In this document: positions 1 to 64,000 of the stretch, piece after piece
Position numbering within the stretch: position 1 is the first letter of the stretch
How the letters are laid out: the number at the start of each line of letters is the position of its first letter
Source of the DNA: Candidatus Pacearchaeota archaeon
GTDB lineage: Archaea; Nanobdellota; Nanobdellia; Pacearchaeales; GW2011-AR1
Assembly: GCA_040879765.1 (NCBI GenBank)
Contig: JBBDJQ010000001.1
Coordinates: 348,023 to 412,022, forward strand
Reading direction: 5' to 3'
DNA: 64,000 bases
Notes under the pieces: generated by a model
The model's input: the letters and a program-made list of their open reading frames with translations, nothing else
Told to the model about the DNA's origin: nothing
The model's database searches: none
Program-made: the position numbers and the translations under genes

Positions 1-109
1 AATTGAATTGAAAGTTATAAAATAAAAAATTCGTTTCCCTCCCAAAATACAATCGCTACTTCTCCGATTTTCTTTGAAAATCTCGATTTTTTCTCAAAGA
101 GAAAAAGGA

Positions 110-238
110 TTTAACAGGGGATAAAGAGTTCCGCCTTCACTCTGCCGTTCGGCTCCACCCAAATTCTTCTTCCAGCTCGAGCCTGTGAGGTTCCGCTCCA
201 GTCTCGAGGTCAGAAGAACTTTCCTTATCCCCGATGTT
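110..238 (+). repeat. attC-like structured hairpin element A1
   Basis: 5' TTTAACAGGGGATAAAGAG pairs with 3' CTTTCCTTATCCCCGATGTTAG. Central motif CACCCAAATTCTTCTTCC. Confidence 0.6.
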
Positions 239-265
239 AGTTTCAATTAAATCGGACTTTGAAAT

Positions 266-337
266 CCCCCGACCACCCGCCCCTAAAGAGGAGGATTCGC
301 CGTCGTCCTTCGGACATATAGTCTGCTTCGCAGAAAG
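266..337 (+). repeat. CCCCGACCACCCGCCCC module plus CGTCCTTCGGACATATAGTCT module
   Basis: CCCCCGACCACCCGCCCC recurs at 12284-12303. The second part recurs at 11345-11376. Confidence 0.55.
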
Positions 338-522
338 TAAAAACAGAAAAATACTTCTTTTATCGGACCGAAAAAACACCAACGAAATTTTAAGAAAATT
401 TCGCCTAACAAACGATAAAAGGTTTCACTTCGTTACACCCAAATATTTTTCAGTTTTTTATTGGGGCACTCTCAAAACCGAAAGCAAAACTTTTTATACG
501 AGTTTTCTTTTGTTAATTTATT

Positions 523-975
523 ATGGCTAAAGAAAATTGGATTAAAAAACACCCTGTTTGGTCAGGAGTTATCGGAGTTCTTTTATTGTTTATTTTGATT
601 GGAATGTTTAGTGGTGGAGATAATTCTTCTACAACAAATAAGCAATATACCGATGATACTAAAACAGCTGTTGAAAAAATGACTGCTCTTGAACAAATGG
701 AAATCGCTTTTGTTGGAGGTTACTCATATGATGAAATTAAAAATCGTATTGACTCAGTTATGCAACAATACGGATTATCAATGACTAACGAGAATTATAG
801 TCGGTTCGGAAGTGCTTTAGTTGCTGTTCGTAAAGAAACTGGGGCATCAGAAATGGATATACTCACATGCATGAAATCATTAGATTACAGAAATACGATT
901 GGTTGGGATAAAATAACTGCCGAAAAAGCTGTTCCAGATGCTGTAGGACTTTGTGGAGCCACTCTTAGTTCTTAA
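523..975 (+). CDS. Hypothetical membrane-anchored protein (N-terminal TM helix, soluble C-terminal domain)
   Basis: 150-aa ORF. Hydrophobic segment at residues 13-30. No recognisable catalytic motif. Lies between two attC-like hairpins. Confidence 0.5.
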   Translation: MAKENWIKKHPVWSGVIGVLLLFILIGMFSGGDNSSTTNKQYTDDTKTAVEKMTALEQMEIAFVGGYSYDEIKNRIDSVMQQYGLSMTNENYSRFGSALVAVRKETGASEMDILTCMKSLDYRNTIGWDKITAEKAVPDAVGLCGATLSS

Positions 976-976
976 A

Positions 977-1498
977 ATGGCAATTTTAATTTCCGTTAAA
1001 GTTTACAATCTTCAAACAACAGATTTTCATAATTTAATTTATGAAAAATTTAGAGAACTAATAAATAAAATTAAAGAAAATAAAACCCTTCATTCTTTTC
1101 ATTGGTTAATGGGTTCAGATGAAAGCTACGGAAATCAAATAAATCTTCACCTTAAAATTGAAGAAAATCAATCTCAGGAAATCAAAGATATAATCAACGA
1201 AATATTAAAAGATTATAAAATAAAAACTTCCGAAACCTCTGAAAAAGAAAATGCTGGAGATACAGAAACCTTAGGTCCAAATTGCAAATTTTTATTATCA
1301 GAATTCTTACATTCATGTTGTAAATTAGCTTTAGAAAGAACTAATCCAGAAAATAAAGAATACTTTTCTAAAGATTTAACCATTGAAAAATTTCTTCATT
1401 GTTTTCTAAATTCTCAAGGAATGACTTATCAGGAAGAAATTGTTTTTTGCACTAATTATGCAAATGCAATTCATAAAATGCTCTATGATTCAAAATAA
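977..1498 (+). CDS. Hypothetical protein
   Basis: The ATG at 977 lies 1 nt after the upstream stop, giving a tight pair with the 523-975 ORF. The ORF track starts this ORF at 953. No recognised domain. Confidence 0.45.
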   Translation: MAILISVKVYNLQTTDFHNLIYEKFRELINKIKENKTLHSFHWLMGSDESYGNQINLHLKIEENQSQEIKDIINEILKDYKIKTSETSEKENAGDTETLGPNCKFLLSEFLHSCCKLALERTNPENKEYFSKDLTIEKFLHCFLNSQGMTYQEEIVFCTNYANAIHKMLYDSK

Positions 1499-1515
1499 TA
1501 ACGAGAGGACCCTAT

Positions 1516-1641
1516 CTTCTTTTTGAAAAAAAGAAGCAAAAAGACGGCGAATCCTCTAATACATGAAAACCGATGGTTCCCACCATCCCAAAGTCCGATT
1601 TAACTTTACATTTTTGCCTTCGGCATCGTTGCACTAAAATG
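1516..1641 (+). repeat. Composite intergenic repeat: A/T palindrome (TTCTTTTTGAAAAAAAGAA) + CTCTAATACAT + CCCACCATCCCAAA...GCCTTCGGCATCGTTGCACTAAAA module
   Basis: The same three-part module recurs at 15216-15360. The palindrome part recurs at 1826-1863, 11261-11331 and 34397-34450. Confidence 0.6.
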
Positions 1642-1663
1642 TAATCCCTGCAAGTATTCGGGA

Positions 1664-1793
1664 GAAACTAACAGCAGATTAAGCGGTTCCAAAACCTTGC
1701 AGGTTTTTCCACCCATATTTTTGCTTCGCAAAAACACTCGGGGTCGTTTCACTCCGCCCGAGCCCTACGGGTCGCTTAATCGCGATGTTATAC
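1664..1793 (+). repeat. attC-like structured hairpin element A2
   Basis: 5' AACAGCAGATTAAGCGG pairs with 3' CGCTTAATCGCGATGTTAT. Internal CCTTGCAGG and CCACCCATATTTTTGCTTCG. Confidence 0.6.
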
Positions 1794-1982
1794 GCAATTA
1801 AATTTTCACTCTTTCTAAATATCATTCTTCTTTTAGAAAAAGAAGCAAAAGAGGGGGAGTCCAGGTGCTACGCACATTTACACTCACAACTTCGTTGTTC
1901 GAAATTTATTAGAGGGGGCTTTTAGTCCTTCGGACATTTTCACTCCCTTCGGTCGATATTTTTATAGGTGGGGCGAGAATGT

Positions 1983-2795
1983 TTAATGTTCCCAAGGAAA
2001 GAATCCAAGAACAGAATTATTTAATTCGTCTCTAAGTTGAGGCCATTGAGGTAAATGAGAATCCATCAAATTGAAAAATTTATCTGTATGATTTTTTTCT
2101 TTAAAATGAATCATTTCATGTAATAAAACATATTCTAAGCATCTAAGTGGATTTTTTGCAAGTTCCAAATTCAACCATATTCTTTTATCTTCAGCGTTAC
2201 AAGTTCCCCATTTTGTTTTCATCTTTTTAATAATAACTTCATTAACTTTAACTCCTGAATTCTTTTCCCATCTTTCTATAAGTTCAGGAATCTGTTTTTT
2301 AAGTTCTGCTCGATAAAAACTTTCAAGCATTTTCTCTTTTTGTTCTCTTGACATATTAGGCTTAACATACAAATCAATATGAGTTTTCTTTTTTATTTCA
2401 ACTCTAGGCTTATTTTCTGTATCAATTACATTCAATCTATACCTATTGCCTAAAAAATAATGACTTTCTCCAGAAATAAATTCTCTTTTAGTTTGTCTTT
2501 TTTGTCTCTCAAATTTCGCTTTTTGTTTTTTAATCCATGGAATTTTAGAAATTATGAATAATCTAATAGATTCATCATTCATCTTTTTTGGAGCTGCGAC
2601 CCTTATTCTACCTTGAGGAGGATAAACTCCCAAGTGCATATTTTTGATATTCTTCTTTACAGTTTGCACTTGTAAACCGCAAATCTGCATATTATCAAGA
2701 CTGGTACTCACTTTGAGCCTCCGCAATTTTGAAGACTTTCTCAACATTTTCGTCATCATCAATATCATATTTTGAAAGAGCTTTCTTAATCCCAA
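1983..2795 (-). CDS. M48/DUF45 (YgjP/WLM-like) zinc metallohydrolase
   Basis: HEMIH (HExxH) motif and the 'WI.KQ' N-terminal region typical of DUF45. An alternative ATG at 2690 would give a 4-nt overlap with the hsdR stop. This family is often found adjacent to hsdR. Confidence 0.75.
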   Translation of the reverse strand: MGLRKLFQNMILMMTKMLRKSSKLRRLKVSTSLDNMQICGLQVQTVKKNIKNMHLGVYPPQGRIRVAAPKKMNDESIRLFIISKIPWIKKQKAKFERQKRQTKREFISGESHYFLGNRYRLNVIDTENKPRVEIKKKTHIDLYVKPNMSREQKEKMLESFYRAELKKQIPELIERWEKNSGVKVNEVIIKKMKTKWGTCNAEDKRIWLNLELAKNPLRCLEYVLLHEMIHFKEKNHTDKFFNLMDSHLPQWPQLRDELNNSVLGFFPWEH

Positions 2796-5772
2796 TTCGG
2801 ATTTTTTTCTCTTTCATTTTATTGCCTTTCCAACTATCTTGTTTTGATTTTAAAATATTTTTATGGATAGAAACCGCAATATTTTCATCATTATCTAAAT
2901 TATCATATAAAGAACGCATTGCATTTGTTTCAATTGAGTCGGGATATTTTGTTTTCCCTGTATCTCTTACTCTCTTTATAAGTTCAGCAATTTTCTTTAA
3001 ATAATTAGCATAATCAATCGCTTTCTTTTTTCTATCAATTATTAATTCATCTAATAAGAAAGACATCCTTTCATAATATTTTGGATTAGTTGGTTTTTCT
3101 TCAATAATCAATCTACGAACATTATTTTCAATTGCTTCTGCTACTGCTTGTTTATTCTTTTTAATATTATCAGGCAAATCATTAACTGCATCTATTCCTT
3201 TTCTAATTATTAAATCAACAAGAGTCATATCTTCAAATGCTGAGATTGTTTTGCTTTCTTCAGCATCAATATATGAATCAATTAAATGCCTCATTGCTGG
3301 CTCATAAGCTTTCAAGTCAATATAATCTCCGCTAGCAAGCTTTACTTCTAGTCTTACCCCTTCATAATATTTTACTTCTTTTTTTATTTTTTCAATTTCT
3401 TGTTTAGTATATCCTGCCTTTGCCATTTCGTTTGCAAGATTTGAAAATGATCTTACTAACTTTGAAGTAAGTTTGTATAATGCAATTCTCTTTTGTTCGT
3501 TATTTTTCAAATCATCAGGATTTTCTGTATCCCCACAGAAGAATTCTATAAAAGCAAGTGTATCTTTTGGAGGTTTAACTGGTTCGCACAATACTTTGAT
3601 TGCCTCTCTTGAATCTTCAAGTTTTTCTTTTGATTTTTCAAGTCTGTCTTTAAGTAAACCTGCAACATCATCTTTATCAAATCCTTCAAATGCTTCAGAA
3701 GTATAATCAGTTACTGCCTTGTTTAAACTCTTGAATAAATCTTTATAATCAATTATATATCCATAATCTTTATCTTCAGAATCAAGCCTGTTTACTCTAC
3801 AAATTGCTTGAAATAATCCATGATCTTGCATACTTTTATCAATATAAAGATATGTTGCTGGTGGAGCATCAAAACCAGTCAATAGTTTATCAACCACAAT
3901 AAGAAGTTTCATCTGGTGTGGTTCTTTAATGAATTTATCTTTTATGATTCTTTCAAAAGTTTCTGCATCCTTAATATCTGAATAAATAGTTTTATAGAAT
4001 TTTATCATGTCTTGATATATTTGATATTTCTGAATGTTTTCTGTATCTTCATCCATATCAACAGTTTCTCCTTTAACAGAACTGATATCTCCCCCGTATG
4101 ATGAGATAATTGCACATTTTTTTAATCCATTTTTTTGAAATAATTCATAATATTTGCAAGCTTGATAAATGCTTCCTGCGACAAGAATTGCGTTTCCTCT
4201 TCCGCTGATTAATCTGTCTTTTGTTTCCATATCAAGCATAATATCTGCAACAATTCTGTTTAATCTCGCTTGAGAACTCAAAACTTTTCTCATTGTTCCC
4301 CATTTCTTTTTTAGCTCAACTTTAGCAAAATCATTTAATCCTCTAGTTTTTGCTTCAAACCATTGATCAATCTTATTTTGAGAATTTATTTTTTGGTCAA
4401 TTTCTCTTGCTTCGTATTGCAAATCAAGAACAACTTCATCTTCAACTGCTTCATCATATTTGTAAGTATGAATATATCTTCCAAATGTTTCTATACTTCT
4501 TTTTTTCTCGCTTTTTAGAAGTGGTGTTCCTGTAAAACCAATAAAGGTTGCATCAGGCAATATTTCAGTCATTGCTTCGTGCAATTTCCCAGATTGTGTT
4601 CTATGACATTCATCTACAAAAACATAAATATCTCCTTTTGCTTTAAAGTTTTGAGGGAGACTTATCTTAATCTCTTCAAGATATTTTTCAAAATCTGTTT
4701 CTGTGCTTCTACCAAATTTATGAACTAAAGAACACATAAGCCATGGTAATGTATTGTTTAATTTATTGATTAAGTCTCTCCCACTTTTAGTTCTATAAAT
4801 TTCTTCATTTACTCCCATAAAGAATTTTTCAATCTGACCGTCTAATTCTTCCCTGTCTGTTATGATTAGAACCCTTGAGTTTGTGATGTTTTCTCTTATC
4901 CATTTAGCAAGCCAAATCATGGTTAAGCTTTTTCCAGAGCCTTGGGTATGCCAAATTATTCCGCCTTCTTTTTTCTTGAGGTGTTTTTGTGCTGCTTTTA
5001 CTCCAAAATATTGATTATGTCTGCAAATCTTTTTGATTCCTGCATCAAAGACTATAAAATTGTGGATTAGTTCAAGAATTCTTTCTTTTTCGCAAATGGA
5101 GAGGAGATATTTATCTAATTTATTCTTTATGTTTTTGTTTTCTTTCCAGTTCAGATAATATTTTTCAGGAGTGAGAATTGTTGCATATCTTAATCCTTCT
5201 GTATCATTTCCAGCCATAACTAATTGGATTGTGCTAAAGAAATTTTGAATAAATGTGTTTTTTTGATTGTCCAAGTTTTGTCTTATACCTTCTGTAATTG
5301 AAACAGTGCTTCGTTTTAATTCTAAAACTCCAACAGCAATTCCGTTGATGTAGATGACAACATCAGGTCTCTTATTATGTTCTCCTTTGATTGTGACTTC
5401 TTCAGCTATTGCAAAATGGTTTTTCTTTATATTTGTCCAATCAATTAAATGAACAGTCTTTTTATTTTCTCCAACATTTTCTCTGACCTGGATTCCATAT
5501 CTAAGCATTTCATAGACTTCTTTATTGAGATCATAAAGCCCTTTGTTCTGTGCTTTTGCCGCCTTATTTAATTCATATAATGCTTTTTTGATTAAGTTTT
5601 CAGAATATTTCTGTTTTTTGAGGAATTTGATTAAAAGTTCTTCTTCAATATTTGAGTTTGTTCTTTCTTCCCAGTTTCCTAAATAATCATAATCCAGCTT
5701 ATCTTTATCAGTAAATAGCTTTATGACTCTGTCTTGAGTCTTTCTTTCAATTTGTGCGACATTCATTTCCAT
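2695..5772 (-). CDS. hsdR: Type I restriction enzyme R subunit (HsdR)
   Basis: 1025 aa. N-terminal PD-(D/E)xK nuclease region (DVVIYINGIAVGVLELK). Helicase motif I HTQGSGKSLTM, motif II VDECHR, and a TGTP motif. 10-nt overlap with the hsdS 3' end. Confidence 0.9.
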   Translation of the reverse strand: MEMNVAQIERKTQDRVIKLFTDKDKLDYDYLGNWEERTNSNIEEELLIKFLKKQKYSENLIKKALYELNKAAKAQNKGLYDLNKEVYEMLRYGIQVRENVGENKKTVHLIDWTNIKKNHFAIAEEVTIKGEHNKRPDVVIYINGIAVGVLELKRSTVSITEGIRQNLDNQKNTFIQNFFSTIQLVMAGNDTEGLRYATILTPEKYYLNWKENKNIKNKLDKYLLSICEKERILELIHNFIVFDAGIKKICRHNQYFGVKAAQKHLKKKEGGIIWHTQGSGKSLTMIWLAKWIRENITNSRVLIITDREELDGQIEKFFMGVNEEIYRTKSGRDLINKLNNTLPWLMCSLVHKFGRSTETDFEKYLEEIKISLPQNFKAKGDIYVFVDECHRTQSGKLHEAMTEILPDATFIGFTGTPLLKSEKKRSIETFGRYIHTYKYDEAVEDEVVLDLQYEAREIDQKINSQNKIDQWFEAKTRGLNDFAKVELKKKWGTMRKVLSSQARLNRIVADIMLDMETKDRLISGRGNAILVAGSIYQACKYYELFQKNGLKKCAIISSYGGDISSVKGETVDMDEDTENIQKYQIYQDMIKFYKTIYSDIKDAETFERIIKDKFIKEPHQMKLLIVVDKLLTGFDAPPATYLYIDKSMQDHGLFQAICRVNRLDSEDKDYGYIIDYKDLFKSLNKAVTDYTSEAFEGFDKDDVAGLLKDRLEKSKEKLEDSREAIKVLCEPVKPPKDTLAFIEFFCGDTENPDDLKNNEQKRIALYKLTSKLVRSFSNLANEMAKAGYTKQEIEKIKKEVKYYEGVRLEVKLASGDYIDLKAYEPAMRHLIDSYIDAEESKTISAFEDMTLVDLIIRKGIDAVNDLPDNIKKNKQAVAEAIENNVRRLIIEEKPTNPKYYERMSFLLDELIIDRKKKAIDYANYLKKIAELIKRVRDTGKTKYPDSIETNAMRSLYDNLDNDENIAVSIHKNILKSKQDSWKGNKMKEKKIRIGIKKALSKYDIDDDENVEKVFKIAEAQSEYQS

Positions 5773-6983
5773 TTTAATCTTATCCTGCCTGTTAATAATT
5801 GTTGCATCATACCTTCTTTAATCATTTGGTATTTATTACGCTTTTGTTCTAATTGTTCGATTTCAGAGTCCATATCTGAGAGGATTGAAGCGATTGCGGA
5901 TTGTTCCTTTTGATCATTTGGGATTTTTAACTCAAATTCTTGAAATGTGGGTAACCTCAAAGAATCAACTGTTGCTTTAACAGAGTTTTTTGTTGCCTGT
6001 TTATGAAAATCATAAAGCATATAGTAATAAATGAATTTCCCAGAAATTTCTCTGCCAAAATTACTTATTTTATACACTCTTTGATGATAGTCGAATTTTC
6101 CATTAATATAATGGAATATGCTACCAACTCCACCTTCTCCAGGCACAAGTATTGCTTCACCATCAAATGAATAAGAATTTATTCTCTCGACATTTTGTGA
6201 CCTTACAAAGAAAGGATATGAAGCTTCTTCAATTTTATCTTCATTATTTTTCTTGCCAGTTTTAATGTCAGTAAAATCTCCCAACTTCTTCTCTTCCCAT
6301 TCTCCACTAAACCCTGGCAGTCTTTTCTTTCCTGTCAAGAGTTCCTGCATTGCTCCTTTTTTGATGTCTTTCTTTTTTGAGATGAGTTTGTTGAGGTGTT
6401 GGATTAATTCATCAGTTTGTGAGAGGGCGGTTGCGATTGCTGATTGTTCTTGTTTTGACTTTGGGAGGGCAACTTTTGTTTTTCTGAATACATCCATCCC
6501 TACAAGATTTTTCATAGCTCCTCCTTGAGTGCTATCAATTATTTTATCCTGAAATTTTTCCCAATCAAAATATTGAAAGAAATAATCTTTATCAATAATG
6601 GACGAGTTTAACCTAATAATCAAAAGAGCTTGATTAATTATTCCTTGTGGGGCATTTTTAGGTATTAAATATATTCTTCCAATCGTGCCTGAACAACTCA
6701 CTATAAAATCTCCAGATTTGACTTCAAATCTTTTTAATTCCATAAATTTATTTTGATCAATATAATAGTCTCCAAGTTCTATGTCTCTGTAAATTGCATT
6801 TTTTTGTTCATAAACTTTTAGACCTCTTTTTACAAAAAACTCTTTTTTAAGTGAACCACCAAAAGGTCCTCTAATTAATCCATCAGATTCTGTTAGTTCT
6901 GAAAGAGTACCATCTTCCCAATCTTCAGGTATAACTCCTATTTCAGTTTGCTTGTATCCTTGTGGAATTGTTTCAGTCGTCAT
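5763..6983 (-). CDS. hsdS: Type I R-M specificity subunit (HsdS)
   Basis: 406 aa with two target-recognition domains. The conserved repeats AMQELLTGKKRL and MMQQLLTGRIRL are typical of HsdS. Confidence 0.85.
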   Translation of the reverse strand: MTTETIPQGYKQTEIGVIPEDWEDGTLSELTESDGLIRGPFGGSLKKEFFVKRGLKVYEQKNAIYRDIELGDYYIDQNKFMELKRFEVKSGDFIVSCSGTIGRIYLIPKNAPQGIINQALLIIRLNSSIIDKDYFFQYFDWEKFQDKIIDSTQGGAMKNLVGMDVFRKTKVALPKSKQEQSAIATALSQTDELIQHLNKLISKKKDIKKGAMQELLTGKKRLPGFSGEWEEKKLGDFTDIKTGKKNNEDKIEEASYPFFVRSQNVERINSYSFDGEAILVPGEGGVGSIFHYINGKFDYHQRVYKISNFGREISGKFIYYYMLYDFHKQATKNSVKATVDSLRLPTFQEFELKIPNDQKEQSAIASILSDMDSEIEQLEQKRNKYQMIKEGMMQQLLTGRIRLKWK

Positions 6984-6984
6984 A

Positions 6985-8631
6985 TTAGTCTACCTTCGTT
7001 AAAAAGACAAATAACAAATTGCCTTCTTTGTATTTAATTGGATGGATATTAACTAATATTTTATCTTGTTTTAACTCGTTATTAGCAGTTGTTTCAATTG
7101 TTACTGCCATATCACTTTTAAAATTGTAAACTGGATTTATAGTCTGGTCATCTTCAATCCCGTAAATAATACAATGTCTTGTTAACTTATCGACATCAAT
7201 ATATTTCTTAATAGTAGGAACTAAAGTATTCTTAGCAAATTCTGTGGGTTTAGGATTGTAAGCACTCGCTGATTTAAATTCTAAAATATCCTCATTAGTA
7301 GTCAATCCATCTGTTTTTTGAAATTCATATTCAATATCTGGCAGAAACGAATCTAATAGATATTCAAAAATATAATTAAAATGTTTGGATTTTATACAAG
7401 ATTGCATTAGATGGCAAAAAGAAACTTTTAGACTTAGTTTTAATTTTGCACTTTGAGCATCTTGGATTTTATTGATGAAATTAGATGTTAATTCCTCGAA
7501 GTTATGACATAAATTCAGATTATTATATATAATTAAATTTCCTATTCTAAAACTCTCCTTGCTTGCATCTTCTCCTGCATGATATACTTCGTATCTTGTA
7601 TTATTGAATATTGCATCGTTGATTTTTATTAATAAAGTCTGCTTTGGTTTTATGACTGGAGAATATTTAGTTGAAAATAAGATGTTATACCTTGGATGTG
7701 TTTTCCTTATTATTACCTCTTCTTCGTTTCCTTTAAATTCAGAAACAGAGTTTTCATCTTCAACATAACGATACTTATCATCTTTCATAAATTTACTTAA
7801 TCCTTCGGTGCTTGGAATCAATAAGTTAAATCTCTTCTTGTACTCATCTAGTTTTTCTGTTTCAGTTACAAAAAAATCATAAAATTTAGGATAATCTAAG
7901 GCTTTTCCATAAACGAATACTTTTGAGATTGTCCCTTCCTCTTTTCCTAAAATAATTTTTCCAGAGTGACTTATTTTACGCTCATCAATCATGCTTTTAA
8001 GTTGATCATTATCCAAGTTAATCTGCACAGGAATACTAATTGCATCTAATTCTATGTTTAAACAAATATTGCCTAAAGATTCCCAACCAATGTCTTCAAT
8101 CTCAATGCCCCAGAATTTAGCATGACCTTTGCTGAATTTTCTGCTTTGCTCATAAGCCAATAATTTTAAAATACCCTCTTCCTTTTTGATTATATCTGCT
8201 CGCACTATATTTTTTGAATGTAGTATTGTTTGTACAGATACAACTTTATCTTCAACCTCTGCCAGAGAAGGTCCTTTTTTACAATGAACAATAACAAACA
8301 CATCATTTAATTGTAAAACTGCAAGAATGAACTTTTCTTTCTCCCTTGATCTTGAATTTAAGACAGCCCTATATTCATTTATTATATCTTCAACTTCTGA
8401 TTCTTTCTTATCTGGATAGCTTGAAAAAACTAGGTTTAACCATTTCTTAACAGATGGATTTTCGGGAGATAAATCTTGTAGATTTCGTTTTTTCCCAATT
8501 ATTTTATCCTCCAGACTTCTGATTAATTCTCTAATACTTTTATCTTCTTCCACTTCATTAGAAAGTAAAATATCCTCTGCTTCTTTCTCTGGTTGATTTG
8601 CAAGTTTTTCCCAAAAGTATATCTTTGCCAT
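6985..8631 (-). CDS. Uncharacterised 548-aa protein embedded in the type I R-M operon (no P-loop, no recognised nuclease motif)
   Basis: The ATG at 8631 lies 1 nt after the hsdM stop. Its own stop lies 1 nt before the hsdS ATG. I recognise no signature domain. The ORF track extends the ORF to a TTG at 8643. Confidence 0.6.
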   Translation of the reverse strand: MAKIYFWEKLANQPEKEAEDILLSNEVEEDKSIRELIRSLEDKIIGKKRNLQDLSPENPSVKKWLNLVFSSYPDKKESEVEDIINEYRAVLNSRSREKEKFILAVLQLNDVFVIVHCKKGPSLAEVEDKVVSVQTILHSKNIVRADIIKKEEGILKLLAYEQSRKFSKGHAKFWGIEIEDIGWESLGNICLNIELDAISIPVQINLDNDQLKSMIDERKISHSGKIILGKEEGTISKVFVYGKALDYPKFYDFFVTETEKLDEYKKRFNLLIPSTEGLSKFMKDDKYRYVEDENSVSEFKGNEEEVIIRKTHPRYNILFSTKYSPVIKPKQTLLIKINDAIFNNTRYEVYHAGEDASKESFRIGNLIIYNNLNLCHNFEELTSNFINKIQDAQSAKLKLSLKVSFCHLMQSCIKSKHFNYIFEYLLDSFLPDIEYEFQKTDGLTTNEDILEFKSASAYNPKPTEFAKNTLVPTIKKYIDVDKLTRHCIIYGIEDDQTINPVYNFKSDMAVTIETTANNELKQDKILVNIHPIKYKEGNLLFVFLTKVD

Positions 8632-8632
8632 C

Positions 8633-11041
8633 CTACAACTCAAACCCCATATTCTTCAAATGACCTTCGACCTTCTTGCTCAATTCTTCAACTTCTTTTG
8701 TGAGTTCAGGAAGTGGTGCTTCATATCTTTCAGCTAACTCCTTAATTCTACCAGCTAATTTCTGCGAAATTCGTTCCATCTCGCTTTTAACTGCATTCCG
8801 AAGTGTTGTCATCCATTTATCATCAACAACTAAAACCTTAATCTCTTCTTCAGTCAAAGTATTATATTTCTTTAATAACTGCCTATCAAGAGTTTCTTCT
8901 GCTTCTTTGATTTGTTTCTTCAATACACTTTCCTTCTCAATCAAATCAAGATATTCTTGAAGAATTTTTAATTCGTCCAAATACTCAGAATCTCCTTTAA
9001 TTTCTTTGATTCTTTTGTTCAAATCGTTTTTAGTGATTTTTCCTGCATCACTTCGAGCATCAGCAAATAAGTCATCTTCTCCTGAATGTTCTTCTTCCAA
9101 ACTTTCTTTATTCTGAGAAACTTCTTCAAGCTCATTTTTTAGATTATCAATATTTTCTTGTTCAGCAGAAAAATATCTTTTTATAACAATCTCTTTAGGA
9201 ATTAAATCACAATCCCAGCCTGTTTCTTTTCCTTTCTTATTTTTTAGAATATTAATTTCAACTTTCCAACCACCAAAGACAACCATATAAGCATCATCCT
9301 GCATGGTTTCAGCCCAATAATTCATCAAATGCTGATAAACTTCATACTTATCAATCAAATCAAGTTTAGCAAACGAATTCAAAATATCTTCTGATATAGT
9401 AAAAATTAATTCTTTAGGTTTATCTGCTATCTTCAAAGCTTTCAAAACTTTAACATTTCTGTTCTCCCATTCATCAAATACTAACTCGATTTTTTTAGAA
9501 TATGCAATAAACTCAGGATGAGCAAATATGGAAGATTTAACCTTTTCATGTTCTATTTTAATCTTTACATATCCATCTCTTGAAGTAGCAAACAGTTCAT
9601 TTTGAAGAGTAGGATACACTTTCCAATATTCTCCTAAAGCTTCAACATCTTTTTTAGGAATGTCTCCTTTCAAATGCGCGTCAATATCTTGCATGTCTTC
9701 TTCTTCTTGGCTGTCAATATATCGAGGAATATTTAGATTATAATCGTTTTTCTCATTGCATATTTCAGTATGTGCAACCATCCTTGAATATTTTGGAAGT
9801 TCAAGCTGTTTGTTAAATACATCAACAATCTTATGAATATCTCTTGAACGTAAACGGTTTTTATTTCCGTCTTTATAGTATCCTTTGCTTGCATCTATCA
9901 TAAAAATACCTTTTCTATTTTCAGCATTTTCTTTATCTATAATTATTATACAAGCAGGAATTCCAGTTCCAAAAAACAAGTTAGCAGGAAGTCCAATAAT
10001 TCCTTTAATGTATCCTCTTTTGATTATGTTCTTTCTTATCTGTCCTTCAGCATTTCCTCTAAATAATACGCCATGCGGCAATATTACTGCTGCTTTTCCA
10101 GTACTCTTAAGAGACCTAATCATATGCAACAAGAAAGCATAATCCCCATTTTTCTTTGGAGGAATTCCAAAACCTTCAAATCTTCCGAATTCATCATTAT
10201 CTGCATCTAATCCATTACTCCAATTTTTACTGGAAAATGGAGGATTAGCTACTAAATAATCAAATGTCTTTAAGCCACCATCTGGATTTTTAAAATGAGG
10301 AGCAGAAAGAGTATTTCCCCTCCAAATATCAGCAGTAGGATTATTATGTAAAATCATATTCATCTTAGCCAAACCACGAGTTGCAACATCATTTTCTTGA
10401 CCGTAAATAGTAATTCCATGTTTTGTTTCAGAAGCTGCTTTCAACAATAATGAACCTGAACCACAAGTTGGATCATAAACTGTTTTTGCCTGACTATCTG
10501 CTTTTTCTATTTCAATAACTTTTGCCATGATTCTTGAAACTTCAGCAGGAGTATAAAATTGACCTTTACTTTTTCCTGATTCTGTTGCAAAATGTCTCAT
10601 TAGATATTCATAAGCATCTCCAAGCAAATCATCATCTTCTGCTCTATTCTTACTAAAATCTAAAGCAGGATTTTCAAAAATTGCAACAAGATTTGAAAGC
10701 CTATTCTGCATATCTTTTCCACTTCCAAGTTTGTCTGAATCATTAAAATCTGCAACATCAATAACTCCTTTTAATTCATTAGATTCTGCAAGTTTAGAAA
10801 TAATTTTATTCATTCCATCGCCGATTTCAGCTTTTCCTTTCAACTTTATCATATCATCAAAGCTTCCACCATTAGGAACATCAATTAAAAATTCTTGATC
10901 GGATTTTGCTTTATCAGAAACATATTTTACGAATAAAAGAACTAAGACATAATCTTTATACTGTGAGGCATCCATACCACCTCTTAATTCATCGCAACTT
11001 TTCCAAAGAGAGCTGTATAATTCACTTTTTTTTACTGCCAT
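8633..11041 (-). CDS. hsdM: Type I R-M N6-adenine DNA methyltransferase (HsdM) with ~300-aa C-terminal coiled-coil extension
   Basis: Motif I DPTCGSGSLL and motif IV NPPF. 802 aa. The C-terminal third is charged and coiled-coil-like. Confidence 0.9.
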   Translation of the reverse strand: MAVKKSELYSSLWKSCDELRGGMDASQYKDYVLVLLFVKYVSDKAKSDQEFLIDVPNGGSFDDMIKLKGKAEIGDGMNKIISKLAESNELKGVIDVADFNDSDKLGSGKDMQNRLSNLVAIFENPALDFSKNRAEDDDLLGDAYEYLMRHFATESGKSKGQFYTPAEVSRIMAKVIEIEKADSQAKTVYDPTCGSGSLLLKAASETKHGITIYGQENDVATRGLAKMNMILHNNPTADIWRGNTLSAPHFKNPDGGLKTFDYLVANPPFSSKNWSNGLDADNDEFGRFEGFGIPPKKNGDYAFLLHMIRSLKSTGKAAVILPHGVLFRGNAEGQIRKNIIKRGYIKGIIGLPANLFFGTGIPACIIIIDKENAENRKGIFMIDASKGYYKDGNKNRLRSRDIHKIVDVFNKQLELPKYSRMVAHTEICNEKNDYNLNIPRYIDSQEEEDMQDIDAHLKGDIPKKDVEALGEYWKVYPTLQNELFATSRDGYVKIKIEHEKVKSSIFAHPEFIAYSKKIELVFDEWENRNVKVLKALKIADKPKELIFTISEDILNSFAKLDLIDKYEVYQHLMNYWAETMQDDAYMVVFGGWKVEINILKNKKGKETGWDCDLIPKEIVIKRYFSAEQENIDNLKNELEEVSQNKESLEEEHSGEDDLFADARSDAGKITKNDLNKRIKEIKGDSEYLDELKILQEYLDLIEKESVLKKQIKEAEETLDRQLLKKYNTLTEEEIKVLVVDDKWMTTLRNAVKSEMERISQKLAGRIKELAERYEAPLPELTKEVEELSKKVEGHLKNMGFEL

Positions 11042-11042
11042 A

Positions 11043-11189
11043 TTATTCTCGCCCCCTCTTCTTTAGTTCTTCTTCCATACACTTTTCAAATTGACGAGAT
11101 ACAATCCAACCCTCATGTTTACAGAGTTCTCTATATTTATCATATAATTTCGTATTAACTTTCAATGTGATATTTTTACTTTCTTCCAT
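11043..11189 (-). CDS. Small ribbon-helix-helix (CopG-like) protein, putative operon regulator
   Basis: 48-aa ORF, MEESKNITLKVNTKLYDKYRELCKHEGWIVSRQFEKCMEEELKKRGRE, absent from the ORF track because it is below the length cut-off. It has a beta-strand followed by two helices. Its stop TAA lies 1 nt before the hsdM ATG. It is preceded by a GAGGGGGCGAGAATG SD-like motif. Confidence 0.5.
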   Translation of the reverse strand: MEESKNITLKVNTKLYDKYRELCKHEGWIVSRQFEKCMEEELKKRGRE

Positions 11190-11260
11190 TCTCGCCCCCT
11201 CTGATGATTAGACTAAATATAAATAACCGCACATATTTATAAATATTGCTATAATACAAT

Positions 11261-11376
11261 GTTCTTTTAGAAAAAGAACCAAAAGTAAAAGCCCCCTCTT
11301 TTTTCTTTTTTAAAAAAAGAAACAAAAAATCTGGACTCCCCCTCGTCCTTCGGACATATAGTCTCCTACGGAGAAA
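11261..11376 (+). repeat. Two A/T palindromes plus a 'CGTCCTTCGGACATATAGTCT' module in the divergent hsdM/hydrolase intergenic region
   Basis: GTTCTTTTAGAAAAAGAAC and TTTTTTCTTTTTTAAAAAAAGAAA palindromes. CCTCGTCCTTCGGACATATAGTCTCCTACGGAGAAA matches 298-337 and is partly shared with 1925-1955 and 34318-34340. Confidence 0.55.
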
Positions 11377-11430
11377 TTTATTATCGTGAAAATTTAACTG
11401 AGCCTTCGGCTTTTTTTCTTGCAGAAAAAA

Positions 11431-11513
11431 CGTATAACAGCGATTAAGAGGAAATTTCCTGCTGAAATTTCCCAAATTCGCTTCGCGAACTTCTCTTAAT
11501 CGCGATGTTATGT
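11431..11513 (+). repeat. attC-like structured hairpin element A3
   Basis: 5' ATAACAGCGATTAAGAGG pairs with 3' CTCTTAATCGCGATGTTAT. Loop AAATTTCCTGCTGAAATTTCCCAAATT is identical to that of A4. Confidence 0.65.
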
Positions 11514-11574
11514 GCAATTTTTGGCGGCGGCTAGAAGAAACTTTTATTAATCCTGCTTCCTTTATTTATTAACT

Positions 11575-12132
11575 ATGACCAACATTATTATCATTCATGG
11601 TACTGGCGGAAATCCCAACGGAAACTGGTTTCCTTGGCTTAAATCTGAACTTGAAAAAATAGATTGTAGAGTTTTCGTCCCAAAATTTCCTCTTCAAGAA
11701 AATCAATCGTTAGAAAATTGGCTCAAAGTTTTCAAAGATTATGAGCAATACTTGGACGAAAACTCTATTGTTGTTGGTCATAGTCTCGGACCTGCATTTT
11801 TGTTAAGTGTTCTTGAAAATCTACAACACCCAATCAAAGCAGCATTTTTTGTTGCTGGTTTTACAGGTTTGCTGAATAATCCTGACTTTGATGAACTTAA
11901 TAAAACATTTACTACCAAAAGCTTTGATTGGGATAAAATCAAGAACAATTGCAAGAGATTTTATGTAATCAATTCCGATAATGACCCTTATGTTCCTCTT
12001 GAAAAAGGAAAATCTCTTGCTCAAAATTTAGACACGGAATTGATTACTATCAAAAATGCAGGTCATATTAATGAGGAAGCAGGATTTACTGAATTTGAGT
12101 TTCTTCTTGATAAAATAAAGAATGAATTATAA
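11575..12132 (+). CDS. Alpha/beta-hydrolase fold serine hydrolase (RBBP9/YdeN-like)
   Basis: GHSLG nucleophile elbow, HGTGGNP N-terminal motif, and a C-terminal GH. 185 aa. Confidence 0.75.
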   Translation: MTNIIIIHGTGGNPNGNWFPWLKSELEKIDCRVFVPKFPLQENQSLENWLKVFKDYEQYLDENSIVVGHSLGPAFLLSVLENLQHPIKAAFFVAGFTGLLNNPDFDELNKTFTTKSFDWDKIKNNCKRFYVINSDNDPYVPLEKGKSLAQNLDTELITIKNAGHINEEAGFTEFEFLLDKIKNEL

Positions 12133-12180
12133 CGCCGCCGCCAAAAACTGTCCCTTCGGTCGTTCGCCTTGCAGGCTCAC

Positions 12181-12262
12181 CACATAACAAGGGATAAAAG
12201 GAAATTTCCTGCTGAAATTTCCCAAATTGCCTTCGGCAACTTCTTTTATCCCTAACGTTCAA
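12181..12262 (+). repeat. attC-like structured hairpin element A4
   Basis: 5' ATAACAAGGGATAAAAGG pairs with 3' CTTTTATCCCTAACGTT. Same loop as A3. Confidence 0.65.
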
Positions 12263-12373
12263 GGAAATCACAGATGAGTCTAAAGCCCCCGACCACCCGC
12301 CCCAAAATAGTCAAATCAAAGATTTGAAATTATCATTAGAGACTGCGTGCAAAACAAAAAGTAAGGAGAGGAT

Positions 12374-12691
12374 TCAGTATTCTCTTTCTACAGTCAATAA
12401 AGGATGCAAAGCTTCATATTCTGGAGAACCTTTTTTGTAAACAATTGAATCCTCAATATTTGGAACTTGGGAACCATTTCCATAAGCAAATCTCTTCATA
12501 ACAATTCCATCTATGTAGATTTTATTATCACTATAGTGGGGCTCAATCACTACTTTTTCGGCAGTTGTCACAAAAATTGTTGGTTGTCTTTCGGAATCAC
12601 TTTTTTGCTCGTTATTCGTTTCATGGTTACATCCTGTAAAAGCCATAGCCCCTGCTAAAACAATTGATGCCAGTGTGTTTTTTGTTTTCAT
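12374..12691 (-). CDS. Small secreted lipoprotein-like protein
   Basis: Signal peptide with an AFTGC lipobox-like motif. 105 aa. Confidence 0.45.
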   Translation of the reverse strand: MKTKNTLASIVLAGAMAFTGCNHETNNEQKSDSERQPTIFVTTAEKVVIEPHYSDNKIYIDGIVMKRFAYGNGSQVPNIEDSIVYKKGSPEYEALHPLLTVEREY

Positions 12692-12781
12692 GTTTAATAC
12701 CTCCTTGCAATTATTTTGTAACTTTATAGTAGTGTAGTGTTAGAGTAATATTTAAATATATGTGGTGTTATACAATACCAC

Positions 12782-13537
12782 ATGATGCTTGAAAATCTGA
12801 AAGAACTCGGTCTGAGTGCGGGACAAATTAAAGTATATTCTGCTGTTTTAGAGTTAGGTATATCTACACTTAACAAAATACAAGAAAAAACAGGTATAGA
12901 GCGCAGAAATATATATGACATTTTAAACAAGCTCATAGAAGCAGGGCTTATTTCATACACTATTGAAAAAGGAAAAAGAACATACCAGTGTACGCATCCA
13001 AACAAACTTCTTGAAGAAATTAAAGATAAGGAGAAAAAGTTAAAGAATCTTGAAAGCCAAATTCCTGCTATAAAGGATCTTTTTGATCTCTCCAAACCAG
13101 AAATAAAAGCGGAAGTTTTTAGGGGAACTGAAGCAATTAAATCTCTTTTTGACGAAATACTTGAATACAAAGAATCTTATTGGTTAGGAGGAAATAGCTT
13201 TGAGGAATACAAAGCAGTTCCTGATAGTTTGCAAGTTTGGTTTGGACATTGGATGAATCAGAGAGTTGAAAAAAAACATGTGATGAATGATTTAGTCAGT
13301 CAGGGTACTTTTCTGAAAGGTTTAGAACCCAATAAAATAAGCAAACATAAAATTGCTTATTATAAGTATTGTTCACTACCAAAAGACCTTTATGTGCCGA
13401 TGGTAATAATAATTTTCGGCAATAAAGTTGCACAAATCTTATGGGGAAAACAATCCTTTGCTTTCGTATTAGAATCTGATAAAATAAAGGAAAGCTTTAT
13501 GAGATATTTCAATCATTTCTGGAAAAATCCTTACTAA
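12782..13537 (+). CDS. TrmB-family transcriptional regulator
   Basis: N-terminal wHTH (LGLSAGQIKVYSAVLELG...TLNKIQEKTGIERRNIYDILNKL) followed by a C-terminal effector domain. Confidence 0.7.
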   Translation: MMLENLKELGLSAGQIKVYSAVLELGISTLNKIQEKTGIERRNIYDILNKLIEAGLISYTIEKGKRTYQCTHPNKLLEEIKDKEKKLKNLESQIPAIKDLFDLSKPEIKAEVFRGTEAIKSLFDEILEYKESYWLGGNSFEEYKAVPDSLQVWFGHWMNQRVEKKHVMNDLVSQGTFLKGLEPNKISKHKIAYYKYCSLPKDLYVPMVIIIFGNKVAQILWGKQSFAFVLESDKIKESFMRYFNHFWKNPY

Positions 13538-13647
13538 AAATAAAACAACGCGCGCCGCCCCACCATCCAAAAATTCCAAATTAACTCTGCGGTGCTCACT
13601 TCGTTCCGCTCCTCGCCATGTCTTGCAGACTTTCGCCTTTGGCTCAG

Positions 13648-13736
13648 GACAGATAACAGTGATTATCTGGGATTTTCCTGCAAAAAATCCTCAAATTTCA
13701 CTTCGTGAAACTTCAGATAATCGCGATGTTGCTTGG
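13648..13736 (+). repeat. attC-like structured hairpin element A5
   Basis: 5' GATAACAGTGATTATCTGG pairs with 3' CAGATAATCGCGATGTTG. Loop GATTTTCCTGCAAAAAATCCTCAAATTTCAC. Confidence 0.6.
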
Positions 13737-13788
13737 CTTCGCCCAAAGAAGAAAAATTTATAAGTAACCATTCATCTTTTATTATATT

Positions 13789-14064
13789 ATGAAAAAAGAA
13801 ATTATTATTGGTGTTTTTGTCGGATTAATTTTAGGTTTAGTAATTGGATTTTTTATCTTTTCTCCAAAAACACCTATTGAAAATTTAAAGTTAAAAATTT
13901 GTCCAGATGCATGGTATGATGATCAAATGCCAACAATAATTGGAAGTAATAATCCTCCTTCACAATATTTCATTATAGATGGTGAAAGAAGAGAACTTTC
14001 TGAGTTTGATGTGGATTGGATAAAAGAAAATTGTGAAGTTAATGAACCAACTGTTGTTCAATAA
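13789..14064 (+). CDS. Small membrane-anchored protein
   Basis: 91 aa. One N-terminal TM helix. A CxxxC pair in the soluble part. Confidence 0.4.
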   Translation: MKKEIIIGVFVGLILGLVIGFFIFSPKTPIENLKLKICPDAWYDDQMPTIIGSNNPPSQYFIIDGERRELSEFDVDWIKENCEVNEPTVVQ

Positions 14065-14162
14065 ATCTTTCTTCTTTTCCCACCCTAATTTACTGCACCT
14101 AAAACTCAAAATCCTTTGGATTTTGCCACGCCTTGCAGGCTCTCCTCCTTTCAGTCGTCGGG

Positions 14163-14262
14163 TCACTTAACAAGGATTATACGGTTCAGCCCTCGGCTCG
14201 GGCTTCACCCAAATTTTTCTTCCACTTCGTTACAGAAAAACTTCTTATATCCCTAACGTTAG
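14163..14262 (+). repeat. attC-like structured hairpin element A6
   Basis: 5' CTTAACAAGGATTATACGG pairs with 3' CTTATATCCCTAACGTTAG. Central CACCCAAATTTTTCTTCC as in A1. Confidence 0.55.
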
Positions 14263-14460
14263 TTTCAATTTTTGAGAATGCCTACAAGTTAGAGTTAAAA
14301 CAAAGAAATAGGAAATAATATTTTTTCTCCCACCCAATAGGAGAGACGCGCGCAGTTGCTTCGCAACATTTAGTCTTGACTTCGTCAAGAAATTTTATTT
14401 GGCACTTTTCCAAAAAAGTTTAGATAACTTTTTAAATAAGTTATTCTATTTGTATTTATT

Positions 14461-15207
14461 ATGATAGAGTTTGCAGAATTCAAAAAATTTTTCCTATTTA
14501 ACTTAATTGGAGCGTTAGTTATTTCTGCAATCGTTGCAGTAGTTACTGTTCTTATTGGAGAATTTAATGAAACTGCTGCAAGAGTTTTATTCACTCTATT
14601 GATGGTCATTGTTCATTCGTTAATTGCTCTTGCTTTTATATGGGACGACACGAGACAAAATACTTTTGATAGACTTGCATTTTTTACTAACATCTTATTT
14701 TTAATTATTGTTGTTAGTTTTATTACTTCTATTCTTGGAATTTGGGAAGTACTTCCCGGAGAAATGGTTTGGAATCTATATCAAACTTATTTTGTAGTTG
14801 GATTTGCATCACTACACTCAGATATTTTATCTAAAGCTTTGAAAAGAGAAAAATATCTTGATATGATAGTTTACTTAAACTATGTATTTATTGCAATAGT
14901 TGTTTCGATGTTAATGCCTGTTATTTATATCGATAATGCCTTTAAGGTTCTAGGAGAGGTATATTATCGATTTTTAGGTGCAGCTGGAATTATTGACGGA
15001 ACATTAAGTATTTTGGCAATAATATTCTATAAACTTTATATGCACAAACATCCTGAAGAACAAAATACTTTGGCTGGTGGAGTACAATCAAGAAAAACAC
15101 AAAAGAAAGGACTAAGTATCTGGGTTTGGATTTTAATAGCATATTTACTTCTTCAAGTAGTTTTACCATTACTTTTTTATGGTGGATTTTGGTTATTCAA
15201 TAGATAA
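14461..15207 (+). CDS. Polytopic membrane protein (hypothetical)
   Basis: 248 aa. About six hydrophobic helices. Confidence 0.55.
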   Translation: MIEFAEFKKFFLFNLIGALVISAIVAVVTVLIGEFNETAARVLFTLLMVIVHSLIALAFIWDDTRQNTFDRLAFFTNILFLIIVVSFITSILGIWEVLPGEMVWNLYQTYFVVGFASLHSDILSKALKREKYLDMIVYLNYVFIAIVVSMLMPVIYIDNAFKVLGEVYYRFLGAAGIIDGTLSILAIIFYKLYMHKHPEEQNTLAGGVQSRKTQKKGLSIWVWILIAYLLLQVVLPLLFYGGFWLFNR

Positions 15208-15215
15208 AAGTACCA

Positions 15216-15360
15216 TTTCTTTTTAGAAAAAAAGAAACAAAAAAAGTGCGCGTCTCTCTAATACATTGCCCACCCAAAAAATATTATTTCAAATTAATAC
15301 AAACAGCATTCTCAAAAACTTTGATTTTTTGCCTTCGGCATCGTTGCACTAAAAATCACC
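15216..15360 (+). repeat. Second copy of the palindrome / CTCTAATACAT / GCCTTCGGCATCGTTGCACTAAAA composite module
   Basis: TTTCTTTTTAGAAAAAAAGAAACAAAAAAAG ... CTCTCTAATACATTG ... TTGCCTTCGGCATCGTTGCACTAAAAATCACC. Overlaps the rnhB 3' end by a few nt. Confidence 0.6.
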
Positions 15361-16020
15361 CAACTTTGTTTGGTTGGTTGCCATAATGGCTTGTTTCCAA
15401 GTTGCCCATGACTTTCTAAATATTCCTTTATCATTATGTTTCTTTAGATTTTTAGCAAGGAAAGTTTTTGTCAAAGGGTCTGAAGTATATCCTGAACCTA
15501 TTTCTTCACCATAAATTTCTTTTAACTTTTTCATTTCTTTTTCTCTTGTGTTTTTTGCTAGGATTGATGCGGCAGAAACTGATATGTGGTTTTGGTCTGC
15601 CTTGTGTTGACATAAGATTTCCAAGTTTGAAAGATTGTCTATCTTTGTTTTCAATAAATCTTGCCATTTTATTATGCTTGTTGAAGGACAATCGACAATT
15701 ACTCTTATTTTCCCATAACCTTTGTTTATTTTGTTTATTATTTTTGCACAAGCAATTGCTTCAATTTCGTTTAAATTAGTCCCTTCTTTAATCAATTTAT
15801 CTATTTGCTCGGGTTTCACAATAACTACCTCAAATGCTTCTATTTTTTCCTTAATTTTGTCTACAAGGAACTCCCTTCTTTTTTCTGTTAATTGTTTGCT
15901 ATCTCTTACCCCGAGCTTTCTTAGTCCTGTTGAATGTTTGTTGTCCATTAAAACTCCAGAGAGAATCATTGGGCCTATCACCGGACCTCTGCCTGCATCA
16001 TCAATTCCTAGTTCGAGCAT
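15349..16020 (-). CDS. rnhB: Ribonuclease HII
   Basis: GIDDAGRGPVIGPM N-terminal signature. 223 aa. Confidence 0.9.
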   Translation of the reverse strand: MLELGIDDAGRGPVIGPMILSGVLMDNKHSTGLRKLGVRDSKQLTEKRREFLVDKIKEKIEAFEVVIVKPEQIDKLIKEGTNLNEIEAIACAKIINKINKGYGKIRVIVDCPSTSIIKWQDLLKTKIDNLSNLEILCQHKADQNHISVSAASILAKNTREKEMKKLKEIYGEEIGSGYTSDPLTKTFLAKNLKKHNDKGIFRKSWATWKQAIMATNQTKLGDF

Positions 16021-16039
16021 TAGGTTTCCTGTTTGATAA

Positions 16040-16053
16040 ACTTTATAAATTTA
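16040..16053 (+). promoter_or_regulatory. Archaeal TATA box (CTTTATAAATTT) about 25 nt upstream of the initiator tRNA
   Basis: Matches the TTTATAAA consensus at canonical spacing. A similar CTTTATAAATT sits upstream of rpl7ae at about 35170. Confidence 0.45.
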
Positions 16054-16072
16054 ATTCTGGTGGAGTTCCTAT

Positions 16073-16148
16073 AGCGCGGTGGAGCAGTCTGGAGTGCTCG
16101 CGAGGCCCATAACCTCGAGGTCGCGTGGTTCAAATCCCGCCCGCGCTA
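16073..16148 (+). tRNA. tRNA-Met, initiator type (anticodon CAT, A1:U72)
   Basis: Manual fold. Acceptor AGCGCGG/CCGCGCT, D-stem GAGC/GCTC, anticodon stem CGAGG/CCTCG, loop CCCATAA, T-loop TTCAAAT. Unusual features are C33 and a bulged T in the T-stem 5' strand (GCG-T-GG). Confidence 0.55.
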
Positions 16149-16229
16149 TTTCTCTCTATCAAAAACCTTAAAACCAAATAATTCTACATTTTAAGGAGGG
16201 TTACACGAAGGAAACCTTAGTGTCCTCGT

Positions 16230-16363
16230 GCCTCGGTCGCATAGTGGTTATTGCACCGGATTGCTAAGCAGAACTGTCCAGCGGGGTTCCGCACCTCCAG
16301 CGACCAACTGCAGTGAAGATCCGGGCCCTTCGGGGCTCGCAGGTTCGAATCCTGCCCGAGGCG
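16230..16363 (+). tRNA. tRNA-Ser (anticodon GCT) with an intron of about 52 nt at 37/38
   Basis: Acceptor GCCTCGG/CCGAGGC, anticodon stem CCGGA/TCCGG flanking the intron, long variable arm GCCC-TTCG-GGGC, T-arm GCAGG-TTCGAAT-CCTGC, discriminator G. Confidence 0.65.
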
Positions 16364-16440
16364 TTCCTGATGCCTGCGCGGAGAGGTGCAGCTATGAGCC
16401 CGGGAAGTATGAGGACTTGTTTGAATAAACTGCCCGAGGC

Positions 16441-16447
16441 GTTTTTT
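16441..16447 (+). terminator. Oligo-T tract after the tRNA cluster
   Basis: GTTTTTT immediately after a 12-nt copy of the tRNA-Ser 3' end. Confidence 0.3.
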
Positions 16448-16452
16448 AGAAA

Positions 16453-17001
16453 ATGAAAATCAAAAAAAGAAATCTTTATGCTTTAGCAATATTTTTAATA
16501 GTTTTTATTTTTGCTATAATCATAATGGCAAATTCAACCAATGTAACAAGAGTTAAACTTGAAACAAATCAAGGTGACATAGTTATAGAATTATATTCTC
16601 AAATGCCAATAACTGCGGGAAATTTTCAAAAGTTGGTTGAAGAAGGATTTTATGATGGAATTATTTTCCATAGGGTTATTGATGGATTTATGATTCAGTC
16701 CGGGGATCCGAGAGGGACTGGCTCTGGAGGTCCTGGGTATCAAATTAAGGATGAATTCACAAATTCAAAGTTGGATGAAAACCTAAGAGGCACACTTTCA
16801 ATGGCCAACGCAGGACCAAACACCGGAGGAAGCCAATTCTTCATAAACTTAGTTGATAATAATTTTTTAGATGGTAAACATCCTGTTTTTGGAAAAGTTA
16901 TTGAAGGAATGGAAGTTGTTGATAAGATAGCTAAAGTAGAAACAAATTCTCAAGACAGACCATTAGAAGAAGTCAAAATAATTAGTGCTTCTGTTATTTA
17001 G
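16453..17001 (+). CDS. Cyclophilin-type peptidyl-prolyl cis-trans isomerase with N-terminal signal/TM
   Basis: FHRVIDGFMIQSGDP...GTLSMANAGPNTGGSQFFINL motifs. Confidence 0.9.
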   Translation: MKIKKRNLYALAIFLIVFIFAIIIMANSTNVTRVKLETNQGDIVIELYSQMPITAGNFQKLVEEGFYDGIIFHRVIDGFMIQSGDPRGTGSGGPGYQIKDEFTNSKLDENLRGTLSMANAGPNTGGSQFFINLVDNNFLDGKHPVFGKVIEGMEVVDKIAKVETNSQDRPLEEVKIISASVI

Positions 17002-17200
17002 TTAATATCTATGTAACTAGGAATTTTGGCTCGTTACGTTTACATATTGATTAAAACTGTTAATATAGATTTGTGGATTTTTCTATTATCTTGCCTATCA
17101 ATTGTAAAAAGCTTTTTGGCAAACGCAATATTTCTTGCTTAAGTAGAAGCTATTAGTTAAATTAATTATTTAAACCATTTATCCTTTTGTTTTTCAAGAG

Positions 17201-18844
17201 GTGAAAATGAATTCAATTTGGATTGTTTTAATTGTTGGAATTTGGTTTTTTCTTGGATATAAGATTTACGGAAGTTTTATTGAAAAGAGGCTAAGGATAA
17301 ATAAAAAGAATAGAACTCCTGCGTTTACAAAAAGAGATGATGTTGATTTTTCTCCAGCAAGTAAACCTTTTCTTATTGGGCATCATTTTGCTTCAATTGC
17401 AGGAGCAGGGCCAATCATAGGGCCAATTCTTGCCATAAGTTATTTTGGCTGGCTTCCTGTTGTTCTTTGGATTTCTCTTGGAAGTGTTTTCATAGGGGCA
17501 ATGCATGACTTTACATCTTTGATTGCTTCAACAAGAAACAAAGCTGAGGGAGTTTCAAGTATTGCAAAAAGAAACCTTGGCTCAAACTCTGGGATTTTGG
17601 TCGGAGTAATGATTCTTGTAACTTTGATATTGATAATAACTGTTTTTAGCGTTTCTGCAGCGGAAAGTATAATTTACAAAACCGACTTAATAATTCCTTT
17701 AATCACAATTACAGTTTTAGCAATAATTCTGGGATTTGGGGTTGAAAAATATAAATGGAATTATAAAATCGCTTCTCTCATTTCGCTTTTTTTAATACTT
17801 GCTTCAGTTTGGGTTGGGGTGCAGTTTCCTTTTGACTTTTCCTTTATTGATGAAAATATTTTGAAAAATATATTGATTACTGTAATTATTCTATATGCTG
17901 CTGTGGCTTCTGTAATTCCTGTAGGGATGCTCTTAAGACCTAGGGACTTTTTGAGTGCAATGCAGATGTCGTTAATTCTTATTCTTGGTATCTTAGGAAT
18001 TATTTTTATTCAGCCTGTAATTAATGCCCCAACCTTTATCCCTAATTCAGTGTTTCCTCTATGGCCAATTTTATTCATAACTGTTGCTTGCGGAGCTATT
18101 TCTGGATTCCATGGTTTGGTTGCTACCGGAACTACAAGCAAACAATTGTCAAATGAATCTGATGGAAAAGCTGTGGGTTATGGTTCAATGATTGGAGAAG
18201 CGACTCTTGCAATTCTGGTTACACTGGTTGCTATTGCTGGTTTGACCTGGGGTTCTGGTTCGGGAAGTTTCCAGTTTGAATTAAGCAAGAGCTGGATTGT
18301 TTTATTTTCTTCTGGTTATGGGAATATTATAGGTAGTTTGGGAATCCCTTTTGTTACAATTTCTGTGGCAAGTTTGCTCGGAGCTTTTATGGTGAATCAG
18401 TTCATACTAACTTCTGTAGATACTTCAACAAGGCTAAGCAGATTTTTAATTTCAGAAACCCTTATTCCTAAACTGAGAAAAAATAAAATTTTTGTAACTT
18501 TTTTAATTTTAATTCCTGCCTGGCTTCTCGCTGTTACAAATTCTTATGAAACTCTTTGGAAACTCTTTGGAACTTCAAATCAGCTAATTGCTTCTATAAC
18601 TATGATTACAGTTTCGGCTTATTTTGTTTCTAAAAAAACAAAGGTCAAATTTATTATGATTCCTGCTATTTTTGTTCTTATAACAACTCTGTCGGCTTTA
18701 ATTTATCTTAGCTTTAGGCCGGAAGGATATTTTGCAACAGGAAACTATACTCTGGGGCTGATCTCTCTTGGAATGTTTGTTATTGGATTGCTTGTTGCAA
18801 AAGATGGATTTAAAAGTTTAAGGAAAAGTGTAAGAAAGCGTTAG
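17201..18844 (+). CDS. cstA: Carbon starvation protein CstA family transporter
   Basis: HHFASIAGAGPIIGPILA signature. Polytopic. 547 aa. Confidence 0.85.
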   Translation: MKMNSIWIVLIVGIWFFLGYKIYGSFIEKRLRINKKNRTPAFTKRDDVDFSPASKPFLIGHHFASIAGAGPIIGPILAISYFGWLPVVLWISLGSVFIGAMHDFTSLIASTRNKAEGVSSIAKRNLGSNSGILVGVMILVTLILIITVFSVSAAESIIYKTDLIIPLITITVLAIILGFGVEKYKWNYKIASLISLFLILASVWVGVQFPFDFSFIDENILKNILITVIILYAAVASVIPVGMLLRPRDFLSAMQMSLILILGILGIIFIQPVINAPTFIPNSVFPLWPILFITVACGAISGFHGLVATGTTSKQLSNESDGKAVGYGSMIGEATLAILVTLVAIAGLTWGSGSGSFQFELSKSWIVLFSSGYGNIIGSLGIPFVTISVASLLGAFMVNQFILTSVDTSTRLSRFLISETLIPKLRKNKIFVTFLILIPAWLLAVTNSYETLWKLFGTSNQLIASITMITVSAYFVSKKTKVKFIMIPAIFVLITTLSALIYLSFRPEGYFATGNYTLGLISLGMFVIGLLVAKDGFKSLRKSVRKR

Positions 18845-19061
18845 TTTTAGTTTGAAGGAGAATTATGTTTGAATTAACTCTTTAGTAGTTATAATATGGA
18901 AATATTTATAAATTATCTTTTTCTTGGATTTTTATGAAAAATAAGACATTAAAACAAACAGCATTAGCAGGACGGCATCTTTAGCTTTAGCAGGAAGCCC
19001 TCAGGCTTCAGCTCAAGGGGTTTCAGGAGATATAAGATATCTTAATAACAATAATAGTGAA

Positions 19062-19622
19062 GTGAGCTACCCAGAAGTAGAATTATTCTACAACCTCCAG
19101 AACAAAGCTTCATGTTTTACCTTCGTGGATAGAAATAAGGGGGCAAGTTACTTTGGAGAAACTAACTGCACATTAAACAATGAAATTGGAAATTCAGGAT
19201 TTAAAATAAATGCCCAGGCAGTTCACAGCAATTCAAACGGAGGAGTTTTCTCAGATGTAGGTATTGGTTTGGAAAGAGAACTTCCTTTCTCAGACTCTCT
19301 CCCTTTTTCGGGAGATTTAACATACTACCCCTATTTTTCAGACAATTCGCAACAGTTGGACTGGTTTGTTTCATATGATGGAAAGCTCCCATTTAATGCT
19401 GAGCTAGATTCTTTCGGAACATTTAAATATGAAAATGGAAAATTAAGGGTTGATTATGGAGAAGGTAATTTAAGAATTCCTGTTGGTGGGAAGAATAGTC
19501 CTTTCTTTTTGGGATATAGCCGCGCCTGGTTTTCAGGAGAAGGAGAAAATTTTCTTGATGCTGTTGACCATGAGAATAGATTTCAAATAGGATTTAATTT
19601 TGATTTGGGAAAGAAGCAATAA
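19062..19622 (+). CDS. Secreted hypothetical protein whose signal peptide is encoded out of frame upstream (ATG 18934); probable frameshift
   Basis: The GTG-started ORF has no upstream start in frame. The ATG at 18934 encodes MKNKTLKQTALAGRHL followed by a stop. The body frame continues upstream as SISRTASLALAGSPQASAQG, a textbook signal peptide, across the A-run at 18951-18960. Confidence 0.45.
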   Translation: MSYPEVELFYNLQNKASCFTFVDRNKGASYFGETNCTLNNEIGNSGFKINAQAVHSNSNGGVFSDVGIGLERELPFSDSLPFSGDLTYYPYFSDNSQQLDWFVSYDGKLPFNAELDSFGTFKYENGKLRVDYGEGNLRIPVGGKNSPFFLGYSRAWFSGEGENFLDAVDHENRFQIGFNFDLGKKQ

Positions 19623-19637
19623 AAAGATTTTACTTAA

Positions 19638-20444
19638 TCAATTCCCGATATCTCCTGTCTTCTTCCACTGAATATAATTCTCTTCAAGAATTTTTATTAT
19701 TTCGTTTCTTTGTTCTGTCTTTCCCAAACCCTTCCAATCCAATAAAGCAAAATCAACTTCTTCTTCTGTCTTTTTTACCGCTTCCAAAACCATCTCTTTA
19801 GTTAATGGCAGAGAGTATTGTGGAATTATATGGGAAATTGCAATATTAGAATTTAATTGAATTTTGTTGAACTTTGGACAATAATGCCCTCCACCAATTG
19901 CAACTGCAATTTCATTGTAAGGATTTTCTTTATAGGATTCAATAGTTTCTCTAATTGCTTTTGCAACTACAAATCCTGCCTTCCTATCCTTATATTCTTT
20001 TTCCGTGGAGCCAATTTCTATGAACAAACAAGGCTTGTCTATTAAAGGTCCATGGTGTGTGGCTTCAAAAGTCACATGATAATCTTTCAAACCATGAGAC
20101 TTAGCATTTTTTTCTAAGGATTCAAATAATTTCTTTTGAAATAATGCAGAACTTCTTCCAAACTTTCTTGTTTCACCTCCAAGAGTCGCTTGTCTTGGAT
20201 TCCCAACAGCGTGAATTGTCAAAGCTTTTTCATCTTTTTTTGAAGAATGTCTTGAAGCAAAGATTATGAATTCATATTTGCTTATTTTTTCCAAGTCTAA
20301 ATTTTCTGTGTAAATTATTTCGTCATCAACTAAATAAAAATCGAAAGAACTTCTATTGTTGTGGAATTGGGAAAGTTGCGTAGTTATGTTTGTCCCTGCA
20401 AGGTCCTTTTTGCTTGCCACCACCAAGTATTTTTTATTTTCCAT
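19638..20444 (-). CDS. dtdA: D-aminoacyl-tRNA deacylase, archaeal type (DTD2)
   Basis: ASRHSSK, EATHHGP, IEIGS and GGGHY motifs, collinear with archaeal DtdA. Confidence 0.75.
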   Translation of the reverse strand: MENKKYLVVASKKDLAGTNITTQLSQFHNNRSSFDFYLVDDEIIYTENLDLEKISKYEFIIFASRHSSKKDEKALTIHAVGNPRQATLGGETRKFGRSSALFQKKLFESLEKNAKSHGLKDYHVTFEATHHGPLIDKPCLFIEIGSTEKEYKDRKAGFVVAKAIRETIESYKENPYNEIAVAIGGGHYCPKFNKIQLNSNIAISHIIPQYSLPLTKEMVLEAVKKTEEEVDFALLDWKGLGKTEQRNEIIKILEENYIQWKKTGDIGN

Positions 20445-20494
20445 ATCTGAAATTCATTCGGAAAGATTATAAAGGTTTTTGTTGTTTTTATTCT

Positions 20495-20731
20495 ATGGAA
20501 ACATTTGTTTTGTTTTTTATTGGAATAATCTTTCTTGCAATTGGGTTTCCCATTGGAGACTACTTGGCCAAATCCACAAGAGAGGAATTAAGGAAAGGTA
20601 GGAAATGGTTCAGAATGATTATTTGGGTTAGCGTTTTAGGGGCTTTAATGAGTCTGATATTTCGAATTGACTCTCTCCTTTTTACATTTCTTTTTATTAT
20701 AATTGTCACAAGCAGGAGCTTGAAAAGATAG
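20495..20731 (+). CDS. Small membrane protein (hypothetical)
   Basis: Internal Met start (METFVLFF...). Two TM helices. Weak call. Confidence 0.3.
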   Translation: METFVLFFIGIIFLAIGFPIGDYLAKSTREELRKGRKWFRMIIWVSVLGALMSLIFRIDSLLFTFLFIIIVTSRSLKR

Positions 20732-20761
20732 TTAATTAAATCTGGGAATTATTGGTTTTTT

Positions 20762-21460
20762 ATGTTTAATATAATTGGTTTAGGTTTGAATGAGAAAGGT
20801 TATAGCAGAGAAGCTTATGATGCTATAGTAGCTTCTGATGAGGTTTATATTGATAATTATACTGTTGATTTTCCTTATGATTTTAAGAAATTGGAAAAAC
20901 AATTTCCAAAAAAGAAACTTTTGCAAGCAGATAGAGATTTAGTAGAATCAGATTATCTTGTAAAGAATTCAAAGAATATGAAAATTTCTCTTCTGGTTTA
21001 TGGAAATCCTTTGATGGCAACCACGCATGTTTCCTTGATTGATGATTTAAAGAAAAATAAAGTCAAAGTTAATATTATTCATGGAGCTTCAATTTTGGAT
21101 GCAGTTTCAGAAACTGGTTTGCAAACCTATAAATTTGGAAAAATTGCCTCAATACCAAAGCATGAAGCAGAGAGTTTCAAAAAAATAATAAAAGATAACC
21201 AAAAAATAAAAGCACATAGTTTGGTTTTGGTTGATATAGGGCTTGATTTAAGATCCTCATTAGACAGAGTTTCTGATTTTAAATCTGAAAAAATTATTCT
21301 TTGTTCTCAATTAGGTAATTTAAATAGTCAGATTTTTTATGATAAAATATCTAATTTAAAATCTAAGAAAATTAAATATCCTTATTGTTTTATAATCCCT
21401 GGAGAACTTCATTTTTTTGAAAAGGAGTTATTAGAAAACTTAAAAAAAGGAAAAGATTGA
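20762..21460 (+). CDS. dphB: Diphthine synthase (Dph5/DphB)
   Basis: IIGLGL N-terminus, GNPLMATTH, HGASI, YKFGK and IPGELH motifs of the tetrapyrrole-methylase-fold diphthine synthase. Confidence 0.8.
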   Translation: MFNIIGLGLNEKGYSREAYDAIVASDEVYIDNYTVDFPYDFKKLEKQFPKKKLLQADRDLVESDYLVKNSKNMKISLLVYGNPLMATTHVSLIDDLKKNKVKVNIIHGASILDAVSETGLQTYKFGKIASIPKHEAESFKKIIKDNQKIKAHSLVLVDIGLDLRSSLDRVSDFKSEKIILCSQLGNLNSQIFYDKISNLKSKKIKYPYCFIIPGELHFFEKELLENLKKGKD

Positions 21461-21467
21461 TTTTAAT

Positions 21468-24317
21468 ATGGAAGATATAAATTCAATTGAAGAAAAAATT
21501 TTGGATTTTTGGAAAAGGGACAAGACTTTTGAAAAATCCTTGAAAAAAACAAAAAACAAGAAAGCCTACGTTTTTTATGATGGTCCACCATTTGCGACAG
21601 GAACTCCTCATCCGGGAACTATCTTGAGCTCTGTTTCTAAAGATGTTTTTGGAAGGTTCTGGACCATGAAGGGATTCTATGTTCCCCGGGTTTGGGGATG
21701 GGACTGTCATGGATTACCTATAGAAAACCTAGCAGAGAAAGATTTGGGAATAAATTCTAAGGATGAAATTGAAAAAATAGGTGTCAATAAATTTAATGAT
21801 TTTTGTCGAAATAAAGTTTTGGGTTATGAAACTTATTGGAAAAAAATGATTTCAAGAATTGGGAGATGGGTTGATATGGATGAGCCTTATAAAACCATGG
21901 ATAACGATTATATTGAATCTGTTTGGTGGGCATTTAAGAAGCTTCATGAAAAGGGATTTTTGTATGAAGGGGAAAAAGTTTTGATGTATTGCCCTCGTTG
22001 TTCAACCCCCTTAGCAAAAGCGGAGATTGCGATGGATAATTCTTACAAAAACGTTGAAGAAGAGTCAATTGTTGTAAAATTTAAACTTAAGAATGAGGAT
22101 GCCTATGCTCTTGCTTGGACAACCACTCCTTGGACCTTGCCATCAAACTTGGCGTTATCTGTTAATCCAAATTTAGATTATGTTTATCTCAAGGACAAAT
22201 CTGATGGAAGTGTTTATATTTTGGTTAAAAATTCCATCAAACAATTTTTCAAAAATCCAAATGAATATGAAATTATAAAAAAAGTTAAAGGAAAATCTTT
22301 GGAAGGTAAGAAATATGAGCCTTTGTTTAACTATTTCAAAAATCATGATGCTTTCAAAATAATTCTTGGAGATTTTGTAAGCTCTGAAGAAGGGACGGGA
22401 ATTGTCCATACTGCTCCTGCATTTGGAGAGGAAGATTATGAAGTCTCAAAAAAATATGGAATTGGAATTGTACAACCTGTTGATGAAAAAGGGAAATTCA
22501 CAAAAGAAGTTAAGGATTTTGAAGGAATGTTTGTCCATCATTCAAATAAGAAAATTTTAGAACATTTGAAGGAAAAAGGAAAGGTGGTTGCTGTAAGAAA
22601 AATAAAACATGAATATCCTTTTTGCTATCGTTGTGATACTAAACTAATTTACAGGGCTGTTCCTGCGTGGTTTGTCAACATCCAAAAAATTAAACCAAGA
22701 CTTATTAAACTTTCAAAAAAAATAAACTGGCATCCTGGATTTTTGAAAGAAGGCAGGGTAAAGAATACATTTGAATCTGCTCCTGATTGGAATATTTCTA
22801 GGAATAGGTATTGGGCTTCTGCAATGCCTGTCTGGGTTTCTAAAGATGGAGAGAAATTAATAATCGAAAACATTAGCGAATTGAAAAAATATGCAAAGAA
22901 CCTTAATTCAAAAAGGAAGATTGATTTACACAAGGATTTCTTGGATAAAATAATTCTTGAGAAAGATGGAAAAGAGTTTAGGAGAGTTCCAGAGGTTCTT
23001 GATGTTTGGTTTGATTCAGGGGCTATGACTTTTGCGCAGTTCCATTATCCTTTTGAAAACAAAGCGTTCTTTGAAAAGAATTTTCCAGCACAATTTGTTG
23101 CAGAATATATTGGGCAAATTAGGGCTTGGTTTTATTATATGATTGTACTCTCTGTTATTTTGTTTGATAAGATTCCTTTTGAAAATGTTTTGACAACTGG
23201 AAATTTGCTTTCTGCTGATGGGCAAAAAATAAGCAAGAGCAAGAAAAACTATACCGATCCTTACGAACTTATAGAAAAATATGGAGTTGATGCTTTGAGG
23301 TTTTATCTTATGTCCTGCCCAGTTATGAATGCTGAGGATTTTAATTTTATGGATTCTGGAGTTGAAGAAGTTTATAAAAAAATAATTCTTCTTTCCTACA
23401 ATACTTTAAAATTTTATGAATTGAATAAATCAAATTCTAAAAATTCAAAACCAAAATTCAAAGATTTGACAGATAAATGGATTCTTTCAAGACTTAATGA
23501 AACTGGAATTGCTGTAAATGATTATCTTGAAAAATATGATACAATAAAAACATGTAATGAAATAAAAAGATTCATTGATGATTTATCAACTTGGTATGTT
23601 CGTTTAAATCGAGAAAGAATTTCTGATGAAGATAATGCCAAGAATGTGTTGAAATATGTTTTGAATAATTTTTCAAAAATAATTGCATCTATTTTGCCCT
23701 TTACGGCAGAAAAACTATTTCAAGGCTTAAATGGAGAAAAAAATTCTGTGCATTTAGAAGAATATCCTAAATTTTCAAAGAAAGAAATCAACTCAAAGGT
23801 TTTGAAAGATATGGAATTAATTCGGGAAGTTGTCTCTAAGGGATTGAAAGAAAGAGATAGAGAAAAAATTGGATTGAAATGGCCCTTGCTTGAGGCCATA
23901 ATTTCAGGCAAGCAATTTGGACTTGGAAAAAACGAAAAAGAGATAATTATGGAACAATTAAATGTGAAAAAGGTTTCATACAATAAAAAAGATGTGGAAT
24001 TAGAGGTTAATTTGAATACTCAACAAAACAAGGAATTAGAGGCTGAAGGATATATGAGGGAGTTGAGCAGGCAGGTTCAATCACAGAGAAAAAATCTAGG
24101 CTTGAATAAGGGGGATATCATTGAACTTAAGATTTTTGTCGATGAGGAATTTAAAAAAATGCTCAGATCTCAGGAATCTAGCTTGAAAAATAGAACTAAT
24201 TCTAAAAAACTAGAAATTCTCTTAAGTGGAGAAAAATCTAAGGAAAGTTTTAAAAATAGTATTAACTTCAAAATAAGAAATAAAGAGGGTGAAATGGCCA
24301 TAATTACCAAAAAGTGA
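21468..24317 (+). CDS. ileS: Isoleucyl-tRNA synthetase
   Basis: GWDCHGLP, WTTTPWTLP, WNISRNRYW and KISKS (KMSKS) motifs. The HIGH motif reads HPGT. Confidence 0.85.
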   Translation: MEDINSIEEKILDFWKRDKTFEKSLKKTKNKKAYVFYDGPPFATGTPHPGTILSSVSKDVFGRFWTMKGFYVPRVWGWDCHGLPIENLAEKDLGINSKDEIEKIGVNKFNDFCRNKVLGYETYWKKMISRIGRWVDMDEPYKTMDNDYIESVWWAFKKLHEKGFLYEGEKVLMYCPRCSTPLAKAEIAMDNSYKNVEEESIVVKFKLKNEDAYALAWTTTPWTLPSNLALSVNPNLDYVYLKDKSDGSVYILVKNSIKQFFKNPNEYEIIKKVKGKSLEGKKYEPLFNYFKNHDAFKIILGDFVSSEEGTGIVHTAPAFGEEDYEVSKKYGIGIVQPVDEKGKFTKEVKDFEGMFVHHSNKKILEHLKEKGKVVAVRKIKHEYPFCYRCDTKLIYRAVPAWFVNIQKIKPRLIKLSKKINWHPGFLKEGRVKNTFESAPDWNISRNRYWASAMPVWVSKDGEKLIIENISELKKYAKNLNSKRKIDLHKDFLDKIILEKDGKEFRRVPEVLDVWFDSGAMTFAQFHYPFENKAFFEKNFPAQFVAEYIGQIRAWFYYMIVLSVILFDKIPFENVLTTGNLLSADGQKISKSKKNYTDPYELIEKYGVDALRFYLMSCPVMNAEDFNFMDSGVEEVYKKIILLSYNTLKFYELNKSNSKNSKPKFKDLTDKWILSRLNETGIAVNDYLEKYDTIKTCNEIKRFIDDLSTWYVRLNRERISDEDNAKNVLKYVLNNFSKIIASILPFTAEKLFQGLNGEKNSVHLEEYPKFSKKEINSKVLKDMELIREVVSKGLKERDREKIGLKWPLLEAIISGKQFGLGKNEKEIIMEQLNVKKVSYNKKDVELEVNLNTQQNKELEAEGYMRELSRQVQSQRKNLGLNKGDIIELKIFVDEEFKKMLRSQESSLKNRTNSKKLEILLSGEKSKESFKNSINFKIRNKEGEMAIITKK

Positions 24318-24378
24318 TACTCTAATTTCACTCTTCTATTATAACAATATTTAAAAGTAAAAAACACAAAAAAGATAC

Positions 24379-25182
24379 ATGATAGTTAAGGAAGAATTTT
24401 TAAGTAGATTAAGGAAAATTTTTGATTTGAACTTATATGAAGTCAAGGTTTGGACGGCTTTGCTTTCTCGTGGAACATCGACTGCAGGAGAATTAAGCAG
24501 TATTTCTAATGTTCCTCGTTCCAGAACTTATGATATTCTAGAGAGTTTGGATAGGAAAGGTTTTGTTATAATGAAACTTGGAAAACCCATCAAATTTGTT
24601 GCTCTTAAGCCAGAAGAAGTTATAGAAAGAGTTAAGAGAAATTTGCTTAAACACACTCAGGAAAAAACGAAAAGGCTTGAGACCTTGAAGAATGATGAAG
24701 TTTTGGAGGAATTGAATGGTTTGTTTACACAAGGAATAAAATTTGTTGAGCCAAATGATTTATCTGGAAGTTTAAAGGGAAGACAAAATATTTACAATCA
24801 AATTGACATGATGGTGCGTTCTGCAGAAAAATCTGTTACAATTGTTACAACAAGGGATGGCTTAATCAGAAAGATTGAGGCTTTGTATCCAAGTTTAGAA
24901 AAATGTAAGAAACGGGGTGTGAAAGTTAGGATTGGTGCGCCAATTGATAGTAAGAATATAAAGATTGCAAAAGAGCTGAAGAAAGTAGCAGAAGTTAAGA
25001 ACTTGGATAAGATAAAGGCAAGATTCATAATTGTGGATTCAACTCAAATAATGTTTATGCTTCTTGATGATGAAAAGTTCCATCCAAACTATGATACAGG
25101 AGTTTGGATAAATACCGACTTTTTTGCACAAGCTCTTGAGCAACTATTTGAATTGGCTTGGAAAGGTTTGAAGAGTGTTTAA
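24379..25182 (+). CDS. TrmB-like transcriptional regulator
   Basis: N-terminal wHTH (LYEVKVWTALLSRGTSTAGELSSISNVPRSRTYDILESL) followed by a C-terminal domain. Confidence 0.65.
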   Translation: MIVKEEFLSRLRKIFDLNLYEVKVWTALLSRGTSTAGELSSISNVPRSRTYDILESLDRKGFVIMKLGKPIKFVALKPEEVIERVKRNLLKHTQEKTKRLETLKNDEVLEELNGLFTQGIKFVEPNDLSGSLKGRQNIYNQIDMMVRSAEKSVTIVTTRDGLIRKIEALYPSLEKCKKRGVKVRIGAPIDSKNIKIAKELKKVAEVKNLDKIKARFIIVDSTQIMFMLLDDEKFHPNYDTGVWINTDFFAQALEQLFELAWKGLKSV

Positions 25183-25533
25183 GAATTTTTTTTCTAACCA
25201 ATTTATGAAATCCTGGTCTGAATCACAGAAATCTTTTTTACATGAATACATCTTTTTTTCTCCGAGGTAGAGGTGGTTTTGAACTCCTATGTGTTGGATT
25301 TCAGACAGATTATCACATTCAAATAAGACTGGAATTAAGATGTAAGATTTTCCTTTAACTGAGTAAGGAAATTCTCCGAGAGTTTTTCCAGCTTTTATTG
25401 TTATTCCAAGCTCTTCTTGTAATTCTCTTTCGAGACATTGTTGTTCTGTTTCTTCAAGTTCTAATTTCCCTCCAGGAAATTCTAATTTGCCTGGGAAATT
25501 TTTTGATTGAGGGAAAAGAAGTCTTTGGGTCAC
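25144..25533 (-). CDS. Nudix hydrolase (possible N-terminal frameshift)
   Basis: Nudix box GGKLELEETEQQCLERELQEELGI. The expected N-terminal strand (MEEPRKVVAGVFRREGDY...) is encoded in another frame from an ATG near 25610. Confidence 0.65.
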   Translation of the reverse strand: MTQRLLFPQSKNFPGKLEFPGGKLELEETEQQCLERELQEELGITIKAGKTLGEFPYSVKGKSYILIPVLFECDNLSEIQHIGVQNHLYLGEKKMYSCKKDFCDSDQDFINWLEKKFLNTLQTFPSQFK

Positions 25534-25697
25534 AAGATAAACCTGTATGCAATTCTCCTTCGTGAATGTAATCTCCTTCTCTTCTAAAAACTCCTGCTAC
25601 AACCTTCCGAGGTTCTTCCATATTCTTTTATCCTTCAAGGGTATAAAAGAATTGTTATGAATTAATAAAAATAAAAAAATAAAAAAATTTTGTTGGT

Positions 25698-25907
25698 TTA
25701 TTTGTTCAATACAGCCAAAACAGCAGATGCTATTGTAGTTATAACAACAACCCATCCAACTAATACTGGTAGGAATGTATTTCCTCCAAGCCATACTGGT
25801 AGACCTAGAACTCCATCAACTAAAGCGAATCCTACTGATAGAGAAACTAAAACTCCTGTTAACCATGCAACGAAATTCAAAACCATTGCTTCATTTCCTT
25901 TTGCCAT
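25698..25907 (-). CDS. Small hydrophobic membrane protein
   Basis: 69 aa. Two TM helices. Locally GC-richer codons. The minus frame was preferred over the overlapping plus-strand ORFs. Confidence 0.4.
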   Translation of the reverse strand: MAKGNEAMVLNFVAWLTGVLVSLSVGFALVDGVLGLPVWLGGNTFLPVLVGWVVVITTIASAVLAVLNK

Positions 25908-25976
25908 TTAATCACCTCCTTTCAACTCCAAATTTATTAATGGTTAAAAGAAAAAACCATTTAAATAAGTTTTGTT

Positions 25977-26405
25977 CTACTTTCTTTTTTTCTTAACTGC
26001 TTTTTTCTTTGAAGTCTTTTTTACAGACTTCTTTGCAGCTTTTTTCCTAACACTTTTTTCCTTTTTTCCTACTTTTGAAGTTATTCCTGAAAGTGTTGCT
26101 TTGAAAGTAGCAGGCTTTTGAGCAGAAACCAAACCATCCATGCTTGATCCTAATTTTCTTGTTTGATTTATGTTCTTTGTTATTTCTCTGTCAAGTCTGT
26201 TAATTTCTTTGTTTGTTTTTTTTACTGAAGATTCCAAAGCTCTTTCAGAAATTTTTCCAAAGAAGAACCTTTTTGACTCGCTATCAAACTGATTAAGAAT
26301 AGCCTGTTTTTCATCTTGTCTTGCTCTTATCAATTCTCCTAGAGCATGGAACTCTTTCAGAATTTGAGCAAAAGCAGCTTCATTCATTTTTTTTACTTGA
26401 GCCAT
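25977..26405 (-). CDS. Coiled-coil protein with lysine-rich C-terminal tail (hypothetical nucleic-acid binding)
   Basis: Start taken at MAQVKKM. The C-terminal KKxxKK repeats are histone-H1-like. Confidence 0.45.
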   Translation of the reverse strand: MAQVKKMNEAAFAQILKEFHALGELIRARQDEKQAILNQFDSESKRFFFGKISERALESSVKKTNKEINRLDREITKNINQTRKLGSSMDGLVSAQKPATFKATLSGITSKVGKKEKSVRKKAAKKSVKKTSKKKAVKKKRK

Positions 26406-26452
26406 TTCACACCTCCTTTTCAATACCAGTGTTTTTGCATTTAAAAATTTAT

Positions 26453-28141
26453 TTACATTTCTTCAATTGTTTCTATTCCTAAAAGTTTCAAAGAATTTCT
26501 TGTAACTGTTCTAAATGCTTCAACTAATGCCATTCTAAAGGATTCCTCTTTGGAACCAACAACTTGGCAACTATGATAGAAATCATTAAAGATTTGTGAA
26601 AGTTGATAGACATAATTTGCAATTAAAGAGGGATTTAGATTATTGTAGGAATTTAAAACTATTTTTGGAAATTCTAAAAGTTTTTTTATGAGTTTAACTT
26701 CTTTGTCGTGGAGTTCTTTTATTTCAAACTTTGCATTAGTTTTTGTTTTTTTCATAATGCTTGAAGCTCTTGCATAGGAATAAAGGATGTAGGGCCCAGT
26801 GTCTCCATCAAAAGAAATGAATCTATTTAAATCGAAAACTATGTTGCTAGATTTATTGTTTTTTAAATCTCCGTAGATTATTGCAGCAATGGCAATTTTC
26901 AAAGCCCTTTGTTCTAGCTTCTTTTCAGAGAGTTTTTTATCTCTTTTTCTTATTTCTTTTTTTGCAAGCGAAACTGTTTTATCTAAAACTTCTTGGAATA
27001 AAACTGTTTTTCCTTTTCTTGTTGCGAATTTCTTTTTATGTTTGTCTAAATAAAATCCATGGTCCGAATGTATACAATCCTTTGCCCAGGAATATTCCAT
27101 TAATTCTAAAATTCTAAACACTTGTTTGAAATATAATCTTTGTTCTTGACCAACTTGATAAATTGATCTAAAAAAATCATATTTTTTCTTCCTATCTATG
27201 GCTTCAGCAATATCTCTCAAAGCATAGGTTGTTCCTTCGTTACTTTTTTTGATTATGCAAACTCCTAATCCTTCTGATTTTAAATCCACAATTAAAGCAT
27301 TTTGACTTTTCCTCACAAGTTTTTTTTCTTCAAGCTCTTTCAATGCTTTGTCTGCTTTTTTTACAGAAAAACTTTCTCCAGAATAAACATCAAATTTTAT
27401 TCCAAGAGTCTTGTAAACTTGTTTGAAATGTTCTAAACTTAATTCTCTAAAAACTCTCCAAAGCATTTGGGCTTTTTTATCTCCGTCTTCAAGTTTTTTG
27501 AACCATTCACGAGCTTTTTCATCATATTGTTTTTTATTTGCTTTAACATAAATTTCTAGAAGATGTTTCATGGGATTTTTCTTCAATTTTTCTTCATTTC
27601 CAAATTTTTCATAACCTAAAAGCAGTTTTCCAAACTGGGTGCCCCAATCTCCTAGATAATTTATTCTTTTTACATTAAAACCAAAGAAATCGCAGATGTT
27701 TGCTAGAGAGTTTCCCACTATTGTTGATCTTAGATGGCTTATTCCAAAAGGTTTTGCAATGTTTGGGGCAGAAAAATCTATTATTACTTTTTTGTTTTTT
27801 CCTAAATTAGTTTTTCCGTAATCATCTTTTTTTGTTAGTATATCCCAGACCGCTTTTCTTGCAAGCTCTTTTCTATCTATGAAGAAATTAATGTAAGGGC
27901 CCTGAACTTGTATGTCTTCAAAAATTGTTTGCGGATAATTTCCAATTTTCTCTCTTAATTGTAAGGCGATTTGATGTGGTTCGTCTTTTAATTGTTTTGA
28001 AAGAAAAAAGCAAGGGAATGCATAATCTCCCATATCATGGTTTGGCGGAATTTCCATAATTCTCTCAATCTCATCTCCTTTCAAGTCAATATCAAATTCT
28101 TTCAGGGCTCTTTTTATAATTTTAATAATCTCTTCTTCCAT
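26453..28141 (-). CDS. argS: Arginyl-tRNA synthetase
   Basis: ArgRS N-terminal add-1 domain, ISHLRSTIVGNSL region, and C-terminal anticodon-binding domain ending ...LLGIETIEEM. Confidence 0.9.
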   Translation of the reverse strand: MEEEIIKIIKRALKEFDIDLKGDEIERIMEIPPNHDMGDYAFPCFFLSKQLKDEPHQIALQLREKIGNYPQTIFEDIQVQGPYINFFIDRKELARKAVWDILTKKDDYGKTNLGKNKKVIIDFSAPNIAKPFGISHLRSTIVGNSLANICDFFGFNVKRINYLGDWGTQFGKLLLGYEKFGNEEKLKKNPMKHLLEIYVKANKKQYDEKAREWFKKLEDGDKKAQMLWRVFRELSLEHFKQVYKTLGIKFDVYSGESFSVKKADKALKELEEKKLVRKSQNALIVDLKSEGLGVCIIKKSNEGTTYALRDIAEAIDRKKKYDFFRSIYQVGQEQRLYFKQVFRILELMEYSWAKDCIHSDHGFYLDKHKKKFATRKGKTVLFQEVLDKTVSLAKKEIRKRDKKLSEKKLEQRALKIAIAAIIYGDLKNNKSSNIVFDLNRFISFDGDTGPYILYSYARASSIMKKTKTNAKFEIKELHDKEVKLIKKLLEFPKIVLNSYNNLNPSLIANYVYQLSQIFNDFYHSCQVVGSKEESFRMALVEAFRTVTRNSLKLLGIETIEEM

Positions 28142-28181
28142 TAATTCTTAAACTTTAGGAAGGTTATAAAGTTTTTTAGAA

Positions 28182-28829
28182 CTATCGAGCAGAATCTGCT
28201 TGCTTTTCGGCTTCGTTTTTTTTTCTAACTGCGAAAGCATCGCCGTTGTTTTCAAATGTTTGAACTATTTCTTCTGCCAATGCCTGAGTTATGTTTTTCT
28301 TTTTATTGAACGCCTTGTCTGAAGCTCCATGAATGATGTGTTTCAAAGCAAGATTAACTCTTCTTAATGGGGATACATCAACTGCCTGAGGATATCTTGC
28401 TCCCCCATATTCTATAACTGTTGTTTCGTCTCTTGGAGCGGCGTTTTCAACAGCAGTTACAAGCACTTGGACAGGATTTTGTTTTAGTTTAATTTCAACC
28501 ATCTTCAAAGCTTCTAAAATAATTTTCATGTTTTTTGAATACTTCCCAGTTGCATGCCCAAAAGTTATTCTGTGTTTCTTTCCTCTGTGTCCAGCAACTG
28601 CGAGCTTGTTCATTAATCTTTCAACAATGTTCACCTTTGCTTGTCCAAGTTTTTGGACATTTGTTCCTTGAGATTTTAGAATCAATTTTGGCTCAATATT
28701 AATAACAGATTTCAATCCAGGATCTGCAATTTTAACATCAGATAAATCATATAAATCAAATATTTTGAATTTGGGCATTTCAGATTGAGTTATTTCCTTG
28801 TCCATCATTTTTTTAATACTTACAGCCAT
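28182..28829 (-). CDS. rps7: Ribosomal protein uS7 (S5e/S7)
   Basis: The ATG at 28829 lies 1 nt after the rps12 stop. The C-terminal half is conserved. Confidence 0.9.
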   Translation of the reverse strand: MAVSIKKMMDKEITQSEMPKFKIFDLYDLSDVKIADPGLKSVINIEPKLILKSQGTNVQKLGQAKVNIVERLMNKLAVAGHRGKKHRITFGHATGKYSKNMKIILEALKMVEIKLKQNPVQVLVTAVENAAPRDETTVIEYGGARYPQAVDVSPLRRVNLALKHIIHGASDKAFNKKKNITQALAEEIVQTFENNGDAFAVRKKNEAEKQADSAR

Positions 28830-28830
28830 T

Positions 28831-29268
28831 TTATCTCCTACCTTTCTCAATCTTTCCAGAAACTAATCTTGGCAAAGGTTGGTCATTTACTTTTGTTACT
28901 TTGAATCTTATCCCTGGAATATCTCCCTTACTTCTTCCTTGTTTTCCACCAATTCTTTCAATCATAACTTCATCGTGTTCGTCTATGAATTTTTGTCCAA
29001 GGTTTCCTGGTATGAATGCAGTTACCTGCTTTCCGTTCTTTGTTAGCTGAACCTTGCAACATTTTCTTTTAGCAGAGTTTGGCTGTTTTGCTTCTCTTTC
29101 TTCTTTCTTAAGAACTATCCCTTTTGCCTGGTTTGCTCCTCCTAGTGGATCTGACTTCTTGTAAAGGTTTAGAGTTCTAACTTTGAAAGCTCGGTCCTTC
29201 CATCTAAATTTTCTTCTTGTTTGCTTGTTTTTTAAAGCGCTATTTAAACCCATTATATATTTACTCAA
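28831..29268 (-). CDS. rps12: Ribosomal protein uS12 (S23e/S12)
   Basis: [37 protein letters not shown]. Confidence 0.9.
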
Positions 29269-29328
29269 TAATTAATTTATAAAACTTACTAAAGAAAGAT
29301 TTAAAGATGTCTGAGAGATTGTATTGAA

Positions 29329-30366
29329 ATGAGAAGAGTTTTTCTTTTTGCGAGAGTTTTTGCAGCCTTTTTACTGCTAATTTCTCCTGCTTTTACTATC
29401 TCTGCAGATGTTATTTCGCTAAATGCCGGGGGTGATGAGAATCTTGCGATTACCCCAGATGCTTATTTAGAAGGGTTTTTCTTTTCTGAACAGCCTTCTG
29501 TTCCAGATGATGGTGATGATGCTGGAAGCGGAGGCGGTGGAGGTGCCGAAGGAGGCGGTGGAGTTTCTACGATTCTATTAGATCCTAGTGAGTTAAATAT
29601 AAATTTAGCTGTAAATACAAATATAGAAAGAGAAATTTTAGTTATGAATAGTGGAAATAATTCAGTGAATCTTAGTATCTCTCAGGAAAATTTAGATGGG
29701 CTGGTTTTATTTGAAGATGATTATATTGTTGTAGAGGCTGGACAATCTGTTTCTGTGAGCGTAGTCTTTATTGCTTTAGATGAAACAGGGATATTTACTG
29801 GAAAGATAAAGATTGGAGGTCAGGAGGTTTTAGTTACAATTAATATAAGCACGATTTTACTTTTGTTTGATTCCAACATTGTAGTTTTGAATAGAGATTA
29901 CATTGTTGAACAAGGGGAAGATTTGAGAACTCAAGTTACATTGGTTCCTTTGGGAGAAGACTCAAGACTTGATGTGACTTTGAATTATGAGATAAAAGAT
30001 TTCAATGGAAAGGTATACTTAACGAGGAGCGAAACGGTTTTGATTGAAAATGAGCTCAACTTTAGAAGAAATTTCGACACAGGTAACCTCCCTGTTGGAA
30101 ATTATATAATCGGTTTGGAACTTATCTATCCTAATGGAGTCGCCCCTTCATCTGCAAGTTTCTTAGTTGTTGAAAAAGAACCTATTTCAGTAGGAGATTT
30201 GATATTCTATTTAATCGTCTCTATCTTAATTGTGGGAATATTTATACTTATAATACTGATAATTAGGAGAAGAAGGAAAAGAAAACAACAAGGCTCTGCA
30301 AATCCAACCAATACCTCCAACACAAGCACGGGAGGATTTTCAAGCGTAGTTGGACAACCTTTATAA
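29329..30366 (+). CDS. Secreted surface protein with Gly-rich linker and C-terminal TM anchor plus basic tail
   Basis: Signal peptide, a GGGGGAEGGGG run, a C-terminal hydrophobic helix followed by RRRRKRK, and many N-x-S/T sequons. Confidence 0.55.
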   Translation: MRRVFLFARVFAAFLLLISPAFTISADVISLNAGGDENLAITPDAYLEGFFFSEQPSVPDDGDDAGSGGGGGAEGGGGVSTILLDPSELNINLAVNTNIEREILVMNSGNNSVNLSISQENLDGLVLFEDDYIVVEAGQSVSVSVVFIALDETGIFTGKIKIGGQEVLVTINISTILLLFDSNIVVLNRDYIVEQGEDLRTQVTLVPLGEDSRLDVTLNYEIKDFNGKVYLTRSETVLIENELNFRRNFDTGNLPVGNYIIGLELIYPNGVAPSSASFLVVEKEPISVGDLIFYLIVSILIVGIFILIILIIRRRRKRKQQGSANPTNTSNTSTGGFSSVVGQPL

Positions 30367-30388
30367 AAAAGAAATTTTCTATAGCAAT

Positions 30389-30679
30389 ATGGAAGGAAAA
30401 ATCGAAATCTTTTTTTTGGCTTTCTTGGCTTTTGTTTTTCTGTTTGGAAATATGGTTTTTATTTCTTCAATCCCTGGAGGAATTAGTATAACAGGAAATG
30501 CTGTAAATTATAATACATACACAAAAGCCATATGTGATTCTAAAAATTATTGTGAGGATTTTATAATTTTGTGTAAAGATGGAAAAATTGATCGGGTTTT
30601 ATCTACAGGAAGTTCAATTCAAAACTCGCTTGAATGGGAGGATTCAAGAAGTCAGGAGAGGATAAATAAAATTTGTTAA
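30389..30679 (+). CDS. Small secreted cysteine-containing protein
   Basis: Start at MEGKIEIFF. Signal peptide. Four Cys. Confidence 0.35.
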   Translation: MEGKIEIFFLAFLAFVFLFGNMVFISSIPGGISITGNAVNYNTYTKAICDSKNYCEDFIILCKDGKIDRVLSTGSSIQNSLEWEDSRSQERINKIC

Positions 30680-31861
30680 ATGTTAATAGGATTGGTCGGA
30701 AAACCTTCTGTTGGAAAAAGCACCTTTTTCAAAGCTGCAACCTTATCAGAGGTTGAAATTGCATCTTATCCTTTTACAACTATAAAAGCTAATCATGGTA
30801 TTGGGTATGTTAAGTTAGATTGTATTGATAAGGAATTAAATACTCAATGCACCCCTGCTAAGGGTTTTTGTATAGAACATAATCGCTTTGTTCCTATTGA
30901 AATAATGGATGTTGCTGGATTGGTTCCCGGCTCAAGTCAAGGAAAAGGTTTGGGCAATAAATTCTTGGATGATTTAAGACAAGCCGATGTTTTCATTCAC
31001 ATAATAGATATTTCTGGAGAAACAGATATGGAAGGAAAACCAACAGAAGGTCATAATCCTTTAGAAGATATAAAATTTCTTGAGAAAGAATTGGATTTAT
31101 GGTATCTTGGAATTTTGATGAGGGTTTGGAAGAGTTTTTCTAAAAAAGCTGAAATAGAGGATACGAACTTTGCAGCAGCAGTAACCAAACAATTTTCTGG
31201 TTTGAAAATAAAAGAAGAACAAGTTAAGGAAGTTTTGTCCAAGATGGAAAGTTCTGAAAGGCCAAGTAGATGGGGCGAAGATATCTTGATGGATTTTGCA
31301 TCTGCTTTAAGAAAAAAATCTAAACCAATGATTATTGCTGCGAATAAAATAGATAAGAAAAACTCTGAATCTAATCTTAAAAAAATTAAAGAAGCAATGC
31401 AAGATTTGGAAGTCATTCCCTGCTCTGCAGACTCTGAATTAGCTCTAAGGGAGGCTTCTAAACTTGGATTGATAGATTATCTTCCTGGCTCAGAAAATTT
31501 TGAAATCAAAGCAGAACTTTCTAAAGGGCAAAAAGAAGCCTTGGATAAAATAAAAGCAAATGTTTTGGAAATTTATGGAAATACTGGAATGCAAGAAATT
31601 TTAAATAAGGCGATTTTTGATTTGCTTAGATATATTGCAATTTTTCCAGCAAGTGCAAATCGACTTAAAGATAGTAAGGGCAGAACTTTGCCTGATTGTT
31701 TTCTTTTGCCTAAGGGTTCAACAGCTTTGGATTTTGCCTATTTTTTGCATACTGATTTTGGAAAGAATTTTATAAAAGCAATAGATGCCAAAACGAAGAA
31801 GGCAATTGGCAAGGAACACGAATTGAAACATAGAGATGCTTTGGAGATTGTTTCAAGATAA
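30680..31861 (+). CDS. Obg-family GTPase (YchF/Ygr210-like) with C-terminal TGS domain
   Basis: GLVGKPSVGKST P-loop, DVAGLV G3 motif, C-terminal TGS-like region. Confidence 0.8.
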   Translation: MLIGLVGKPSVGKSTFFKAATLSEVEIASYPFTTIKANHGIGYVKLDCIDKELNTQCTPAKGFCIEHNRFVPIEIMDVAGLVPGSSQGKGLGNKFLDDLRQADVFIHIIDISGETDMEGKPTEGHNPLEDIKFLEKELDLWYLGILMRVWKSFSKKAEIEDTNFAAAVTKQFSGLKIKEEQVKEVLSKMESSERPSRWGEDILMDFASALRKKSKPMIIAANKIDKKNSESNLKKIKEAMQDLEVIPCSADSELALREASKLGLIDYLPGSENFEIKAELSKGQKEALDKIKANVLEIYGNTGMQEILNKAIFDLLRYIAIFPASANRLKDSKGRTLPDCFLLPKGSTALDFAYFLHTDFGKNFIKAIDAKTKKAIGKEHELKHRDALEIVSR

Positions 31862-31892
31862 TATATATAAAGTTTGATTTTTTTATTTTTTT

Positions 31893-32207
31893 ATGAAATC
31901 TTTATCTTTGAAATACCCTTTCGCAGAATTAATTTCTAGTGGGGAAAAAAATATACCTGATTTGGAAAACATTAATAAATTTGGTTTAAAAAATTTAGAA
32001 AATAGATTTATTCTAGGAAAGGCAAGATTAGTTGCAGATAAAAATTATGAAAATGAAGAAGATTTTTTACAGGATAAAAATTTGCAACTGGCTTCTCCTA
32101 AATTTAGGGGCGTTGAGTTTTTTTTTAAAAATATCGAGAGATTCAAAAAATCAATTCCTGCTAAAGAAAATTTAAATTTTTTGGAGTCTGAGAATAATTT
32201 TAAATGA
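31893..32207 (+). CDS. Hypothetical protein
   Basis: 104 aa, no motif. Its stop overlaps the start of the next ORF. Confidence 0.3.
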   Translation: MKSLSLKYPFAELISSGEKNIPDLENINKFGLKNLENRFILGKARLVADKNYENEEDFLQDKNLQLASPKFRGVEFFFKNIERFKKSIPAKENLNFLESENNFK

Positions 32208-32587
32208 AATATGAACACGCTCCAGATTTGCAGAAAGTTGCGGAAGAGATTTCTGTCCTAGTTTTTCCTCATGTAATTCTGGAAAGAGTTAAATGTTTTA
32301 GGTCATATGGCTCTTCAAGCAAATATACAATTGCTCGTTGTCATGCGCTTGGAAAGTTAATGCAAAAAGCTCTTGGAGTTAAAGCACATTATGCCATAGA
32401 ATTTATTCATGAGAATTTTGATAAGTTAGATGAAAAAGAAAAAATTAAAACAATAATTCATGAATTGATGCACATACCTAAGACGTTTGGAGGAGGATTT
32501 AAACATCATGATTTTGTTTGTGATAAAAATATAAATTTTTTCTATGAAAAAGTTCAAAATCTGAGGAAAGATGAAGGTAGATTATAA
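32204..32587 (+). CDS. Small HExxH metallohydrolase (SprT/DUF45-like mini-protein)
   Basis: IIHELMH...HHDF, reminiscent of the M48/DUF45 motif at 1983. Confidence 0.5.
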   Translation: MKYEHAPDLQKVAEEISVLVFPHVILERVKCFRSYGSSSKYTIARCHALGKLMQKALGVKAHYAIEFIHENFDKLDEKEKIKTIIHELMHIPKTFGGGFKHHDFVCDKNINFFYEKVQNLRKDEGRL

Positions 32588-32909
32588 AAATAAAAAATTG
32601 GAAATTCCAGTTCACAAAGTTTCTAGCTTGGGTGAAATTACTGGACTTATGTTTAGGACTAAAAATACAAAAAATTTGGCCTTTATGTTCGGTAAAAAGA
32701 CTAATTTGAAAATACATTCCTTCTTTGTTTTTTTTAATTTTCTGGCGGTTTGGTTAGACGAAAAAAATAAAGTTCTAGATTTTAAAATTGTCAGACCATT
32801 CACCTTCGCTGTTAAATCCAAAAATCCTTTCCAAAAATTGATTGAAATTCCTATGAGTGAGAAAAATTCTAAAATTGTTGATTTCTTCGTCGGAAGAGGA
32901 AAAGTTTAA
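32571..32909 (+). CDS. DUF192-like protein
   Basis: GLMFR...MFG...DF motifs resembling COG1430/DUF192. Confidence 0.5.
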   Translation: MKVDYKNKKLEIPVHKVSSLGEITGLMFRTKNTKNLAFMFGKKTNLKIHSFFVFFNFLAVWLDEKNKVLDFKIVRPFTFAVKSKNPFQKLIEIPMSEKNSKIVDFFVGRGKV

Positions 32910-32961
32910 ATACGGAAAGTGATTGAATAGAAAATAAAAATAATAAAAAGGAGGTTAAAAA

Positions 32962-33162
32962 ATGGGGAGAATCGTTGTTAAGAATGTTATCACAAGAAAG
33001 CCAGGACATCTATACTATGTTGATGGACAAGGTAATGTTTGTGAAGCTGTAATGGCAAGAGGCGGTAAGAGAAAGAAAGTAGCAACAAAGAAGAAGCCAG
33101 TTGCTAAAAAGAAACCCGCTGCTAAGAAGAAGCCAGCTAAGAAAACTACAAAGAAGAAGTGA
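32962..33162 (+). CDS. Small basic protein with lysine-rich (KKKPAAKKK) tail; putative nucleic-acid binding
   Basis: 66 aa. N-terminal beta-rich segment followed by histone-H1-like repeats. Confidence 0.5.
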   Translation: MGRIVVKNVITRKPGHLYYVDGQGNVCEAVMARGGKRKKVATKKKPVAKKKPAAKKKPAKKTTKKK

Positions 33163-33238
33163 TAGTTCACTTCTTTAGTTTTTTAAATTTTTATTATTTT
33201 TAATTAATTTTATATACTAATTCTAGTTTTTGTTTTTC

Positions 33239-34228
<990 letters not shown>

Positions 34229-34445
34229 AGTTTCCGTGTTCCCAGCGTAGATAAATTGACCAAATTTAAAATTTCATTTTTTTGCCCAACTGAGTTTTTC
34301 ATTTAATTTTTTGGGGTTCTTAGTCCTTCGGACAATTTTCTAAAAATTTCAGTTTTAAAATTATATAATAAATTTTTAACCCCCTCAGAAATTTAATCTT
34401 CTTTTTCTAAAAAGAAACAAAAAAGGCAGGCTTTTCTCTCTAATT

Positions 34446-34555
34446 TTTTGGTCGTCGGAATAACCATCTCCCTCCCCTCTGAAATGAAATTTTAAACTCA
34501 CGAGGTCACTTCGTTCAGCTCAAGCTTCCTGAGATGTTCAAGCCTGATTTATCCT
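34446..34555 (+). repeat. Degenerate solo member of the hairpin family (A7)
   Basis: GGAATAACCATCTC pairs with GAGATGTTCAAG. Contains GTCGTCGG and CACTTCGTT modules shared with A5 and A6. Confidence 0.35.
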
Positions 34556-35120
34556 AAAAGAGCCAATTAATTCCATAAATTGAAACTAAGGCTAAAAGTA
34601 ATGTTGCAGTAATGTTTCCAAGCCATAATGGAAGGATTATTTTTTTGTAAGGATATCCTGAATACCCTAATGGAATTGTTAAAAGATCATTAGGCAAAGG
34701 GGTAAAACCAGTAAAAAAATAGACTCCTAAAGGAACTACTCCCTTTGGACTTCTGTTAATCCAATTTACAAATTTTTCTGTCTTATTATAAAACTCTGTG
34801 GAGGAAATACTCCTTCCTTTTTTTCCTAAATAAAAAAATAAACTATCTCCAATGGTTATTCCAGTTCCTCCAATGAATGCTAGAATTAAGGGATCTAATC
34901 CTCCAGCTACTAAAATGGGAATTGCTACATAGTATGATGATGCTGTGAAAGACGAAACTCCTCCAATAGATGCAATTAGGAATAAAATAATATATATGTT
35001 GTTTACTCCCATCCTTGAAATTATTTCTGTGGGGGTAAATAATCTAAGAATAAAAATCCAAAGTGCTACAAAAAATAAAACACCTAGAAAAGCCAGCCAT
35101 TTCTTTGATTTAGCATTCAT
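34554..35120 (-). CDS. DedA/VTT-like membrane protein (tentative)
   Basis: 188 aa. Polytopic. Gly-rich re-entrant-like segments. Confidence 0.45.
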   Translation of the reverse strand: MNAKSKKWLAFLGVLFFVALWIFILRLFTPTEIISRMGVNNIYIILFLIASIGGVSSFTASSYYVAIPILVAGGLDPLILAFIGGTGITIGDSLFFYLGKKGRSISSTEFYNKTEKFVNWINRSPKGVVPLGVYFFTGFTPLPNDLLTIPLGYSGYPYKKIILPLWLGNITATLLLALVSIYGINWLF

Positions 35121-35214
35121 TTAAATTTATTGGATTTTAACTATAAAAGTTTTAAGTTTAAACAAAAAGCTTTATAAATTAATCTTATCATGATAACTTA
35201 TCTTATAGAATAAA

Positions 35215-35520
35215 ATGACAGACGCATACTCGATTATAGAAAAAGCACGAAGAACAGGAAAGATAGAGAAGGGAACAAATGAAGTTACTAAATCTATAGA
35301 AAGAGGCACTGCTAAGTTTGTTGCTTTTGCTTCCGATGTAGAACCTAAAGAAATAGTTCAGCATCTTTCGGTTCTTTGTAAGGAAAAAAATATTCCCTGT
35401 CAAGAAGTGGATAGTAAGCAAAAATTAGGAATCGCAGTTGGAATTCCCGTTTCGGCATCAAGCGTTTCAGTTATTGAAGCAGGAGAAGCCGAATCAGAAA
35501 TTAATTCTTTAAATAAATAA
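35215..35520 (+). CDS. rpl7ae: Ribosomal protein L7Ae
   Basis: [25 protein letters not shown]...GIAVGIP, characteristic of L7Ae/L30e. Confidence 0.85.
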
Positions 35521-35521
35521 A

Positions 35522-35815
35522 ATGGCTAAGACACAGAAGAAGGATCAGAAGCAGCAACAATCATCAAAAGGCTCGGATAGAATTGCTACTGGAGAGGCTG
35601 TTCCTGCAGTTGTTGAAGAGATTATAGGGAGAACAGGATTTAGAGGAGAAATAACTCAAGTTAAGTGTGAGGTTCAAGAAGGGAGAGATCAGGGAAGAGT
35701 TATGAGAAGAAATGTTAAAGGTCCAATAAGAGTTGGAGATTTTTTAATGTTAAGAGAAACTGAAATTGAAGCTAGAAAAATTAGATCTAAAGTTACAAAA
35801 GGAGCGTATAGTTAA
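35522..35815 (+). CDS. rps28e: Ribosomal protein eS28
   Basis: [16 protein letters not shown]...[22 protein letters not shown]. Confidence 0.85.
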
Positions 35816-36048
35816 TGGCTGAAGAAAGTTCAGAGTTAGATTCTGGTGGACTAGATGAATTAATTAGAAAAGAGATAAACTCTTTAAAAAGAAATGATAC
35901 TTTAGAAATTTCTACATCTTCTAAAATTTTTTATAATTTTTTATTTCAAAGATATTCTGAAAAATATGAAATCAATGGTCCCGGAGAATCTCATAAAAAT
36001 GATGGGAGTATAGAATATGTGGTCCATATGAGAAGGAGGCTTGGTTAA
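35815..36048 (+). CDS. Hypothetical acidic protein
   Basis: 77 aa, tightly spaced between rps28e and rpl24e. Confidence 0.35.
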   Translation: MAEESSELDSGGLDELIRKEINSLKRNDTLEISTSSKIFYNFLFQRYSEKYEINGPGESHKNDGSIEYVVHMRRRLG

Positions 36049-36049
36049 A

Positions 36050-36220
36050 ATGCCCAAGTGTGTTTATTGTTCTAAAGATTATGAATTCCCAAAAGGATTA
36101 ACAATAGTTACAAATAAAGGAAATGCTAATCATCTTTGTTCTGCAAAGTGCCGAAAGAATATGGCAATGAAGAGAAGAAAGGTTAGGTGGATTTCTAAAG
36201 AGAAGAAAGTTAAGAAATAA
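36050..36220 (+). CDS. rpl24e: Ribosomal protein eL24
   Basis: 56-aa ORF absent from the track. MPKCVYCSKDYEFPKG...HLCSAKCRKN zinc-ribbon L24e signature. Confidence 0.8.
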   Translation: MPKCVYCSKDYEFPKGLTIVTNKGNANHLCSAKCRKNMAMKRRKVRWISKEKKVKK

Positions 36221-36354
36221 TTTTATCGATGAGATTTTTCTTTTTTATTGAATTTAGCTATTTTAAGCCTAGAAAAGGTTAAATTTGATGGGCAAGGTTT
36301 TTAAATAAAGTTTCATTTTATTAATCATAAAGGATGTTTCTCGTCGGTAATTAA

Positions 36355-38262
<1,908 letters not shown>

Positions 38263-38691
38263 ATGATTGATAAATATTTTATTATAGAAGCATTGGATAA
38301 ATATGGATATGAATTTAATGGAAATACAGAAGAAGATATTGTTCTAAGGCCTTGGGGAGGTTATGCAAACTTAAGCGACAAAAAGGATAATTCTGGAAGG
38401 ATTGTTCAATTGGAAAAACTGATAATGATATCTCCTGGAGAATCTATAAGTTTGCAACATCATAATTTTAGGGAAGAATATTGGAAGATTTTATCTGGTT
38501 CAGGAAGAGTTGAAATAGCAAATAGAACACATCTTGCACTTGTTTCAAGTCGATTTAAAATCCCGATTGGAACAATCCATAGAGCTACTGCTAGTGAAAA
38601 AGGGCTTGATTTTTATGAAGTTCAGAAAGGGGAATCATGTGGTGAAGATGACATAGTTAGACATGAAGACAATTATGGGAGAGTTGCATGA
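38263..38691 (+). CDS. Cupin-domain protein (mannose-6-phosphate isomerase type II-like cupin)
   Basis: WGGY...LQHHNFREEYWKILSGSGRVE. Confidence 0.7.
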   Translation: MIDKYFIIEALDKYGYEFNGNTEEDIVLRPWGGYANLSDKKDNSGRIVQLEKLIMISPGESISLQHHNFREEYWKILSGSGRVEIANRTHLALVSSRFKIPIGTIHRATASEKGLDFYEVQKGESCGEDDIVRHEDNYGRVA

Positions 38692-38843
38692 AAGCTAAAT
38701 TTTGCCCAAGGTGCGAGAACACAGATTTGATTATGGTGGCTGGGGCTGAAATTGGATTGCTTCAATGCAAGGTTTGTGATTTTGAATCGAGTCTTTTTCC
38801 AGAAAGAGAAATTAAATTATCAAATCATAAAAAATTAAAATGA
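38688..38843 (+). CDS. Zinc-ribbon micro-protein
   Basis: 51 aa. CPRC...CKVC. Its start overlaps the cupin stop (ATGA). Confidence 0.45.
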   Translation: MKAKFCPRCENTDLIMVAGAEIGLLQCKVCDFESSLFPEREIKLSNHKKLK

Positions 38844-39082
38844 GAAGAGCAAAAATGCCAAAAACAAAACAAGGAAAATCTAAGGAAAAAACTTTCAAAT
38901 TGAGAAGATGCCCTAAATGTGAAAGCGACGAAGTTGAAGTTGTTATTGGATTAGATAAGAAAGGGGAATGGAAGTGTAGAAAATGCGACTGGACTGGAAA
39001 GGATGTAAAAGAACAAGAATTGAGTGAAGAAGAATTTATGAAATATCTCGATGAGAAAGATGAATTAGAGGAAAAAGAATAA
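38840..39082 (+). CDS. Zinc-ribbon protein with acidic tail
   Basis: CPKC...CRKC. ATGA overlap with the previous ORF. Confidence 0.5.
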   Translation: MRRAKMPKTKQGKSKEKTFKLRRCPKCESDEVEVVIGLDKKGEWKCRKCDWTGKDVKEQELSEEEFMKYLDEKDELEEKE

Positions 39083-39202
39083 TGGAAGAAAAAGAAAATA
39101 AAGCTGAGGAAAATGTTAAAAGAAATCCTAATTGCAAATGTATAAATTGCCGATGTGGAAAGAAAATAAATAAAATAATGGATAAAAATGAAAGCGAATA
39201 AA
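39083..39202 (+). CDS. Cys-rich micro-ORF (CKCINCRC)
   Basis: 39 aa. Starts 1 nt after the previous stop. Weak call. Confidence 0.3.
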
Positions 39203-39239
39203 GAAAAAATCTTCAGACTATGCGTATGCAAAGAAGGAA

Positions 39240-41705
39240 GTGAGTGGAATTACAATGCCTAAAAAGAAAGAAGAAGTGGAAATTGAAAGAGAACCTGAAA
39301 GAGGAATAGTTAATACTGAAATTTCTAATGAAATGAAGAAGGCATATTTAGATTATGCCATGTCTGTTATAGTTTCTCGTGCGATTCCAAGTATTGAAGA
39401 TGGGTTGAAACCAGTCCAGAGAAGAATTCTTTATTCAATGCACCAAATGGGAATTAAGCCTGGAAGTCAGACAAAAAAATCTGCAAGAATTGTGGGGGAT
39501 GTCATAGGTAAATTTCATCCTCACGGGGATGTTGCTATTTATGATGCTTTGGTTAGGATGGCTCAAGATTTTTCCCTAAGATACCCTTTAGTTTATGGGC
39601 AAGGAAATTTTGGAAGTATAGATGGAGATCCTCCTGCAGCCTATAGATACACTGAAGCAAGGATGACCAACATTTCTGAAAATCTTTTACAAGATATAGA
39701 TAAAGAAACTGTAAAATTCATTCCTAATTTTGATAATTCTGTTAAAGAACCGGTTTTACTTCCAGGAAAATTACCAACGCTTTTAATTAATGGAGCAACA
39801 GGAATTGCTGTAGGTATGGCTACCAATATCCCCCCGCATAATCTAACTGAAATTTGTAATGCTGTTATTGCTTACATAAAGAATGAAAATATTTCAATTG
39901 AAGAATTAGCGACAATTGTTACAGGTCCTGATTTTCCTACTGGAGGAATTGTAAATGGGGACATGGTCGAACTTTATAAAACTGGAAGGGGCAAGATGGT
40001 TCTCAGGGGTAAAATAAATAATGAAATTGTAAAAGGAAAAGATTTAGTTGTAATTACAGAGATTCCCTATGTTCTGAATAAAAGCACTTTGATTGAACAG
40101 ATTGCAAAATTGGTTCAGGATAAAAAAATAAAAGATGTTTCTGATTTAAGGGATGAAAGTTCTAAAGGAAAGATAAGGATAGTTTTAGAATTAAAGAAAA
40201 ATGCAAACTCTAAATTTTTAATTAATGCGCTTTTCAAATATACAAGGCTTCAAGATTCATTCAATGTTAATTTTTTGGCCTTAGTAAACGGGCAACCAAA
40301 AGTTTTAGATTTAAGGCAGGCAATTCATGAATATGTTTCCCATAGGAAGATAATTGTTACAAACAGAACTAAGTTTGAACTTAAGAAGGCTCAGGAAAGA
40401 AAGGAAATCGTTGAAGGGATGCTGGTTGCTTTGAAAAACATAGATGAAATTATTGCTTTGATAAAGAAATCTAAGGGAAATGCAGAAGCTTTGGAAAATT
40501 TAATGAAGAAATTTTCTCTTTCCAAAAGGCAGGCTCAAGCAATTCTTGAAACTAAGTTGCAGCAATTGAATTCTCTGGAACAAGATAAACTTAAGAAAGA
40601 GCAAAAAGATTTGGTTGAGAAAATTGCAGAATATACAAAAATTCTTGGAGATATAAAGGAAGTTTTTAAAATAATTGTTAGGGAAATTATTGAGTTGAAA
40701 AATAAGTATGGGGATAATAGGAGGACGCAGGTTATTCAAAATATAAAAGATATTTCTGAAAAAGATTTAGTTCAGAAAAAGGAAGTTGTTGTAACAGTTA
40801 CTGATAAAGGGTATACTAAGAGAATGGATGTTCAATCCTACAAAGAGCAAAGGCGTGGAGGCAGAGGAGTAATTGGAAGCAATCTTTCGACAGGAGATTT
40901 TGTAAAGCAACTTTTGACTTGTTCGACTCATGATTATTTGCTTTTCTTCACTTCTAGGGGAAGAGTTTTATGGCTAAAAGCCCATGATATCCCTGAAGCT
41001 GAAAGATATAGCAAAGGAAAAGCCCTTGTGAATCTTTTAAGTTTGAAAGACGAAACCATAACCAATGTCATTTCAGTCAAGAATTTTGAAGGCTCATTAT
41101 TTATGGCAACAAAGAAGGGAGTTGTAAAGAGAATTGATTTGAGTCATTTTTCAAAACCAAGGGCTTCTGGAATAAAGGCAATTGCTTTGCCTGAAGATGG
41201 TTCAGACTCTTTGATAGGGGTCCATTGTCTTCCTGAAGGGAAAGAAGTTTTACTTGCAACAAAGCAAGGGCAGGCAATTAGATTTGATGCAGATTCTGTG
41301 AGATCTATGGGGAGAACCAGTTACGGAGTTTCAGGAATAAAATTGAACAAAGGAGATGAGGTTGTAAGTTTGGAAATTTTGAATACAGAAGAAATTCTTT
41401 CTATAACTAGGAAAGGTTATGGTAAAAGAACTGCCGTTAAAGATTATAGGAAAACTTCTAGGAGTGGTAAAGGAGTAATAAATTTAAAAATTTCAGATAA
41501 GAATGGAGAGGTCGTGACAACGGTTTCAGTTAATCCTAAAGATTCAATAATAATTACAACTGCTAAAGGAATTGTTATAAGAACTTCTTTGGAAAATATA
41601 AGAGTTATGGGGCGTACAGCTCAAGGAGTAAGGATCGTAAAACTCCAACAAGGAGATCATGTTACAGATTTGATAAGAGTTCAAGACATTGAAGAAGTTC
41701 TTTAG
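39240..41705 (+). CDS. gyrA: DNA gyrase subunit A
   Basis: [20 protein letters not shown], the active-site Tyr region, and C-terminal beta-pinwheel repeats. The true start may be the Met at 39255. Confidence 0.95.
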
Positions 41706-42535
41706 TCTTTTGATTCTTTTAATTTATTAACATATTCTCCAAGAGTTAATTGTTTCTCTGGAGGTTTATTTCCCCAAGCAGGGCAAATGGCTTTATATTC
41801 ACACCAATGACATAAACTTGATTTTTTATAAGGAAATTGTGTTGTATTTTCTATTTCTTTTATTAAATCAATAGTTTCTTTTTTTAATTGTTCTAATTGG
41901 TCATTGGTTCTTTTTGAATCCAGCCTTTTGTTGAAAGAGAGATAATGCCAAACTAAAGCAACCCCCTTATGTTGCTGACCATAAATTTCCTTTATTGCTA
42001 TTGAATACAATGCAAGCTGCCTGTCATTTTTAATTGCTTCATCAGTTGGTAATCTTCCAGAAGTTTTGTAATCATGAACTTCATATTCTTTTGTTTGTAA
42101 ATTATAAACTAATCTATCTATGAAACCACGAATTTTATATTTTCCTTCTTCATCTAGATTAAAGATGATTTCTTTTTCCACGGCTATTGTTTTATCTTGG
42201 AAAGGTTTGTGTTTGGAATAATAATCTATGAGGAATTTTATTCCCTTATTGAAATAATCTTTAACTTGCATATCTCTTCTTACTATTGGAATTTCATCTT
42301 CATAGTTATCTTGCCATTCTTCAGCATATTTTGTAATAACTTCGTCAATTGTTGGAATCCTGGATTTTTCTTTTATCTCAGTATAAAGCCATTCTAAAGC
42401 AGAATGAACTATTGTTCCTAAATGGGATTCTATTGTCTTATCTATATCTGGGACAATTTTATCAATATATCTAAATCTATATTTTAGTTTACACTGCTCA
42501 AAAGTACTTAGCCTAGAATGTGAAAATACCACCAT
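41702..42535 (-). CDS. Cas4/RecB-like PD-(D/E)xK nuclease with C-terminal Cys cluster (standalone)
   Basis: N-terminal [15 protein letters not shown], a D...EVHDYK motif, and a C-terminal [11 protein letters not shown] three-Cys cluster typical of Cas4-family Fe-S nucleases. Confidence 0.65.
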
Positions 42536-42577
42536 GAAGAATATAGAAAAGTTTATACTTATAAATTTTTAGCAAAT

Positions 42578-43468
42578 TTACTGGGTTGTTTCGTTAGAAT
42601 CAATTTCTTCTTCCTCTTCTTCAGTTTCATCACTTGTTTGTTCATTGGTTTGGTCTGAACCTTCTCCAGAAACTAAGAAAGCCCACCAAGGTTTATTGGA
42701 ATTTAAAAGATCTCCTGTTTCAGAATCAATTTGATTTTCTAATCTTACTCTTGTTTTGAATATTCCTAAGAATCTCCCTTCCTTATCTGCTTCAATATGA
42801 TAGACAACTCTTGGAACATTGTTGTGTTCAATTTCTATTAATTCTATTGTGAAATTGTTTGCTCTCAATCTTTCCACAGCTATATCTGAAGCCCTATCTG
42901 GAAGGACTTTTATGTCTGCAAGTCTTCCATTTGAAAGTCTTGCCTTTAGATCAGAATCATTTCCTTTAAATTCTGTTTCTATTTCTAATTCCGTTTCAAC
43001 ATCCATGTCTTCCTTCCCTTCAATATGGATTCTTTTTCTTTCACCATCTTCCTCAATTTTTATTTTTATCTCTCTTTCATTTCCTTCTGCATCAGTGATT
43101 TTTCTTATTATTTCTATTCTTGTTTTTCCATCTTTGATTTCAATTTTTCTTTCAATTTTTACTGTTTGACCAGCTTCATTTATGAATTCTCTTTTGAATT
43201 CAGTTCTTTCCCTATTTTCTTTTCCGCTTCCAGAGTTATCTTCTTCTACTTTGTCTGTTCTGTCTTTATCTGTTTCTTCCAGGGAATCTGAATCATCCGA
43301 GCTTCCTGAGTTAGAGTCACTTTCAGTATCTGAATCATCCGAGCTTCCCGAATTAGAACTATCTATGTCTGGTTCATCAGTTGTATCCTGTGCCAATGTG
43401 ATTGGGGTTGAAAACATCATTCCGAAGAGTAATAGTGAGAAGAAAACAAATACAAATTCTTTTTTCAT
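42578..43468 (-). CDS. Secreted acidic repetitive protein
   Basis: Signal peptide. SSDDSD repeats. Charged KIE/EIK-rich middle region. Confidence 0.5.
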   Translation of the reverse strand: MKKEFVFVFFSLLLFGMMFSTPITLAQDTTDEPDIDSSNSGSSDDSDTESDSNSGSSDDSDSLEETDKDRTDKVEEDNSGSGKENRERTEFKREFINEAGQTVKIERKIEIKDGKTRIEIIRKITDAEGNEREIKIKIEEDGERKRIHIEGKEDMDVETELEIETEFKGNDSDLKARLSNGRLADIKVLPDRASDIAVERLRANNFTIELIEIEHNNVPRVVYHIEADKEGRFLGIFKTRVRLENQIDSETGDLLNSNKPWWAFLVSGEGSDQTNEQTSDETEEEEEEIDSNETTQ

Positions 43469-43498
43469 AACTTGATATGGGATTATTCTTTTATAAAT

Positions 43499-43846
43499 TT
43501 ATCCTCTAAATTGAACTACTTTGGAATCTTTTTTGTTTTGCGAGTTTTCTGGAATTTTATTTTCACAATCTTCTAAAACTTTCATTAAATTTTCTACAAC
43601 GGCTGTATCTTTCCATTCTTCTCTTTCCAGAATTTTAAATATTTCTTCTTTCATTTTAATGTATGAATAACTAATTTCTCTTCTGTCTAAAAACATTATT
43701 CTTCCCTTGTATCTTGGCTCATCTCCCTTCAATTCATCTAAATAATTGATTTCACCTTTGAAGAAATAAGAATTTATTTTTCTGCTTTGAGTGATGCAGT
43801 ATGCAAGGAATTCTTCATCGCTTCCAAATTCTCTTGGTCTTGGCAT
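43499..43846 (-). CDS. Hypothetical protein downstream of aIF2-gamma
   Basis: 115 aa. No motif recognised. Confidence 0.4.
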   Translation of the reverse strand: MPRPREFGSDEEFLAYCITQSRKINSYFFKGEINYLDELKGDEPRYKGRIMFLDRREISYSYIKMKEEIFKILEREEWKDTAVVENLMKVLEDCENKIPENSQNKKDSKVVQFRG

Positions 43847-43847
43847 T

Positions 43848-45065
43848 TTAATCAGAAATTTCTCCCCAGCCGATTAATCTCCAATGTCCGTTAAAGTTTC
43901 TGGCTATTCCAACATTTTCTTTTTTTAAAGCAATTACTGGAATATTTAATTTTAATTCCACTTCTTTTTTTTCTTTATCTATTTTTTCAATCGTCCCAAC
44001 CGTTATTGTTGTGTTTACATTGAGCATGAGCATTTCATTCATCAAAATAGGGTTTATTTCTTCTGCGTCTACATTTCCAAGCACTTTGTCAAAAAGATTA
44101 TATTTTAATTTTGTTGAATAGGTTATTTTGGGAAGGTTTCCTTCTTTGGAAAGTAAGCAGCTTGTAAGGGAGTCTGTCTTTGTTAAGAATGGGTCAAGAG
44201 AGGTTTCTATAGATATACTTGCCCCAGGTCCGACTTCTTTCATGCTTTCTTTTCCTCTATAGAGCGAAAGAATCTTTGTTTTGATTGTTTTGTATTTTAC
44301 TTCGCTTCCTTTTCCAGCTTCTAAAACTAATCCGGGTTTTATTTCAACTTCATCGCCGACTTTTAATTTGCCTTTTTTTAGAACCCCTCCTAAAACTCCT
44401 CCTTTTAGAGAATTTATTTTTGTTCCAGGCTTGTTTATGTCAAAAGATCTTGCAATTAGGAAAATTGGTTCAGAATCTAAATCTCTTTTTGGGATTTCAA
44501 CTTTTGCAAGTTCTTCTATTATTTTTTCCAGATTTATTTCTTGTAAGGTTGAGATGGGAATTATTGGTGAATTTTCAGCTATGGTCCCTTTAACAAAATC
44601 CCTTATTTCATTGTAGCTTTCAAAAGCTCTTTCTTTGCTTACTAAATCTATTTTGTTTTGAACTATTATTATATTCTTTAGATTCTTTGCTTGAAGAACC
44701 ATGAAATGTTCTCTTGTCTGGGGTTTTATTCCTTCATTAGCCGCGATGACTAAAATTGCTGCATCTATTATTGCTGCTCCAGAAAGCATTGTTGCCATAA
44801 GCATTTCATGCCCTGGAGCATCTATGAAAGAAACATATCTTAATGGCTTACACGATTTGTCTTTTATTTCTTTGTTACTAAAACTTCCCTCGCAATCATA
44901 AATAGTCATGTCTGCATAACCTAACTTGATTGTAATCCCCCTTTTCAATTCTTCAGAATGAGTGTCTGTAAATTTTCCAGAAAGCTTACTAAGAAGTGTA
45001 GTTTTTCCATGGTCTATGTGTCCAATTATTCCGACATTTAATTCTGGAATTTTTTCTGAAGCCAT
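43848..45065 (-). CDS. eif2g: Translation initiation factor aIF2 gamma subunit
   Basis: GHIDHGKTTL G1 motif, zinc-knuckle region, domains II and III. Confidence 0.9.
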   Translation of the reverse strand: MASEKIPELNVGIIGHIDHGKTTLLSKLSGKFTDTHSEELKRGITIKLGYADMTIYDCEGSFSNKEIKDKSCKPLRYVSFIDAPGHEMLMATMLSGAAIIDAAILVIAANEGIKPQTREHFMVLQAKNLKNIIIVQNKIDLVSKERAFESYNEIRDFVKGTIAENSPIIPISTLQEINLEKIIEELAKVEIPKRDLDSEPIFLIARSFDINKPGTKINSLKGGVLGGVLKKGKLKVGDEVEIKPGLVLEAGKGSEVKYKTIKTKILSLYRGKESMKEVGPGASISIETSLDPFLTKTDSLTSCLLSKEGNLPKITYSTKLKYNLFDKVLGNVDAEEINPILMNEMLMLNVNTTITVGTIEKIDKEKKEVELKLNIPVIALKKENVGIARNFNGHWRLIGWGEISD

Positions 45066-45133
45066 TAAAATTGGAGAAAAAGTTGCTTAAAAAATCTTTA
45101 GGTGTGTGAAAAATAAGCAATTCATGGGAGAGG

Positions 45134-45568
45134 CTATCTTTCTTTTAAAACTGGAATTTCTATTTCTTGTGAAGAATTTTGTTCGTTCCTTAGAATTGTT
45201 TGTGCTTCGCAAGTATTTCTATTGTAAGCATTTAGGAATTTTGAACAATGGTCTTCTATTGTTCCGTGAGTTGAAACTCTTTCCCATCCAACATTGTCTG
45301 AATTATACCTTATTCTTTCCGAATCATTTTCGCTAATAGATTCCTTAAAATATTCTGAAGTTTTATTGTAAAAATCTGCTAAAGGTGAATTACCTTTGTT
45401 ATAAGAATACAAGGTTGAAAAGGTTCCTAATAAAATTCCTGCACCTAGTGCTACTGCCCTTTTTTTGGAAAATAGTTTCTTTTTATCAGCCATATTTCCC
45501 ATTTTTCTTTTACTCATCTTAAAATCTCTTTCAAAATTTGAAAAATACCTATCTGTAACCATTTTCAT
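45134..45568 (-). CDS. Hypothetical membrane-anchored protein
   Basis: 144 aa. One TM helix. Confidence 0.4.
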   Translation of the reverse strand: MKMVTDRYFSNFERDFKMSKRKMGNMADKKKLFSKKRAVALGAGILLGTFSTLYSYNKGNSPLADFYNKTSEYFKESISENDSERIRYNSDNVGWERVSTHGTIEDHCSKFLNAYNRNTCEAQTILRNEQNSSQEIEIPVLKER

Positions 45569-45678
45569 AAACTCCTCGAACTTCGTTTATTGAATCATAG
45601 TTCTCCTTTCCTCTTATATTAACTTCTCTTGAAACCTCATATGCCCCATCTATTTTTCCATCATCTACTAAACACATT

Positions 45679-45978
45679 TTAATTTAAGTATTGAGACCCT
45701 TCTTTCAAGAAGTCTGAAATTTTAATTATTCCATAACCAACTAAAGACATTCCAGCAAGATACATTCTAATTCCACCATTTTTTTCTTCATCTGAAAACT
45801 CTCCTTTTCTAACTGGGGCTTTGTAAACTCCAGAAGGAGTTCCATCTTCCAATCTTAGTTGATTCATAAAATCTTCTGAATTTCCTTCAACCATGTCAAA
45901 TAACTTAGATAAGCTTTCTTTTTCATTCATTTTCATATACTCTCCTTCTAATTGTTTCTCCCTGAATAAGGGTTTCAT
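45679..45978 (-). CDS. Hypothetical protein (may be the C-terminal part of a frameshifted gene together with 45923-46300)
   Basis: Overlaps the next ORF by 56 nt in a different frame. Confidence 0.3.
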   Translation of the reverse strand: MKPLFREKQLEGEYMKMNEKESLSKLFDMVEGNSEDFMNQLRLEDGTPSGVYKAPVRKGEFSDEEKNGGIRMYLAGMSLVGYGIIKISDFLKEGSQYLN

Positions 45979-46300
45979 AAACCGCTCCTATTCCTTTTTC
46001 TTTTGGCAATGTTCCTAAAACACTCTGCATTGTTTCTTTTAATTCAGAATCCATTATAACTCTTGGGTTTTCTTCAGTTCCAACTTTATAATTTTCCTTC
46101 ATATGAGTTACTCTCTCTAAATCTCCAATAGGTACAAAAGCATTATACATTAAATTAATTCCTTGTGCTATATATGCTAATGCGACAGAAACCAACCCTT
46201 TTCCTTTATGATTGGTTCTTTCAAATTTTTCAGAGTAATCTTTTGCCAAATTGTTTGGATTTTCTTGGATTACATTTGATTCTAAACTTTCTTTTTTCAT
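45923..46300 (-). CDS. Hypothetical protein
   Basis: 125 aa. Divergent from the ATP-grasp gene. Confidence 0.35.
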   Translation of the reverse strand: MKKESLESNVIQENPNNLAKDYSEKFERTNHKGKGLVSVALAYIAQGINLMYNAFVPIGDLERVTHMKENYKVGTEENPRVIMDSELKETMQSVLGTLPKEKGIGAVYETLIQGETIRRRVYENE

Positions 46301-46422
46301 AAAAAATGTAGGATTTTTTACTTTATAAAACTTACTATTATGTTGTTCTTAAGAAGTAATGACAACACAATTATTCTTCAAATAAAAGATATCTTTAATA
46401 AGTCCATTTCTCACTTTTTTCT

Positions 46423-47397
46423 ATGTATAATGAGCTCCAGGGAAGGATGAAGATACTAAGGGAATATTGCGAAAGTAGGAGAATCTCCATAGATAATATT
46501 GACCCTGAATCAAACCTTGTTTGGCAAATGTCTGGAGAAAAGAGGAATTTTATATTTACTCCTGGAAGACTTTATCCTTTGAACAATCCTGCGAGCATAA
46601 GGGTTTCTAAAGATAAAGATTGGACTTATAAGGTTTTAGCACATAATGGTTTCAAAGTTCCTCTTGGAAAAGCTTTTTTTACAGTTGATGATTATTTTGG
46701 GTTTGACACTTCTGGTAGAAGACTTGAACAGGCTCACGAATTTGCAGAATCTCTAGGATATCCTGTTTTTGTAAAACCAAATTCAAAATCCAGAGGAAAA
46801 TTAGCAAACCCAGATAATAACTATGGAGAATTAAGAGAACACTTTCAAGCTATAGGAGAAATAGACCATGTGGCCTTGGTTCAAAAGAAATTTGATGTCC
46901 CTGAATATAGGGTTTTTGTTTTAGGTGATGAAGTAAAATTTGCCTATAAGAAAGTTTCAGGAAAATTAATTGGAGATGGAAAGAGTTCTTTAGATGACTT
47001 GCTAAAAGGTGCCCAGATTCCAGATTCAATTCAGGAAGACATTTATTTTTTGAGGGAACTTGAAAGAAAAAGATATTCTTTAGATTCTGTAATTCCAGAA
47101 GGGCAGGAATTTAATCCCTCTCCAAATAATAATCTCAACTTTGGAGGAAAAATTGAAGATTATGTTGGAGAGGTAAGTGGGGAAGTTCGTGATTGGTCTA
47201 ATAGGGTTATCAGTTCCCTTGGATTGAAAATAGCAGGGATTGATTTGTTTTCAGAAGAAGGATTAAAAAACCCTGAAGATTTTACAATACTGGAAGTCAA
47301 TGGAAATCCTTCAATAAGTAGAATCTATGATTCTGGTAGGAGAGAAAAAATTTTTCAAGTTTTGGATGATGTTTTTTTAGAATATTTTAAAAAATAA
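46423..47397 (+). CDS. ATP-grasp ligase (RimK/LysX/CofF-like)
   Basis: GYPVFVKP, FDVPEYRVFVLGDEV, ILEVNGNPS. Confidence 0.65.
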   Translation: MYNELQGRMKILREYCESRRISIDNIDPESNLVWQMSGEKRNFIFTPGRLYPLNNPASIRVSKDKDWTYKVLAHNGFKVPLGKAFFTVDDYFGFDTSGRRLEQAHEFAESLGYPVFVKPNSKSRGKLANPDNNYGELREHFQAIGEIDHVALVQKKFDVPEYRVFVLGDEVKFAYKKVSGKLIGDGKSSLDDLLKGAQIPDSIQEDIYFLRELERKRYSLDSVIPEGQEFNPSPNNNLNFGGKIEDYVGEVSGEVRDWSNRVISSLGLKIAGIDLFSEEGLKNPEDFTILEVNGNPSISRIYDSGRREKIFQVLDDVFLEYFKK

Positions 47398-47399
47398 AT

Positions 47400-47924
47400 T
47401 TATTCTTTCTTTTCTTCAGCAAGTTTTTCTTCAACTTGAGTTTCTTCCTTAACTTCTTCAGTGGTTTCAACAGGAGTTTCAACTTTTTCTTCGGTAGCTT
47501 CCGGAGCCTTGTTTTGTTCTGGGAAAACCTCAGCTAGTTTCTTGCTGCCTTCCTTGACAAGTTTAAGATTTATCTGAACCATTGATTCGGAGATTGTGTT
47601 CCCTCTTACAGTCTTTCTCAACCTTAATCCTTTTGGGGTATTATCGCTTCTTTTCCTTTTTCCTTCTTTCTTTGGTCTTTTATGCATTCCTTTTTCATAG
47701 GATAAAAGCACTCTTTTTAGCTGAGTTCCCTCCACTCTTTCTAAACTTGGAAAACCAGACTTATCACTTGCTCCAGTTATTTCAAATTCATAACCTTTTA
47801 AATCTCCAGATAATTCCTCTCCATTAAATTTATCATATAATTTCTTTCCAACTAAAGCCTGGGAATCAGATTCTAATTTGAAAGTCTTCCCTGATTTTTC
47901 TGCTATGTTTATTTTGAATACCAT
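47400..47924 (-). CDS. rps6e: Ribosomal protein eS6
   Basis: MVFKINIAE..., ITGASDKSGFP, RKR. Confidence 0.85.
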   Translation of the reverse strand: MVFKINIAEKSGKTFKLESDSQALVGKKLYDKFNGEELSGDLKGYEFEITGASDKSGFPSLERVEGTQLKRVLLSYEKGMHKRPKKEGKRKRSDNTPKGLRLRKTVRGNTISESMVQINLKLVKEGSKKLAEVFPEQNKAPEATEEKVETPVETTEEVKEETQVEEKLAEEKKE

Positions 47925-48284
47925 AGAGTATTGTAAAGAAATTTCCTTAAAAACCTTTTGATATATGTTTTTTGAATGATTATTATTAAATACTTTAATA
48001 TTTTAAAATTTCTGTGATGACTAAACCTTATTTTAGAGATAAAGAAGATTCAGATTTTTTAGAGTCTGGTAAGGTTTGTTGGCGAAGTTCTTTTTCTCTT
48101 TTCCTTTTCTTTGAATCTCTAACTTAAGAAATTCACTAGTCCCCTTATTGGTGATAGGATATTTATTTTTTTAGAGCATTTATAAAACGAAGAGATAGGG
48201 AGCAGACTATTACCTCAATAAGTACAATTTTCGGATTTTAGGACTCTTAATTCTTCTTTCACTTTTAAATTAGGATAATTTAAA

Positions 48285-50048
48285 CTAAGACCTCCCCCAA
48301 TCACTTCTTTCGTTTCTTTTTATTTCAGCGATTTCTTGCAAAAGAGAAATTTCTTTTGACGAAAGTAAATCTTTGTTTTTTCTAAAATCTTTAAAAGCTC
48401 TTTCTGAAATCTCTGAATATAAAAATTCCTTATCTCTTAGTTGTCTTTCAAAATTTACTCCAGGAATTGAAATTGCAACTTCTTGCCCTTCTGAAGCTTC
48501 TAAAACAGATTTATTTTCTGATTGAATATTCTTTATTCTACCAACTTTTTCCCCCTTTTGATTCACTACATTTAATCCAGAAATTAACTTCCCAACTTTG
48601 ATGTTAACTCCAAAGATTGCAGGACTTGTATTTCTAAAAACAAATTTTGGCATAATTTCTAATTTACATAATGCAGACATCTCCATCAATCTTTTCTTTT
48701 CAATTTCTTCAGATTTTTCTTTTCTAAATTCTTCAACATTTTCTATAAGTTTGTAGACAACATCATCAATTATGATTTTTATTTTTTCATCTTTCAAAGA
48801 TTTTGCTTCTTCATCTATTGAAACATTGAATCCAACAACTATGGCATCAAGCTCATTTATATCTAGATTTGCTCTGGCAGAAATTAAATCGGACTTGCTT
48901 ATTTTCCCTATTCCTGCTTTTACAACTGGAATGTTTGATTGTTTTAATAAAACCAAAAGGGCTTCTAAACTCCCTAAAGAATCCGCCTTTGCAATTATTC
49001 CTTGTTTCTCTAAACTCGAAGTCACGGATTGAGATATCTCTTTTTTGAATGATTTTTCTATTTCTTCCTTGTTTCCCTTAATTGCTTGGAAAGGCATTCC
49101 GGGATAAACATCTCCCTTTTCAGAGAATTGAATCCTTAATCCTGTTGCTGCTCTAGCTTCTTCAACCGGCTGGAATTTATTGCTTAGAGGTTTAATTTCT
49201 TCTAAGATTCTTATTTTATTTATTAAGGCATTTCCTCCCATATCTGAAATCGCAATTTCATCGTTTTTATTTAAAATTCCATCGTAAAGAATTGCTTCAG
49301 AATAATTTATTGATTTATCTTTTTTTATTTCAAGTAAAACTCCTTTTGCTTCTTTACTAATTTTTAATTTGTCTTCAAGATATTTTTGACTCAAACCTGA
49401 AAGGACAAAAAGAATTTCTGGAATTCCTTCTTTTGTTTTTGCAGAGCAAGGAACTAATGCGATTTTTTCTGTAAAGTTTGAAATATTGTAAAACAAATCT
49501 GCTTCAAATCCTAAATGACTTAGAGAACCTATTAATGTTAAAGAACGCTCATCAAATGTTTGCCTTGTATTTGTTGATTGAGATTCAATTCTTTCTTTTA
49601 GGCTTTTTGAAGTTTCTTTTTCAGTTCTCCACCCAGAAATATTATCTACTTTATTCAAGGCAATTATGAAGGGAGTTTTGTTGTGTTTTAAAATTTGTAT
49701 AACTTCATTTGTTTGTGGCTTTATTCCTTCGTTTATATCGATTACCAAGATTGCTATGTCTGCCAAAGAGCCTCCACGTTTTCTCAAATTTGTAAATGCT
49801 GCATGTCCAGGAGTATCTATGAAAAGAAAGCCTGGAACTTTCAAATTAATTCCTGATTTTTCAATTAATGAGCAGGCATTCATCAATTGTTCCTTTGGAA
49901 ATAGTGTGAATGAGATTTTTTGAGTGATTCCTCCAGATTCGGAAGCCTGAACAGAGCTTTGTCTAAAAGAATCCAGTATGCTTGTCTTTCCATGGTCTAC
50001 GTGTCCAGCAACTGTTACAATCGCTTTTCTTAATTTTTCGTCTGCCAT
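48285..50048 (-). CDS. infB: Translation initiation factor aIF5B (IF2 homologue)
   Basis: VAGHVDHGKTS, DTPGH, NKVD. Confidence 0.9.
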   Translation of the reverse strand: MADEKLRKAIVTVAGHVDHGKTSILDSFRQSSVQASESGGITQKISFTLFPKEQLMNACSLIEKSGINLKVPGFLFIDTPGHAAFTNLRKRGGSLADIAILVIDINEGIKPQTNEVIQILKHNKTPFIIALNKVDNISGWRTEKETSKSLKERIESQSTNTRQTFDERSLTLIGSLSHLGFEADLFYNISNFTEKIALVPCSAKTKEGIPEILFVLSGLSQKYLEDKLKISKEAKGVLLEIKKDKSINYSEAILYDGILNKNDEIAISDMGGNALINKIRILEEIKPLSNKFQPVEEARAATGLRIQFSEKGDVYPGMPFQAIKGNKEEIEKSFKKEISQSVTSSLEKQGIIAKADSLGSLEALLVLLKQSNIPVVKAGIGKISKSDLISARANLDINELDAIVVGFNVSIDEEAKSLKDEKIKIIIDDVVYKLIENVEEFRKEKSEEIEKKRLMEMSALCKLEIMPKFVFRNTSPAIFGVNIKVGKLISGLNVVNQKGEKVGRIKNIQSENKSVLEASEGQEVAISIPGVNFERQLRDKEFLYSEISERAFKDFRKNKDLLSSKEISLLQEIAEIKRNERSDWGRS

Positions 50049-50140
50049 AATTTAAAGAGAAAAATAGAGGATTAAAAGGTTTTGGATAAGAAAATTTCCA
50101 ACATCAAAATCTTTATAATAATCAATTCTTTTAAAAAAGA

Positions 50141-50584
50141 ATGAAAGAAGAGGTAAAGGTTATGAGGGTGAGACATTCTAGGAAGAAGTATTTTTTTATT
50201 TATTCCATGGTTGTGGTTTTATTTGTCATGCTTTTTTTTGCAAGCATCTCTGGAAAAGAGATTAGTAGCTTTGCATTTAAATCAGTTATAGCTTTTTCAA
50301 TTATTGCTGTTCTTACAATCGAAATCCATAGATTTTCGAGTTTTTTTGAAATAAATCCAAGCTCAATCGTCTTTTCAAATGGAATTATAAACAAAAATAC
50401 AAGAAAGTTTAATCTTGGTTCAATAAGTGATGCTGACTCCGACCAACATATTTTTGGCAGAATATTTAATTATGGGGATGTAAATGTCCATCTTTTTGAG
50501 CATATAAATTCGATAAAAGGAATTGATAATCCCGATAGATTTTTGAACTTCCTTATTTATACAATGAGGGAGCATAAAAAATGA
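50141..50584 (+). CDS. Membrane protein with bacterial-PH (bPH_2/DUF304-like) domain
   Basis: Two TM helices followed by a compact beta domain. Confidence 0.45.
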   Translation: MKEEVKVMRVRHSRKKYFFIYSMVVVLFVMLFFASISGKEISSFAFKSVIAFSIIAVLTIEIHRFSSFFEINPSSIVFSNGIINKNTRKFNLGSISDADSDQHIFGRIFNYGDVNVHLFEHINSIKGIDNPDRFLNFLIYTMREHKK

Positions 50585-51306
50585 CACCAGGAGGAACACC
50601 CGGCATGGTGAAAAAACAGGTTAAGGGACATTGGATTCAAATTGTAGTTGTTGCCGCCTTTGTGTTTTTAGCAACGTTCATTTATTTAACTTCTTTTTCA
50701 AATTTTGACATAACTGGAAAGATAATTGGAGGTGAAGTAGTTTCCCCAGTTCTTGGAGATGAAATCAAAAAAGGCATAGAGATTGAAGCAACTTTCAACA
50801 CTGCTCCAGATTTGAGTCTTGAAGGGGTGTTTGAAGAATTTGAATTATCTGGAAGTTCAAATTCATACTTGCAGGTAGGAAATCAAAAGTTTCCTTTAGA
50901 TAAGGTAAGAAATAATTTTATTGTCCTTGAAGGATTTGATGGAAAAATTTTATTGAATGGTCCTGAAATCACAGATTTAAGTGGAAGGGTTTCTGGAATT
51001 GAAATCAATGGTATTTCTGTAGTTCCTTCTCAAGAATCTGGTTCAACAAAGGTTAGTTTGGGTGGTAGCTTTGTGTATGAATCATTTGAGATTACGGAAG
51101 AAATTGCGATAAAAGAAATTAATTATGTGACCTCTGGAAATATAAATCTTGACTCGGGAAAGCAAAATTTTAAAGTTGAAAATGATGAGATTTTGATAAG
51201 GAGATTCCAAGGGAATCTTGAAGCTAATAAGGGAAATTTTCAGATTAAAGGAATTATTGATAAATTGGAAATTTTTGGAAATTCTAAAGTTAGTATAGGG
51301 AAATAA
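50581..51306 (+). CDS. Signal-anchored beta-rich extracellular protein
   Basis: One TM helix, then a Gly/Ser/Val-rich region. Confidence 0.45.
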   Translation: MTPGGTPGMVKKQVKGHWIQIVVVAAFVFLATFIYLTSFSNFDITGKIIGGEVVSPVLGDEIKKGIEIEATFNTAPDLSLEGVFEEFELSGSSNSYLQVGNQKFPLDKVRNNFIVLEGFDGKILLNGPEITDLSGRVSGIEINGISVVPSQESGSTKVSLGGSFVYESFEITEEIAIKEINYVTSGNINLDSGKQNFKVENDEILIRRFQGNLEANKGNFQIKGIIDKLEIFGNSKVSIGK

Positions 51307-51692
51307 TGAAGAAAGGAATTTTGAAAGAGGTTTCAAGAGATGTTGTTGCTCTTGGAAGTCCGATATTCTTTTTTCTCATTCTTTTAAGAGTTTCCATAAC
51401 TCAAAATTATTTTTATTTGAGTCAGTTTATTTTATCAGGAATCTTATTTTTGCTTTTAATGTTTTTATTTAAGGCAAATATTTATTCCGGGCTTGGATTT
51501 ATCGCCCTGGTTTTTACATCTATATATTATAATTATTTACCATATGCGATTTTTGGAACCTTTGTTTATCTTTCTTTGTTAATGTCACTCAATTATCTTA
51601 ATGTGGATAAATCTGGAATCATGAGAGGATTAGTTTCTGGAATAGTTTCTTCTTTGGTCGGATATTACTTGGTAGAATTTATTTTTTCTTAA
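51306..51692 (+). CDS. Small polytopic membrane protein
   Basis: 128 aa. Three to four helices. Confidence 0.45.
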   Translation: MKKGILKEVSRDVVALGSPIFFFLILLRVSITQNYFYLSQFILSGILFLLLMFLFKANIYSGLGFIALVFTSIYYNYLPYAIFGTFVYLSLLMSLNYLNVDKSGIMRGLVSGIVSSLVGYYLVEFIFS

Positions 51693-52005
51693 AATTAAAT
51701 CTGTATTTTACTAAATCTATTTTGTTTTTATTTATTTTAATGTCTTCGCTTTTTAACATTTTAATTTTTCTTTTGGTTCCATGTGCAAACCCTCCAACCT
51801 CTCCAGAATATTTTATAACTCTATGGCAAGGAACTTGGTTTTTATGAGTTCCCGGATGCGGATTTTTGTTCATCGCCGTTCCTATTGCCCTGCTTGTTAA
51901 TGGTTTGAAGTTCAGAGCTTTAGCCAAATCCCCATAAGTTGTAACTTTTCCTTTAGGAACTTTTTTTAGAATATTATAAACTTGTTCTTGAAATTCAGTT
52001 AGCAT
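51679..52005 (-). CDS. ogt: Short methylated-DNA-protein-cysteine methyltransferase (Ogt DNA-binding/active-site domain only)
   Basis: VPCHRVI (PCHRV) active-site motif. 108 aa. Confidence 0.75.
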   Translation of the reverse strand: MLTEFQEQVYNILKKVPKGKVTTYGDLAKALNFKPLTSRAIGTAMNKNPHPGTHKNQVPCHRVIKYSGEVGGFAHGTKRKIKMLKSEDIKINKNKIDLVKYRFNFKKK

Positions 52006-52015
52006 CTCTCTGAAA

Positions 52016-52342
52016 TTAATAATCTGGAAGTTCTTCTTTTTCTCCAGATTCAGAATCTAAGGTTTCTTGTTCTTTTGGTTTTTCCTGAGGTTCTGAGTTT
52101 TCAGGATTAGCAGAGTTTTCTAAATCTTTTTCGTCTACCGAATTAATCATTGATTTAAATTCTGCAAATTTTTCTGCAGGAATTCTGAGCCCTTTCTTTG
52201 TTGGTCCAGTATACTTCTCACTTGCTGTGAATTCCCTTATATCAACTCCAACTCTGCCATTGTATTCTCTAATTCCTACAACAATATCAGTCACAGTCCC
52301 TTGGAATTCTCCTTTGTTTATTTTCCCTATATCTTTTTCCAT
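52016..52342 (-). CDS. PC4/YdbC-like ssDNA-binding protein
   Basis: GRVGVDIREF...GPTKKGLRIP, matching the PC4 C-terminal domain. Confidence 0.6.
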   Translation of the reverse strand: MEKDIGKINKGEFQGTVTDIVVGIREYNGRVGVDIREFTASEKYTGPTKKGLRIPAEKFAEFKSMINSVDEKDLENSANPENSEPQEKPKEQETLDSESGEKEELPDY

Positions 52343-52387
52343 ATTTAAGTTTAGAAAGAGGTTTATTTAAAGTTTTTGGAGATTTTT

Positions 52388-52551
52388 TGAGAAAAACGCC
52401 CCGACCAGGACTCGAACCTGGATGTCCGTATGGACCAAGATCTTTGGTTCTTCCATCTCGCGTCAGCGACATTTTTAGGAAGGTTGATGGTTGGGGAATT
52501 TGGGTTTCCTTACCTTTCCAATCTTGTGCAGTACCCTTGTGCCATCGGGGC
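52388..52551 (-). tRNA. tRNA-Ser (anticodon GGA) with an intron of about 73 nt
   Basis: Reverse complement gives acceptor GCCCCGA/TCGGGGC, anticodon stem CAAGA/TCTTG, loop TTGGAA plus intron, variable arm GTCC-ATAC-GGAC, T-arm CCAGG-TTCGAGT-CCTGG, discriminator G. Confidence 0.6.
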
Positions 52552-53274
52552 TTACTTTAATATTCGTTCATTCTCTTTTGTAAATCTTTCTATTAGCCTT
52601 CTAAATAAAAAAACTTCTTCTTTCTTCAAATAAAAGTAACCACTCAGTGAAGCAATCAACGCCCCGAAGCTATTAACAATTAAATCCCACATTGTATCTA
52701 TCAAACCTGACTTTTGCATATTGGATCTAAATAATTGGTCTATTGAAAATTCAAATATTTCCCATAATGCACCAATTCCCATTGCAAAAAAGAAAGCGAA
52801 AAATGCTATTATACTTGGGCTTGCTTTAATTTTGTCTCCTTTATGAAGAACATATAGTATGAGGAATCCTATAAATCCAAAAACTATTGCTGAACCAGTG
52901 TGTAAAATAGCATCCCACCACCAAAATTTAACATAATATCCATGAGCTTCTCCTAAAAATAGGGTCGCATAAATAAAAGCAATTATTATAACCTCAAATT
53001 CCAATGGGAGATTTATTTTATATCTTGCTTCAAAGAGTTTTGGTAAAAAAGTTAAGAGGAGAGTTATTATTGCTACAAAAAGAATGGTCCATCTTTGAGT
53101 AAAAATGGAACTTACAATTGCTATTATTAATGAGATTCTTATAAAAAAGAGTATGGAATAGTTTATTTTATCTATTAATTGTGTGTCTTTTTTTAAGGGG
53201 AATATCAATTTCATTTTTATGTAAAAGGAATTAAATTTATAATTTTTTGTAGGGTTTACCGAGTAATCAATCAA
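52552..53274 (-). CDS. Polytopic membrane protein (hypothetical)
   Basis: 240 aa. WEIFEFSIDQLF...DTMWDLIVNSFGAL motif. Confidence 0.45.
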   Translation of the reverse strand: MIDYSVNPTKNYKFNSFYIKMKLIFPLKKDTQLIDKINYSILFFIRISLIIAIVSSIFTQRWTILFVAIITLLLTFLPKLFEARYKINLPLEFEVIIIAFIYATLFLGEAHGYYVKFWWWDAILHTGSAIVFGFIGFLILYVLHKGDKIKASPSIIAFFAFFFAMGIGALWEIFEFSIDQLFRSNMQKSGLIDTMWDLIVNSFGALIASLSGYFYLKKEEVFLFRRLIERFTKENERILK

Positions 53275-53321
53275 TAAACAAGTAAATAAAACTTTTTATA
53301 TGGAGCAATCATTGATGGGCT

Positions 53322-53780
53322 ATGGAAAATAACAAGCAGCTTGGAGTTATTCTAGTTATTTTCTCATTGATTGTTGGAGGAATATTCTTGTATTACATTT
53401 CTAATCTCACAGAAAAATCTGTGGAACTTGGATGTTTTGAAGATGTAAATTGTTTCTCAGTTGAGCGTGGTTTGTCTGTTTCTCATGCAGCAATAGGAAT
53501 TTTCTCTTTCATTCTTGCTCTTGGAGTTTATCTTTTATTATTCAACAGGGAGAAGATAATCAAACAAAAAGAATATGACTTGAGCAAATTAAATAAGGAA
53601 GAGAAAGGAATCTTTTTGTTTATAAAAGAGAATAAAGATAAAGGAGTTTATCAAAGCGAGATAGTTGAAAAATTTAGTTTTCCAAAGTCAAAAATCTCGA
53701 GAATATTGGATAAGTTTGAGAGATTTGATTTAATTGAAAGAAAGAGGAGAGGTATGACAAACCTTATCTTCCTAAAATAG
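53322..53780 (+). CDS. Membrane-anchored winged-helix (MarR/ArsR-like) regulator
   Basis: Two TM helices, then GVYQSEIVEKFSFPKSKISRILDKFERFDLIERKRRG. Confidence 0.55.
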   Translation: MENNKQLGVILVIFSLIVGGIFLYYISNLTEKSVELGCFEDVNCFSVERGLSVSHAAIGIFSFILALGVYLLLFNREKIIKQKEYDLSKLNKEEKGIFLFIKENKDKGVYQSEIVEKFSFPKSKISRILDKFERFDLIERKRRGMTNLIFLK

Positions 53781-53828
53781 GATTTTGGCAATGGAACTAG
53801 TTTCACGTTACTTTTATAAGGTGTTTTT

Positions 53829-54512
53829 ATGACGTTTATAGATAATAGGATGGAAGAAAAAAAGAGGTGCGATATTTGTGACAGAGAATTCAAAAATAGT
53901 GATAGCCTTGCCCATCATAACAAAGCTAAGCATCTGGAAAAAGTTCCTAAAGAAAGAAAAAAATTGTCTGTTAAGAAGCTAAAAAGTTGGGGGATTTTTA
54001 TTGTTTTAGTTATCTTATTGTTTTTTGGGATTTATGGATTGGTTAAAAATAGTGTGGTTGGAGGAGAAGATTTTAGCAAATCAATTCCCATTTTAAGAGA
54101 TGATAGTCACATACAAGTTGGTTCCGAACCTTCGGTTGCATATAATTCAAATCCGCCGACTTCGGGACAACACTATGCAACACCTGCCCGTCCAGGTTTT
54201 CGTGAAAACCCAATTGAAGATGGCTACCTCATACACAGCATGGAGCATGGCCTCATATGGATTTCATATCACCCTCGTATTGGAGAAGAAGCTGATAAAT
54301 TGCGAGAGGTTGTTGGAGCATTTACAGTAATAACTGAGAGAGCAGAAAATGATGAAGACATAGCTATTGCGGCATGGGGGCGATTGGATACTTTTAATCT
54401 TGAAAATGGAATTATTAGTGCTGAAGATTTACAGCGGATTAATGATTTTGTAACTCGTTATACTAACAAAGGTCCAGAGAGAATTTCCCCTGGCCAGCAC
54501 GGAGGAATTTAA
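53829..54512 (+). CDS. C2H2 zinc finger / TM / DUF3105-domain protein
   Basis: CDICDREFKNSDSLAHHNKAKH (C2H2), one TM helix, then NPPTSGQHY...HSMEHG. Confidence 0.6.
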   Translation: MTFIDNRMEEKKRCDICDREFKNSDSLAHHNKAKHLEKVPKERKKLSVKKLKSWGIFIVLVILLFFGIYGLVKNSVVGGEDFSKSIPILRDDSHIQVGSEPSVAYNSNPPTSGQHYATPARPGFRENPIEDGYLIHSMEHGLIWISYHPRIGEEADKLREVVGAFTVITERAENDEDIAIAAWGRLDTFNLENGIISAEDLQRINDFVTRYTNKGPERISPGQHGGI

Positions 54513-54523
54513 AACAAAGAGAT

Positions 54524-55063
54524 ATGGAATTAAAACAAATTTTTACGGCATGGAAAAAAGTTTTCAAAGGTTGGAAATATGTTTCGCTGGCCATCTTCAT
54601 TGCTTTTACTTTTTATTCTTTTAACACAATCATTGGCAATTGGGAAGCACTAACTTCTTTTTATTCTTCCCTAGGATTTTTTAGAACAATTAAGTTGTTC
54701 TTCACATTGTTATTAGGATTTCACAACACCGTCACATTCCCTTCCTTTATTTCGTTGATTATTATCAGTGTGTTATTTGGGCTTCTTTTCAGTCTGATTA
54801 TATACAAAACAATTGAAATAAAAACAGCACTTAAAGGGGGCGGTATTTTTGCTTCTGTTGGAATCTTCCTTGGCGCATTGGCTCCTGGATGTGCTGCATG
54901 TGGAATTGGCCTATTATCTGTCTTTGGATTCAGTGTGGCATTCCTGACATTTCTTCCTTTTGATGGGCTTGAACTATCAATTTTATCGATTGCAATCTTA
55001 TCATTTTCCACTATTAAAATTTCTCAAAAAATTAACGAAGGAATAACATGCAAAATAAATTAA
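54524..55063 (+). CDS. Membrane protein with intramembrane CxxC (GCAAC); putative thiol-disulfide partner
   Basis: About five TM helices. PGCAACGIG lies in a helix. Immediately upstream of the DsbA-like gene. Confidence 0.45.
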   Translation: MELKQIFTAWKKVFKGWKYVSLAIFIAFTFYSFNTIIGNWEALTSFYSSLGFFRTIKLFFTLLLGFHNTVTFPSFISLIIISVLFGLLFSLIIYKTIEIKTALKGGGIFASVGIFLGALAPGCAACGIGLLSVFGFSVAFLTFLPFDGLELSILSIAILSFSTIKISQKINEGITCKIN

Positions 55064-55086
55064 TGGCAATGAAAGAATAAATTCAA

Positions 55087-55797
55087 ATGGTTGAAAGGAG
55101 GTTTATAATGGGCAATAATACAATAACAATAAAGAAAGATGATTTATGGAAATATTCTACTTTTTTACTTCTTGCAGTTGTGGGAATTATGGGGATTGTA
55201 GCATTTACGGGACAAACAATGCAGCAACCAAATCCAGCAGATACTCAGGCGGCTCAAATAGGAAAGATAGTGGTTGACATAGAGGGTGCCGTTTATATGG
55301 GGGATGAAAAAGCTCCTGTGACAATGATAGAATTTTCTGATTTAGAGTGTCCTTTTTGTAAGAAGCACAATGATGAAGCATTTAATCAGATAAAAGAGCA
55401 ATATATTGATACTGGAAAAGTGAAGTACGTGTTTAAGCATTTCACTCCTACGCTTGTAAATCCAAATTATCACCCTGATGCAATTAATGCTGCCCTTTCA
55501 GTGGAATGTGTGAGGGAGCAAGGAGGTAATGAAGCGTTCTGGGAAATGGAATCTAGAGTATTTGCTAATCAAGGAGCTAACAGTGTGAATAATCTTAAAT
55601 TTATGGCTCAGGAATTAGGGTATGATATCTCTGCTTGCCTAGACTCTGAGAAATATCTTGATAAGATCAAAAAAGATTTTTCTGATGGTCAATCGGCAGG
55701 AATTAGGGGAACTCCCGGATTCATAATAAATGGAAATCCTGTAAGCGGAGCGCAACCATTCAGCGTTTTCCAACAAGTTATAGAATCAGAACTCTGA
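55087..55797 (+). CDS. DsbA-like thioredoxin-fold oxidoreductase (CPFC active site), signal-anchored
   Basis: FSDLECPFCKKH. Confidence 0.8.
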   Translation: MVERRFIMGNNTITIKKDDLWKYSTFLLLAVVGIMGIVAFTGQTMQQPNPADTQAAQIGKIVVDIEGAVYMGDEKAPVTMIEFSDLECPFCKKHNDEAFNQIKEQYIDTGKVKYVFKHFTPTLVNPNYHPDAINAALSVECVREQGGNEAFWEMESRVFANQGANSVNNLKFMAQELGYDISACLDSEKYLDKIKKDFSDGQSAGIRGTPGFIINGNPVSGAQPFSVFQQVIESEL

Positions 55798-55894
55798 GAA
55801 TAAAGAAGATTTTTTTATTTATTTTTTTATTTATTTTATTTTAAAACAAAGTGCTTGGGATTAATGCCCCAACTGAACGCAAGACAAAAGTCTC

Positions 55895-56791
55895 TTAGTT
55901 AGGGTTTTTTAAATACCTGCCATATTCGGCTAAGTATCTTCTAAAAAACCATTGAATAAATATATTGTCGTCTTGGTTTACCTGTGATCTTTCTAAGGCA
56001 TTATAATAACTACTTCTTTTTGTGTAATGAATATCTAACATCGGAAACTTGAATTTTTTTAAGACAAAATTCATCATTAATCTTGAAATCCTATCATTAC
56101 CATCTGTGAAAGGGTGAATCGTTACAAATTTTAGATGAAGTAAAGCTGCTAATTCAACGGGGTGCATTTTATTTTTTTCTCTATTATACCAGTCAAAGAA
56201 TTCTTTCAAAAAGGTTTCTAACTCCAAATGCATTGGGGGTTTAAACTTTGATTGAGAAATTGTGATATCGTGATTTCTTGTTTTGCCTGCTATGTCTTTT
56301 GCTGTTTTCTTCATTAGATCCTTATGCCATTTTAATACAATTTGCAAATTCAAATCTTTTTCATAATCAAGCATTTCAAAGAAGACTTCTTTATGTGCCT
56401 CAGCCTCTTTAACATCTCTTAAGGGCTTTGATGCAGGAGTTATTCCGTCTTCCAATAATTTAGCAGTATCTTTTAATGAAAGAGTGCTTCCTTCAATTCT
56501 TTGAGTATTGTAAGTAAATTTAACTGCAAAAGTATCTTTTTCCTTCTTTCTTGCAGAAACAGGCATTGCCTTATACTCTTTATCAAAATTCTTCTGAATC
56601 TTATTTATGTTTCCAAAGAACTTTTCTTTGTAAAATTCCTGCATAAACTCTTTCTTCTTTTCTTTTATATCTTTTGGGATATTCTCTCCTAAATAAAATT
56701 GTTTCTTCTTCACAGATTTGCCTTCTCGGTAGCTATGAACAAGATAAAAATATTTCTTGTTGCCTTTTTGCATTTTTTTAATTTCTACCAT
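55895..56791 (-). CDS. Fic/Doc family protein
   Basis: HPFTDGNDRISR, a variant (GNDR) of the HPFx(D/E)GNGRxxR motif. Confidence 0.8.
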   Translation of the reverse strand: MVEIKKMQKGNKKYFYLVHSYREGKSVKKKQFYLGENIPKDIKEKKKEFMQEFYKEKFFGNINKIQKNFDKEYKAMPVSARKKEKDTFAVKFTYNTQRIEGSTLSLKDTAKLLEDGITPASKPLRDVKEAEAHKEVFFEMLDYEKDLNLQIVLKWHKDLMKKTAKDIAGKTRNHDITISQSKFKPPMHLELETFLKEFFDWYNREKNKMHPVELAALLHLKFVTIHPFTDGNDRISRLMMNFVLKKFKFPMLDIHYTKRSSYYNALERSQVNQDDNIFIQWFFRRYLAEYGRYLKNPN

Positions 56792-56849
56792 AAGAATTCT
56801 TATACCTACATATTTATAAATTTATTGTTTTTGTTAAAATGTAGGTACA

Positions 56850-56922
56850 CGCCCCGACCGGGATTCGAACCCGGGTCACGGCCGTGAAAGGGCCGCATTC
56901 TTGGCCTCTGAACTATCGGGGC
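56850..56922 (-). tRNA. tRNA-Glu (anticodon TTC)
   Basis: Reverse complement gives GCCCCGA..CGGCC-CTTTCAC-GGCCG..CCGGG-TTCGAAT-CCCGG-TCGGGGC-G. No intron. Confidence 0.7.
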
Positions 56923-57244
56923 TAAACTAAGTAAAAGTATAGAAATTAGTTTTTAAAATTACCTAAAGGCTCAATCAGTTTTATAGTGGAAATAAAACTT
57001 TGTTGGCTTTAAAGATACATCAACAATTGCCCAAACCCACACGACTAGTGGAGGGATGAAGAGAATCCAAAAAAGAAAAACACTCAAAATTAGACCAACC
57101 CAGAATTTAGTATGATCATACTTATATGAATAAAGCCCAGGTCCAAAAACTTAAAAAAATTGCCAAAACAAGAGCAACACCCTTGCTTTTTCTAATTACC
57201 ACTTTTTCTCTTTTCATTTCTTAAGTTATTGATAAGAATTTATA

Positions 57245-57374
57245 AATTTTTATAATGAGCCCACACGGATTTGAACCGTGGACCTCTGGCTCTCTTAGAG
57301 TCTAGGAAGACCTCCCAGAGAAATACAATTCTTTGAATTGCACTCATATAAGACCAGCGCTCTGACCAGGCTGA
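57245..57374 (-). tRNA. tRNA-Ile (anticodon TAT) with an intron of about 54 nt
   Basis: Reverse complement gives GAGCCCA..GCTC/GAGC D-arm, anticodon stem CTGGT/GCCAG, loop CTTATA plus intron, T-arm CACGG-TTCAAAT-CCGTG, acceptor TGGGCTC, discriminator A. Confidence 0.55.
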
Positions 57375-57427
57375 GCTATGGGCTCTCGATTATAAATTAT
57401 TTGTTTAATATTTAAAGTTTCTTGAAT

Positions 57428-58036
57428 CTAGAATTCAAAGACAAGCTGTTCAAATTCACTTGCAGAAGATTCTGAATCTTGATTTCTAACCCTTTTAGAT
57501 AAGTCTTTCAACCATTTAATTCTATCTTCTTCTATAACCTTCTCTAGCTCTAGTTTTCCAAGATTTTCAGCATAGTTGAATTCAACCCAATAACCATCAA
57601 TTTCATATTTTATTGCAAAAAAACCAGGCTTTACAAATGACTTCTCAACCTCAATAGACAAATCACCAAACTTATTTTCAAGTGCTTTTCTTTCTTCATA
57701 AGTTAAATCTGGGCTAAAGGATGATCTCTTTTGTATTGTGGAGGTTTCTTCTTTATGTAATGTTGTTTCTTGAGCTTCTAAAAATTCTTCTGCATGAGAG
57801 GATGAAATTGCATTACTGGTTATTCCTCCAAAAGCATAGGTTCCGTATAATGTCCCAATTATGGCAAACATCCCTAAAAAAATTAATAGGAATTTTAGAT
57901 TCTTAAAATTTAAACTTAAACCCAGACCTTTTGAACCCTTATATTCAGAAATAACTTTCCCATCAACTCTTTTACTATGGTATATATAGGGCCCGTAAAT
58001 TTTACCATCTCTTTTTATGTATTTTTTGTAGGCCAT
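57428..58036 (-). CDS. Hypothetical membrane-anchored protein
   Basis: 202 aa. One TM helix. Confidence 0.4.
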   Translation of the reverse strand: MAYKKYIKRDGKIYGPYIYHSKRVDGKVISEYKGSKGLGLSLNFKNLKFLLIFLGMFAIIGTLYGTYAFGGITSNAISSSHAEEFLEAQETTLHKEETSTIQKRSSFSPDLTYEERKALENKFGDLSIEVEKSFVKPGFFAIKYEIDGYWVEFNYAENLGKLELEKVIEEDRIKWLKDLSKRVRNQDSESSASEFEQLVFEF

Positions 58037-58048
58037 TTAAATTTAGTT

Positions 58049-58243
58049 TTATTTTTTTGTTGCAGGAAATAAAACTTTGAGCATCTTTCTTAAGTTATCA
58101 TCTAAAAAACAGACGTCTTCAAGAGCAATCTTTTCAATAAGTTTTGTTAAAGCGCCTCTGCCGTAAAAACCGGTCTCATTTGCTTTTTTCAAAAGCTTTT
58201 TTTTCATTTCTGCATCAAGATATAACTTAACTGGTTCTTTCAT
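58049..58243 (-). CDS. Small RHH-like (CopG/antitoxin-like) protein
   Basis: VKLYLDAEMKKKLLKKANETG, a strand-helix pattern. Confidence 0.4.
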   Translation of the reverse strand: MKEPVKLYLDAEMKKKLLKKANETGFYGRGALTKLIEKIALEDVCFLDDNLRKMLKVLFPATKK

Positions 58244-58459
58244 TTTTCCTCTTTTCTTAAGATATATGGTTTTTCCCTTTTATAAATTTTACTTACGCGT
58301 AGGAAAACAAATTTTTATCGACGGAGAAATAAAAATGATTTTTTACTTACAAGCTAAAAATGTAAGGTAACTGTAAAAATCTCCATAGGCATGAAAGTTT
58401 ATGCTTTCAGGCCTGTTTTATACCCTTAGATTTATCTTTAAAATTATATTAATTTTTAC

Positions 58460-59878
58460 ATGTCTGGAGGTGTATGGTATCTTTCTTTTAGAAATAAAAA
58501 AATAGAATTTAGTAAATTTAATTCTGGTAAAAAAAATTCTAAGAAACCAAAGACAGAAACAAAAAAATCAAGAAAAAATCTCACAGCGAATTTATTTTTA
58601 GGATTCTTTTTTACAATCTTTTTTTCTAGTGTTGTTTTGGCCGTTGCAATAACTGATGATTTGCATTTAAATATTCAAACAACTGATTCAGGTGGAGGAA
58701 TTGTTACAGGGAGTTTTGATTTTGCTTTCAATATCTCAACCGCAGAGAGTTGTTCGGTTGCAAATGTAATTTATTCAAATACTACCTCTCTCACCACAGA
58801 TACGAGAGGGGTCATAAGTTACTATCTACCCAATGTGACTTTGGATTACGATGAGCAATATTGGCTTTGTTATTACAGGGATGGAATTTTGCAAGATGCT
58901 TCTAAGATTTCAAGGACGCCTTATGCTTTCACAGCACAGAATATTACTTTGAGTGGTGTTGATGTAGATACTAATTTTGATGCCACAGGATTTAATGTTA
59001 CGGCAGATAGTGGTTTTTTTATTTTTTTAGGAAACCTTGCAAATAGGGTTACAAATATTTTTTCAAGTGGATTAAATGTTGTTGGAGATGCAAATATAAA
59101 TGGGACCCTTTATGTTAATGGGCAAAATGTTTCAACTGGGATAGGTTATGTACTCAATGATTCTTTCCTATTTAATACAGGAGACACAGGAACAGGGGAA
59201 TTTATTTTTGGAGATATTAATATTTCTGAATCTACTGGAAGGATTGGTGTAGGCACTGCAGCCACTGAAGTTTTGGATGTTGCAGGAAATGTTCAGGCAA
59301 CAGGTGCTTTCCAAACTACTAATAATGAGGTAATTTATGCCGGGAGTACGCTTGGCCAGGTTCGATTTTCTAGACCGGTTTCAACAGATGATATTGCATT
59401 GTATGCAGGGGGTCTTGAGAGAATAAGGATAAACGGAGGCAATGGATTTTTTGGAATAAACACAACAATTCCACAAACATTGCTTCATGTAGCAGGAAAT
59501 GCCTTATTTAATGGAACAATAAACACTGCTTCAAACAAAATAATAAATCTTGCAGATGGGACTTCCGCACAGGATGCTGTGACTTTATTTCAGCTTCAAG
59601 AAGTTAATGCAACGGCAAATCTTACAGGTGGAGGAACTCAAAACAGGATTGCGAGATTCCTAAGCGCAGGATTTTTGGGGGATTCTTCAATAACAGATGA
59701 TGGGATAGTTGTTTCTGTAAATAATGATGATTTGCATATTAATACTACAAGTGGAAATGTTGGAGTCAATACAAACAATCCAGGGTCAAAATTAGAGGTT
59801 GATGGTACATTCGAGGCAAAAAATAACGGAGGTTCAATGAGGGTTGATTCGAATGGAGATATTAAAGTTGGAATTTAA
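58460..59878 (+). CDS. Signal-anchored repetitive surface protein (sequon-rich), paralogous module to the downstream giant ORF
   Basis: Basic N-terminus plus one TM helix. Many N-x-S/T sequons. The segment NKIINLADGTSAQDAVTLFQLQ is shared with 59880+. Confidence 0.6.
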   Translation: MSGGVWYLSFRNKKIEFSKFNSGKKNSKKPKTETKKSRKNLTANLFLGFFFTIFFSSVVLAVAITDDLHLNIQTTDSGGGIVTGSFDFAFNISTAESCSVANVIYSNTTSLTTDTRGVISYYLPNVTLDYDEQYWLCYYRDGILQDASKISRTPYAFTAQNITLSGVDVDTNFDATGFNVTADSGFFIFLGNLANRVTNIFSSGLNVVGDANINGTLYVNGQNVSTGIGYVLNDSFLFNTGDTGTGEFIFGDINISESTGRIGVGTAATEVLDVAGNVQATGAFQTTNNEVIYAGSTLGQVRFSRPVSTDDIALYAGGLERIRINGGNGFFGINTTIPQTLLHVAGNALFNGTINTASNKIINLADGTSAQDAVTLFQLQEVNATANLTGGGTQNRIARFLSAGFLGDSSITDDGIVVSVNNDDLHINTTSGNVGVNTNNPGSKLEVDGTFEAKNNGGSMRVDSNGDIKVGI

Positions 59879-59879
59879 A

Positions 59880-62800
59880 ATGAGAAATAAGAATATTAAT
59901 AATAAAAGAGAAATTGGTGGCTTTAGGGATTCAGCTTTTTCGTTTATTTTTTATTTGATGATTTTTGCTGTGCTAATGATTCCTCCAATAGATGCTCAAA
60001 GTTTTATTGTTCATAATCAAAGTAATGAGTCTCAAAACTACTTTACTGTTAATGGGAGCACTGGCGATACAGAAGTCTTAGAAGATTTGCAGGTTGATGG
60101 AGATGTAACAACAGATGGGAATGTAACTGCTTCTTGGTTTAGGGGGGCATTCAATTGGATTGTTGGAGTTCCATCACAGATTTATTTAACATTTAATGGA
60201 ACTCAACTGGATTTTGATGAGGGCCAACTAAACACAACAATTGACTCAAGAATTTCTGAAGGGCAGGGAGATTTGCATGTAAATATGTCTGACTGGTGGA
60301 ATACAGGAGATAGAGGTACTTTAAGAAACATCTCACAAATCCAAGGTTCTTGGATTACAAATGATTTAGCATGGATAAACTTTACAGACGGAGATGGACG
60401 TTATGTTCTTTTGACAGAAGAATCTAATTTAAATGTGAATAGAAGTGAATGGTGGAGAACTGCTGAAGGAGATTTGAATAATGTTGAAGACATCCTTGGT
60501 TCTTGGCTGACAAATGATTTGGCATGGATAAACTTTACTGAGGGAGATGGAAGATATCTTCTGATTACAGATGAATCCAATTTAAATGTGAATAGTTCTG
60601 ATTTTTGGAGGACTAATGAAGGGATAAAGGAGAATGTTGAAGATATTCTTGGAAGTGAGATAACTAATAATCTAGCATGGATAAATTTTACTCAGGCAGA
60701 CCCAAGATATGTCAATGTTGATGGAGATACTATGACTGGGGATTTGGTTATTGATGCGGATCTAACAGTTGGAACAAATCTTTTATTTGCAAACAGCTCA
60801 GGAAGTCTTGTTGGAATAGGAACAGTAACTCCACAAAACAAGTTAAATGTTGTTGGAGATATAAATGCAACAGAAACAGTTTATGCAGGAGAGTTTTCAG
60901 GAGCAATAAACTGGACTTTCTTACAAAACTATCCTAATGGTTGTCCTGCAGGTCAGGCAGTTCAGGTGATTGGAGATACTTTAACATGTATTGATATAAA
61001 TCCTGTGAATGTTACAAACGGAACTGGGACTGTAGATCAGATTCCAAGATGGATAACAGAGACGACGTTAGGAAATTCAATAATAAAACAGAGCGGAACT
61101 ACAATTGTTGTTGAAGGAGATCTTAATGTTACGGATTTTGTTGCTGCTGGAGATGTAATCGTTCTTGGAAGAGTTAATATTAGCCAGGATTTGCAGGTTG
61201 ATGGAGATGTAACAACAGATGGGAATGTAACTGCTTCTTGGTTTAGGGGGGCATTCAATTGGATTGTTGGAGTTCCATCACAGATTTATTTAACATTTAA
61301 TGGAACTCAACTGGATTTTGATGAGGGCCAACTAAACACAACAATTGACTCAAGAATTTCTGAAGGGCAGGGAGATTTGCATGTAAATATGTCTGATTAT
61401 TGGAACACCGCGGATAGAGGGGCTTTGAGAAATGTTTCGCAAATTCTTGGAAGTTGGATTACAAATGATTTGAGTTGGATAAATTTCACTCAGGCTGATC
61501 CTAGGTATGTGGAAATTACAGGAGATACAATGACTGGGAATTTAGATATTAATGCGAATTTAACTGTAGGAACAAGTGTTTTATTTGTTGATTCTAATGG
61601 AAATGTTGTTGGTATCGGGACTGCAACACCTCAAAATACACTGAATGTCGTTGGTGATGCAAACATTACGGATAATTTGTATGGAGGAATTATTTTTGAG
61701 GACGGGGTTTCATTGATTGACAAGTATGTTCAGTTGACAAGGACTTTAGAGTTTTCGGGAACTTCTAATCAGATTTCAGTAACCCCAACAGGTCCACAGG
61801 ATTTGTCTGATAACAGAACATGGACATTCTCACTTCCTCAAGACATAAATACAACAAGTAGTCCTGAATTTGTGGGATTAAATGTTACTGGAAATGCAAG
61901 TGTTGGAAACAGATTGGATATTGGGGGGGAGTGGTCTGATGGAGGAGTTTCAATTGTTGATGGAGAAGTTTTTGCACAGACGCTTTTTGTTTACAACATT
62001 ACAAGCCTCAATGTTAACACTTTGAATATAAACGGATCTCTTCTTCCCGCAGAAGGATTTTCTGAAACATTTGATATTGGAGCAGACAGTAGGAGATGGA
62101 GAGATTTATTTGTTAGTAGAAATGCAGATGTTGGAGGAAATTTGAATGTTGATGGCGATGCAAATATAACTGGAACTCTCTACTATGGAACTCTTGATGG
62201 TGAAGCAAACCTCAATGTAAACAGCTCTGATTTCTGGGATGGGTTGGATACTCCGGCAGACATTAATGCAGGAGACTTGACAGATGACAACACATATTTG
62301 GAAGTAGCTGGTGATACAGGAACAGGTAATTTTGTTTTTAATCAGAATCTTACAGTTGATACTAACACGTTGTTTGTTGATTCAAGCTCAAATAAAGTTG
62401 GAATCGGGACGGCGAGTCCGGCATATAATTTAGATGTTGCAGGCACAGGACGATTTTCAGGAGATGTAAGATTAGATGCAGGAAAGAATCTCAAATTTTA
62501 TGACCATGATGCAACTTTTCCAACAGCAACAGGGGGTTTTATTTGGGATTTGAATAATGACAATGCAAAGATTTATGCACAACAACCAGCAAGCGACCAG
62601 ATTGATTTTGTGTTCAAAATTGCAGATAACGTCGGTACGACAGATAGATTTGTATATTGGATTGATAGTTATACTGGAGAAACTGATGACGCTTACCCTC
62701 TTTATATGGATGGAACAAAAGCAGTATTTAACTACCCAACAGTTTTTGGAACAGGGGCATCAAAAAATATAGATTTTTATTTAATGGGATTTAATAAAAG

Positions 62801-64000
62801 TTCCTTATCTGATACATATTTTTTTGGTGATGCATCAACAGGAAACGTCGGTATTGGGACGACGGCGCCACAAACAAAACTGCATGTAGCAGGAAACGCA
62901 ATCTTCAACGGGACGATAAACACTGATTCAAATAAAATAATAAACATTGCAAACGGAACCTCAAGTCAGGATGCCGTGGCGCTTTCACAACTTCAGACGG
63001 TTAATACCTCCGCAAATTTCCCAAGAGGAGACATTGTTCAGGGGACTGGATTGAGTTTATCAGGGACTTTAACAGAAAGGCTTGTTGATTCCGGAAGTGT
63101 TACATTCAATCTGGCAAACACTGCAGTAACTCCAGGAACTTATGGAGGAAATATTCAGGTAGGAACTTTCACAGTTGACCAGCAGGGAAGACTAACTTCA
63201 GCATCAAATGTTACAATAAGAGATGCTTCGGCGTCTGTGAGCGGAGTTGTCTCAACAGGAACTCAAACCTTTGCAGGAGCTAAGACATTTAATAATAACT
63301 TAGTTGCAGGTCAGAATCTTACAGTTGATACTAACACGTTGTTTGTTGATTCAAGCTCAAATAAAGTTGGCATCGGGACGGCGAGTCCTAACACATTATT
63401 AACAGTTGGAACGACGGGGTCAAATACTGATTTTGGCGCAATTGCTTCTTTCTATAGTTCAAGCTCCAACAATAATACTGTTAAAATATTAGCCCCAGCT
63501 AATCAAGCAGGAAGCGGTCCTCACTTACACTTAATGGAGAATAATCCAAATCTCTATGGTTATGATTTATGGTATGATACGGGAGCAGATACTCTTGAGT
63601 TAGACCGTTATCAAAACAGCGTTAAAACTCATGTTTTAACTGTTCAGCCAGACGGCGATGTGGGGATAGGAACAACGACACCCCAAAATCCTTTAAATGT
63701 AATAGGCGACATTAATGCTACAGGAACAGTTTATTCCGGAGGAAGTGCTGTTTTGACTTCATTCACTGAATCGGATCCTATATGGTCTGCTAACTATTCT
63801 TCAAGAACAGGAACAGGAAATGTTGTTTATTCAAACTCTCCAACTATAACATCTCCTACGATTTCAACTTCAATAAACCTGCCTTCAGGTGCTGTAGATG
63901 CTGCCGGGGAAATTTCAGATGACATTATAACAAATGCTCATTTTACTCATTCAACAGACTGGGGAGATGTTTCCACTGATGCTTCGGGAAATGTTCAGAT
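59880..64000 (+). CDS. Giant secreted repetitive surface protein (more than 1370 aa, runs off the window); candidate adhesin / fibre-like protein
   Basis: Open reading frame from the ATG at 59880 to the window end with no stop. Missing from the ORF track because it has no stop codon. Signal peptide present. N-x-S/T sequons are extremely dense. VGIGT..P...L.V.G repeats and WINFT repeats recur. Perfect internal DNA repeats are present. Confidence 0.65.
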   Translation, partial: MRNKNINNKREIGGFRDSAFSFIFYLMIFAVLMIPPIDAQSFIVHNQSNESQNYFTVNGSTGDTEVLEDLQVDGDVTTDGNVTASWFRGAFNWIVGVPSQIYLTFNGTQLDFDEGQLNTTIDSRISEGQGDLHVNMSDWWNTGDRGTLRNISQIQGSWITNDLAWINFTDGDGRYVLLTEESNLNVNRSEWWRTAEGDLNNVEDILGSWLTNDLAWINFTEGDGRYLLITDESNLNVNSSDFWRTNEGIKENVEDILGSEITNNLAWINFTQADPRYVNVDGDTMTGDLVIDADLTVGTNLLFANSSGSLVGIGTVTPQNKLNVVGDINATETVYAGEFSGAINWTFLQNYPNGCPAGQAVQVIGDTLTCIDINPVNVTNGTGTVDQIPRWITETTLGNSIIKQSGTTIVVEGDLNVTDFVAAGDVIVLGRVNISQDLQVDGDVTTDGNVTASWFRGAFNWIVGVPSQIYLTFNGTQLDFDEGQLNTTIDSRISEGQGDLHVNMSDYWNTADRGALRNVSQILGSWITNDLSWINFTQADPRYVEITGDTMTGNLDINANLTVGTSVLFVDSNGNVVGIGTATPQNTLNVVGDANITDNLYGGIIFEDGVSLIDKYVQLTRTLEFSGTSNQISVTPTGPQDLSDNRTWTFSLPQDINTTSSPEFVGLNVTGNASVGNRLDIGGEWSDGGVSIVDGEVFAQTLFVYNITSLNVNTLNINGSLLPAEGFSETFDIGADSRRWRDLFVSRNADVGGNLNVDGDANITGTLYYGTLDGEANLNVNSSDFWDGLDTPADINAGDLTDDNTYLEVAGDTGTGNFVFNQNLTVDTNTLFVDSSSNKVGIGTASPAYNLDVAGTGRFSGDVRLDAGKNLKFYDHDATFPTATGGFIWDLNNDNAKIYAQQPASDQIDFVFKIADNVGTTDRFVYWIDSYTGETDDAYPLYMDGTKAVFNYPTVFGTGASKNIDFYLMGFNKSSLSDTYFFGDASTGNVGIGTTAPQTKLHVAGNAIFNGTINTDSNKIINIANGTSSQDAVALSQLQTVNTSANFPRGDIVQGTGLSLSGTLTERLVDSGSVTFNLANTAVTPGTYGGNIQVGTFTVDQQGRLTSASNVTIRDASASVSGVVSTGTQTFAGAKTFNNNLVAGQNLTVDTNTLFVDSSSNKVGIGTASPNTLLTVGTTGSNTDFGAIASFYSSSSNNNTVKILAPANQAGSGPHLHLMENNPNLYGYDLWYDTGADTLELDRYQNSVKTHVLTVQPDGDVGIGTTTPQNPLNVIGDINATGTVYSGGSAVLTSFTESDPIWSANYSSRTGTGNVVYSNSPTITSPTISTSINLPSGAVDAAGEISDDIITNAHFTHSTDWGDVSTDASGNVQ

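What the first reader, a model, noticed from the sequence alone, without database searches (positions are those of the whole stretch)
110..15360. Array of six covarying attC-like hairpins delimiting gene cassettes; candidate integron-like cassette array (or CALIN) carrying a type I R-M operon
Seen in sequence: six plus-strand elements (110-238, 1664-1793, 11431-11513, 12181-12262, 13648-13736, 14163-14262) share one architecture. Each has a 5' (T)TAAC box and a 3' GTT box, the outermost pair being ATAAC/GTTAT. Next comes an asymmetric internal loop, with 2-3 nt on the 5' arm opposite 4-5 nt on the 3' arm (for example AG versus ATCG(C)). Then follows a 9-11 bp inner stem whose sequence differs between copies but is always self-complementary: GATTAAGAG/CTCTTAATC, GATTAAGCG/CGCTTAATC, GATTATCTG/CAGATAATC, GGGATAAAAG/CTTTTATCCC, GGGGATAAAG/CTTTCCTTATCCCC. 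The central loop carries a conserved CCCAAATT...CTTCG motif. Structure-preserving covariation with boxed ends and extrahelical bases is the hallmark of integron attC sites: R''(RYYYAAC)-L''...L'-R'(GTTRRRY), lengths 57-141 nt, recognised as folded hairpins. Vibrio superintegron VCRs show that the attC sites of one array can be near-identical. The elements also partition the region into cassette-like units. These are two small ORFs (A1 to A2), M48-hsdR-hsdS-X-hsdM-RHH at 9.7 kb (A2 to A3), one hydrolase (A3 to A4), lipoprotein plus TrmB (A4 to A5), a 91-aa membrane protein (A5 to A6), and a membrane protein after A6. Each unit has short promoter-poor spacers and typical cassette cargo: R-M, regulators, small membrane or secreted proteins. 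Integrons have been reported in metagenome-assembled archaeal genomes including DPANN (established knowledge). An IntI gene could lie just left of position 1. The alternative is a family of structured ncRNAs or REP-like elements. One solo degenerate copy (34446-34555) sits between core genes, so this cannot be excluded.
Basis: partly seen in the sequence, partly recalled or inferred. Interest (0 to 1): 0.82.

Follow-up and report, generated by a model that had tools for sequence, protein, structure and literature searches.

The report
Integron-like cassette array using Xer-type recombinase
The six hairpins are real recombination sites that bound mobile gene cassettes next to a tyrosine recombinase gene, as in an integron, but the sites and the enzyme belong to a different family found in both ultra-small archaea (DPANN) and ultra-small bacteria (CPR), which no paper in the searched library describes.

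Summary
The six plus-strand elements exist. A covariance model built on the family finds exactly these six, all between 107 and 14266, and none in the other 50 kb. The "solo copy" at 34446 is not one. They behave as cassette boundaries. The 6 nt after each GTT pair with the 6 nt before the AAC of the next element in 59% of 96 neighbouring pairs, against 7% for random pairs. Related cassettes in other genomes lose homology exactly at GTT. A 267-aa tyrosine recombinase gene lies about 660 bp left of position 1, divergently oriented. An attI-like junction sits 86 bp from its start codon.

The same layout recurs in 17 of 17 loci found through the element and 7 of 8 found through the recombinase, in Pacearchaeota, Woesearchaeota and Patescibacteria.

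It is not a canonical integron. The recombinase scores as XerA-type and lacks the IntI-specific domain. The sites lack extrahelical bases and have a 1x3 internal loop. A proxy canonical-attC model that detects class 1 attCs gives only noise here.

Best reading: a Xer-type, integron-like or IMEX-like cassette platform. Each cassette also carries its own long-range inverted repeats. I found no published description.

The parts
107..244 (+). Site A1 (attC-like hairpin; AAC at 113-115, GTT at 236-238). It closes the methyltransferase cassette that starts at the attI junction left of the window.
   Evidence: CM R1 58.8 bits. Its R'' GGATTTAAC is the exact complement of GTTAAATCC at L001 8901, which lies 86 bp from the recombinase start codon.
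1663..1797 (+). Site A2 (AAC at 1670-1672, GTT at 1787-1789). This is a long form with extra hairpins in the junction.
   Evidence: CM R1 23-34 bits. Its R'' GAAACTAAC complements the R' GTTAGTTTC of A1 at 6 of 6 flank positions.
11430..11515 (+). Site A3 (AAC at 11436-11438, GTT at 11507-11509).
   Evidence: CM R1 89.4 bits. It folds with z = -5.8 against shuffles. Its R'' ACGTATAAC matches the R' GTTATACGC of A2 at 5 of 6 positions.
12180..12265 (+). Site A4 (AAC at 12186-12188, GTT at 12257-12259).
   Evidence: CM R1 78.1 bits. Its R'' CCACATAAC matches the R' GTTATGTGC of A3 at 5 of 6 positions.
13649..13736 (+). Site A5 (AAC at 13655-13657, GTT at 13728-13730).
   Evidence: CM R1 65.8 bits. 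Its flanks are not matched with either neighbour.
14163..14266 (+). Site A6 (AAC at 14169-14171, GTT at 14258-14260). It is of the GGATATACGG/CCCTCGGCTCGGG type that predominates in CPR bacteria.
   Evidence: CM R1 81.3 bits. Near-identical bodies occur in Kerfeldbacteria, Magasanikbacteria and Woesearchaeota loci.
237..1787 (+). Cassette 1: two small ORFs (523-975 and 953-1498) with no Pfam match.
   Evidence: The ends are matched, GTTAGTTTC against GAAACTAAC. Nested cassette-specific inverted repeats lie at 247-261/1589-1603 and 291-304/1543-1556. Pfam scan.
1788..11507 (-). Cassette 2 (9.7 kb). It carries a type I restriction-modification operon on the opposite strand: YgjP peptidase 1983-2795, HsdR 2695-5772, HsdS 5763-6983, an unknown protein 6985-8643 and HsdM 8633-11041.
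   Evidence: Pfam. Five nested inverted-repeat pairs flank it: GTTATACG/CGTATAAC, 1798-1809/11386-11397, 1851-1864/11331-11344, 1911-1924/11286-11299 and 1970-1981/11187-11198.
11508..12257 (+). Cassette 3: serine hydrolase (11575-12132).
   Evidence: Pfam Ser_hydrolase. The ends are matched, GTTATGTG against CACATAAC, and there is an inverted repeat at 11518-11531/12134-12147, TTTTTGGCGGCGGC.
12258..13728 (.). Cassette 4: a small minus-strand ORF (12374-12691) and a TrmB-family regulator (12782-13537, plus strand). The ends are not matched, so this may be a fusion of two cassettes.
   Evidence: Pfam TrmB. Flank complementarity is 1 of 6. The same cassette start GTTCAAGGAAATCAC is seen in L118; GTTCAAGGAAATCACAGATG, also seen at the attI junction of L129.
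13729..14258 (+). Cassette 5: a 91-aa ORF (13789-14064).
   Evidence: ORF list. Flank complementarity is 2 of 6. There is a weak AT-rich inverted repeat at 13745-13754/14068-14077.
14259..15354 (+). Terminal unit: a 248-aa membrane-type ORF (14461-15207) with cassette-type ends but no closing hairpin. The array ends against the stop codon of the RNase HII gene (15349-16020, minus strand).
   Evidence: Nested inverted repeats lie at 14269-14281/15306-15318, 14312-14326/15276-15290 and 14341-14351/15248-15258. The trailer 15317-15354 is 92% identical to the cassette 1 trailer 1602-1639 (D20). No CM hit lies beyond 14266. RNase_HII.
1..236 (+). Tail of cassette 0. This is the methyltransferase cassette, which begins at the attI junction 577 bp left of window position 1. 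The ORF ends near window position 25.
   Evidence: L001 8991-9503 encodes a Methyltransf_11 protein. Window position 1 corresponds to L001 position 9479.

Best explanation
Region 1-15354 is the cassette array of an integron-like gene-capture platform. Its integrase is the divergently transcribed 267-aa Xer-type tyrosine recombinase encoded about 0.66 kb left of the window.

Shown:
(1) Each cassette runs from the TT of one GTT to the G of the next.
(2) The first bases of a cassette (TTAnnnnn) are complementary to the bases just before the AAC of the hairpin that closes it. The cassette was therefore once a circle in which these two ends formed one stem.
(3) The first cassette abuts a conserved site next to the recombinase gene. 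In Pacearchaeota this site reads GGATATATAACC-N7-GGTTAATATCC-NNNAYG|TT.

Inferred:
- The recombinase binds two 8-11-bp arms on either side of a 6-nt central region (NNRAYG) and cleaves at G|TT, the border between the central region and the right arm.
- In the attI-like site the left arm is double-stranded DNA. It is also the right arm of a dif-like palindrome.
- In the cassette site the left arm is the covarying stem P1b of a folded single strand, and the right arm is the R''/R' duplex.
- The central region is deliberately mismatched (A opposite R-A-Y). Only one strand exchange would then be completed and replication would resolve the product, as in integron attC x attI recombination and CTX-phi integration at dif.
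- The bottom strand is probably the folded one.
- The conserved single-stranded CCAAATT and AACTTC at the three-way junction probably take over the strand-marking role of the extrahelical bases that canonical attC sites have and these sites lack. That would fit a recombinase without the IntI domain that reads those bases.
- Cassette-specific inverted repeats of 10-18 nt extend the stem beyond the crossover point. They would stabilise the folded site in the circle. In the array they would draw the two hairpins flanking a cassette together for excision.
For: Family and structure. CM R1 finds 6 of 6 elements and nothing else in the window. Compensatory changes occur in 14 of 20 pairs.

Crossover at GTT. 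In 96 neighbouring pairs, the R' flank of element k-1 complements the R'' flank of element k at 5 or more of 6 positions in 59%. The figure is 13% within one element and 7% for random pairs. In the window, the methyltransferase cassette and cassettes 1, 2 and 3 have matched ends.

Mobility.
- A cassette that is 87% identical over 924 nt lies next to the attI site in L065 and between two hairpins in L068. Homology starts exactly at GTT.
- The L008/L041 homology also starts at GTT, and L103/L077 at GATGTT.
- The L039/L096 homology ends at GTT.

Recombinase linkage. In 17 of 17 element-first loci the homologous recombinase lies on the opposite strand, upstream of the array. In recombinase-first samples, 4 of 4 Pacearchaeota loci and 3 of 4 CPR loci have arrays in that position.

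attI. An exact or one-mismatch complement of the first element's R'' lies 24-201 bp from the recombinase start codon in 10 of 17 loci and in 6 of 7 loci. The Pacearchaeota sequence there is conserved.

Recombinase. All catalytic R-K-H-R-H-Y residues align, and the protein is XerA-type.

Array properties. Across 96 cassettes the median length is 804 nt, and the longest ORF is co-oriented with the elements in 76 of 90.

Strand. The bottom strand folds more stably in 178 of 190 elements. The CTNCG loops on the top strand are C(GNA)G triloops on the bottom strand, a loop type known to be very stable in DNA (established knowledge).

Long-range inverted repeats. They occur in 84% of end-matched cassettes against 13% of controls.
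Against: - No recombination has been observed directly. No circular junction or empty site was recovered.
- The only other assembly of this organism comes from the same sample and merely breaks inside the array.
- The recombinase is 66-80% identical across more than 100 Pacearchaeota protein clusters. It may simply be the housekeeping XerA next to its dif site, with the array exploiting it. That is still the proposed mechanism, but then it would not be a dedicated integrase.
- The strand evidence is modest. In the paired columns there are 76 A.C cells against 44 G.T cells.
- In L065/L068 the same cassette is followed by different hairpin bodies. A strict crossover at GTT only does not predict this.
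- Two of the five internal cassettes in the window have unmatched ends, and the last unit has no closing hairpin.
- One CPR recombinase locus (L135) has no detectable element.
Confidence: 0.72

Rival explanations
1. It is a canonical integron or CALIN. The elements are ordinary attC sites recombined by an IntI-type integron integrase, present here or acting in trans.
For: The general architecture is that of an integron: AAC...GTT imperfect palindromes, a same-orientation array, small co-oriented ORFs and a divergent tyrosine recombinase with an adjacent insertion site. Integrons, mostly CALINs, have been reported in Nanoarchaeota MAGs including Pacearchaeales (PMC9668308). NCBI names the protein 'site-specific tyrosine recombinase/integron integrase'.
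Against: The recombinase is below the TIGR02249 cut-off and lacks the IntI-specific domain. The proxy canonical-attC CM scores 9 bits or less on the elements and has no hit at E<=0.1 in 663 kb containing about 200 elements. The same model detects four class 1 attCs. There are no extrahelical bases, and the loop is 1x3 rather than the canonical unpaired spacer of about 5x5-6 nt. No IntI-type gene was seen in any of about 130 loci.
Confidence: 0.04
2. These are Xer/dif modules recombined as ordinary double-stranded DNA, like the pdif modules of Acinetobacter plasmids or classical IMEX. The hairpin potential would be incidental, and the recombinase would act on duplex core sites at each GTT.
For: The recombinase is Xer-type, and a dif-like palindrome (11-12-bp arms, 7-bp spacer) lies next to its gene. 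Each junction can be read as arm, 6-nt central region and arm. Strand asymmetry in non-Watson-Crick pairs is weak.
Against: A duplex site would not need the 60-130-nt body. Yet the stems of that body covary strongly while keeping their pairing. The right arm is cassette-specific and complementary to a sequence on the far side of the body, which makes sense only if the two pair. Stability is strand-biased, with the bottom strand more stable in 178 of 190 elements.
Confidence: 0.14
3. The elements are structured non-coding RNAs, such as 3'-UTR elements, terminators or processing sites, or passive REP/MITE-like repeats. They would have no role in gene mobility.
For: The three-way junction has conserved single-stranded motifs and covarying stems, which is typical of functional RNAs. 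The elements lie mostly downstream of co-oriented ORFs. Other GC-rich hairpin modules recur in intergenic DNA, including at 34300-34560 outside the array.
Against: There is no Rfam match. The elements keep their orientation around cassettes whose genes are inverted, namely the window R-M cassette and the 8-kb operon in L127. They occur only next to the recombinase gene and not elsewhere in 50 kb. Homology between genomes breaks exactly at GTT. The flank logic links neighbouring elements. The antisense (bottom) strand folds better.
Confidence: 0.06
4. The array is a relic. The cassettes were assembled by a mobile element or virus that is no longer present, and the adjacent recombinase is only the chromosomal Xer whose dif site served as the landing pad.
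For: The recombinase is highly conserved and flanked on the other side by housekeeping genes. The last unit lacks a hairpin, and two cassettes have unmatched ends. A few elements occur in contigs classed as viral.
Against: The same platform, with different cargo, is present in nearly every sampled relative in two domains. The sites remain intact and under structural constraint. Only one of the four viral-contig pattern matches is a strong CM hit.
Confidence: 0.04

Closest known systems
Integrons (IntI integrase, attI site, attC-bounded gene cassettes), including sedentary chromosomal integrons and the archaeal integrons of Ghaly et al. 2022 (PMC9668308)
   Same: A divergent tyrosine recombinase gene lies next to an insertion site and a same-orientation array of mostly single-ORF cassettes about 0.8 kb long. 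Each cassette is closed by an imperfect palindrome with AAC...GTT boxes. The crossover is at GTT, so the last bases of each site belong to the next cassette. The sites are near-identical across genomes and domains. Defence cargo such as R-M systems sits in reversed cassettes. Probably one folded strand is used.
   Different: The recombinase lacks the IntI-specific domain and scores as XerA-type. The sites have no extrahelical bases, a 1x3 loop instead of an unpaired spacer of about 5x5-6 nt, and a conserved three-way junction with CCAAATT and AACTTC. A proxy canonical-attC model does not see them. Complementarity extends tens of bases beyond the crossover point as cassette-specific inverted repeats. 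The hosts are CPR bacteria and DPANN archaea.
IMEX (integrative mobile elements exploiting Xer), in particular CTX-phi integration at Vibrio cholerae dif1. This comparison rests on established knowledge and was not tested here.
   Same: A Xer-family recombinase would act on a folded single-stranded hairpin that mimics a core site with a mismatched central region. One strand exchange would be resolved by replication. Elements accumulate in tandem at the site.
   Different: The inserts here are promoter-bearing gene cassettes of 0.4-10 kb, not phages or satellites. The site family is different. The target lies beside the recombinase gene. Up to 7 or more cassettes form an ordered array, each with its own hairpin.
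Single-recombinase Xer modules with the dif site next to the gene, such as XerS/difSL of streptococci (established knowledge), and archaeal XerA/dif (PMC2958812)
   Same: There is a single Xer-type enzyme. In Pacearchaeota a palindrome with 11-12-bp arms and a 7-bp spacer lies 50-90 bp from the start codon of the recombinase gene.
   Different: In Thermococcales the dif site is not next to xerA (PMC2958812). No cassette arrays are known at those sites. Whether the palindrome here serves as a dif site is untested.
pdif modules of Acinetobacter plasmids (PMC7399989, listed)
   Same: Discrete gene modules are bounded by Xer-type recombination sites and are found in different contexts.
   Different: pdif sites are 28-bp duplex sites in alternating orientation. 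They have no hairpin body, no adjacent recombinase gene and no attI-like entry point.
The 'Cand' subgroup of simple tyrosine recombinases (Smyshlyaev et al. 2021, PMC8138268)
   Same: These are Xer-related recombinases of candidate phyla, and the CPR proteins found here probably belong to the group.
   Different: That paper treats them as presumed Xer substitutes. It reports no associated sites or cassette arrays.

Membership tests
Integron (IntI + attI + attC cassettes) | The integrase is a tyrosine recombinase carrying the IntI-specific additional domain around patch III. | tested here: not met
   TIGR02249 scores 207.8 bits against a cut-off of 265, in two stretches that skip profile positions about 181-236. 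VchIntIA (2A3V) residues about 200-241 have no counterpart. The same holds for 7 further array-linked recombinases.
Integron (IntI + attI + attC cassettes) | The attC sites are recognised by an attC covariance model (R''/R' and L''/L' boxes, unpaired central spacer, extrahelical bases). | tested here: not met
   This was tested by proxy only. CM R2 was built from 8 experimentally used attCs. It gives 9 bits or less, E about 7, on the window elements and no hit in 663 kb of related arrays. It does detect the attCs of aadA1, cmlA5, dfrA14 and arr-2. IntegronFinder's own model could not be run.
Integron (IntI + attI + attC cassettes) | Extrahelical bases in the L box direct strand choice. | tested here: not met
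   Bulges in the 12-bp stem occur in 3 or fewer of 150 aligned elements.
Integron (IntI + attI + attC cassettes) | The crossover is at G|TT of R', so the bases after GTT belong to the next cassette. | tested here: met
   59% of 96 neighbouring pairs are complementary at 5 or more of 6 positions, against 7% of random pairs. Homology breakpoints fall at GTT. The exact phosphodiester bond within GTT cannot be resolved.
Integron (IntI + attI + attC cassettes) | Platform layout: a divergent integrase gene, an adjacent attI site, and a co-oriented array of mostly single-ORF cassettes. | tested here: met
   Found in 17 of 17 and 7 of 8 loci. attI junctions lie 24-201 bp from the start codon. The longest ORF is co-oriented in 76 of 90 cassettes.
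Integron (IntI + attI + attC cassettes) | Only the bottom strand of the folded site is recombined. | tested here: inconclusive
   The bottom strand folds more stably in 178 of 190 elements, and GNA triloops lie on the bottom strand. Wobble counts are only 76 against 44. There is no experiment.
Xer/dif and IMEX | The recombinase belongs to the Xer family. | tested here: met
   NF040815 recomb_XerA_Arch scores 235 bits against a cut-off of 220. The best PDB matches are XerA structures 4A8E and 5HXY. The other array-linked proteins score 202-233 bits.
Xer/dif and IMEX | The target is a dif-type core site: two inverted arms of about 11 bp around a spacer of 6-8 bp. | tested here: inconclusive
   A conserved palindrome, GGATATATAACC-N7-GGTTAATATCC, lies beside the Pacearchaeota gene, and the junction can be read as arm, 6 nt, arm. 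Its function as a dif site, and its position relative to the replication terminus, were not tested.
Xer/dif and IMEX | The recombinase is the host's chromosome-dimer resolvase. | not testable with these tools
   Only indirect evidence exists: 66-80% identity across more than 100 Pacearchaeota clusters and housekeeping neighbours.
Structured ncRNA family (Rfam) | A match to a curated RNA family. | tested here: not met
   No family was hit at gathering score across the window, nor at E<=5 over 1-16000, apart from chance-level hits.
REP / MITE-type dispersed repeats | Copies are scattered through the genome between unrelated genes in either orientation. | tested here: not met
   All six copies lie in one orientation in one 14-kb block next to the recombinase. 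None lies in the other 50 kb. The same holds in related loci.

The most novel reading that the evidence does not exclude
CPR bacteria and DPANN archaea share a previously unrecognised 'Xer-integron'. In it the short, possibly housekeeping, Xer-type recombinase captures and stockpiles gene cassettes at a site beside its own gene. The cassette sites are a distinct family of folded three-way-junction hairpins that can be about 98% identical between the two domains. The system would be a sister or precursor of the integron, essentially IntI without its extra domain. It would also be a concrete vehicle for the known gene sharing between CPR and DPANN organisms.
Probability: 0.55. Interest if true: 0.93.

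Novelty: new variant of a known kind. Interest (0 to 1): 0.87.

Why it matters
Integrons are the textbook system for capturing genes by site-specific recombination. They are defined by IntI and its special domain. This locus shows the same strategy built from a plain Xer-type recombinase and a different site family.

The system is widespread in the two great radiations of ultra-small, host-dependent microbes. Standard integron finders probably miss it.

If confirmed, it would do four things:
- It would make the origin of integrons from Xer recombinases testable.
- It would offer a mechanism for cross-domain gene flow between CPR and DPANN. The site bodies in a Kerfeldbacteria locus and a Woesearchaeota locus differ at about 2 positions in roughly 95.
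- It would identify the accessory-gene locus of these reduced genomes, which here carries a complete type I R-M system.
- It would provide a compact recombinase and hairpin-site pair of possible use as a tool.

The cassette-specific long-range inverted repeats have no counterpart in known integrons. They pose a question of their own.

Tried and rejected
- Rfam, at gathering score and at relaxed E-value, found nothing at the elements.
- I considered K-turn, BHB and self-cleaving ribozyme motifs by eye. The consensus does not fit any of them.
- I first read the CTTCG loops as RNA UUCG tetraloops, which would favour a plus-strand RNA. The stems only close if the loops are 3-nt loops, that is GNA triloops on the other strand. 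I therefore dropped the RNA reading.
- The repeat finder for inverted repeats was swamped by AT-rich chance pairs. I replaced it with an exact-match script restricted to intergenic DNA.
- The 'solo copy' at 34446 was rejected.
- I looked for cassette polymorphism in other assemblies of this organism. Only one other assembly exists. It comes from the same sample, and its contigs simply break inside the array.
- I checked whether Ghaly et al. 2022 had already listed these sites. Their nine tested archaeal attCs are canonical and contain no CAAATT. Their Pacearchaeales CALIN contigs could not be inspected.
- A viral-contig scan gave 4 pattern matches, of which only one is a strong CM hit. There is no sign of a viral carrier.
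- Wobble-pair counting as a test of strand was only weakly informative.
- Five literature searches found no description of the system. The library lacks most subscription journals.

Full report
1. THE OBSERVATION

The window has 33% G+C and carries intron-containing tRNA genes. Its proteins match a Candidatus Pacearchaeota MAG.

At the six stated places there are related plus-strand elements of 86-138 nt. Each folds into a three-way junction. The parts are:
- an outer (T)AAC/GTT(A) pairing;
- an internal loop;
- a 12-bp stem, P1b;
- two hairpins, P2 and P3;
- two conserved linkers, CCAAATT and AACTTC.

I scanned one genome per species with a strict pattern derived from four of the elements. 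It has 0 matches expected by chance in the window.

An alignment of 50 family members shows compensatory changes in 14 of 20 predicted pairs. A covariance model built on that alignment (R1) was run on the window with all filters off. It finds the six elements, all on the plus strand between 107 and 14266, and nothing else at E<=0.01.

The element proposed at 34446-34555 is not a member. The internal loop is 1 nt (A) opposite 3 nt (R-A-Y). The stem carries no conserved bulged bases.

2. THE ELEMENTS ARE CASSETTE BOUNDARIES

In 107 loci the model finds about 210 elements. Within a locus they always share one orientation, often in arrays of 3-7 spaced 0.5-1.5 kb apart. The median cassette is 804 nt, and its longest ORF is co-oriented with the elements in 76 of 90 cases.

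The decisive pattern is in the flanks. The 6 nt after the GTT of element k-1 are complementary to the 6 nt before the AAC of element k. This holds at 6 of 6 positions in 36 of 96 neighbouring pairs and at 5 of 6 in 21 more, or 59% in total. The figure is 13% for the two flanks of one element and 7% for random pairs. This is what is expected if each cassette was once a circle with a complete site that was opened at the GTT.

In the window the rule holds in three cases:
- A1 to A2: GTTAGTTTC against GAAACTAAC;
- A2 to A3: GTTATACGC against ACGTATAAC;
- A3 to A4: GTTATGTGC against CCACATAAC.

Related cassettes also occur in different contexts, and their homology ends at the predicted points.
- An 87%-identical 924-nt cassette abuts the recombinase-proximal site in L065 and lies between two hairpins in L068. 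Homology begins exactly at GTT.
- The L008/L041 homology begins at GTT, and the L103/L077 homology at GATGTT.
- The L039/L096 homology ends at GTT.

3. THE RECOMBINASE AND THE ENTRY SITE

A Logan contig from SRR27977663 extends the window to the left. A 267-aa tyrosine recombinase gene lies on the minus strand at L001 8011-8814. Window position 1 corresponds to L001 position 9479. A methyltransferase ORF follows on the plus strand, and then A1.

The sequence GTTAAATCC lies 86 bp from the recombinase start codon. It is the exact complement of the R'' of A1, GGATTTAAC. The methyltransferase is therefore the first cassette, and the sequence to the left of that GTT is an attI-like site.

The layout is general.
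- A homologous recombinase lies in 17 of the loci found through the element (counting L001, the window's own left flank). It is always on the opposite strand and upstream of the array.
- Starting instead from the protein, 4 of 4 Pacearchaeota homologues and 3 of 4 CPR homologues on long contigs have elements in that position.
- The junction is found 24-201 bp from the start codon in 10 of 17 loci and in 6 of 7 loci.

In Pacearchaeota the site is conserved: GGATATATAACC-N7-GGTTAATATCC-NNNAYG|TT. It is a dif-like palindrome. Its right arm, a 6-nt central region and the first bases of the cassette can be read as a second core site, with cleavage at the border between the central region and the arm. 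The 3' half of each hairpin has the same reading: (..TATCC or ..TAATC), then NNRAYG, then TTAnnnnnAAT. In CPR loci both the hairpin and the entry site carry TTCGTATA in the left arm.

4. IT IS NOT A CANONICAL INTEGRON

The recombinase passes the NCBIfam XerA_Arch cut-off (235 vs 220 bits). It fails the integron-integrase cut-off (207.8 vs 265) and aligns to that model in two pieces. Against VchIntIA (2A3V), residues about 200-241 have no counterpart. Seven other array-linked recombinases behave the same way. The domain that defines IntI is therefore absent (PMC9668308; PMC8138268). The catalytic residues are present.

IntegronFinder's model was not available, so I built a proxy (R2). It uses attC(aadA7) and seven archaeal attCs from the primer table of PMC9668308. 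These share 16 canonical pairs, two extrahelical bases and an unpaired spacer of 5-6 nt.
- R2 recovers the attCs of aadA1 (67.8 bits), cmlA5 (46.5), dfrA14 (22-25.6) and arr-2 (16.9) in a class 1 integron.
- On the window, its best score at an element is 9.0 bits (E about 7), which is within noise.
- It finds nothing at E<=0.1 in 663 kb holding about 200 elements.
- Conversely, R1 finds nothing in the class 1 integron.

The lack of extrahelical bases fits the lack of the protein domain that reads them in IntI. This last point is an inference.

5. WHICH STRAND, AND DNA OR RNA

The elements keep their orientation around cassettes whose genes are inverted. Examples are the 9.7-kb type I R-M cassette here and an 8-kb operon in L127. 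This argues against transcript-level elements.

The bottom strand folds more stably than the top strand in 178 of 190 elements. Mean energies are -18.1 against -16.1 kcal/mol with DNA parameters. Non-Watson-Crick cells in the paired columns are A.C in 76 cases, which is G.T on the bottom strand, and G.T in 44.

The frequent CTTCG, CTACG and TTGCA loops only close as 3-nt loops. On the bottom strand these read C(GAA)G, C(GTA)G and T(GCA)A. GNA triloops are known to be unusually stable in DNA (established knowledge).

I therefore favour a folded bottom-strand DNA substrate, as in integrons and CTX-phi. This remains an inference.

6. AN EXTRA FEATURE: CASSETTE-SPECIFIC LONG-RANGE INVERTED REPEATS

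Beyond the 6-9-nt flank match, the two ends of each cassette share further exact inverted repeats of 10-18 nt. These are nested and differ from cassette to cassette. In the window they are:
- cassette 1: 247-261/1589-1603 and 291-304/1543-1556;
- the R-M cassette: 1798-1809/11386-11397, 1851-1864/11331-11344, 1911-1924/11286-11299 and 1970-1981/11187-11198;
- cassette 3: 11518-11531/12134-12147;
- the terminal unit: three pairs.

Across loci, 84% of end-matched cassettes have at least one such repeat, with a mean of 24 nt. Mismatched controls show 13% and a mean of 1.4 nt.

In the circular form these repeats would extend the stem of the site well beyond the crossover point. In the array they would loop out the cargo and bring the two flanking hairpins together. 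Their role is unexplained and has no counterpart in canonical integrons.

7. DISTRIBUTION

Hits lie on contigs labelled Woese-, Pace-, Nano- and Aenigmatarchaeota. They also lie on contigs labelled Kerfeld-, Magasanik-, Falkow-, Uhr-, Nomura-, Berkel-, Gracili-, Peregrini- and Saccharibacteria and other Patescibacteria. Some of these contigs are 100-820 kb long, and some come from single-cell genomes. A few other labels sit on short contigs and may be binning errors.

The site bodies can be nearly identical across domains. L015 (Kerfeldbacteria, 822-kb contig) and L072 (Woesearchaeota, 103-kb contig) differ at about 2 of 95 positions. The window's own array mixes the two main body types, A3 and A6.

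8. WEAK POINTS

- No recombination event was observed directly.
- The recombinase is highly conserved and may be the housekeeping Xer.
- In L065/L068 the same cassette is followed by different hairpin bodies. This suggests occasional exchange on the AAC side or homologous recombination between bodies.
- Cassettes 4 and 5 in the window have unmatched ends. The terminal unit (14259-15354) has no closing hairpin.
- One CPR locus had no detectable element.

9. COMPARISON AND NOVELTY

The system works like an integron and, in its likely chemistry, like an IMEX. It fails the defining tests for integron membership: the IntI domain, the attC model and the extrahelical bases.

Five full-text searches found no description of it. 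The nearest statements are two. Ghaly et al. found canonical integrons and CALINs in some Nanoarchaeota MAGs. Smyshlyaev et al. grouped Xer-like recombinases of candidate phyla as 'Cand' without associated sites. The library omits most subscription journals, so prior description cannot be excluded.

I class the system as a new variant of a known kind.

Noticed in passing
window 247-304 with 1543-1603; 1798-1981 with 11187-11397; 11518-11531 with 12134-12147; 14269-14351 with 15248-15318: Every well-bounded cassette carries its own nested exact inverted repeats of 10-15 nt at its two ends, beyond the recombination boxes. These are interleaved with conserved modules: C-rich tracts, GTCCTTCGGAC hairpins, and AT-rich hairpins followed by CAAAAA. 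The pattern is general across loci, at 84% against 13% in controls. Its function is unknown.
   Followed up: partly
window 34300-34560: An intergenic region outside the array contains the same cassette-end modules (TAGTCCTTCGGACA, CTTCTTTTTCTAAAAAGAAACAAAAAA, TCTCTCTAAT) but no hairpin site. It may be a remnant of a lost cassette, or these modules may be general terminator-like elements of this genome.
   Followed up: no
window 52380-52560, minus strand: A GC-rich stretch begins GCCCCGATGG and ends GGTTCGAGTCCTGGTCGGGGCG, so it looks like the two ends of a tRNA separated by about 110 nt. Neither Rfam at gathering score nor ARAGORN calls it. It may be a tRNA with a very long intron.
   Followed up: no
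window 16230-16363 (+) and 57256-57385 (-): Rfam tRNA hits of 130-134 nt indicate intron-containing archaeal tRNA genes. ARAGORN in bacterial mode calls only the two intron-less tRNAs.
   Followed up: no
window 59000-64000: There are long, diverged direct repeats of 40-300 nt at 66-91% identity inside coding sequence. They suggest a very large repetitive surface-type protein gene or gene family (D1-D7).
   Followed up: no
L128 12245-12333 (recombinase at 10001-10846): In one Pacearchaeota locus a second hairpin site lies beyond the 3' end of the recombinase gene, in addition to the array on the usual side. The recombinase gene may itself sit between two sites.
   Followed up: no
L065 7173-7272 compared with L068 1859-1962 (array-oriented coordinates): The same cassette (87% identical) ends in the same R'' box, TCACTTAAC, but is followed by hairpin bodies of two different types. 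Hairpin bodies can therefore be exchanged independently of the cargo.
   Followed up: partly
L127 1829-10001; window 1788-11507: Very large cassettes of 8-10 kb carry whole operons in reverse orientation. One holds a heavy-metal ATPase with redox genes and the other a type I R-M system. Both sit among otherwise single-gene cassettes, the L127 one directly next to the entry site.
   Followed up: no
L001 8841-8895: The motif AAAAAGGTTACTA occurs twice as a direct repeat upstream of the insertion point. This is reminiscent of the accessory integrase-binding direct repeats of attI1.
   Followed up: no
window 33072-33143: An 18-nt tandem repeat lies in coding sequence and encodes a Lys/Ala-rich repeat (D14).
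   Followed up: no

What the first reader, a model, noticed from the sequence alone, without database searches (positions are those of the whole stretch)
1500..1982. 480-nt gene-free convergent spacer made entirely of reusable GC-rich modules
No credible ORF lies between 1498 and 1983. The spacer is a mosaic of modules that recur elsewhere. There is an A/T palindrome (1516-1544) with near copies at 1826-1852, 11261-11285, 11299-11331, 15216-15246 and 34397-34425. CTCTAATACAT at 1552-1565 also occurs at 15255-15269. CCCACCATCCCAAA...GCCTTCGGCATCGTTGCACTAAAA at 1575-1641 also occurs at 15269-15360 and partly at 13552-13600. The attC-like hairpin A2 follows. Last come UUCG-type tetraloop stems (CCTTCGG, GCTTCGC, CCCTACGGG, GTCCTTCGGAC at 1925-1955, which also occurs at 298-337, 11345-11376 and 34318-34340). 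In a roughly 30% GC genome these GC-rich, UUCG-capped stems stand out strongly. They may be transcription terminators or 3' UTR stabilisers for convergent genes, recombination or attI-like sites, or mobile mini-elements.
Basis: seen in the sequence. Interest (0 to 1): 0.55.

Follow-up and report, generated by a model that had tools for sequence, protein, structure and literature searches.

The report
Archaeal gene-cassette junction with recombination hairpin
The gene-free spacer is the joint between two mobile gene cassettes in an integron-like array of a tiny (DPANN) archaeon, built around a hairpin recombination site, and the array appears to be served by an ordinary Xer-type recombinase rather than a classical integron integrase.

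Summary
Window 1499-1982 has no credible ORF, is 42% GC in a 33% GC genome, and every listed module recurs.

The modules are not independent. The spacer is the junction of two cassettes in an integron-like array (window 1 to about 15358) of a Pacearchaeota/Woesearchaeota-like archaeon.

Its core is an imperfect palindrome (1664-1795, AAC...GTT), one of six in the window, all on the + strand.
- The stem covaries in 10 of 12 pairs.
- The 6 nt before each AAC complement the 6 nt after the previous site's GTT: 44 junctions in genomes and 69 in metagenome contigs score 5.0-5.3 of 6, against a null of 2.3-2.7. This marks circular cassettes recombined at G|TT.
- Two other genomes share a 2.5 kb cassette at different array positions, with homology ending at GTT on both sides.

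A tyrosine recombinase lies 0.66 kb left of the window, divergent from the array. The same layout holds for 39 of 40 sites in related genomes and in 5 of 5 metagenome contigs.

Four features differ from classical integrons: the recombinase is XerA-type without the IntI-specific domain, attI carries a dif-like palindrome, the bulge sits on the opposite arm, and loop motifs are conserved.

The rest of the spacer is cassette trailer and leader. Verdict: a new variant of a known kind.

The parts
1..25 (+). 3' end of the methyltransferase ORF of cassette 1. The cassette starts outside the window, at the attI junction.
   Evidence: L001 8991-9503 equals window -487 to 25. Pfam Methyltransf_11.
104..253 (+). 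Hairpin site A (attC-like) that closes cassette 1. AAC at 113-115, GTT at 236-238.
   Evidence: CM hits of 72.8 and 69.9 bits. Its N6 GGATTT is the reverse complement of AAATCC after the attI GTT.
237..1787 (+). Cassette 2: leader 237-470, own TATA-like promoter region, two ORFs of unknown function (523-975 and 953/977-1498), trailer 1499-1660, and hairpin B.
   Evidence: Start TTAGTTTC and end GAAACTAAC are complementary 6/6. Leader and trailer are 89-92% identical to a cassette frame in L015 and L033 that holds a different payload.
1515..1543 (+). A/T palindrome plus AAGCAAAAAG, 17 nt after the ORF stop. Has T-runs on both strands. Proposed bidirectional terminator.
   Evidence: 8 copies against 1.6 expected. 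Same position and order in trailers of other genomes, with compensatory changes in the stem. Function is inferred.
1554..1592 (+). CTCTAATACAT (1554-1564) and the CCCACCATCCCAAA box (1579-1592): conserved trailer motifs of unknown role.
   Evidence: Coordinates. The same order recurs in trailers of L015, L033, L028, L003 and L023. CCCNCCCNAA occurs 5 times against 1.0 expected.
1616..1660 (+). Trailer hairpin GCCTTCGGC, the YTGCRC motif (CGTTGCACTAAAA), and CCCTGCAAG just upstream of the site.
   Evidence: 92% copy at 15317-15354. The motif ACG(Y)TGC(R)C precedes most sites in other genomes.
1661..1804 (+). Hairpin site B (attC-like), the core of the finding. N6+AAC 1664-1672, 5' stem arm 1673-1685, 3' stem arm 1773-1783, 2-nt bulge GA 1784-1785, TGTT 1786-1789 (crossover proposed between G1787 and T1788), N6' ATACGC 1790-1795, CAAT 1795-1798.
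   Evidence: CM hits of 44.9 and 53.1 bits. DNA fold -28.8 kcal/mol, z = -4.4. Coordinates.
1788..11507 (+). Cassette 3, 9.7 kb. Carries a type I restriction-modification island on the minus strand (YgjP-like, HsdR, HsdS, unknown 552 aa, HsdM).
   Evidence: Start TTATACGC and end ACGTATAAC are complementary 5/6. The same start/end pair encloses only about 0.65 kb in L018. Pfam calls.
1797..1982 (+). Leader of cassette 3: CAATTAAATTTTCAC, second A/T palindrome 1825-1851, GAGGGGGAGTCCAGG, hairpins CAACTTCGTTG (1887-1897) and GTCCTTCGGAC (1925-1935), TATA-like TTTTTATA (1959-1966), GGTGGGGCGAGAATG (1967-1981).
   Evidence: Coordinates. An inverted, patchy copy lies at 11186-11400.
11186..11400 (-). 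Inverted copy of the leader. It abuts the start of the restriction-modification operon, so the island is flanked by inverted repeats.
   Evidence: Alignment A3; I1. The Logan contigs of the same sample break at window 1855 and 11410.
11427..11524 (+). Hairpin site C. AAC 11436-11438, GTT 11507-11509.
   Evidence: 94.1 bits. DNA fold z = -6.8 to -7.0.
12177..12274 (+). Hairpin site D, closing the serine-hydrolase cassette (ORF 11575-12132).
   Evidence: 78.5 bits. Junction C->D 5/6. Pfam Ser_hydrolase.
13646..13745 (+). Hairpin site E, after a segment with a small lipoprotein-like ORF (-) and a TrmB-family regulator (+).
   Evidence: 72.6 bits. Junction D->E fails at 1/6, so this segment has been rearranged or a site has been lost.
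14160..14275 (+). Hairpin site F, after a 91-aa ORF. GTT at 14258-14260.
   Evidence: 68.0 bits. Junction E->F fails at 2/6.
14259..15358 (+). Last cassette (membrane-protein ORF 14461-15207 plus trailer). It lacks its hairpin and abuts the stop codon of rnhB.
   Evidence: 15220-15358 is 96% identical to L028 7982-7842, which is followed there by a site at 7721-7824. RNase HII by Pfam.
34318..34545 (+). Solitary degenerate unit outside the array, with the same module order: GTCCTTCGGAC, A/T palindrome, CTCTCTAAT, CCCTCCCC, hairpin, GAGATGTTCAAG.
   Evidence: Read. Not found by the CM at E<0.1.

Best explanation
The spacer is the boundary between two gene cassettes of a chromosomal, integron-like gene-capture array in a DPANN archaeon. 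The closest recombinase relatives are in Pacearchaeota and Woesearchaeota MAGs.

A cassette reads: TT-N6'-CAAT leader, payload genes with their own promoters in either orientation, trailer, N6-AAC, long hairpin, G. In the spacer, 1499-1660 is the trailer of cassette 2, 1664-1789 is its hairpin recombination site, and 1788-1982 is the leader of cassette 3.

Proposed mechanism. The tyrosine recombinase encoded 0.66 kb left of the window excises cassettes as circles by recombining two hairpin sites at G|TT. It inserts circles at the G|TT that follows a palindrome next to its own gene (attI). The hairpin is probably used as folded single-stranded DNA, as in bacterial integrons.

The A/T palindromes with T-runs most likely end transcription of the payload in both directions. 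The other GC-rich stems and C-rich boxes are conserved parts of the cassette frame, possibly accessory sites for the recombinase or folding aids. Their role is not established.

Shown here: the site family, base-pair covariation, junction complementarity, uniform orientation, linkage to the recombinase, and one cassette found at different array positions in two genomes.

Inferred: that this recombinase is the catalyst, that single-stranded DNA is the substrate, and the terminator role.
For: (1) Site family. Six sites lie in the window, all on +, only between 104 and 14275, with none in the remaining 50 kb.

(2) Structure. On an alignment fitted to a different register, 83.6% of cells pair against 37-48% for slid registers. 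Ten of 12 stem pairs show changes on both sides. 71 cells carry double changes against 30.6 +/- 4.1 in shuffles, 0 of 500 reaching that. DNA folds give z = -3.1 to -7.0 in five of six sites.

(3) Junction rule. The 6 nt before AAC of site n are the reverse complement of the 6 nt after GTT of site n-1 or of attI.
- 44 junctions in the window and 16 genomes: mean 5.02 of 6; null 2.32, sd 0.21; 0 of 20000 resamplings reach it.
- 77% score >=5 of 6 against 6.3% in the null. The site's own adjacent flank scores only 2.15.
- 69 independent junctions in metagenome contigs: mean 5.28 of 6; 84% >=5 of 6 against 7.9%.

(4) Linkage. The Logan contig L001 extends the window leftwards and carries a 267-aa tyrosine recombinase divergent from the array. 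In related genomes 39 of 40 sites lie upstream of and divergent from the homologous gene. The same holds in 5 of 5 metagenome contigs that carry the gene. In the loci aligned beyond the start codon (L002, L005, L015, L023, L033), homology upstream of the recombinase gene ends within a few tens of bases of the attI GTT (-620 to -544 against -577).

(5) Mobility. L033 2858-284 and L015 9481-6991 share a 2.5 kb cassette at 84-88% identity. It is 5th in one array and 3rd in the other. Homology begins at the GATGTT of unrelated upstream hairpins and ends <=3 nt after the GTT of the shared downstream hairpin.

(6) Arrays. 38 of 39 multi-site metagenome contigs have all sites in one orientation, with median spacing 881 nt.

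(7) Cargo is typical of integron cassettes: restriction-modification, methyltransferase, hydrolase, small membrane or secreted proteins, and unknowns (compare PMC9668308).

(8) Ghaly et al. 2022 list attC clusters without an IntI in Pacearchaeales, Woesearchaeales and Aenigmatarchaeota.
Against: - The recombinase lacks the IntI-specific domain that defines integron integrases. It scores as archaeal XerA, so it could be a housekeeping enzyme that merely lies nearby.
- Two of six junctions in the window (D->E, E->F) and one attI junction (L023) break the complementarity rule.
- The bulge is on the opposite arm from that of a bona fide Shewanella integron, and there is no unpaired central spacer. 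The classical strand-selection logic therefore cannot simply be transferred.
- No excised circle, no recombination assay and no transcript data are available.
- Junction complementarity fixes the unit but not by itself the crossover position. The G|TT assignment rests on attI and on the cassette shared by L015 and L033.
- I could not run the standard attC model (IntegronFinder).
Confidence: 0.82

Rival explanations
1. The modules are generic transcription terminators or 3' UTR stabilisers of convergent genes. GC-rich UUCG-capped stems and A/T palindromes end or protect transcripts, and nothing recombines.
For: - The A/T palindrome sits 17 nt after the stop at 1498 and 9 nt after the stop at 15207. 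It also lies between the convergent genes at 34228/34554, and it has T-runs on both strands.
- All tetraloop-like loops read UUCG/UACG on the array's top strand.
Against: - It does not explain the junction complementarity, the strict linkage and orientation relative to the recombinase gene, or the cassette shared at different positions.
- The same modules flank payloads of either orientation, so they are not tied to the 3' ends of genes.
- The hairpin sites are absent from about 50 kb of ordinary genes in the window.
Confidence: 0.05
2. The hairpins are non-autonomous mobile repeats (MITE- or REP-like) that insert between genes on their own. The array is just a region where they pile up.
For: - High copy number in metagenomes: 150 sites in 386 kb of contigs selected by a 17-mer.
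- The non-coding modules are about 90% identical between genomes whose recombinase genes are only about 70% identical.
- One solo degenerate copy lies at 34318-34545.
Against: - I saw no terminal inverted repeats with target-site duplications.
- All copies in an array point the same way (38 of 39 contigs).
- The flanks of one site are not complementary to each other but to the neighbouring sites (own flank 2.15 of 6 against 5.0 for neighbours). This is what excision of the segment between sites predicts, not insertion of the repeat itself.
- The unit shared by L015 and L033 is payload plus one hairpin, bounded by GTT.
Confidence: 0.04
3. The GC-rich structured stretches are genes for non-coding RNAs, as in other AT-rich archaea where GC-rich islands mark RNA genes. 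The covariation would then reflect RNA structure.
For: - GC is 42-47% against 33% genome-wide.
- Covariation is clear in the main stem and in the two-hairpin module hairpin-ACAGATAGTC-hairpin, with 13 strict instances.
- Loops are UUCG-type on one strand.
Against: - No Rfam family matches 1-2100 at E<=1. In 11100-15450 there are only three sub-threshold matches (E 0.1-0.5, far below gathering scores), which I take as chance.
- An RNA gene does not predict complementarity between flanks of neighbouring copies, or linkage to a recombinase.
- The complement of the loop, C-GAA-G, is also a very stable DNA mini-hairpin motif (from my own knowledge). Loop identity therefore does not separate RNA from DNA folding.
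- A transcript-level role for some modules is not excluded.
Confidence: 0.06
4. Same cassette array, different chemistry. The recombinase is the cell's ordinary XerA and works on double-stranded sites, as Xer does at dif and with integrated elements that exploit Xer. The long palindromes would then matter for other reasons, such as cruciforms or accessory-protein binding.
For: - The protein passes the NCBIfam archaeal XerA equivalog cut-off, 235 against 220 bits.
- The site next to the gene is a palindrome with 10-16 bp arms and a 6-nt (14 of 18) or 4-nt spacer, the architecture described for archaeal dif (PMC2958812).
- No IntI domain is present to read extrahelical bases.
Against: - The exchange point (GTT) lies outside the palindrome arm, 10-16 nt (the arm length) plus 0-6 nt from its spacer, not at the spacer border where Xer enzymes cut.
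- The stems of the cassette sites covary freely in sequence. That points to pairing, not to recognition of a fixed double-stranded sequence.
- The two arms of a cassette site are 30-200 nt apart, unlike any known double-stranded Xer core.
Confidence: 0.15

Closest known systems
Integrons (IntI / attI / attC gene-cassette arrays), including the archaeal integrons and IntI-less attC clusters (CALINs) of Ghaly et al. 2022 (PMC9668308)
   Same: - Divergent tyrosine recombinase gene, insertion site next to it, and a one-directional array of short cassettes, each ending in an imperfect palindrome bounded by AAC...GTT.
- Crossover at G|TT.
- The start of each cassette is complementary to the 5' box of its own site.
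- Cargo of restriction-modification, methylase, small secreted or membrane proteins and unknowns.
- Sites are more alike within a lineage.
- CALINs have already been listed for Pacearchaeales, Woesearchaeales and Aenigmatarchaeota.
   Different: - The recombinase has no IntI-specific domain.
- attI carries a 10-16 bp-arm palindrome abutting the GTT.
- A 2-nt bulge sits on the 3' arm instead of single bulges on the 5' arm, and there is no unpaired central spacer.
- The 'variable' loop holds nearly invariant CCCAAATT and AACTTC motifs.
- About 150 nt upstream and about 235 nt downstream of the site are conserved and travel with it.
- Payloads seem to have their own TATA-like promoters and lie in either orientation.
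Vibrio chromosomal 'super-integrons' with VCR repeats
   Same: A sedentary chromosomal array next to housekeeping genes, with highly similar recombination sites along the array, many unknown ORFs, and arrays that break assemblies.
   Different: A bacterial IntI with the extra domain, canonical bulge polarity, and sites of about 120-130 nt without long conserved flanks. My model of the archaeal sites finds nothing significant in 517 kb of bacterial loci that include Vibrio, Shewanella and Photobacterium integrons.
Xer/dif chromosome-dimer resolution in Archaea (XerA; Cortez et al. 2010, PMC2958812) and elements that exploit Xer, such as CTX phage, which integrates as folded single-stranded DNA (from my own knowledge)
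   Same: - The recombinase is XerA by profile score.
- The site beside the gene has the arm-spacer-arm layout of dif.
- In several lineages the inner arm ends read CATAA-N6-TTATG, like bacterial dif as I recall it.
- Use of a folded hairpin by a Xer enzyme has a precedent in CTX phage.
   Different: - In Thermococcales, dif is not next to xerA.
- Xer cuts at the spacer borders, whereas here the exchange point lies outside the arm.
- Elements that exploit Xer are flanked by short double-stranded dif-like sites, not by 75-220 nt hairpins in tandem arrays.
pdif modules of Acinetobacter plasmids (from my own knowledge)
   Same: Discrete gene modules bounded by sites for a Xer-type recombinase, with the same module found in different contexts.
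   Different: pdif sites are 28-bp double-stranded XerC/XerD sites in alternating orientation. There are no hairpins, no single orientation, and no platform next to the recombinase gene.

Membership tests
Integron (classical definition, as in IntegronFinder) | Tyrosine recombinase gene adjacent to and divergent from the cassette array | tested here: met
   A 267-aa Phage_integrase protein lies at L001 8011-8814 (-), 0.66 kb left of the window start. The same layout holds for 39 of 40 sites in related genomes and in 5 of 5 metagenome contigs.
Integron (classical definition, as in IntegronFinder) | IntI-specific additional domain around patch III | tested here: not met
   TIGR02249 matches in two pieces that skip profile positions of about 181-253. 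PRK15417 matches only at 254-330. In PDB 2A3V, chain residues of about 180-241 are unmatched. The BLASTP alignment with a Shewanella IntI shows 52 gap positions, with the largest block of about 50 columns directly after GKGKKDR.
Integron (classical definition, as in IntegronFinder) | attC sites: imperfect palindromes bounded by ...AAC and GTT... that fold as a single strand | tested here: met
   AAC and GTT are invariant in 36 of 36 sites. 83.6% of cells pair and 10 of 12 stem pairs covary. The AAC..GTT distance is 49-222 nt, median about 85.
Integron (classical definition, as in IntegronFinder) | Extrahelical bases on the R''-L'' arm and an unpaired central spacer between the R and L boxes | tested here: not met
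   Read away from the recombinase gene, the archaeal sites have one 2-nt bulge on the 3' arm and no internal loop. In the two Shewanella L055 attCs whose R box forms in the predicted fold, single-nt bulges lie on the 5' arm and there is a 3x3 internal loop; the third (3672-3769) shows the 5'-arm bulges only.
Integron (classical definition, as in IntegronFinder) | Cassette boundaries at G|TT, so that the first bases of a cassette complement the 5' box of its own attC | tested here: met
   113 junctions score 5.0-5.3 of 6 against a null of 2.3-2.7. The shared cassette is bounded by GTT on both sides. Exceptions: D->E and E->F in the window, and the attI junction of L023.
Integron (classical definition, as in IntegronFinder) | attI: a simple double-stranded site next to intI, with direct-repeat binding sites | tested here: inconclusive
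   The insertion point is next to the gene, and in this genome GGTTACTA is repeated. However, 18 of 29 loci have a >=9 bp palindrome with a 4-6 nt spacer ending 0-6 nt before the GTT. Classical attI sites do not have this.
Integron (classical definition, as in IntegronFinder) | Sites score above threshold with the IntegronFinder attC covariance model | not testable with these tools
   The model is not available here. Indirect support: Ghaly et al. report 2-5 attCs and no IntI in Pacearchaeales, Woesearchaeales and Aenigmatarchaeota MAGs. None of my loci's contigs appears in their tables.
Integron (classical definition, as in IntegronFinder) | Mostly promoterless cassettes expressed from a common promoter Pc | not tested
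   By eye, TTTATA-like boxes lie about 25-35 nt before the ATG of the cassette ORFs at 523, 11575, 13789 and 14461, and payloads occur in both orientations. This suggests self-contained expression. No transcript data are available.
Archaeal Xer/dif system | Recombinase is an orthologue of XerA | tested here: met
   NCBIfam NF040815 (recomb_XerA_Arch, equivalog) scores 235 bits against a cut-off of 220. The best PDB matches are P. abyssi XerA 4A8E (1.1e-46) and 5HXY.
Archaeal Xer/dif system | One dif site of two 11-bp inverted arms and a 6-bp spacer in the replication terminus, with cutting at the spacer borders | tested here: inconclusive
   The layout is present beside the gene. The exchange point inferred for cassettes lies outside the arm. 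The terminus position and whether this is the only Xer gene could not be examined; there is no second tyrosine recombinase in the 64 kb window.
MITE / REP-type repeats | Element bounded by terminal inverted repeats with a target-site duplication, inserted independently in either orientation | tested here: not met
   Orientation is uniform. Flanks are complementary to neighbouring sites, not to each other.
Known RNA families (Rfam 15) | Match to a curated covariance model | tested here: not met
   Only four tRNAs reach gathering scores in the window. There is nothing at E<=1 in 1-2100, and only three chance-level matches in 11100-15450.

The most novel reading that the evidence does not exclude
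In Pacearchaeota, Woesearchaeota and Aenigmatarchaeota the cell's ordinary XerA recombinase doubles as the integrase of a gene-cassette platform. On this reading the palindrome beside its gene is, or derives from, the chromosomal dif site. The system would be a Xer-run 'proto-integron': either an independent invention of the integron principle or a living picture of how integron integrases arose from Xer enzymes. It would work without the IntI-specific domain and with the opposite hairpin asymmetry. The long conserved frames (about 0.5 kb around each site), which hold different payloads in different genomes, could also show how new cassettes are made.
Probability: 0.3. Interest if true: 0.85.

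Novelty: new variant of a known kind. Interest (0 to 1): 0.62.

Why it matters
Integrons are the main known device by which prokaryotes stockpile and shuffle single genes. Their integrase is defined by an extra domain that reads extrahelical bases of folded attC sites.

Only six IntI genes were found in the first survey of archaeal integrons, and most archaeal attC clusters had none (PMC9668308). Here a whole family of arrays is tied to a short XerA-type recombinase that lacks that domain. The family spans 16 related genomes and more than 80 metagenome contigs.

If that enzyme does the work, three things follow.
- Many 'orphan' archaeal attC clusters have an unrecognised integrase, and search tools that require the IntI domain miss them.
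- The extra domain is not essential for hairpin-site cassette recombination.
- The step from Xer/dif to integron becomes directly testable.

The conserved cassette frames with swapped payloads also bear on the old question of where cassettes come from. For genome-reduced, host-dependent DPANN archaea, the array is a likely store of defence and surface genes.

Tried and rejected
- **Rfam.** At gathering thresholds on the window, and at E<=1 on 1-2100 and 11100-15450, I found only tRNAs and three chance-level matches.
- **First covariance model (R1).** I gave it a structure shifted by one column. The slide control exposed this (48.8% paired at register 0 against 77.7% at +1). I corrected the structure and rebuilt the model as R2. 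R1 results are used only as a list of sites.
- **Missing partners.** Exact searches for the expected partner words of junctions D->E and E->F found nothing in the window. These two junctions remain unexplained.
- **R1 on bacterial loci.** In 517 kb, including real Vibrio, Shewanella and Photobacterium integrons, there was one weak hit. This is a good specificity control. It also means the model says nothing about similarity to canonical attCs.
- **Viral contigs.** The 17-mer CTCTTAATCGCGATGTT matched one contig, which the CM does not confirm. No phage link.
- **Chance level of the 17-mer.** By my own rough estimate, a 17-mer alone could give tens of chance hits in the metagenome collection. 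I therefore counted only sites confirmed by the CM.
- **Synteny.** The SMC gene downstream of the recombinase is not conserved in other loci, so this says nothing about a housekeeping role.
- **Ghaly et al. supplements.** I found neither my contigs nor the site sequence there.
- **Crossover at AA|C.** I considered a crossover on the 5' side of the hairpin. Junction complementarity alone cannot exclude it. I rejected it because attI has a GTT but no AAC, because payloads between attI and the first hairpin vary, and because the L015/L033 cassette travels with its downstream hairpin.
- **Internal hairpin at 342-455.** I considered that 236-455 is a separate ORF-less cassette ending in the AT-rich hairpin at 342-455. 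Its flanks do not obey the junction rule, while A->B does at 6 of 6. I treat it as a fossil.
- **Positive control in Shewanella L055.** It was only partly usable, because my quick pattern missed intermediate attCs. The one truly adjacent pair gave 6 of 6.
- **Not attempted.** GC-skew placement of the array relative to the terminus, because local gene orientation confounds it.
Full report
**1. The observation**

Window 1499-1982 lies between a + strand ORF ending at 1498 and a - strand YgjP-like gene ending at 1983. It holds only 40-48 aa ORFs. It is 42% GC, against 33% for the window and 19-32% for nine of ten other intergenic regions.

- The A/T palindrome occurs 8 times against 1.6 expected.
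- 1602-1639 matches 15317-15354 at 92%, and 293-336 matches 11333-11376 at 86%.
- Exact positions are given.

**2. The organism**

Two tRNA genes with long introns, an initiator tRNA starting AGCGCGG, archaeal DtdA and Kae1, and low GC point to an archaeon. The closest relatives of the recombinase described below are in Pacearchaeota and Woesearchaeota MAGs at 55-77% identity.

**3. The core element**

Reading the other copies showed that the 'attC-like hairpin' is one of six related imperfect palindromes. They lie at 104-253, 1661-1804, 11427-11524, 12177-12274, 13646-13745 and 14160-14275, all on the + strand. All share the form N6-AAC-AG-stem...stem-GA-TGTT-N6'-CAAT.

Five of the six fold as single-stranded DNA well beyond shuffled controls, with z from -3.1 to -7.0; site F reaches only z = -1.8.

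Covariance models built from them find no further significant site in the remaining 50 kb of the window.

My first model had its structure shifted by one column, which the slide control revealed. With the right register, on an alignment that had not been fitted to it:
- 83.6% of cells pair, against 37-48% in slid registers.
- 10 of 12 stem pairs show changes on both sides.
- Double changes number 71, against 30.6 +/- 4.1 in shuffles.

The pairing itself is therefore under selection.

**4. The sites delimit cassettes**

In integron arrays the first bases of a cassette belong to the recombination site at its far end. The box before a site's AAC therefore complements the bases after the previous site's GTT, not its own flank. 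That is what I find.

| Data set | Junctions | Mean match (of 6) | Null | Share >=5 of 6 | Null share |
|---|---|---|---|---|---|
| Window and 16 related genomes | 44 | 5.02 | 2.32, sd 0.21 (0 of 20000 resamplings reach the observed mean) | 77% | 6.3% |
| Independent metagenome contigs | 69 | 5.28 | 2.7 | 84% | 7.9% |

A site's own adjacent flank scores 2.15 in the first set. The metagenome contigs were retrieved with a 17-mer and confirmed with the model.

In the window, the junctions attI->A, A->B, B->C and C->D obey the rule (6, 6, 5 and 5 of 6). D->E and E->F do not (1 and 2 of 6), and I found no partner words for them. Those two segments have been rearranged or have lost a site.

Within contigs the sites point the same way in 38 of 39 cases, with a median spacing of 881 nt.

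**5. The recombinase and the insertion site**

A Logan contig from SRR27977663 is identical to the window over 1-1855 and extends it leftwards. It carries a 267-aa tyrosine recombinase on the opposite strand, ending 0.66 kb before the window.

Eighty-seven bases from its start codon lies catG|TTAAATCC. Its last six bases are the exact complement of the box before the first hairpin (GGATTTAAC).

In related genomes 39 of 40 model hits lie upstream of and divergent from the homologous gene. The same is true in all five metagenome contigs that carry the gene. In the loci aligned beyond the start codon (L002, L005, L015, L023, L033), sequence conservation upstream of the gene ends within a few tens of bases of the GTT. 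The N6' after the attI GTT complements the first hairpin's box in 14 of 15 loci, with a mean of 5.47 of 6.

**6. Direct evidence for mobility**

L033 and L015 share a 2.5 kb cassette, a three-gene operon, at 84-88% identity. It is the fifth cassette in one array and the third in the other.

Homology begins at the GATGTT of two unrelated upstream hairpins (189 nt and 109 nt). It ends within 3 nt after the GTT of the shared downstream hairpin.

So the unit is TT...payload...hairpin...G, with the hairpin at the distal end and the exchange at G|TT, as in integrons. I had considered a crossover on the AAC side, which junction complementarity alone cannot exclude. This case, and the structure of attI (a GTT but no AAC), argue against it.

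**7. Anatomy of the spacer**

- **1499-1660, trailer of cassette 2.** It holds the A/T palindrome plus AAGCAAAAAG (1515-1543), CTCTAATACAT (1554-1564), a CCCACC box (1579-1592), a GCCTTCGGC hairpin with CGTTGCACTAAAA (1616-1639), and CCCTGCAAG (1646-1654).
- **1664-1789, hairpin site B.**
- **1788-1982, leader of cassette 3.** It holds CAATTAAATTTTCAC, a second A/T palindrome, GC-rich boxes, two UUCG-type hairpins, a TATA-like box, and GGTGGGGCGAGAATG.

The same modules in the same order flank sites in other genomes. Blocks 211-470, 1510-1740 and 15220-15358 are 89-96% identical to other genomes, while the recombinase genes are only about 70% identical at the DNA level.

In L015 and L033 the frame of my cassette 2 encloses a different payload in the opposite orientation. 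The modules therefore belong to the cassette frame, not to particular genes.

One sub-module, hairpin-ACAGATAGTC-hairpin, has 13 strict instances, 12 of them in array orientation, with covariation in both stems. Its role is unknown.

The A/T palindrome sits right after stop codons, has T-runs on both strands, and shows a compensatory change (CTTAC...GTAAG). I take it to be a bidirectional terminator, but that is inference.

A degenerate solo unit with the same module order lies at 34318-34545. The last cassette (14259-15358) has lost its hairpin: its trailer is 96% identical to L028, where a site follows.

**8. Why the spacer looks 'convergent'**

Cassette 3 (1788-11507) carries a type I restriction-modification island on the minus strand. 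The island is flanked by inverted, patchy copies of the leader, at 1797-1982 and 11186-11400.

The assemblies of the source sample break at 1855 and 11410. In L018 the same cassette start and end enclose only about 0.65 kb. This suggests that the island entered, or flips within, an older small cassette.

**9. Differences from classical integrons**

- *No IntI domain.* The recombinase passes the NCBIfam equivalog for archaeal XerA (235 against 220 bits). It matches integron-integrase profiles only in two pieces that skip the IntI-specific domain. A pairwise alignment with a Shewanella IntI shows about 50 missing residues right after GKGKKDR.
- *Palindrome at attI.* In 18 of 29 loci, attI carries a palindrome with 10-16 bp arms and a 6-nt (14 of 18) or 4-nt spacer, ending 0-6 nt before the GTT. 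The arm sequences differ between lineages. This is the layout described for archaeal dif (PMC2958812), but the exchange point lies outside the arm.
- *Opposite bulge polarity.* Read away from the recombinase gene, the sites have a 2-nt bulge on the 3' arm and no unpaired central spacer.
- *Conserved loop motifs.* The loop region holds nearly invariant CCCAAATT and AACTTC.
- *Long conserved flanks.* These travel with each site.
- *Self-contained payloads.* They seem to have their own promoters and lie in either orientation.

My model of these sites finds nothing significant in 517 kb of bacterial loci with real integrons.

**10. What is known**

Ghaly et al. 2022 reported integrons in 75 archaeal MAGs, with only six IntIs. 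They list attC clusters without an IntI in Pacearchaeales, Woesearchaeales and Aenigmatarchaeota. Part of this family has therefore probably been seen already as orphan attC clusters.

I found no paper in the held library that links such arrays to a Xer-type recombinase, a palindromic attI or the reversed asymmetry. That is an absence in this library, not proof of novelty.

**11. Verdict**

The finding is real and is explained. It is a cassette junction with an attC-like recombination site in an archaeal, integron-like array.

It works like an integron. It fails two defining membership features, the IntI domain and the extrahelical-base and spacer geometry. I therefore file it as a new variant of a known kind.

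Still open: whether the XerA-type enzyme is the catalyst, which strand or form of DNA is used, what the extra frame modules do, and whether attI is the chromosomal dif.

Noticed in passing
window 1983-11185, with flanks 1797-1982 and 11186-11400: A 9 kb type I restriction-modification island (YgjP-like, HsdR, HsdS, an unknown 552-aa protein, HsdM) sits inside one cassette in reverse orientation, between inverted copies of a cassette leader. Contigs of the source sample break at 1855 and 11410. It may be an invertible segment or a secondary insertion.
   Followed up: partly
window 52398-52550 (-): A GC-rich (44%) intergenic stretch reads like a tRNA gene with a long intron: acceptor GCCCCGA...TCGGGGC and T-arm CCAGGTTCGAGTCCTGG. 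ARAGORN and Rfam both missed it.
   Followed up: no
window 16230-16363 and 57256-57385: Two tRNA genes with introns of about 56-60 nt, found by Rfam but not by ARAGORN.
   Followed up: no
window 16350-16363 and 16430-16443: The 3' end of the intron-containing tRNA (CTGCCCGAGGCGTT) is repeated 80 nt downstream. This could be the scar of an element that once integrated into the tRNA gene.
   Followed up: no
window 58460-64000: A long ORF region with many internal direct repeats of 150-300 nt at 72-96% identity (families D1-D6). It looks like a repetitive surface protein.
   Followed up: no
L001 5152-8010 (-), just left of the window: The gene immediately downstream of the recombinase, overlapping it, is a short (952 aa) SMC-like ATPase. 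It scores below the SMC equivalog cut-offs. The adjacency is not conserved in related genomes.
   Followed up: partly
window 236-470 (also L015 9503-9245 and L033 2873-2621): The leader of cassette 2 is about 89% conserved across three genomes. It contains what look like fossil site halves: AACAG...CAGTT at 342-455 and CGCCTAACAAACGATAAAAGG at about 403-423. It also has a C-rich box, CCCCCGACCACCCGCCCC, whose complement has four G-runs.
   Followed up: partly
L023 about 2510 and about 887 (minus-strand reading): The 40 nt after the attI GTT (TTAAATCCAATAGCGATTGTAATTGATAAACCCCACCCAA) recur after the first hairpin of the same array. The first cassette there breaks the junction rule. This points to a duplication or gene conversion at attI.
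   Followed up: no
L015 9461-9782 and 5838-6203: An ORF-less 213-nt unit (hairpin plus GTTCTATGCAATTTTGCTCC...) occurs at least three times in one array, twice in tandem. These are empty cassettes that have been duplicated.
   Followed up: no

Follow-up and report, generated by a model that had tools for sequence, protein, structure and literature searches.

A putative YejK-like and Schlafen fusion protein encoded between hsdM and hsdS of an archaeal type I restriction-modification operon

Introduction

What does a 548-aa protein of no recognized family do when its gene lies in the middle of a type I restriction-modification (R-M) operon? The gene, which we call X, is found in a Candidatus Pacearchaeota archaeon (GenBank assembly GCA_040879765.1, contig JBBDJQ010000001.1), and we analyzed it within a window of 64,000 nucleotides. 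"The window" refers here to that whole stretch of DNA (positions 348,023 to 412,022 of the contig), and all coordinates are counted from its first letter. A sequence-only reading of this DNA had proposed that X is an integral, co-translated member of an hsdM-X-hsdS-hsdR operon and a candidate accessory defense component, and cited the anticodon nucleases PrrC and RloC as examples of such genes. We examined the operon, the relatives of X and their neighborhoods, and the domains that X is predicted to contain. The account that we favor, with confidence a little better than even, is that X is a single-chain, DNA-sensing Schlafen effector that is carried as accessory cargo of R-M loci and backs up restriction.

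Results

The genes flanking X are genuine type I subunits, and all genes of the operon lie on the minus strand. The hsdM gene (8633..11041) encodes a long-form HsdM of 802 aa with Pfam HsdM_N and N6_Mtase domains (8e-105), a TIGR00497 match that exceeds the cut-off of that model, and a full-length match to PADLOC MTase_I (PDLC03027). The hsdS product (5763..6983, 406 aa) matches Pfam Methylase_S in two stretches (3.5e-30) and PADLOC Specificity_I, while hsdR (2695..5772, 1025 aa) contains Pfam HSDR_N, SWI2_SNF2, and T1R_D3-like domains and matches PADLOC REase_I. Gene X occupies 6985..8631 and is defined by its open reading frame, start codon, homologues, and AF2 model. A longer, TTG-initiated frame extends to 8643; because 35 homologues align from the residues MAKIYFWEK onward, we place the start of X at the ATG at 8631, which gives 548 aa.

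Tight coupling of X to both neighbors, as originally claimed, is evident in the DNA. Taken from ORF coordinates and the minus-strand sequence, intergenic spacing is 1 nt for hsdM/X, 1 nt for X/hsdS, and -10 nt for hsdS/hsdR. The hsdM stop codon TAG (8635..8633) is separated by a single nucleotide from the X start at 8631 (GAGTTG-TAG-G-ATG-GCAAAG), and the X stop codon TAA (6987..6985) is likewise separated from the hsdS ATG at 6983 (GTAGAC-TAA-T-ATG-ACG). The hsdS stop codon TGA (5765..5763) lies downstream of the hsdR ATG at 5772, so that the two genes overlap by 10 nt. Coupling spans further than the earlier reading saw, with additional genes at both ends of the operon. A 48-aa ORF (11043..11189), possibly a ribbon-helix-helix (RHH) regulator by its sub-threshold match to RepB-RCR_reg (E 0.009), has its stop 1 nt ahead of the hsdM ATG. 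The last operon gene (1983..2690) encodes a YgjP-like metallopeptidase (Pfam YgjP-like, 6e-62), whose probable start is an in-frame ATG at 2690, 4 nt past the hsdR stop. A YgjP-like gene is also found 3' of hsdR at three other loci (L015, L016, and L060). Promoter and terminator scans used bacterial sigma-70 models and were uninformative for an archaeon.

The coupling is real rather than an artefact of assembly, since the same gene order recurs in complete genomes. The complete Thermococcus sp. P6 genome has the order hsdM-X-hsdS-hsdR (X orthologue A3L12_01345), as do two Methanocaldococcus villosus assemblies (X orthologue J422_03438), a closed Woesearchaeota MAG, and several metagenome contigs. 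In six out of seven complete loci (counting the window), hsdM and X are 1 to 12 nt apart, and the distance from X to hsdS ranges from -11 to +8 nt.

Searches with X itself against Pfam, NCBIfam, PADLOC, and PHROGs gave no useful match (best E 0.056), and PADLOC found none among 36 relatives of X. Several assignments could nonetheless be rejected. X contains no Walker A motif ([AG]xxxxGK[ST]) and no ATPase Pfam match, which agrees with the earlier statement that it lacks a P-loop and argues against a P-loop NTPase. That statement had also found no confident HNH, PD-(D/E)xK, or HEPN signature; inspection of the motifs showed that none of the three is conserved, and the part that needs revision is that a divergent Schlafen/AlbA_2 nuclease motif is present, as described below. 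X has two Rx4-6H strings, the pattern of HEPN active sites, which begin at R164 and R346. In a family alignment of 81 sequences, position 164 is Arg in 18 and position 170 is His in 15, and R346 does not belong to the set of positions with conservation in 57 or more sequences, although H351 is near-invariant; there is also no HEPN Pfam match in X. X is not a duplicated or split HsdM or HsdS subunit, having no N6_Mtase, HsdM_N, or Methylase_S match in Pfam or PADLOC, and it was never recruited by jackhmmer searches that started from HsdM and HsdS and covered every ORF of 45 loci. A relationship to KwaB/DUF4868 was rejected as well (Foldseek probability 0.13, no PADLOC match).

X belongs to a rare family that is, with few exceptions, archaeal. 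The family comprises 45 homologues, with 165 clusters at 50% identity, and a renewed search with a broad alignment recovered the same 44 proteins. Members occur in DPANN archaea, methanogens, ANME, Thermococcales, and Asgard archaea, and none were found in IMG/VR viral contigs, PLSDB plasmids, or phage records. By a hand count of 37 informative, non-redundant loci, about 27 have a methylase-based defense system (type I, II, IIG, or Hma) beside the X homologue, and no homologue carries a housekeeping annotation. Other neighbors include a SIR2 protein (PDC-S65), HepT/MNT, SduA_C, and a reverse transcriptase, and about a quarter of the informative loci have no defense neighbor (L004, L023, L050, and L061). 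One clade is always located between hsdM and hsdS, and so is a distant member with 21% identity. Family members are also found with type II, IIG, Hma, and type IV systems, and some stand by themselves, so X cannot be regarded as an obligatory part of type I systems. Together with the recurrence of the operon in complete genomes and the lack of similarity to HsdM or HsdS, these patterns uphold the proposal that X is an operon-integral, R-M-linked candidate for accessory defense.

Comparison of the window with a second type I locus (L001) shows that X moves between operons as a cassette. The two X proteins are 87% identical, whereas the accompanying HsdM, HsdS, and HsdR proteins are only 31%, 25%, and 27% identical and the HsdM partners differ in length by 300 aa. 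Identity at the DNA level begins exactly at the X ATG. This exchange between unrelated type I operons shows the hsdM/hsdS junction to be a docking site for defense cargo.

The exchange of partners bears on a rival explanation, in which X is a latent nuclease masked by contact with the type I enzyme and freed once that enzyme has been disabled by an anti-restriction protein of a virus. The E. coli prr locus, in which PrrC is masked by EcoprrI, is an established precedent for such a guard. Coupling on both sides of X would favor co-assembly with the Hsd proteins, as would the placement of the distant, 21%-identical member between the same two genes. However, masking by a specific protein contact fits poorly with partners so divergent and so varied: some family members are found with type II, IIG, or Hma systems, and others without any R-M system. 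Like PrrC and RloC, X would be a nuclease encoded within a type I operon and might use translational shutdown to back up restriction, but it has neither their ABC-ATPase N-domain nor a HEPN-type active site, sits between hsdM and hsdS, and has evidently interchangeable partners. X is thus not a relative of the nucleases that had been offered as its examples, and only the logic may be similar. We consider a guard of this kind unlikely, and we return to the favored reading of X as an effector carried by R-M loci.

The AF2 model of X (pLDDT 83) suggests three parts: a YejK (NA37)-like fold with a beta-rich middle domain (residues 1-375, 7507..8631), a three-helix linker (residues 376-440, 7312..7506), and a nuclease domain (residues 441-548, 6988..7311). 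The C-terminal part is most likely a divergent Schlafen/AlbA_2 nuclease domain, as judged by sequence comparison, and the model shows the fold of a Schlafen nuclease lobe. X alone scores below threshold against PF04326 (10.9 bits, E 0.67; cut-off 25.3), but 24 of 36 relatives have weak matches (best 7.7e-6) and one family member (P0042) has a precomputed match. With a profile built from the 81 family sequences, the two best matches among PDB sequences were Schlafen nuclease domains (5yd0 and 7fex); these appear only with this broader profile, and searches with the close family or a C-terminal sub-alignment (phmmer and profile) gave only spurious hits to Mcm3, thymidylate synthase, and beta-lactamase.

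The residues that align are those of the catalytic region. E447, E451, and K453 align to "ESasIEFK" of 5yd0 and 7fex, in the catalytic region of SLFN13 and SLFN11, and the turn G491-I-E493-D494 aligns to "fGVDD" of 5yd0. X therefore has the downstream acidic residue of the G-[VI]-D-D-like turn, which we take to correspond to D248 of SLFN13. These are the most conserved positions across the 81 sequences, with identities down to 14%: E447 is present in 79, E451 in 74, K453 in 80, and G491 in all 81, and an acidic residue (D or E) is found at position 493 in 69 and at position 494 in 76. The wider family has E-x4-E-x-K, in agreement with the Ex4(E/D)xK catalytic motif published for human and prokaryotic Schlafens (PMC13056530, PMC13462974), whereas the clade in the window is one residue shorter (E447-x3-E451-x-K453), so catalysis by X should not be taken for granted. 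A non-catalytic X, in which the AlbA_2 domain only binds nucleic acid and X modulates R-M expression, target choice, or methylation, nevertheless seems rather improbable to us: strict conservation of the Schlafen catalytic residues is the pattern of an active site, unlike that of a binding surface, and the small RHH-like ORF already fills the position of an operon regulator. An effector with a working nuclease remains the reading that we prefer.

The N-terminal 375 or so residues most likely adopt a fold like that of YejK, a nucleoid-associated DNA clamp that binds dsDNA as a dimer with an electropositive pore, according to the structural model, with marginal support from sequence. YejK was the only convincing structural match, and its two-domain fold is seen in the model, although TM-scores were low (0.28 and 0.31). 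X is 11% identical to E. coli YejK/NdpA (NA37; PDB 9be2), is longer by about 40 residues, conserves a different set of positions, and shows no significant profile match to it. The NA37 model PF04245 matched neither X, nor 35 relatives, nor 10 distant members. In hhalign comparisons, the X family aligned to E. coli YejK with a probability of 0.4% and to a nine-sequence NA37 alignment with a probability of 1% (E 0.05, P 0.05), in the latter case with conserved positions lining up. The nine-sequence alignment was built from plasmid-borne homologues, as a search for homologues of YejK gave only orthologues at least 81% identical, which were unusable for a diverse profile. Common to the X family and YejK is a motif, S[DE]xFx[DE][FW]LG, with basic residues ahead of it. 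In X these are R164, K165, and K168, and in YejK they are R173, R176, and K177, which are required for DNA binding (PMC11229321).

The N-terminal part also has its own set of near-invariant residues, namely R94, E97, K100, H116, N141, R144, E161, G175, K310, H351, and N370. Because the His, Asn, Glu, and Lys residues are kept more tightly than a non-specific clamp would need, this part of X may do something other than bind DNA. In a stronger version of the PANGU-like reading that is taken up below, these residues would form a second catalytic or small-molecule-binding site, and the "sensor" would be an enzyme new to the YejK fold. That X is instead a DNA-directed nuclease, processing fragments or degrading ends of restricted invader DNA rather than cleaving RNA abortively, would fit its predicted clamp-like N-terminus, its constant pairing with DNA-targeting systems, and the possibility of another active site among these polar residues, but we regard it as very unlikely.

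Discussion

Domain similarities, conserved catalytic residues, association with R-M systems, and cassette-like exchange together are most consistent with X as an accessory effector of restriction loci. The C-terminal 110 or so residues, with their helical lead-in, would form a metal-dependent nuclease of the Schlafen/AlbA_2 type in which the catalytic signature would be intact. Judging from all characterized Schlafens, this nuclease would most likely cut tRNA or other RNA and thereby arrest translation, and the N-terminal part would most likely be a DNA-binding sensor or regulator. Translational coupling could keep the output of X at a fixed ratio to that of HsdM and HsdS. X would stay silent while its DNA-binding module is in a resting state, and a DNA-level signal (restriction under way, restriction that has failed, or a chromosome being degraded) would switch the nuclease on, so that abortive immunity would stand as a second line behind restriction.

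X shares several features with prokaryotic Schlafens (pSlfn), which are tRNA-cleaving effectors fused to sensors and of which more than half of those linked to defense adjoin R-M systems (PMC13462974). Like pSlfn5 (Schlafen with an Ig-like sensor) and Cash (Schlafen with Csx15), X has a predicted AlbA_2/Schlafen fold, keeps E...E/D-x-K and the downstream acidic pair, and combines a putative nuclease with a larger non-catalytic module in a gene beside R-M systems (PMC13056530, PMC13462974). Unlike them, its Schlafen domain is C-terminal, shorter (about 110 aa plus helices), and below the Pfam threshold, with the E-x3-E-x-K spacing in the window clade. The fused YejK-like module is absent from the frequent architectures in these two papers, and the family differs in being almost entirely archaeal, with one clade inserted between hsdM and hsdS. 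The fusion of YejK-like and Schlafen modules was not found in the literature that we searched, the supplementary catalogues of the Schlafen papers lying outside that search.

The other half of X recalls PANGU, in which YejK-like nucleoid-associated proteins sense genome degradation and activate toxins (bioRxiv 10.64898/2026.04.06.716658). In both, a YejK-fold part occurs in a defense context linked to R-M and other systems and is paired with a toxic effector, and the suggested logic for X is likewise that a nucleoid-binding module senses the state of the DNA. In contrast to the two-gene PANGU operons, with effectors such as GRel toxins and lysozymes, X is one polypeptide with a Schlafen effector. 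It is undetected by NA37 sequence models, and its conserved polar residues have no counterpart among the invariant positions of the nine-sequence YejK alignment. X is not a member of PANGU, as its modules are fused in 548 aa and its neighbors are Hsd subunits rather than PANGU effectors. YejK itself stands alone as an abundant protein of the bacterial chromosome, whereas X is found rarely, in archaeal defense islands. It is possible, though in our judgment doubtful, that X is the first archaeal counterpart in which the PANGU principle is realized in a single chain, with a YejK-fold reader of DNA state directly gating a fused Schlafen RNase in a cassette that can be plugged into any methylase-based restriction system to back it up abortively. 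Restriction-generated ends and a virus-degraded chromosome are examples of the DNA states that such a reader might recognize.

Recognition of Schlafen nucleases and of YejK-like nucleoid sensors as parts of prokaryotic immunity came only in 2026, in bacteria, and the X family would unite the two in one protein, in archaea. A docking site at the hsdM/hsdS junction matters for annotating the many "hypothetical" genes inside R-M loci. X is a compact, one-gene system of about 550 aa with cultured hosts, Thermococcus sp. P6 and Methanocaldococcus villosus, and it allows one to ask how restriction may be coupled to an effector of translational shutdown, and which signal would pass between them.

Operon context and gene boundaries

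The sequence-only reading had placed X in a row hsdM-X-hsdS-hsdR, which both the six-frame list of ORFs and the sequence of the minus strand bear out. Four consecutive minus-strand genes are present: hsdM (8633..11041, 802 aa), X (6985..8631, 548 aa), hsdS (5763..6983, 406 aa), and hsdR (2695..5772, 1025 aa). In the minus-strand sequence, the hsdM/X junction reads TAG-G-ATG, the X/hsdS junction reads TAA-T-ATG, and hsdS and hsdR overlap by 10 nt. Pfam, NCBIfam, and PADLOC identify the products of hsdM, hsdS, and hsdR unambiguously as type I subunits. The mechanical ORF of X in the six-frame list runs on to a TTG at 8643; we assign the start to the ATG at 8631 because every one of the 35 aligned homologues starts at the position of MAKIYFWEK. 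Translational coupling of M and S is documented for classical type I systems (PMC3510504), and X is inserted into the hsdM/hsdS junction with coupling kept on both sides.

Coupling of these four genes stands as originally noted, but the coupled block is longer than that, with a further ORF at each end. A 48-aa minus-strand ORF (MEESKNITLKVNTKLYDKYRELCKHEGWIVSRQFEKCMEEELKKRGRE; 11043..11189), whose stop lies 1 nt ahead of the hsdM ATG, weakly resembles ribbon-helix-helix proteins (RepB-RCR_reg, E 0.009, below threshold) and may encode the controller protein of the operon. At the other end, a YgjP-like zinc metallopeptidase gene (1983..2690, minus strand) has an in-frame ATG at 2690, 4 nt past the hsdR stop; the TTG ORF on the list would run ~100 nt into hsdR, and the 4-nt gap applies only with this ATG. 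The YgjP-like gene also follows hsdR at three other loci carrying X homologues, and seems to accompany these type I systems regularly. The genes around the operon are ordinary (serine hydrolase, TrmB regulator, RNase HII) and GC is uniform (~0.30–0.33), and we therefore regard this as an R-M operon standing alone in a small genome. We also note that the window HsdM is unusually long, with a charged C-terminal extension of ~350 aa that is probably coiled-coil, compared with 490–570 aa for HsdM proteins adjoining X in other genomes. Its match to the PADLOC MTase_I model PDLC03027 is full-length.

Size and distribution of the X family

X itself matched no Pfam, NCBIfam, or PADLOC model, and it is a member of a genuine family that is small and lacks annotation. 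By word-indexed search, 45 homologues were retrieved; their sources are Woesearchaeota, Methanocaldococcus villosus, Thermococcus sp. P6, Caldisericum, an Actinomycetota MAG, and numerous metagenomes, and a Candidatus Pacearchaeota MAG has an identical protein on record. When 1.84 billion cluster representatives were searched exhaustively with a profile, only 165 clusters reached E <= 1e-3, nearly all 510–600 aa and matched end to end, with Asgard archaea (Promethearchaeia, Helarchaeota) as the named distant members. Further members turned up in ANME-2, Methanoregula, Methanolobus, Methanothrix, and Promethearchaeota when genomes and metagenomes were scanned, and homologues were absent from the IMG/VR, PLSDB, and phage records searched. 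Together, the cluster count, taxon spread, and these negative searches indicate that the family is rare, chromosomal, and predominantly archaeal.

A probable Schlafen-type C-terminal domain

The C-terminus of X very probably carries a Schlafen-type domain. In a 36-sequence alignment, 24 members weakly matched PF04326 (SLFN_AlbA_2) at this end (best E 7.7e-6), with only 10.9 bits for the window protein. When the alignment was widened to 81 sequences (identity down to 14%), its profile ranked rat Schlafen 5yd0 first (E 0.036) and SLFN11 7fex second (E 0.13) among PDB sequences, aligning the family motifs E-x4-E-x-K and G-[IV]-[DE]-[DE] onto "ESasIEFK" and "fGVDD". These positions are the most conserved of the whole family: E447 in 79/81 sequences, E451 in 74/81 (Asp in four more), K453 in 80/81, and G491 in 81/81, with positions 493 and 494 acidic in 69/81 and 76/81, respectively. 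In the clade of the window the motif is one residue short (E-x3-E-x-K), though E447 is still invariant there. Schlafens of humans and prokaryotes share Ex4(E/D)xK as their catalytic motif, and the prokaryotic enzymes defend against phage by cleaving tRNA (PMC13056530, PMC13462974; both 2026). We consider it reasonably likely that X is an active nuclease.

A YejK-like N-terminal module

The predicted fold of the N-terminus is YejK-like: in Foldseek, YejK was the single high-probability match (0.96), and all others were at or below 0.13. Sequence support for this link is marginal. The Pfam model of the YejK family, NA37, was unmatched by the X family in Pfam scans, and hhalign against E. coli YejK alone returned nothing. 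Against a nine-sequence NA37 alignment assembled from plasmid-borne homologues, hhalign gave a probability of 1% (E = P = 0.05) over X 167–263 and YejK 179–270. In this stretch a motif with identical spacing is common to both, K..S-[ED]-S-F-x-[ED]-W-L-G in the X family and R-K-V-S-D-[FY]-F-x-D-F-[LI]-G in YejK. DNA binding by YejK needs the basic residues R173, R176, and K177 (PMC11229321), and the module of X would be expected to bind DNA as well. We judge homology to YejK fairly probable, and lean, slightly less firmly, toward the full prediction of a YejK-like DNA-binding module.

Ten near-invariant polar residues (R94, E97, K100, H116, N141, R144, E161, K310, H351, and N370) span X 94–370 (window 7522..8352) and are kept across the family at identities down to 14%. 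They are without counterpart among the invariant positions of the nine-sequence YejK alignment, and most lie where a predicted beta strand ends. The YejK-like module may thus carry a second site, catalytic or ligand-binding, made up of these residues.

Genomic company of X

Neighbours were annotated by local jackhmmer with the window Hsd proteins, Pfam and PADLOC scans, and precomputed Pfam labels of contigs, which left about 37 informative loci after removal of duplicates. X adjoins type I genes (hsdM on its upstream side, hsdS on its downstream side, or both) at 15 loci, the window and the distant L059 among them, and four more have type I genes in a different arrangement or within 3 kb. Type II R-M genes accompany X at three loci (one with NgoPII and a C5 methylase, another with an N6_N4 methylase and BglII), type IIG enzymes at two, and an Hma system, a methylase fragment, and GmrSD at one each. 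Three have other defence-like genes (SIR2 PDC-S65; an AlbA_2 giant with AAA_15/21; a reverse transcriptase with HTH), and about seven have no recognisable neighbour. A defence role for X, as the sequence-only reading had proposed, is likely.

In a rough NJ tree that left out the distant locus L059, the hsdM-X-hsdS loci formed one clade. The L059 member, only 21% identical, also sits between hsdM and hsdS, which means that the type I association is old or has arisen repeatedly.

The hsd operon is a docking site for accessory genes, as marked by other cargo in the same operons: Fic/DOC, a wHTH + MNT + HepT toxin-antitoxin set, a RusA-like resolvase, DUF3800, and a Shedu-type SduA_C nuclease domain (L001 14481–15644; L015 1753–2757 and 5771–6220; L002 8407–9024; L059 8883–9653). 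Separately, a ~370-aa ORF lies downstream of X on the same strand at L030 (5663–6778), L031 (8445–9560), and L036 (5440–6552). Of these, the copy at L030 carries an SDH/ClpP-like serine protease domain, the one at L036 has no Pfam match, and the ORF has no PADLOC match; it could be a partner gene of X in that clade. At L040 (3239–4900), X is split into three overlapping ORFs flanked by hsdM and hsdS fragments, reflecting either a decaying locus or a sequencing error of the metagenome contig.

Cassette-like exchange, relation to known systems, and proposed mechanism

X travels between operons as a cassette. In the Woesearchaeota genome L001, X is 87% identical to that of the window, compared with 31% for HsdM (which differs by 300 aa in length), 25% for HsdS, and 27% for HsdR. 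Nucleotide identity is 79% between window 6915..8631 and L001 10001..11705, beginning exactly at the X ATG (8631) and ending ~68 nt into hsdS, in the stretch encoding the conserved N-terminal part of the protein. The pattern suggests that recombination carried X together with the 5' end of hsdS between otherwise unrelated type I operons. Strict masking of X by the type I enzyme, in the manner of PrrC, fits poorly with an 87%-identical X beside Hsd partners of only 25%–31% identity, and we weigh against it: the function of X cannot hinge on an interface closely adapted to a single type I enzyme.

In PANGU, a YejK-like sensor and its toxin are encoded as separate genes; X joins both modules in one protein and has a different effector, which rules out a PANGU system. 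PrrC and RloC are ruled out by the lack of an ATPase and a HEPN motif, and identity as an Hsd subunit was rejected. X failed the NA37 sequence test, scores weakly against PF04326, passes the predicted-fold tests for NA37 and Schlafen, and keeps the Schlafen catalytic residues. A survey of prokaryotic Schlafens describes 55 architectures, with 17% of proteins fused to unrecognised domains, and none of the frequent architectures it names, its supplementary catalogue aside, pairs a Schlafen with a YejK-like module (PMC13056530). Given these fold results, the failed memberships, and its absence from those named architectures, we rate X as a new variant beside the Schlafen and YejK systems, an archaeal fusion of a YejK fold with a C-terminal Schlafen domain riding inside R-M operons.

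YejK-like proteins are sensors that leave the nucleoid once phage degrades it and then activate separate toxins (PANGU; bioRxiv 10.64898/2026.04.06.716658), and Schlafen nucleases are effectors fused to varied sensors (PMC13056530, PMC13462974). More than half of defence-linked prokaryotic Schlafens adjoin R-M systems, and how they are activated is still unknown (PMC13462974). X would combine YejK-like sensing and a Schlafen effector in one chain, with the YejK-like module binding DNA and gating the C-terminal nuclease. Since YejK and Schlafens both act as dimers, gating may operate through control of dimerisation, and coupling to hsdM and hsdS would tie X dosage to the methylase core. This specific mechanism is tentative, and we hold it somewhat doubtful. 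The interchangeable Hsd partners favour DNA state as the signal, one that every methylase-based restriction system would share.
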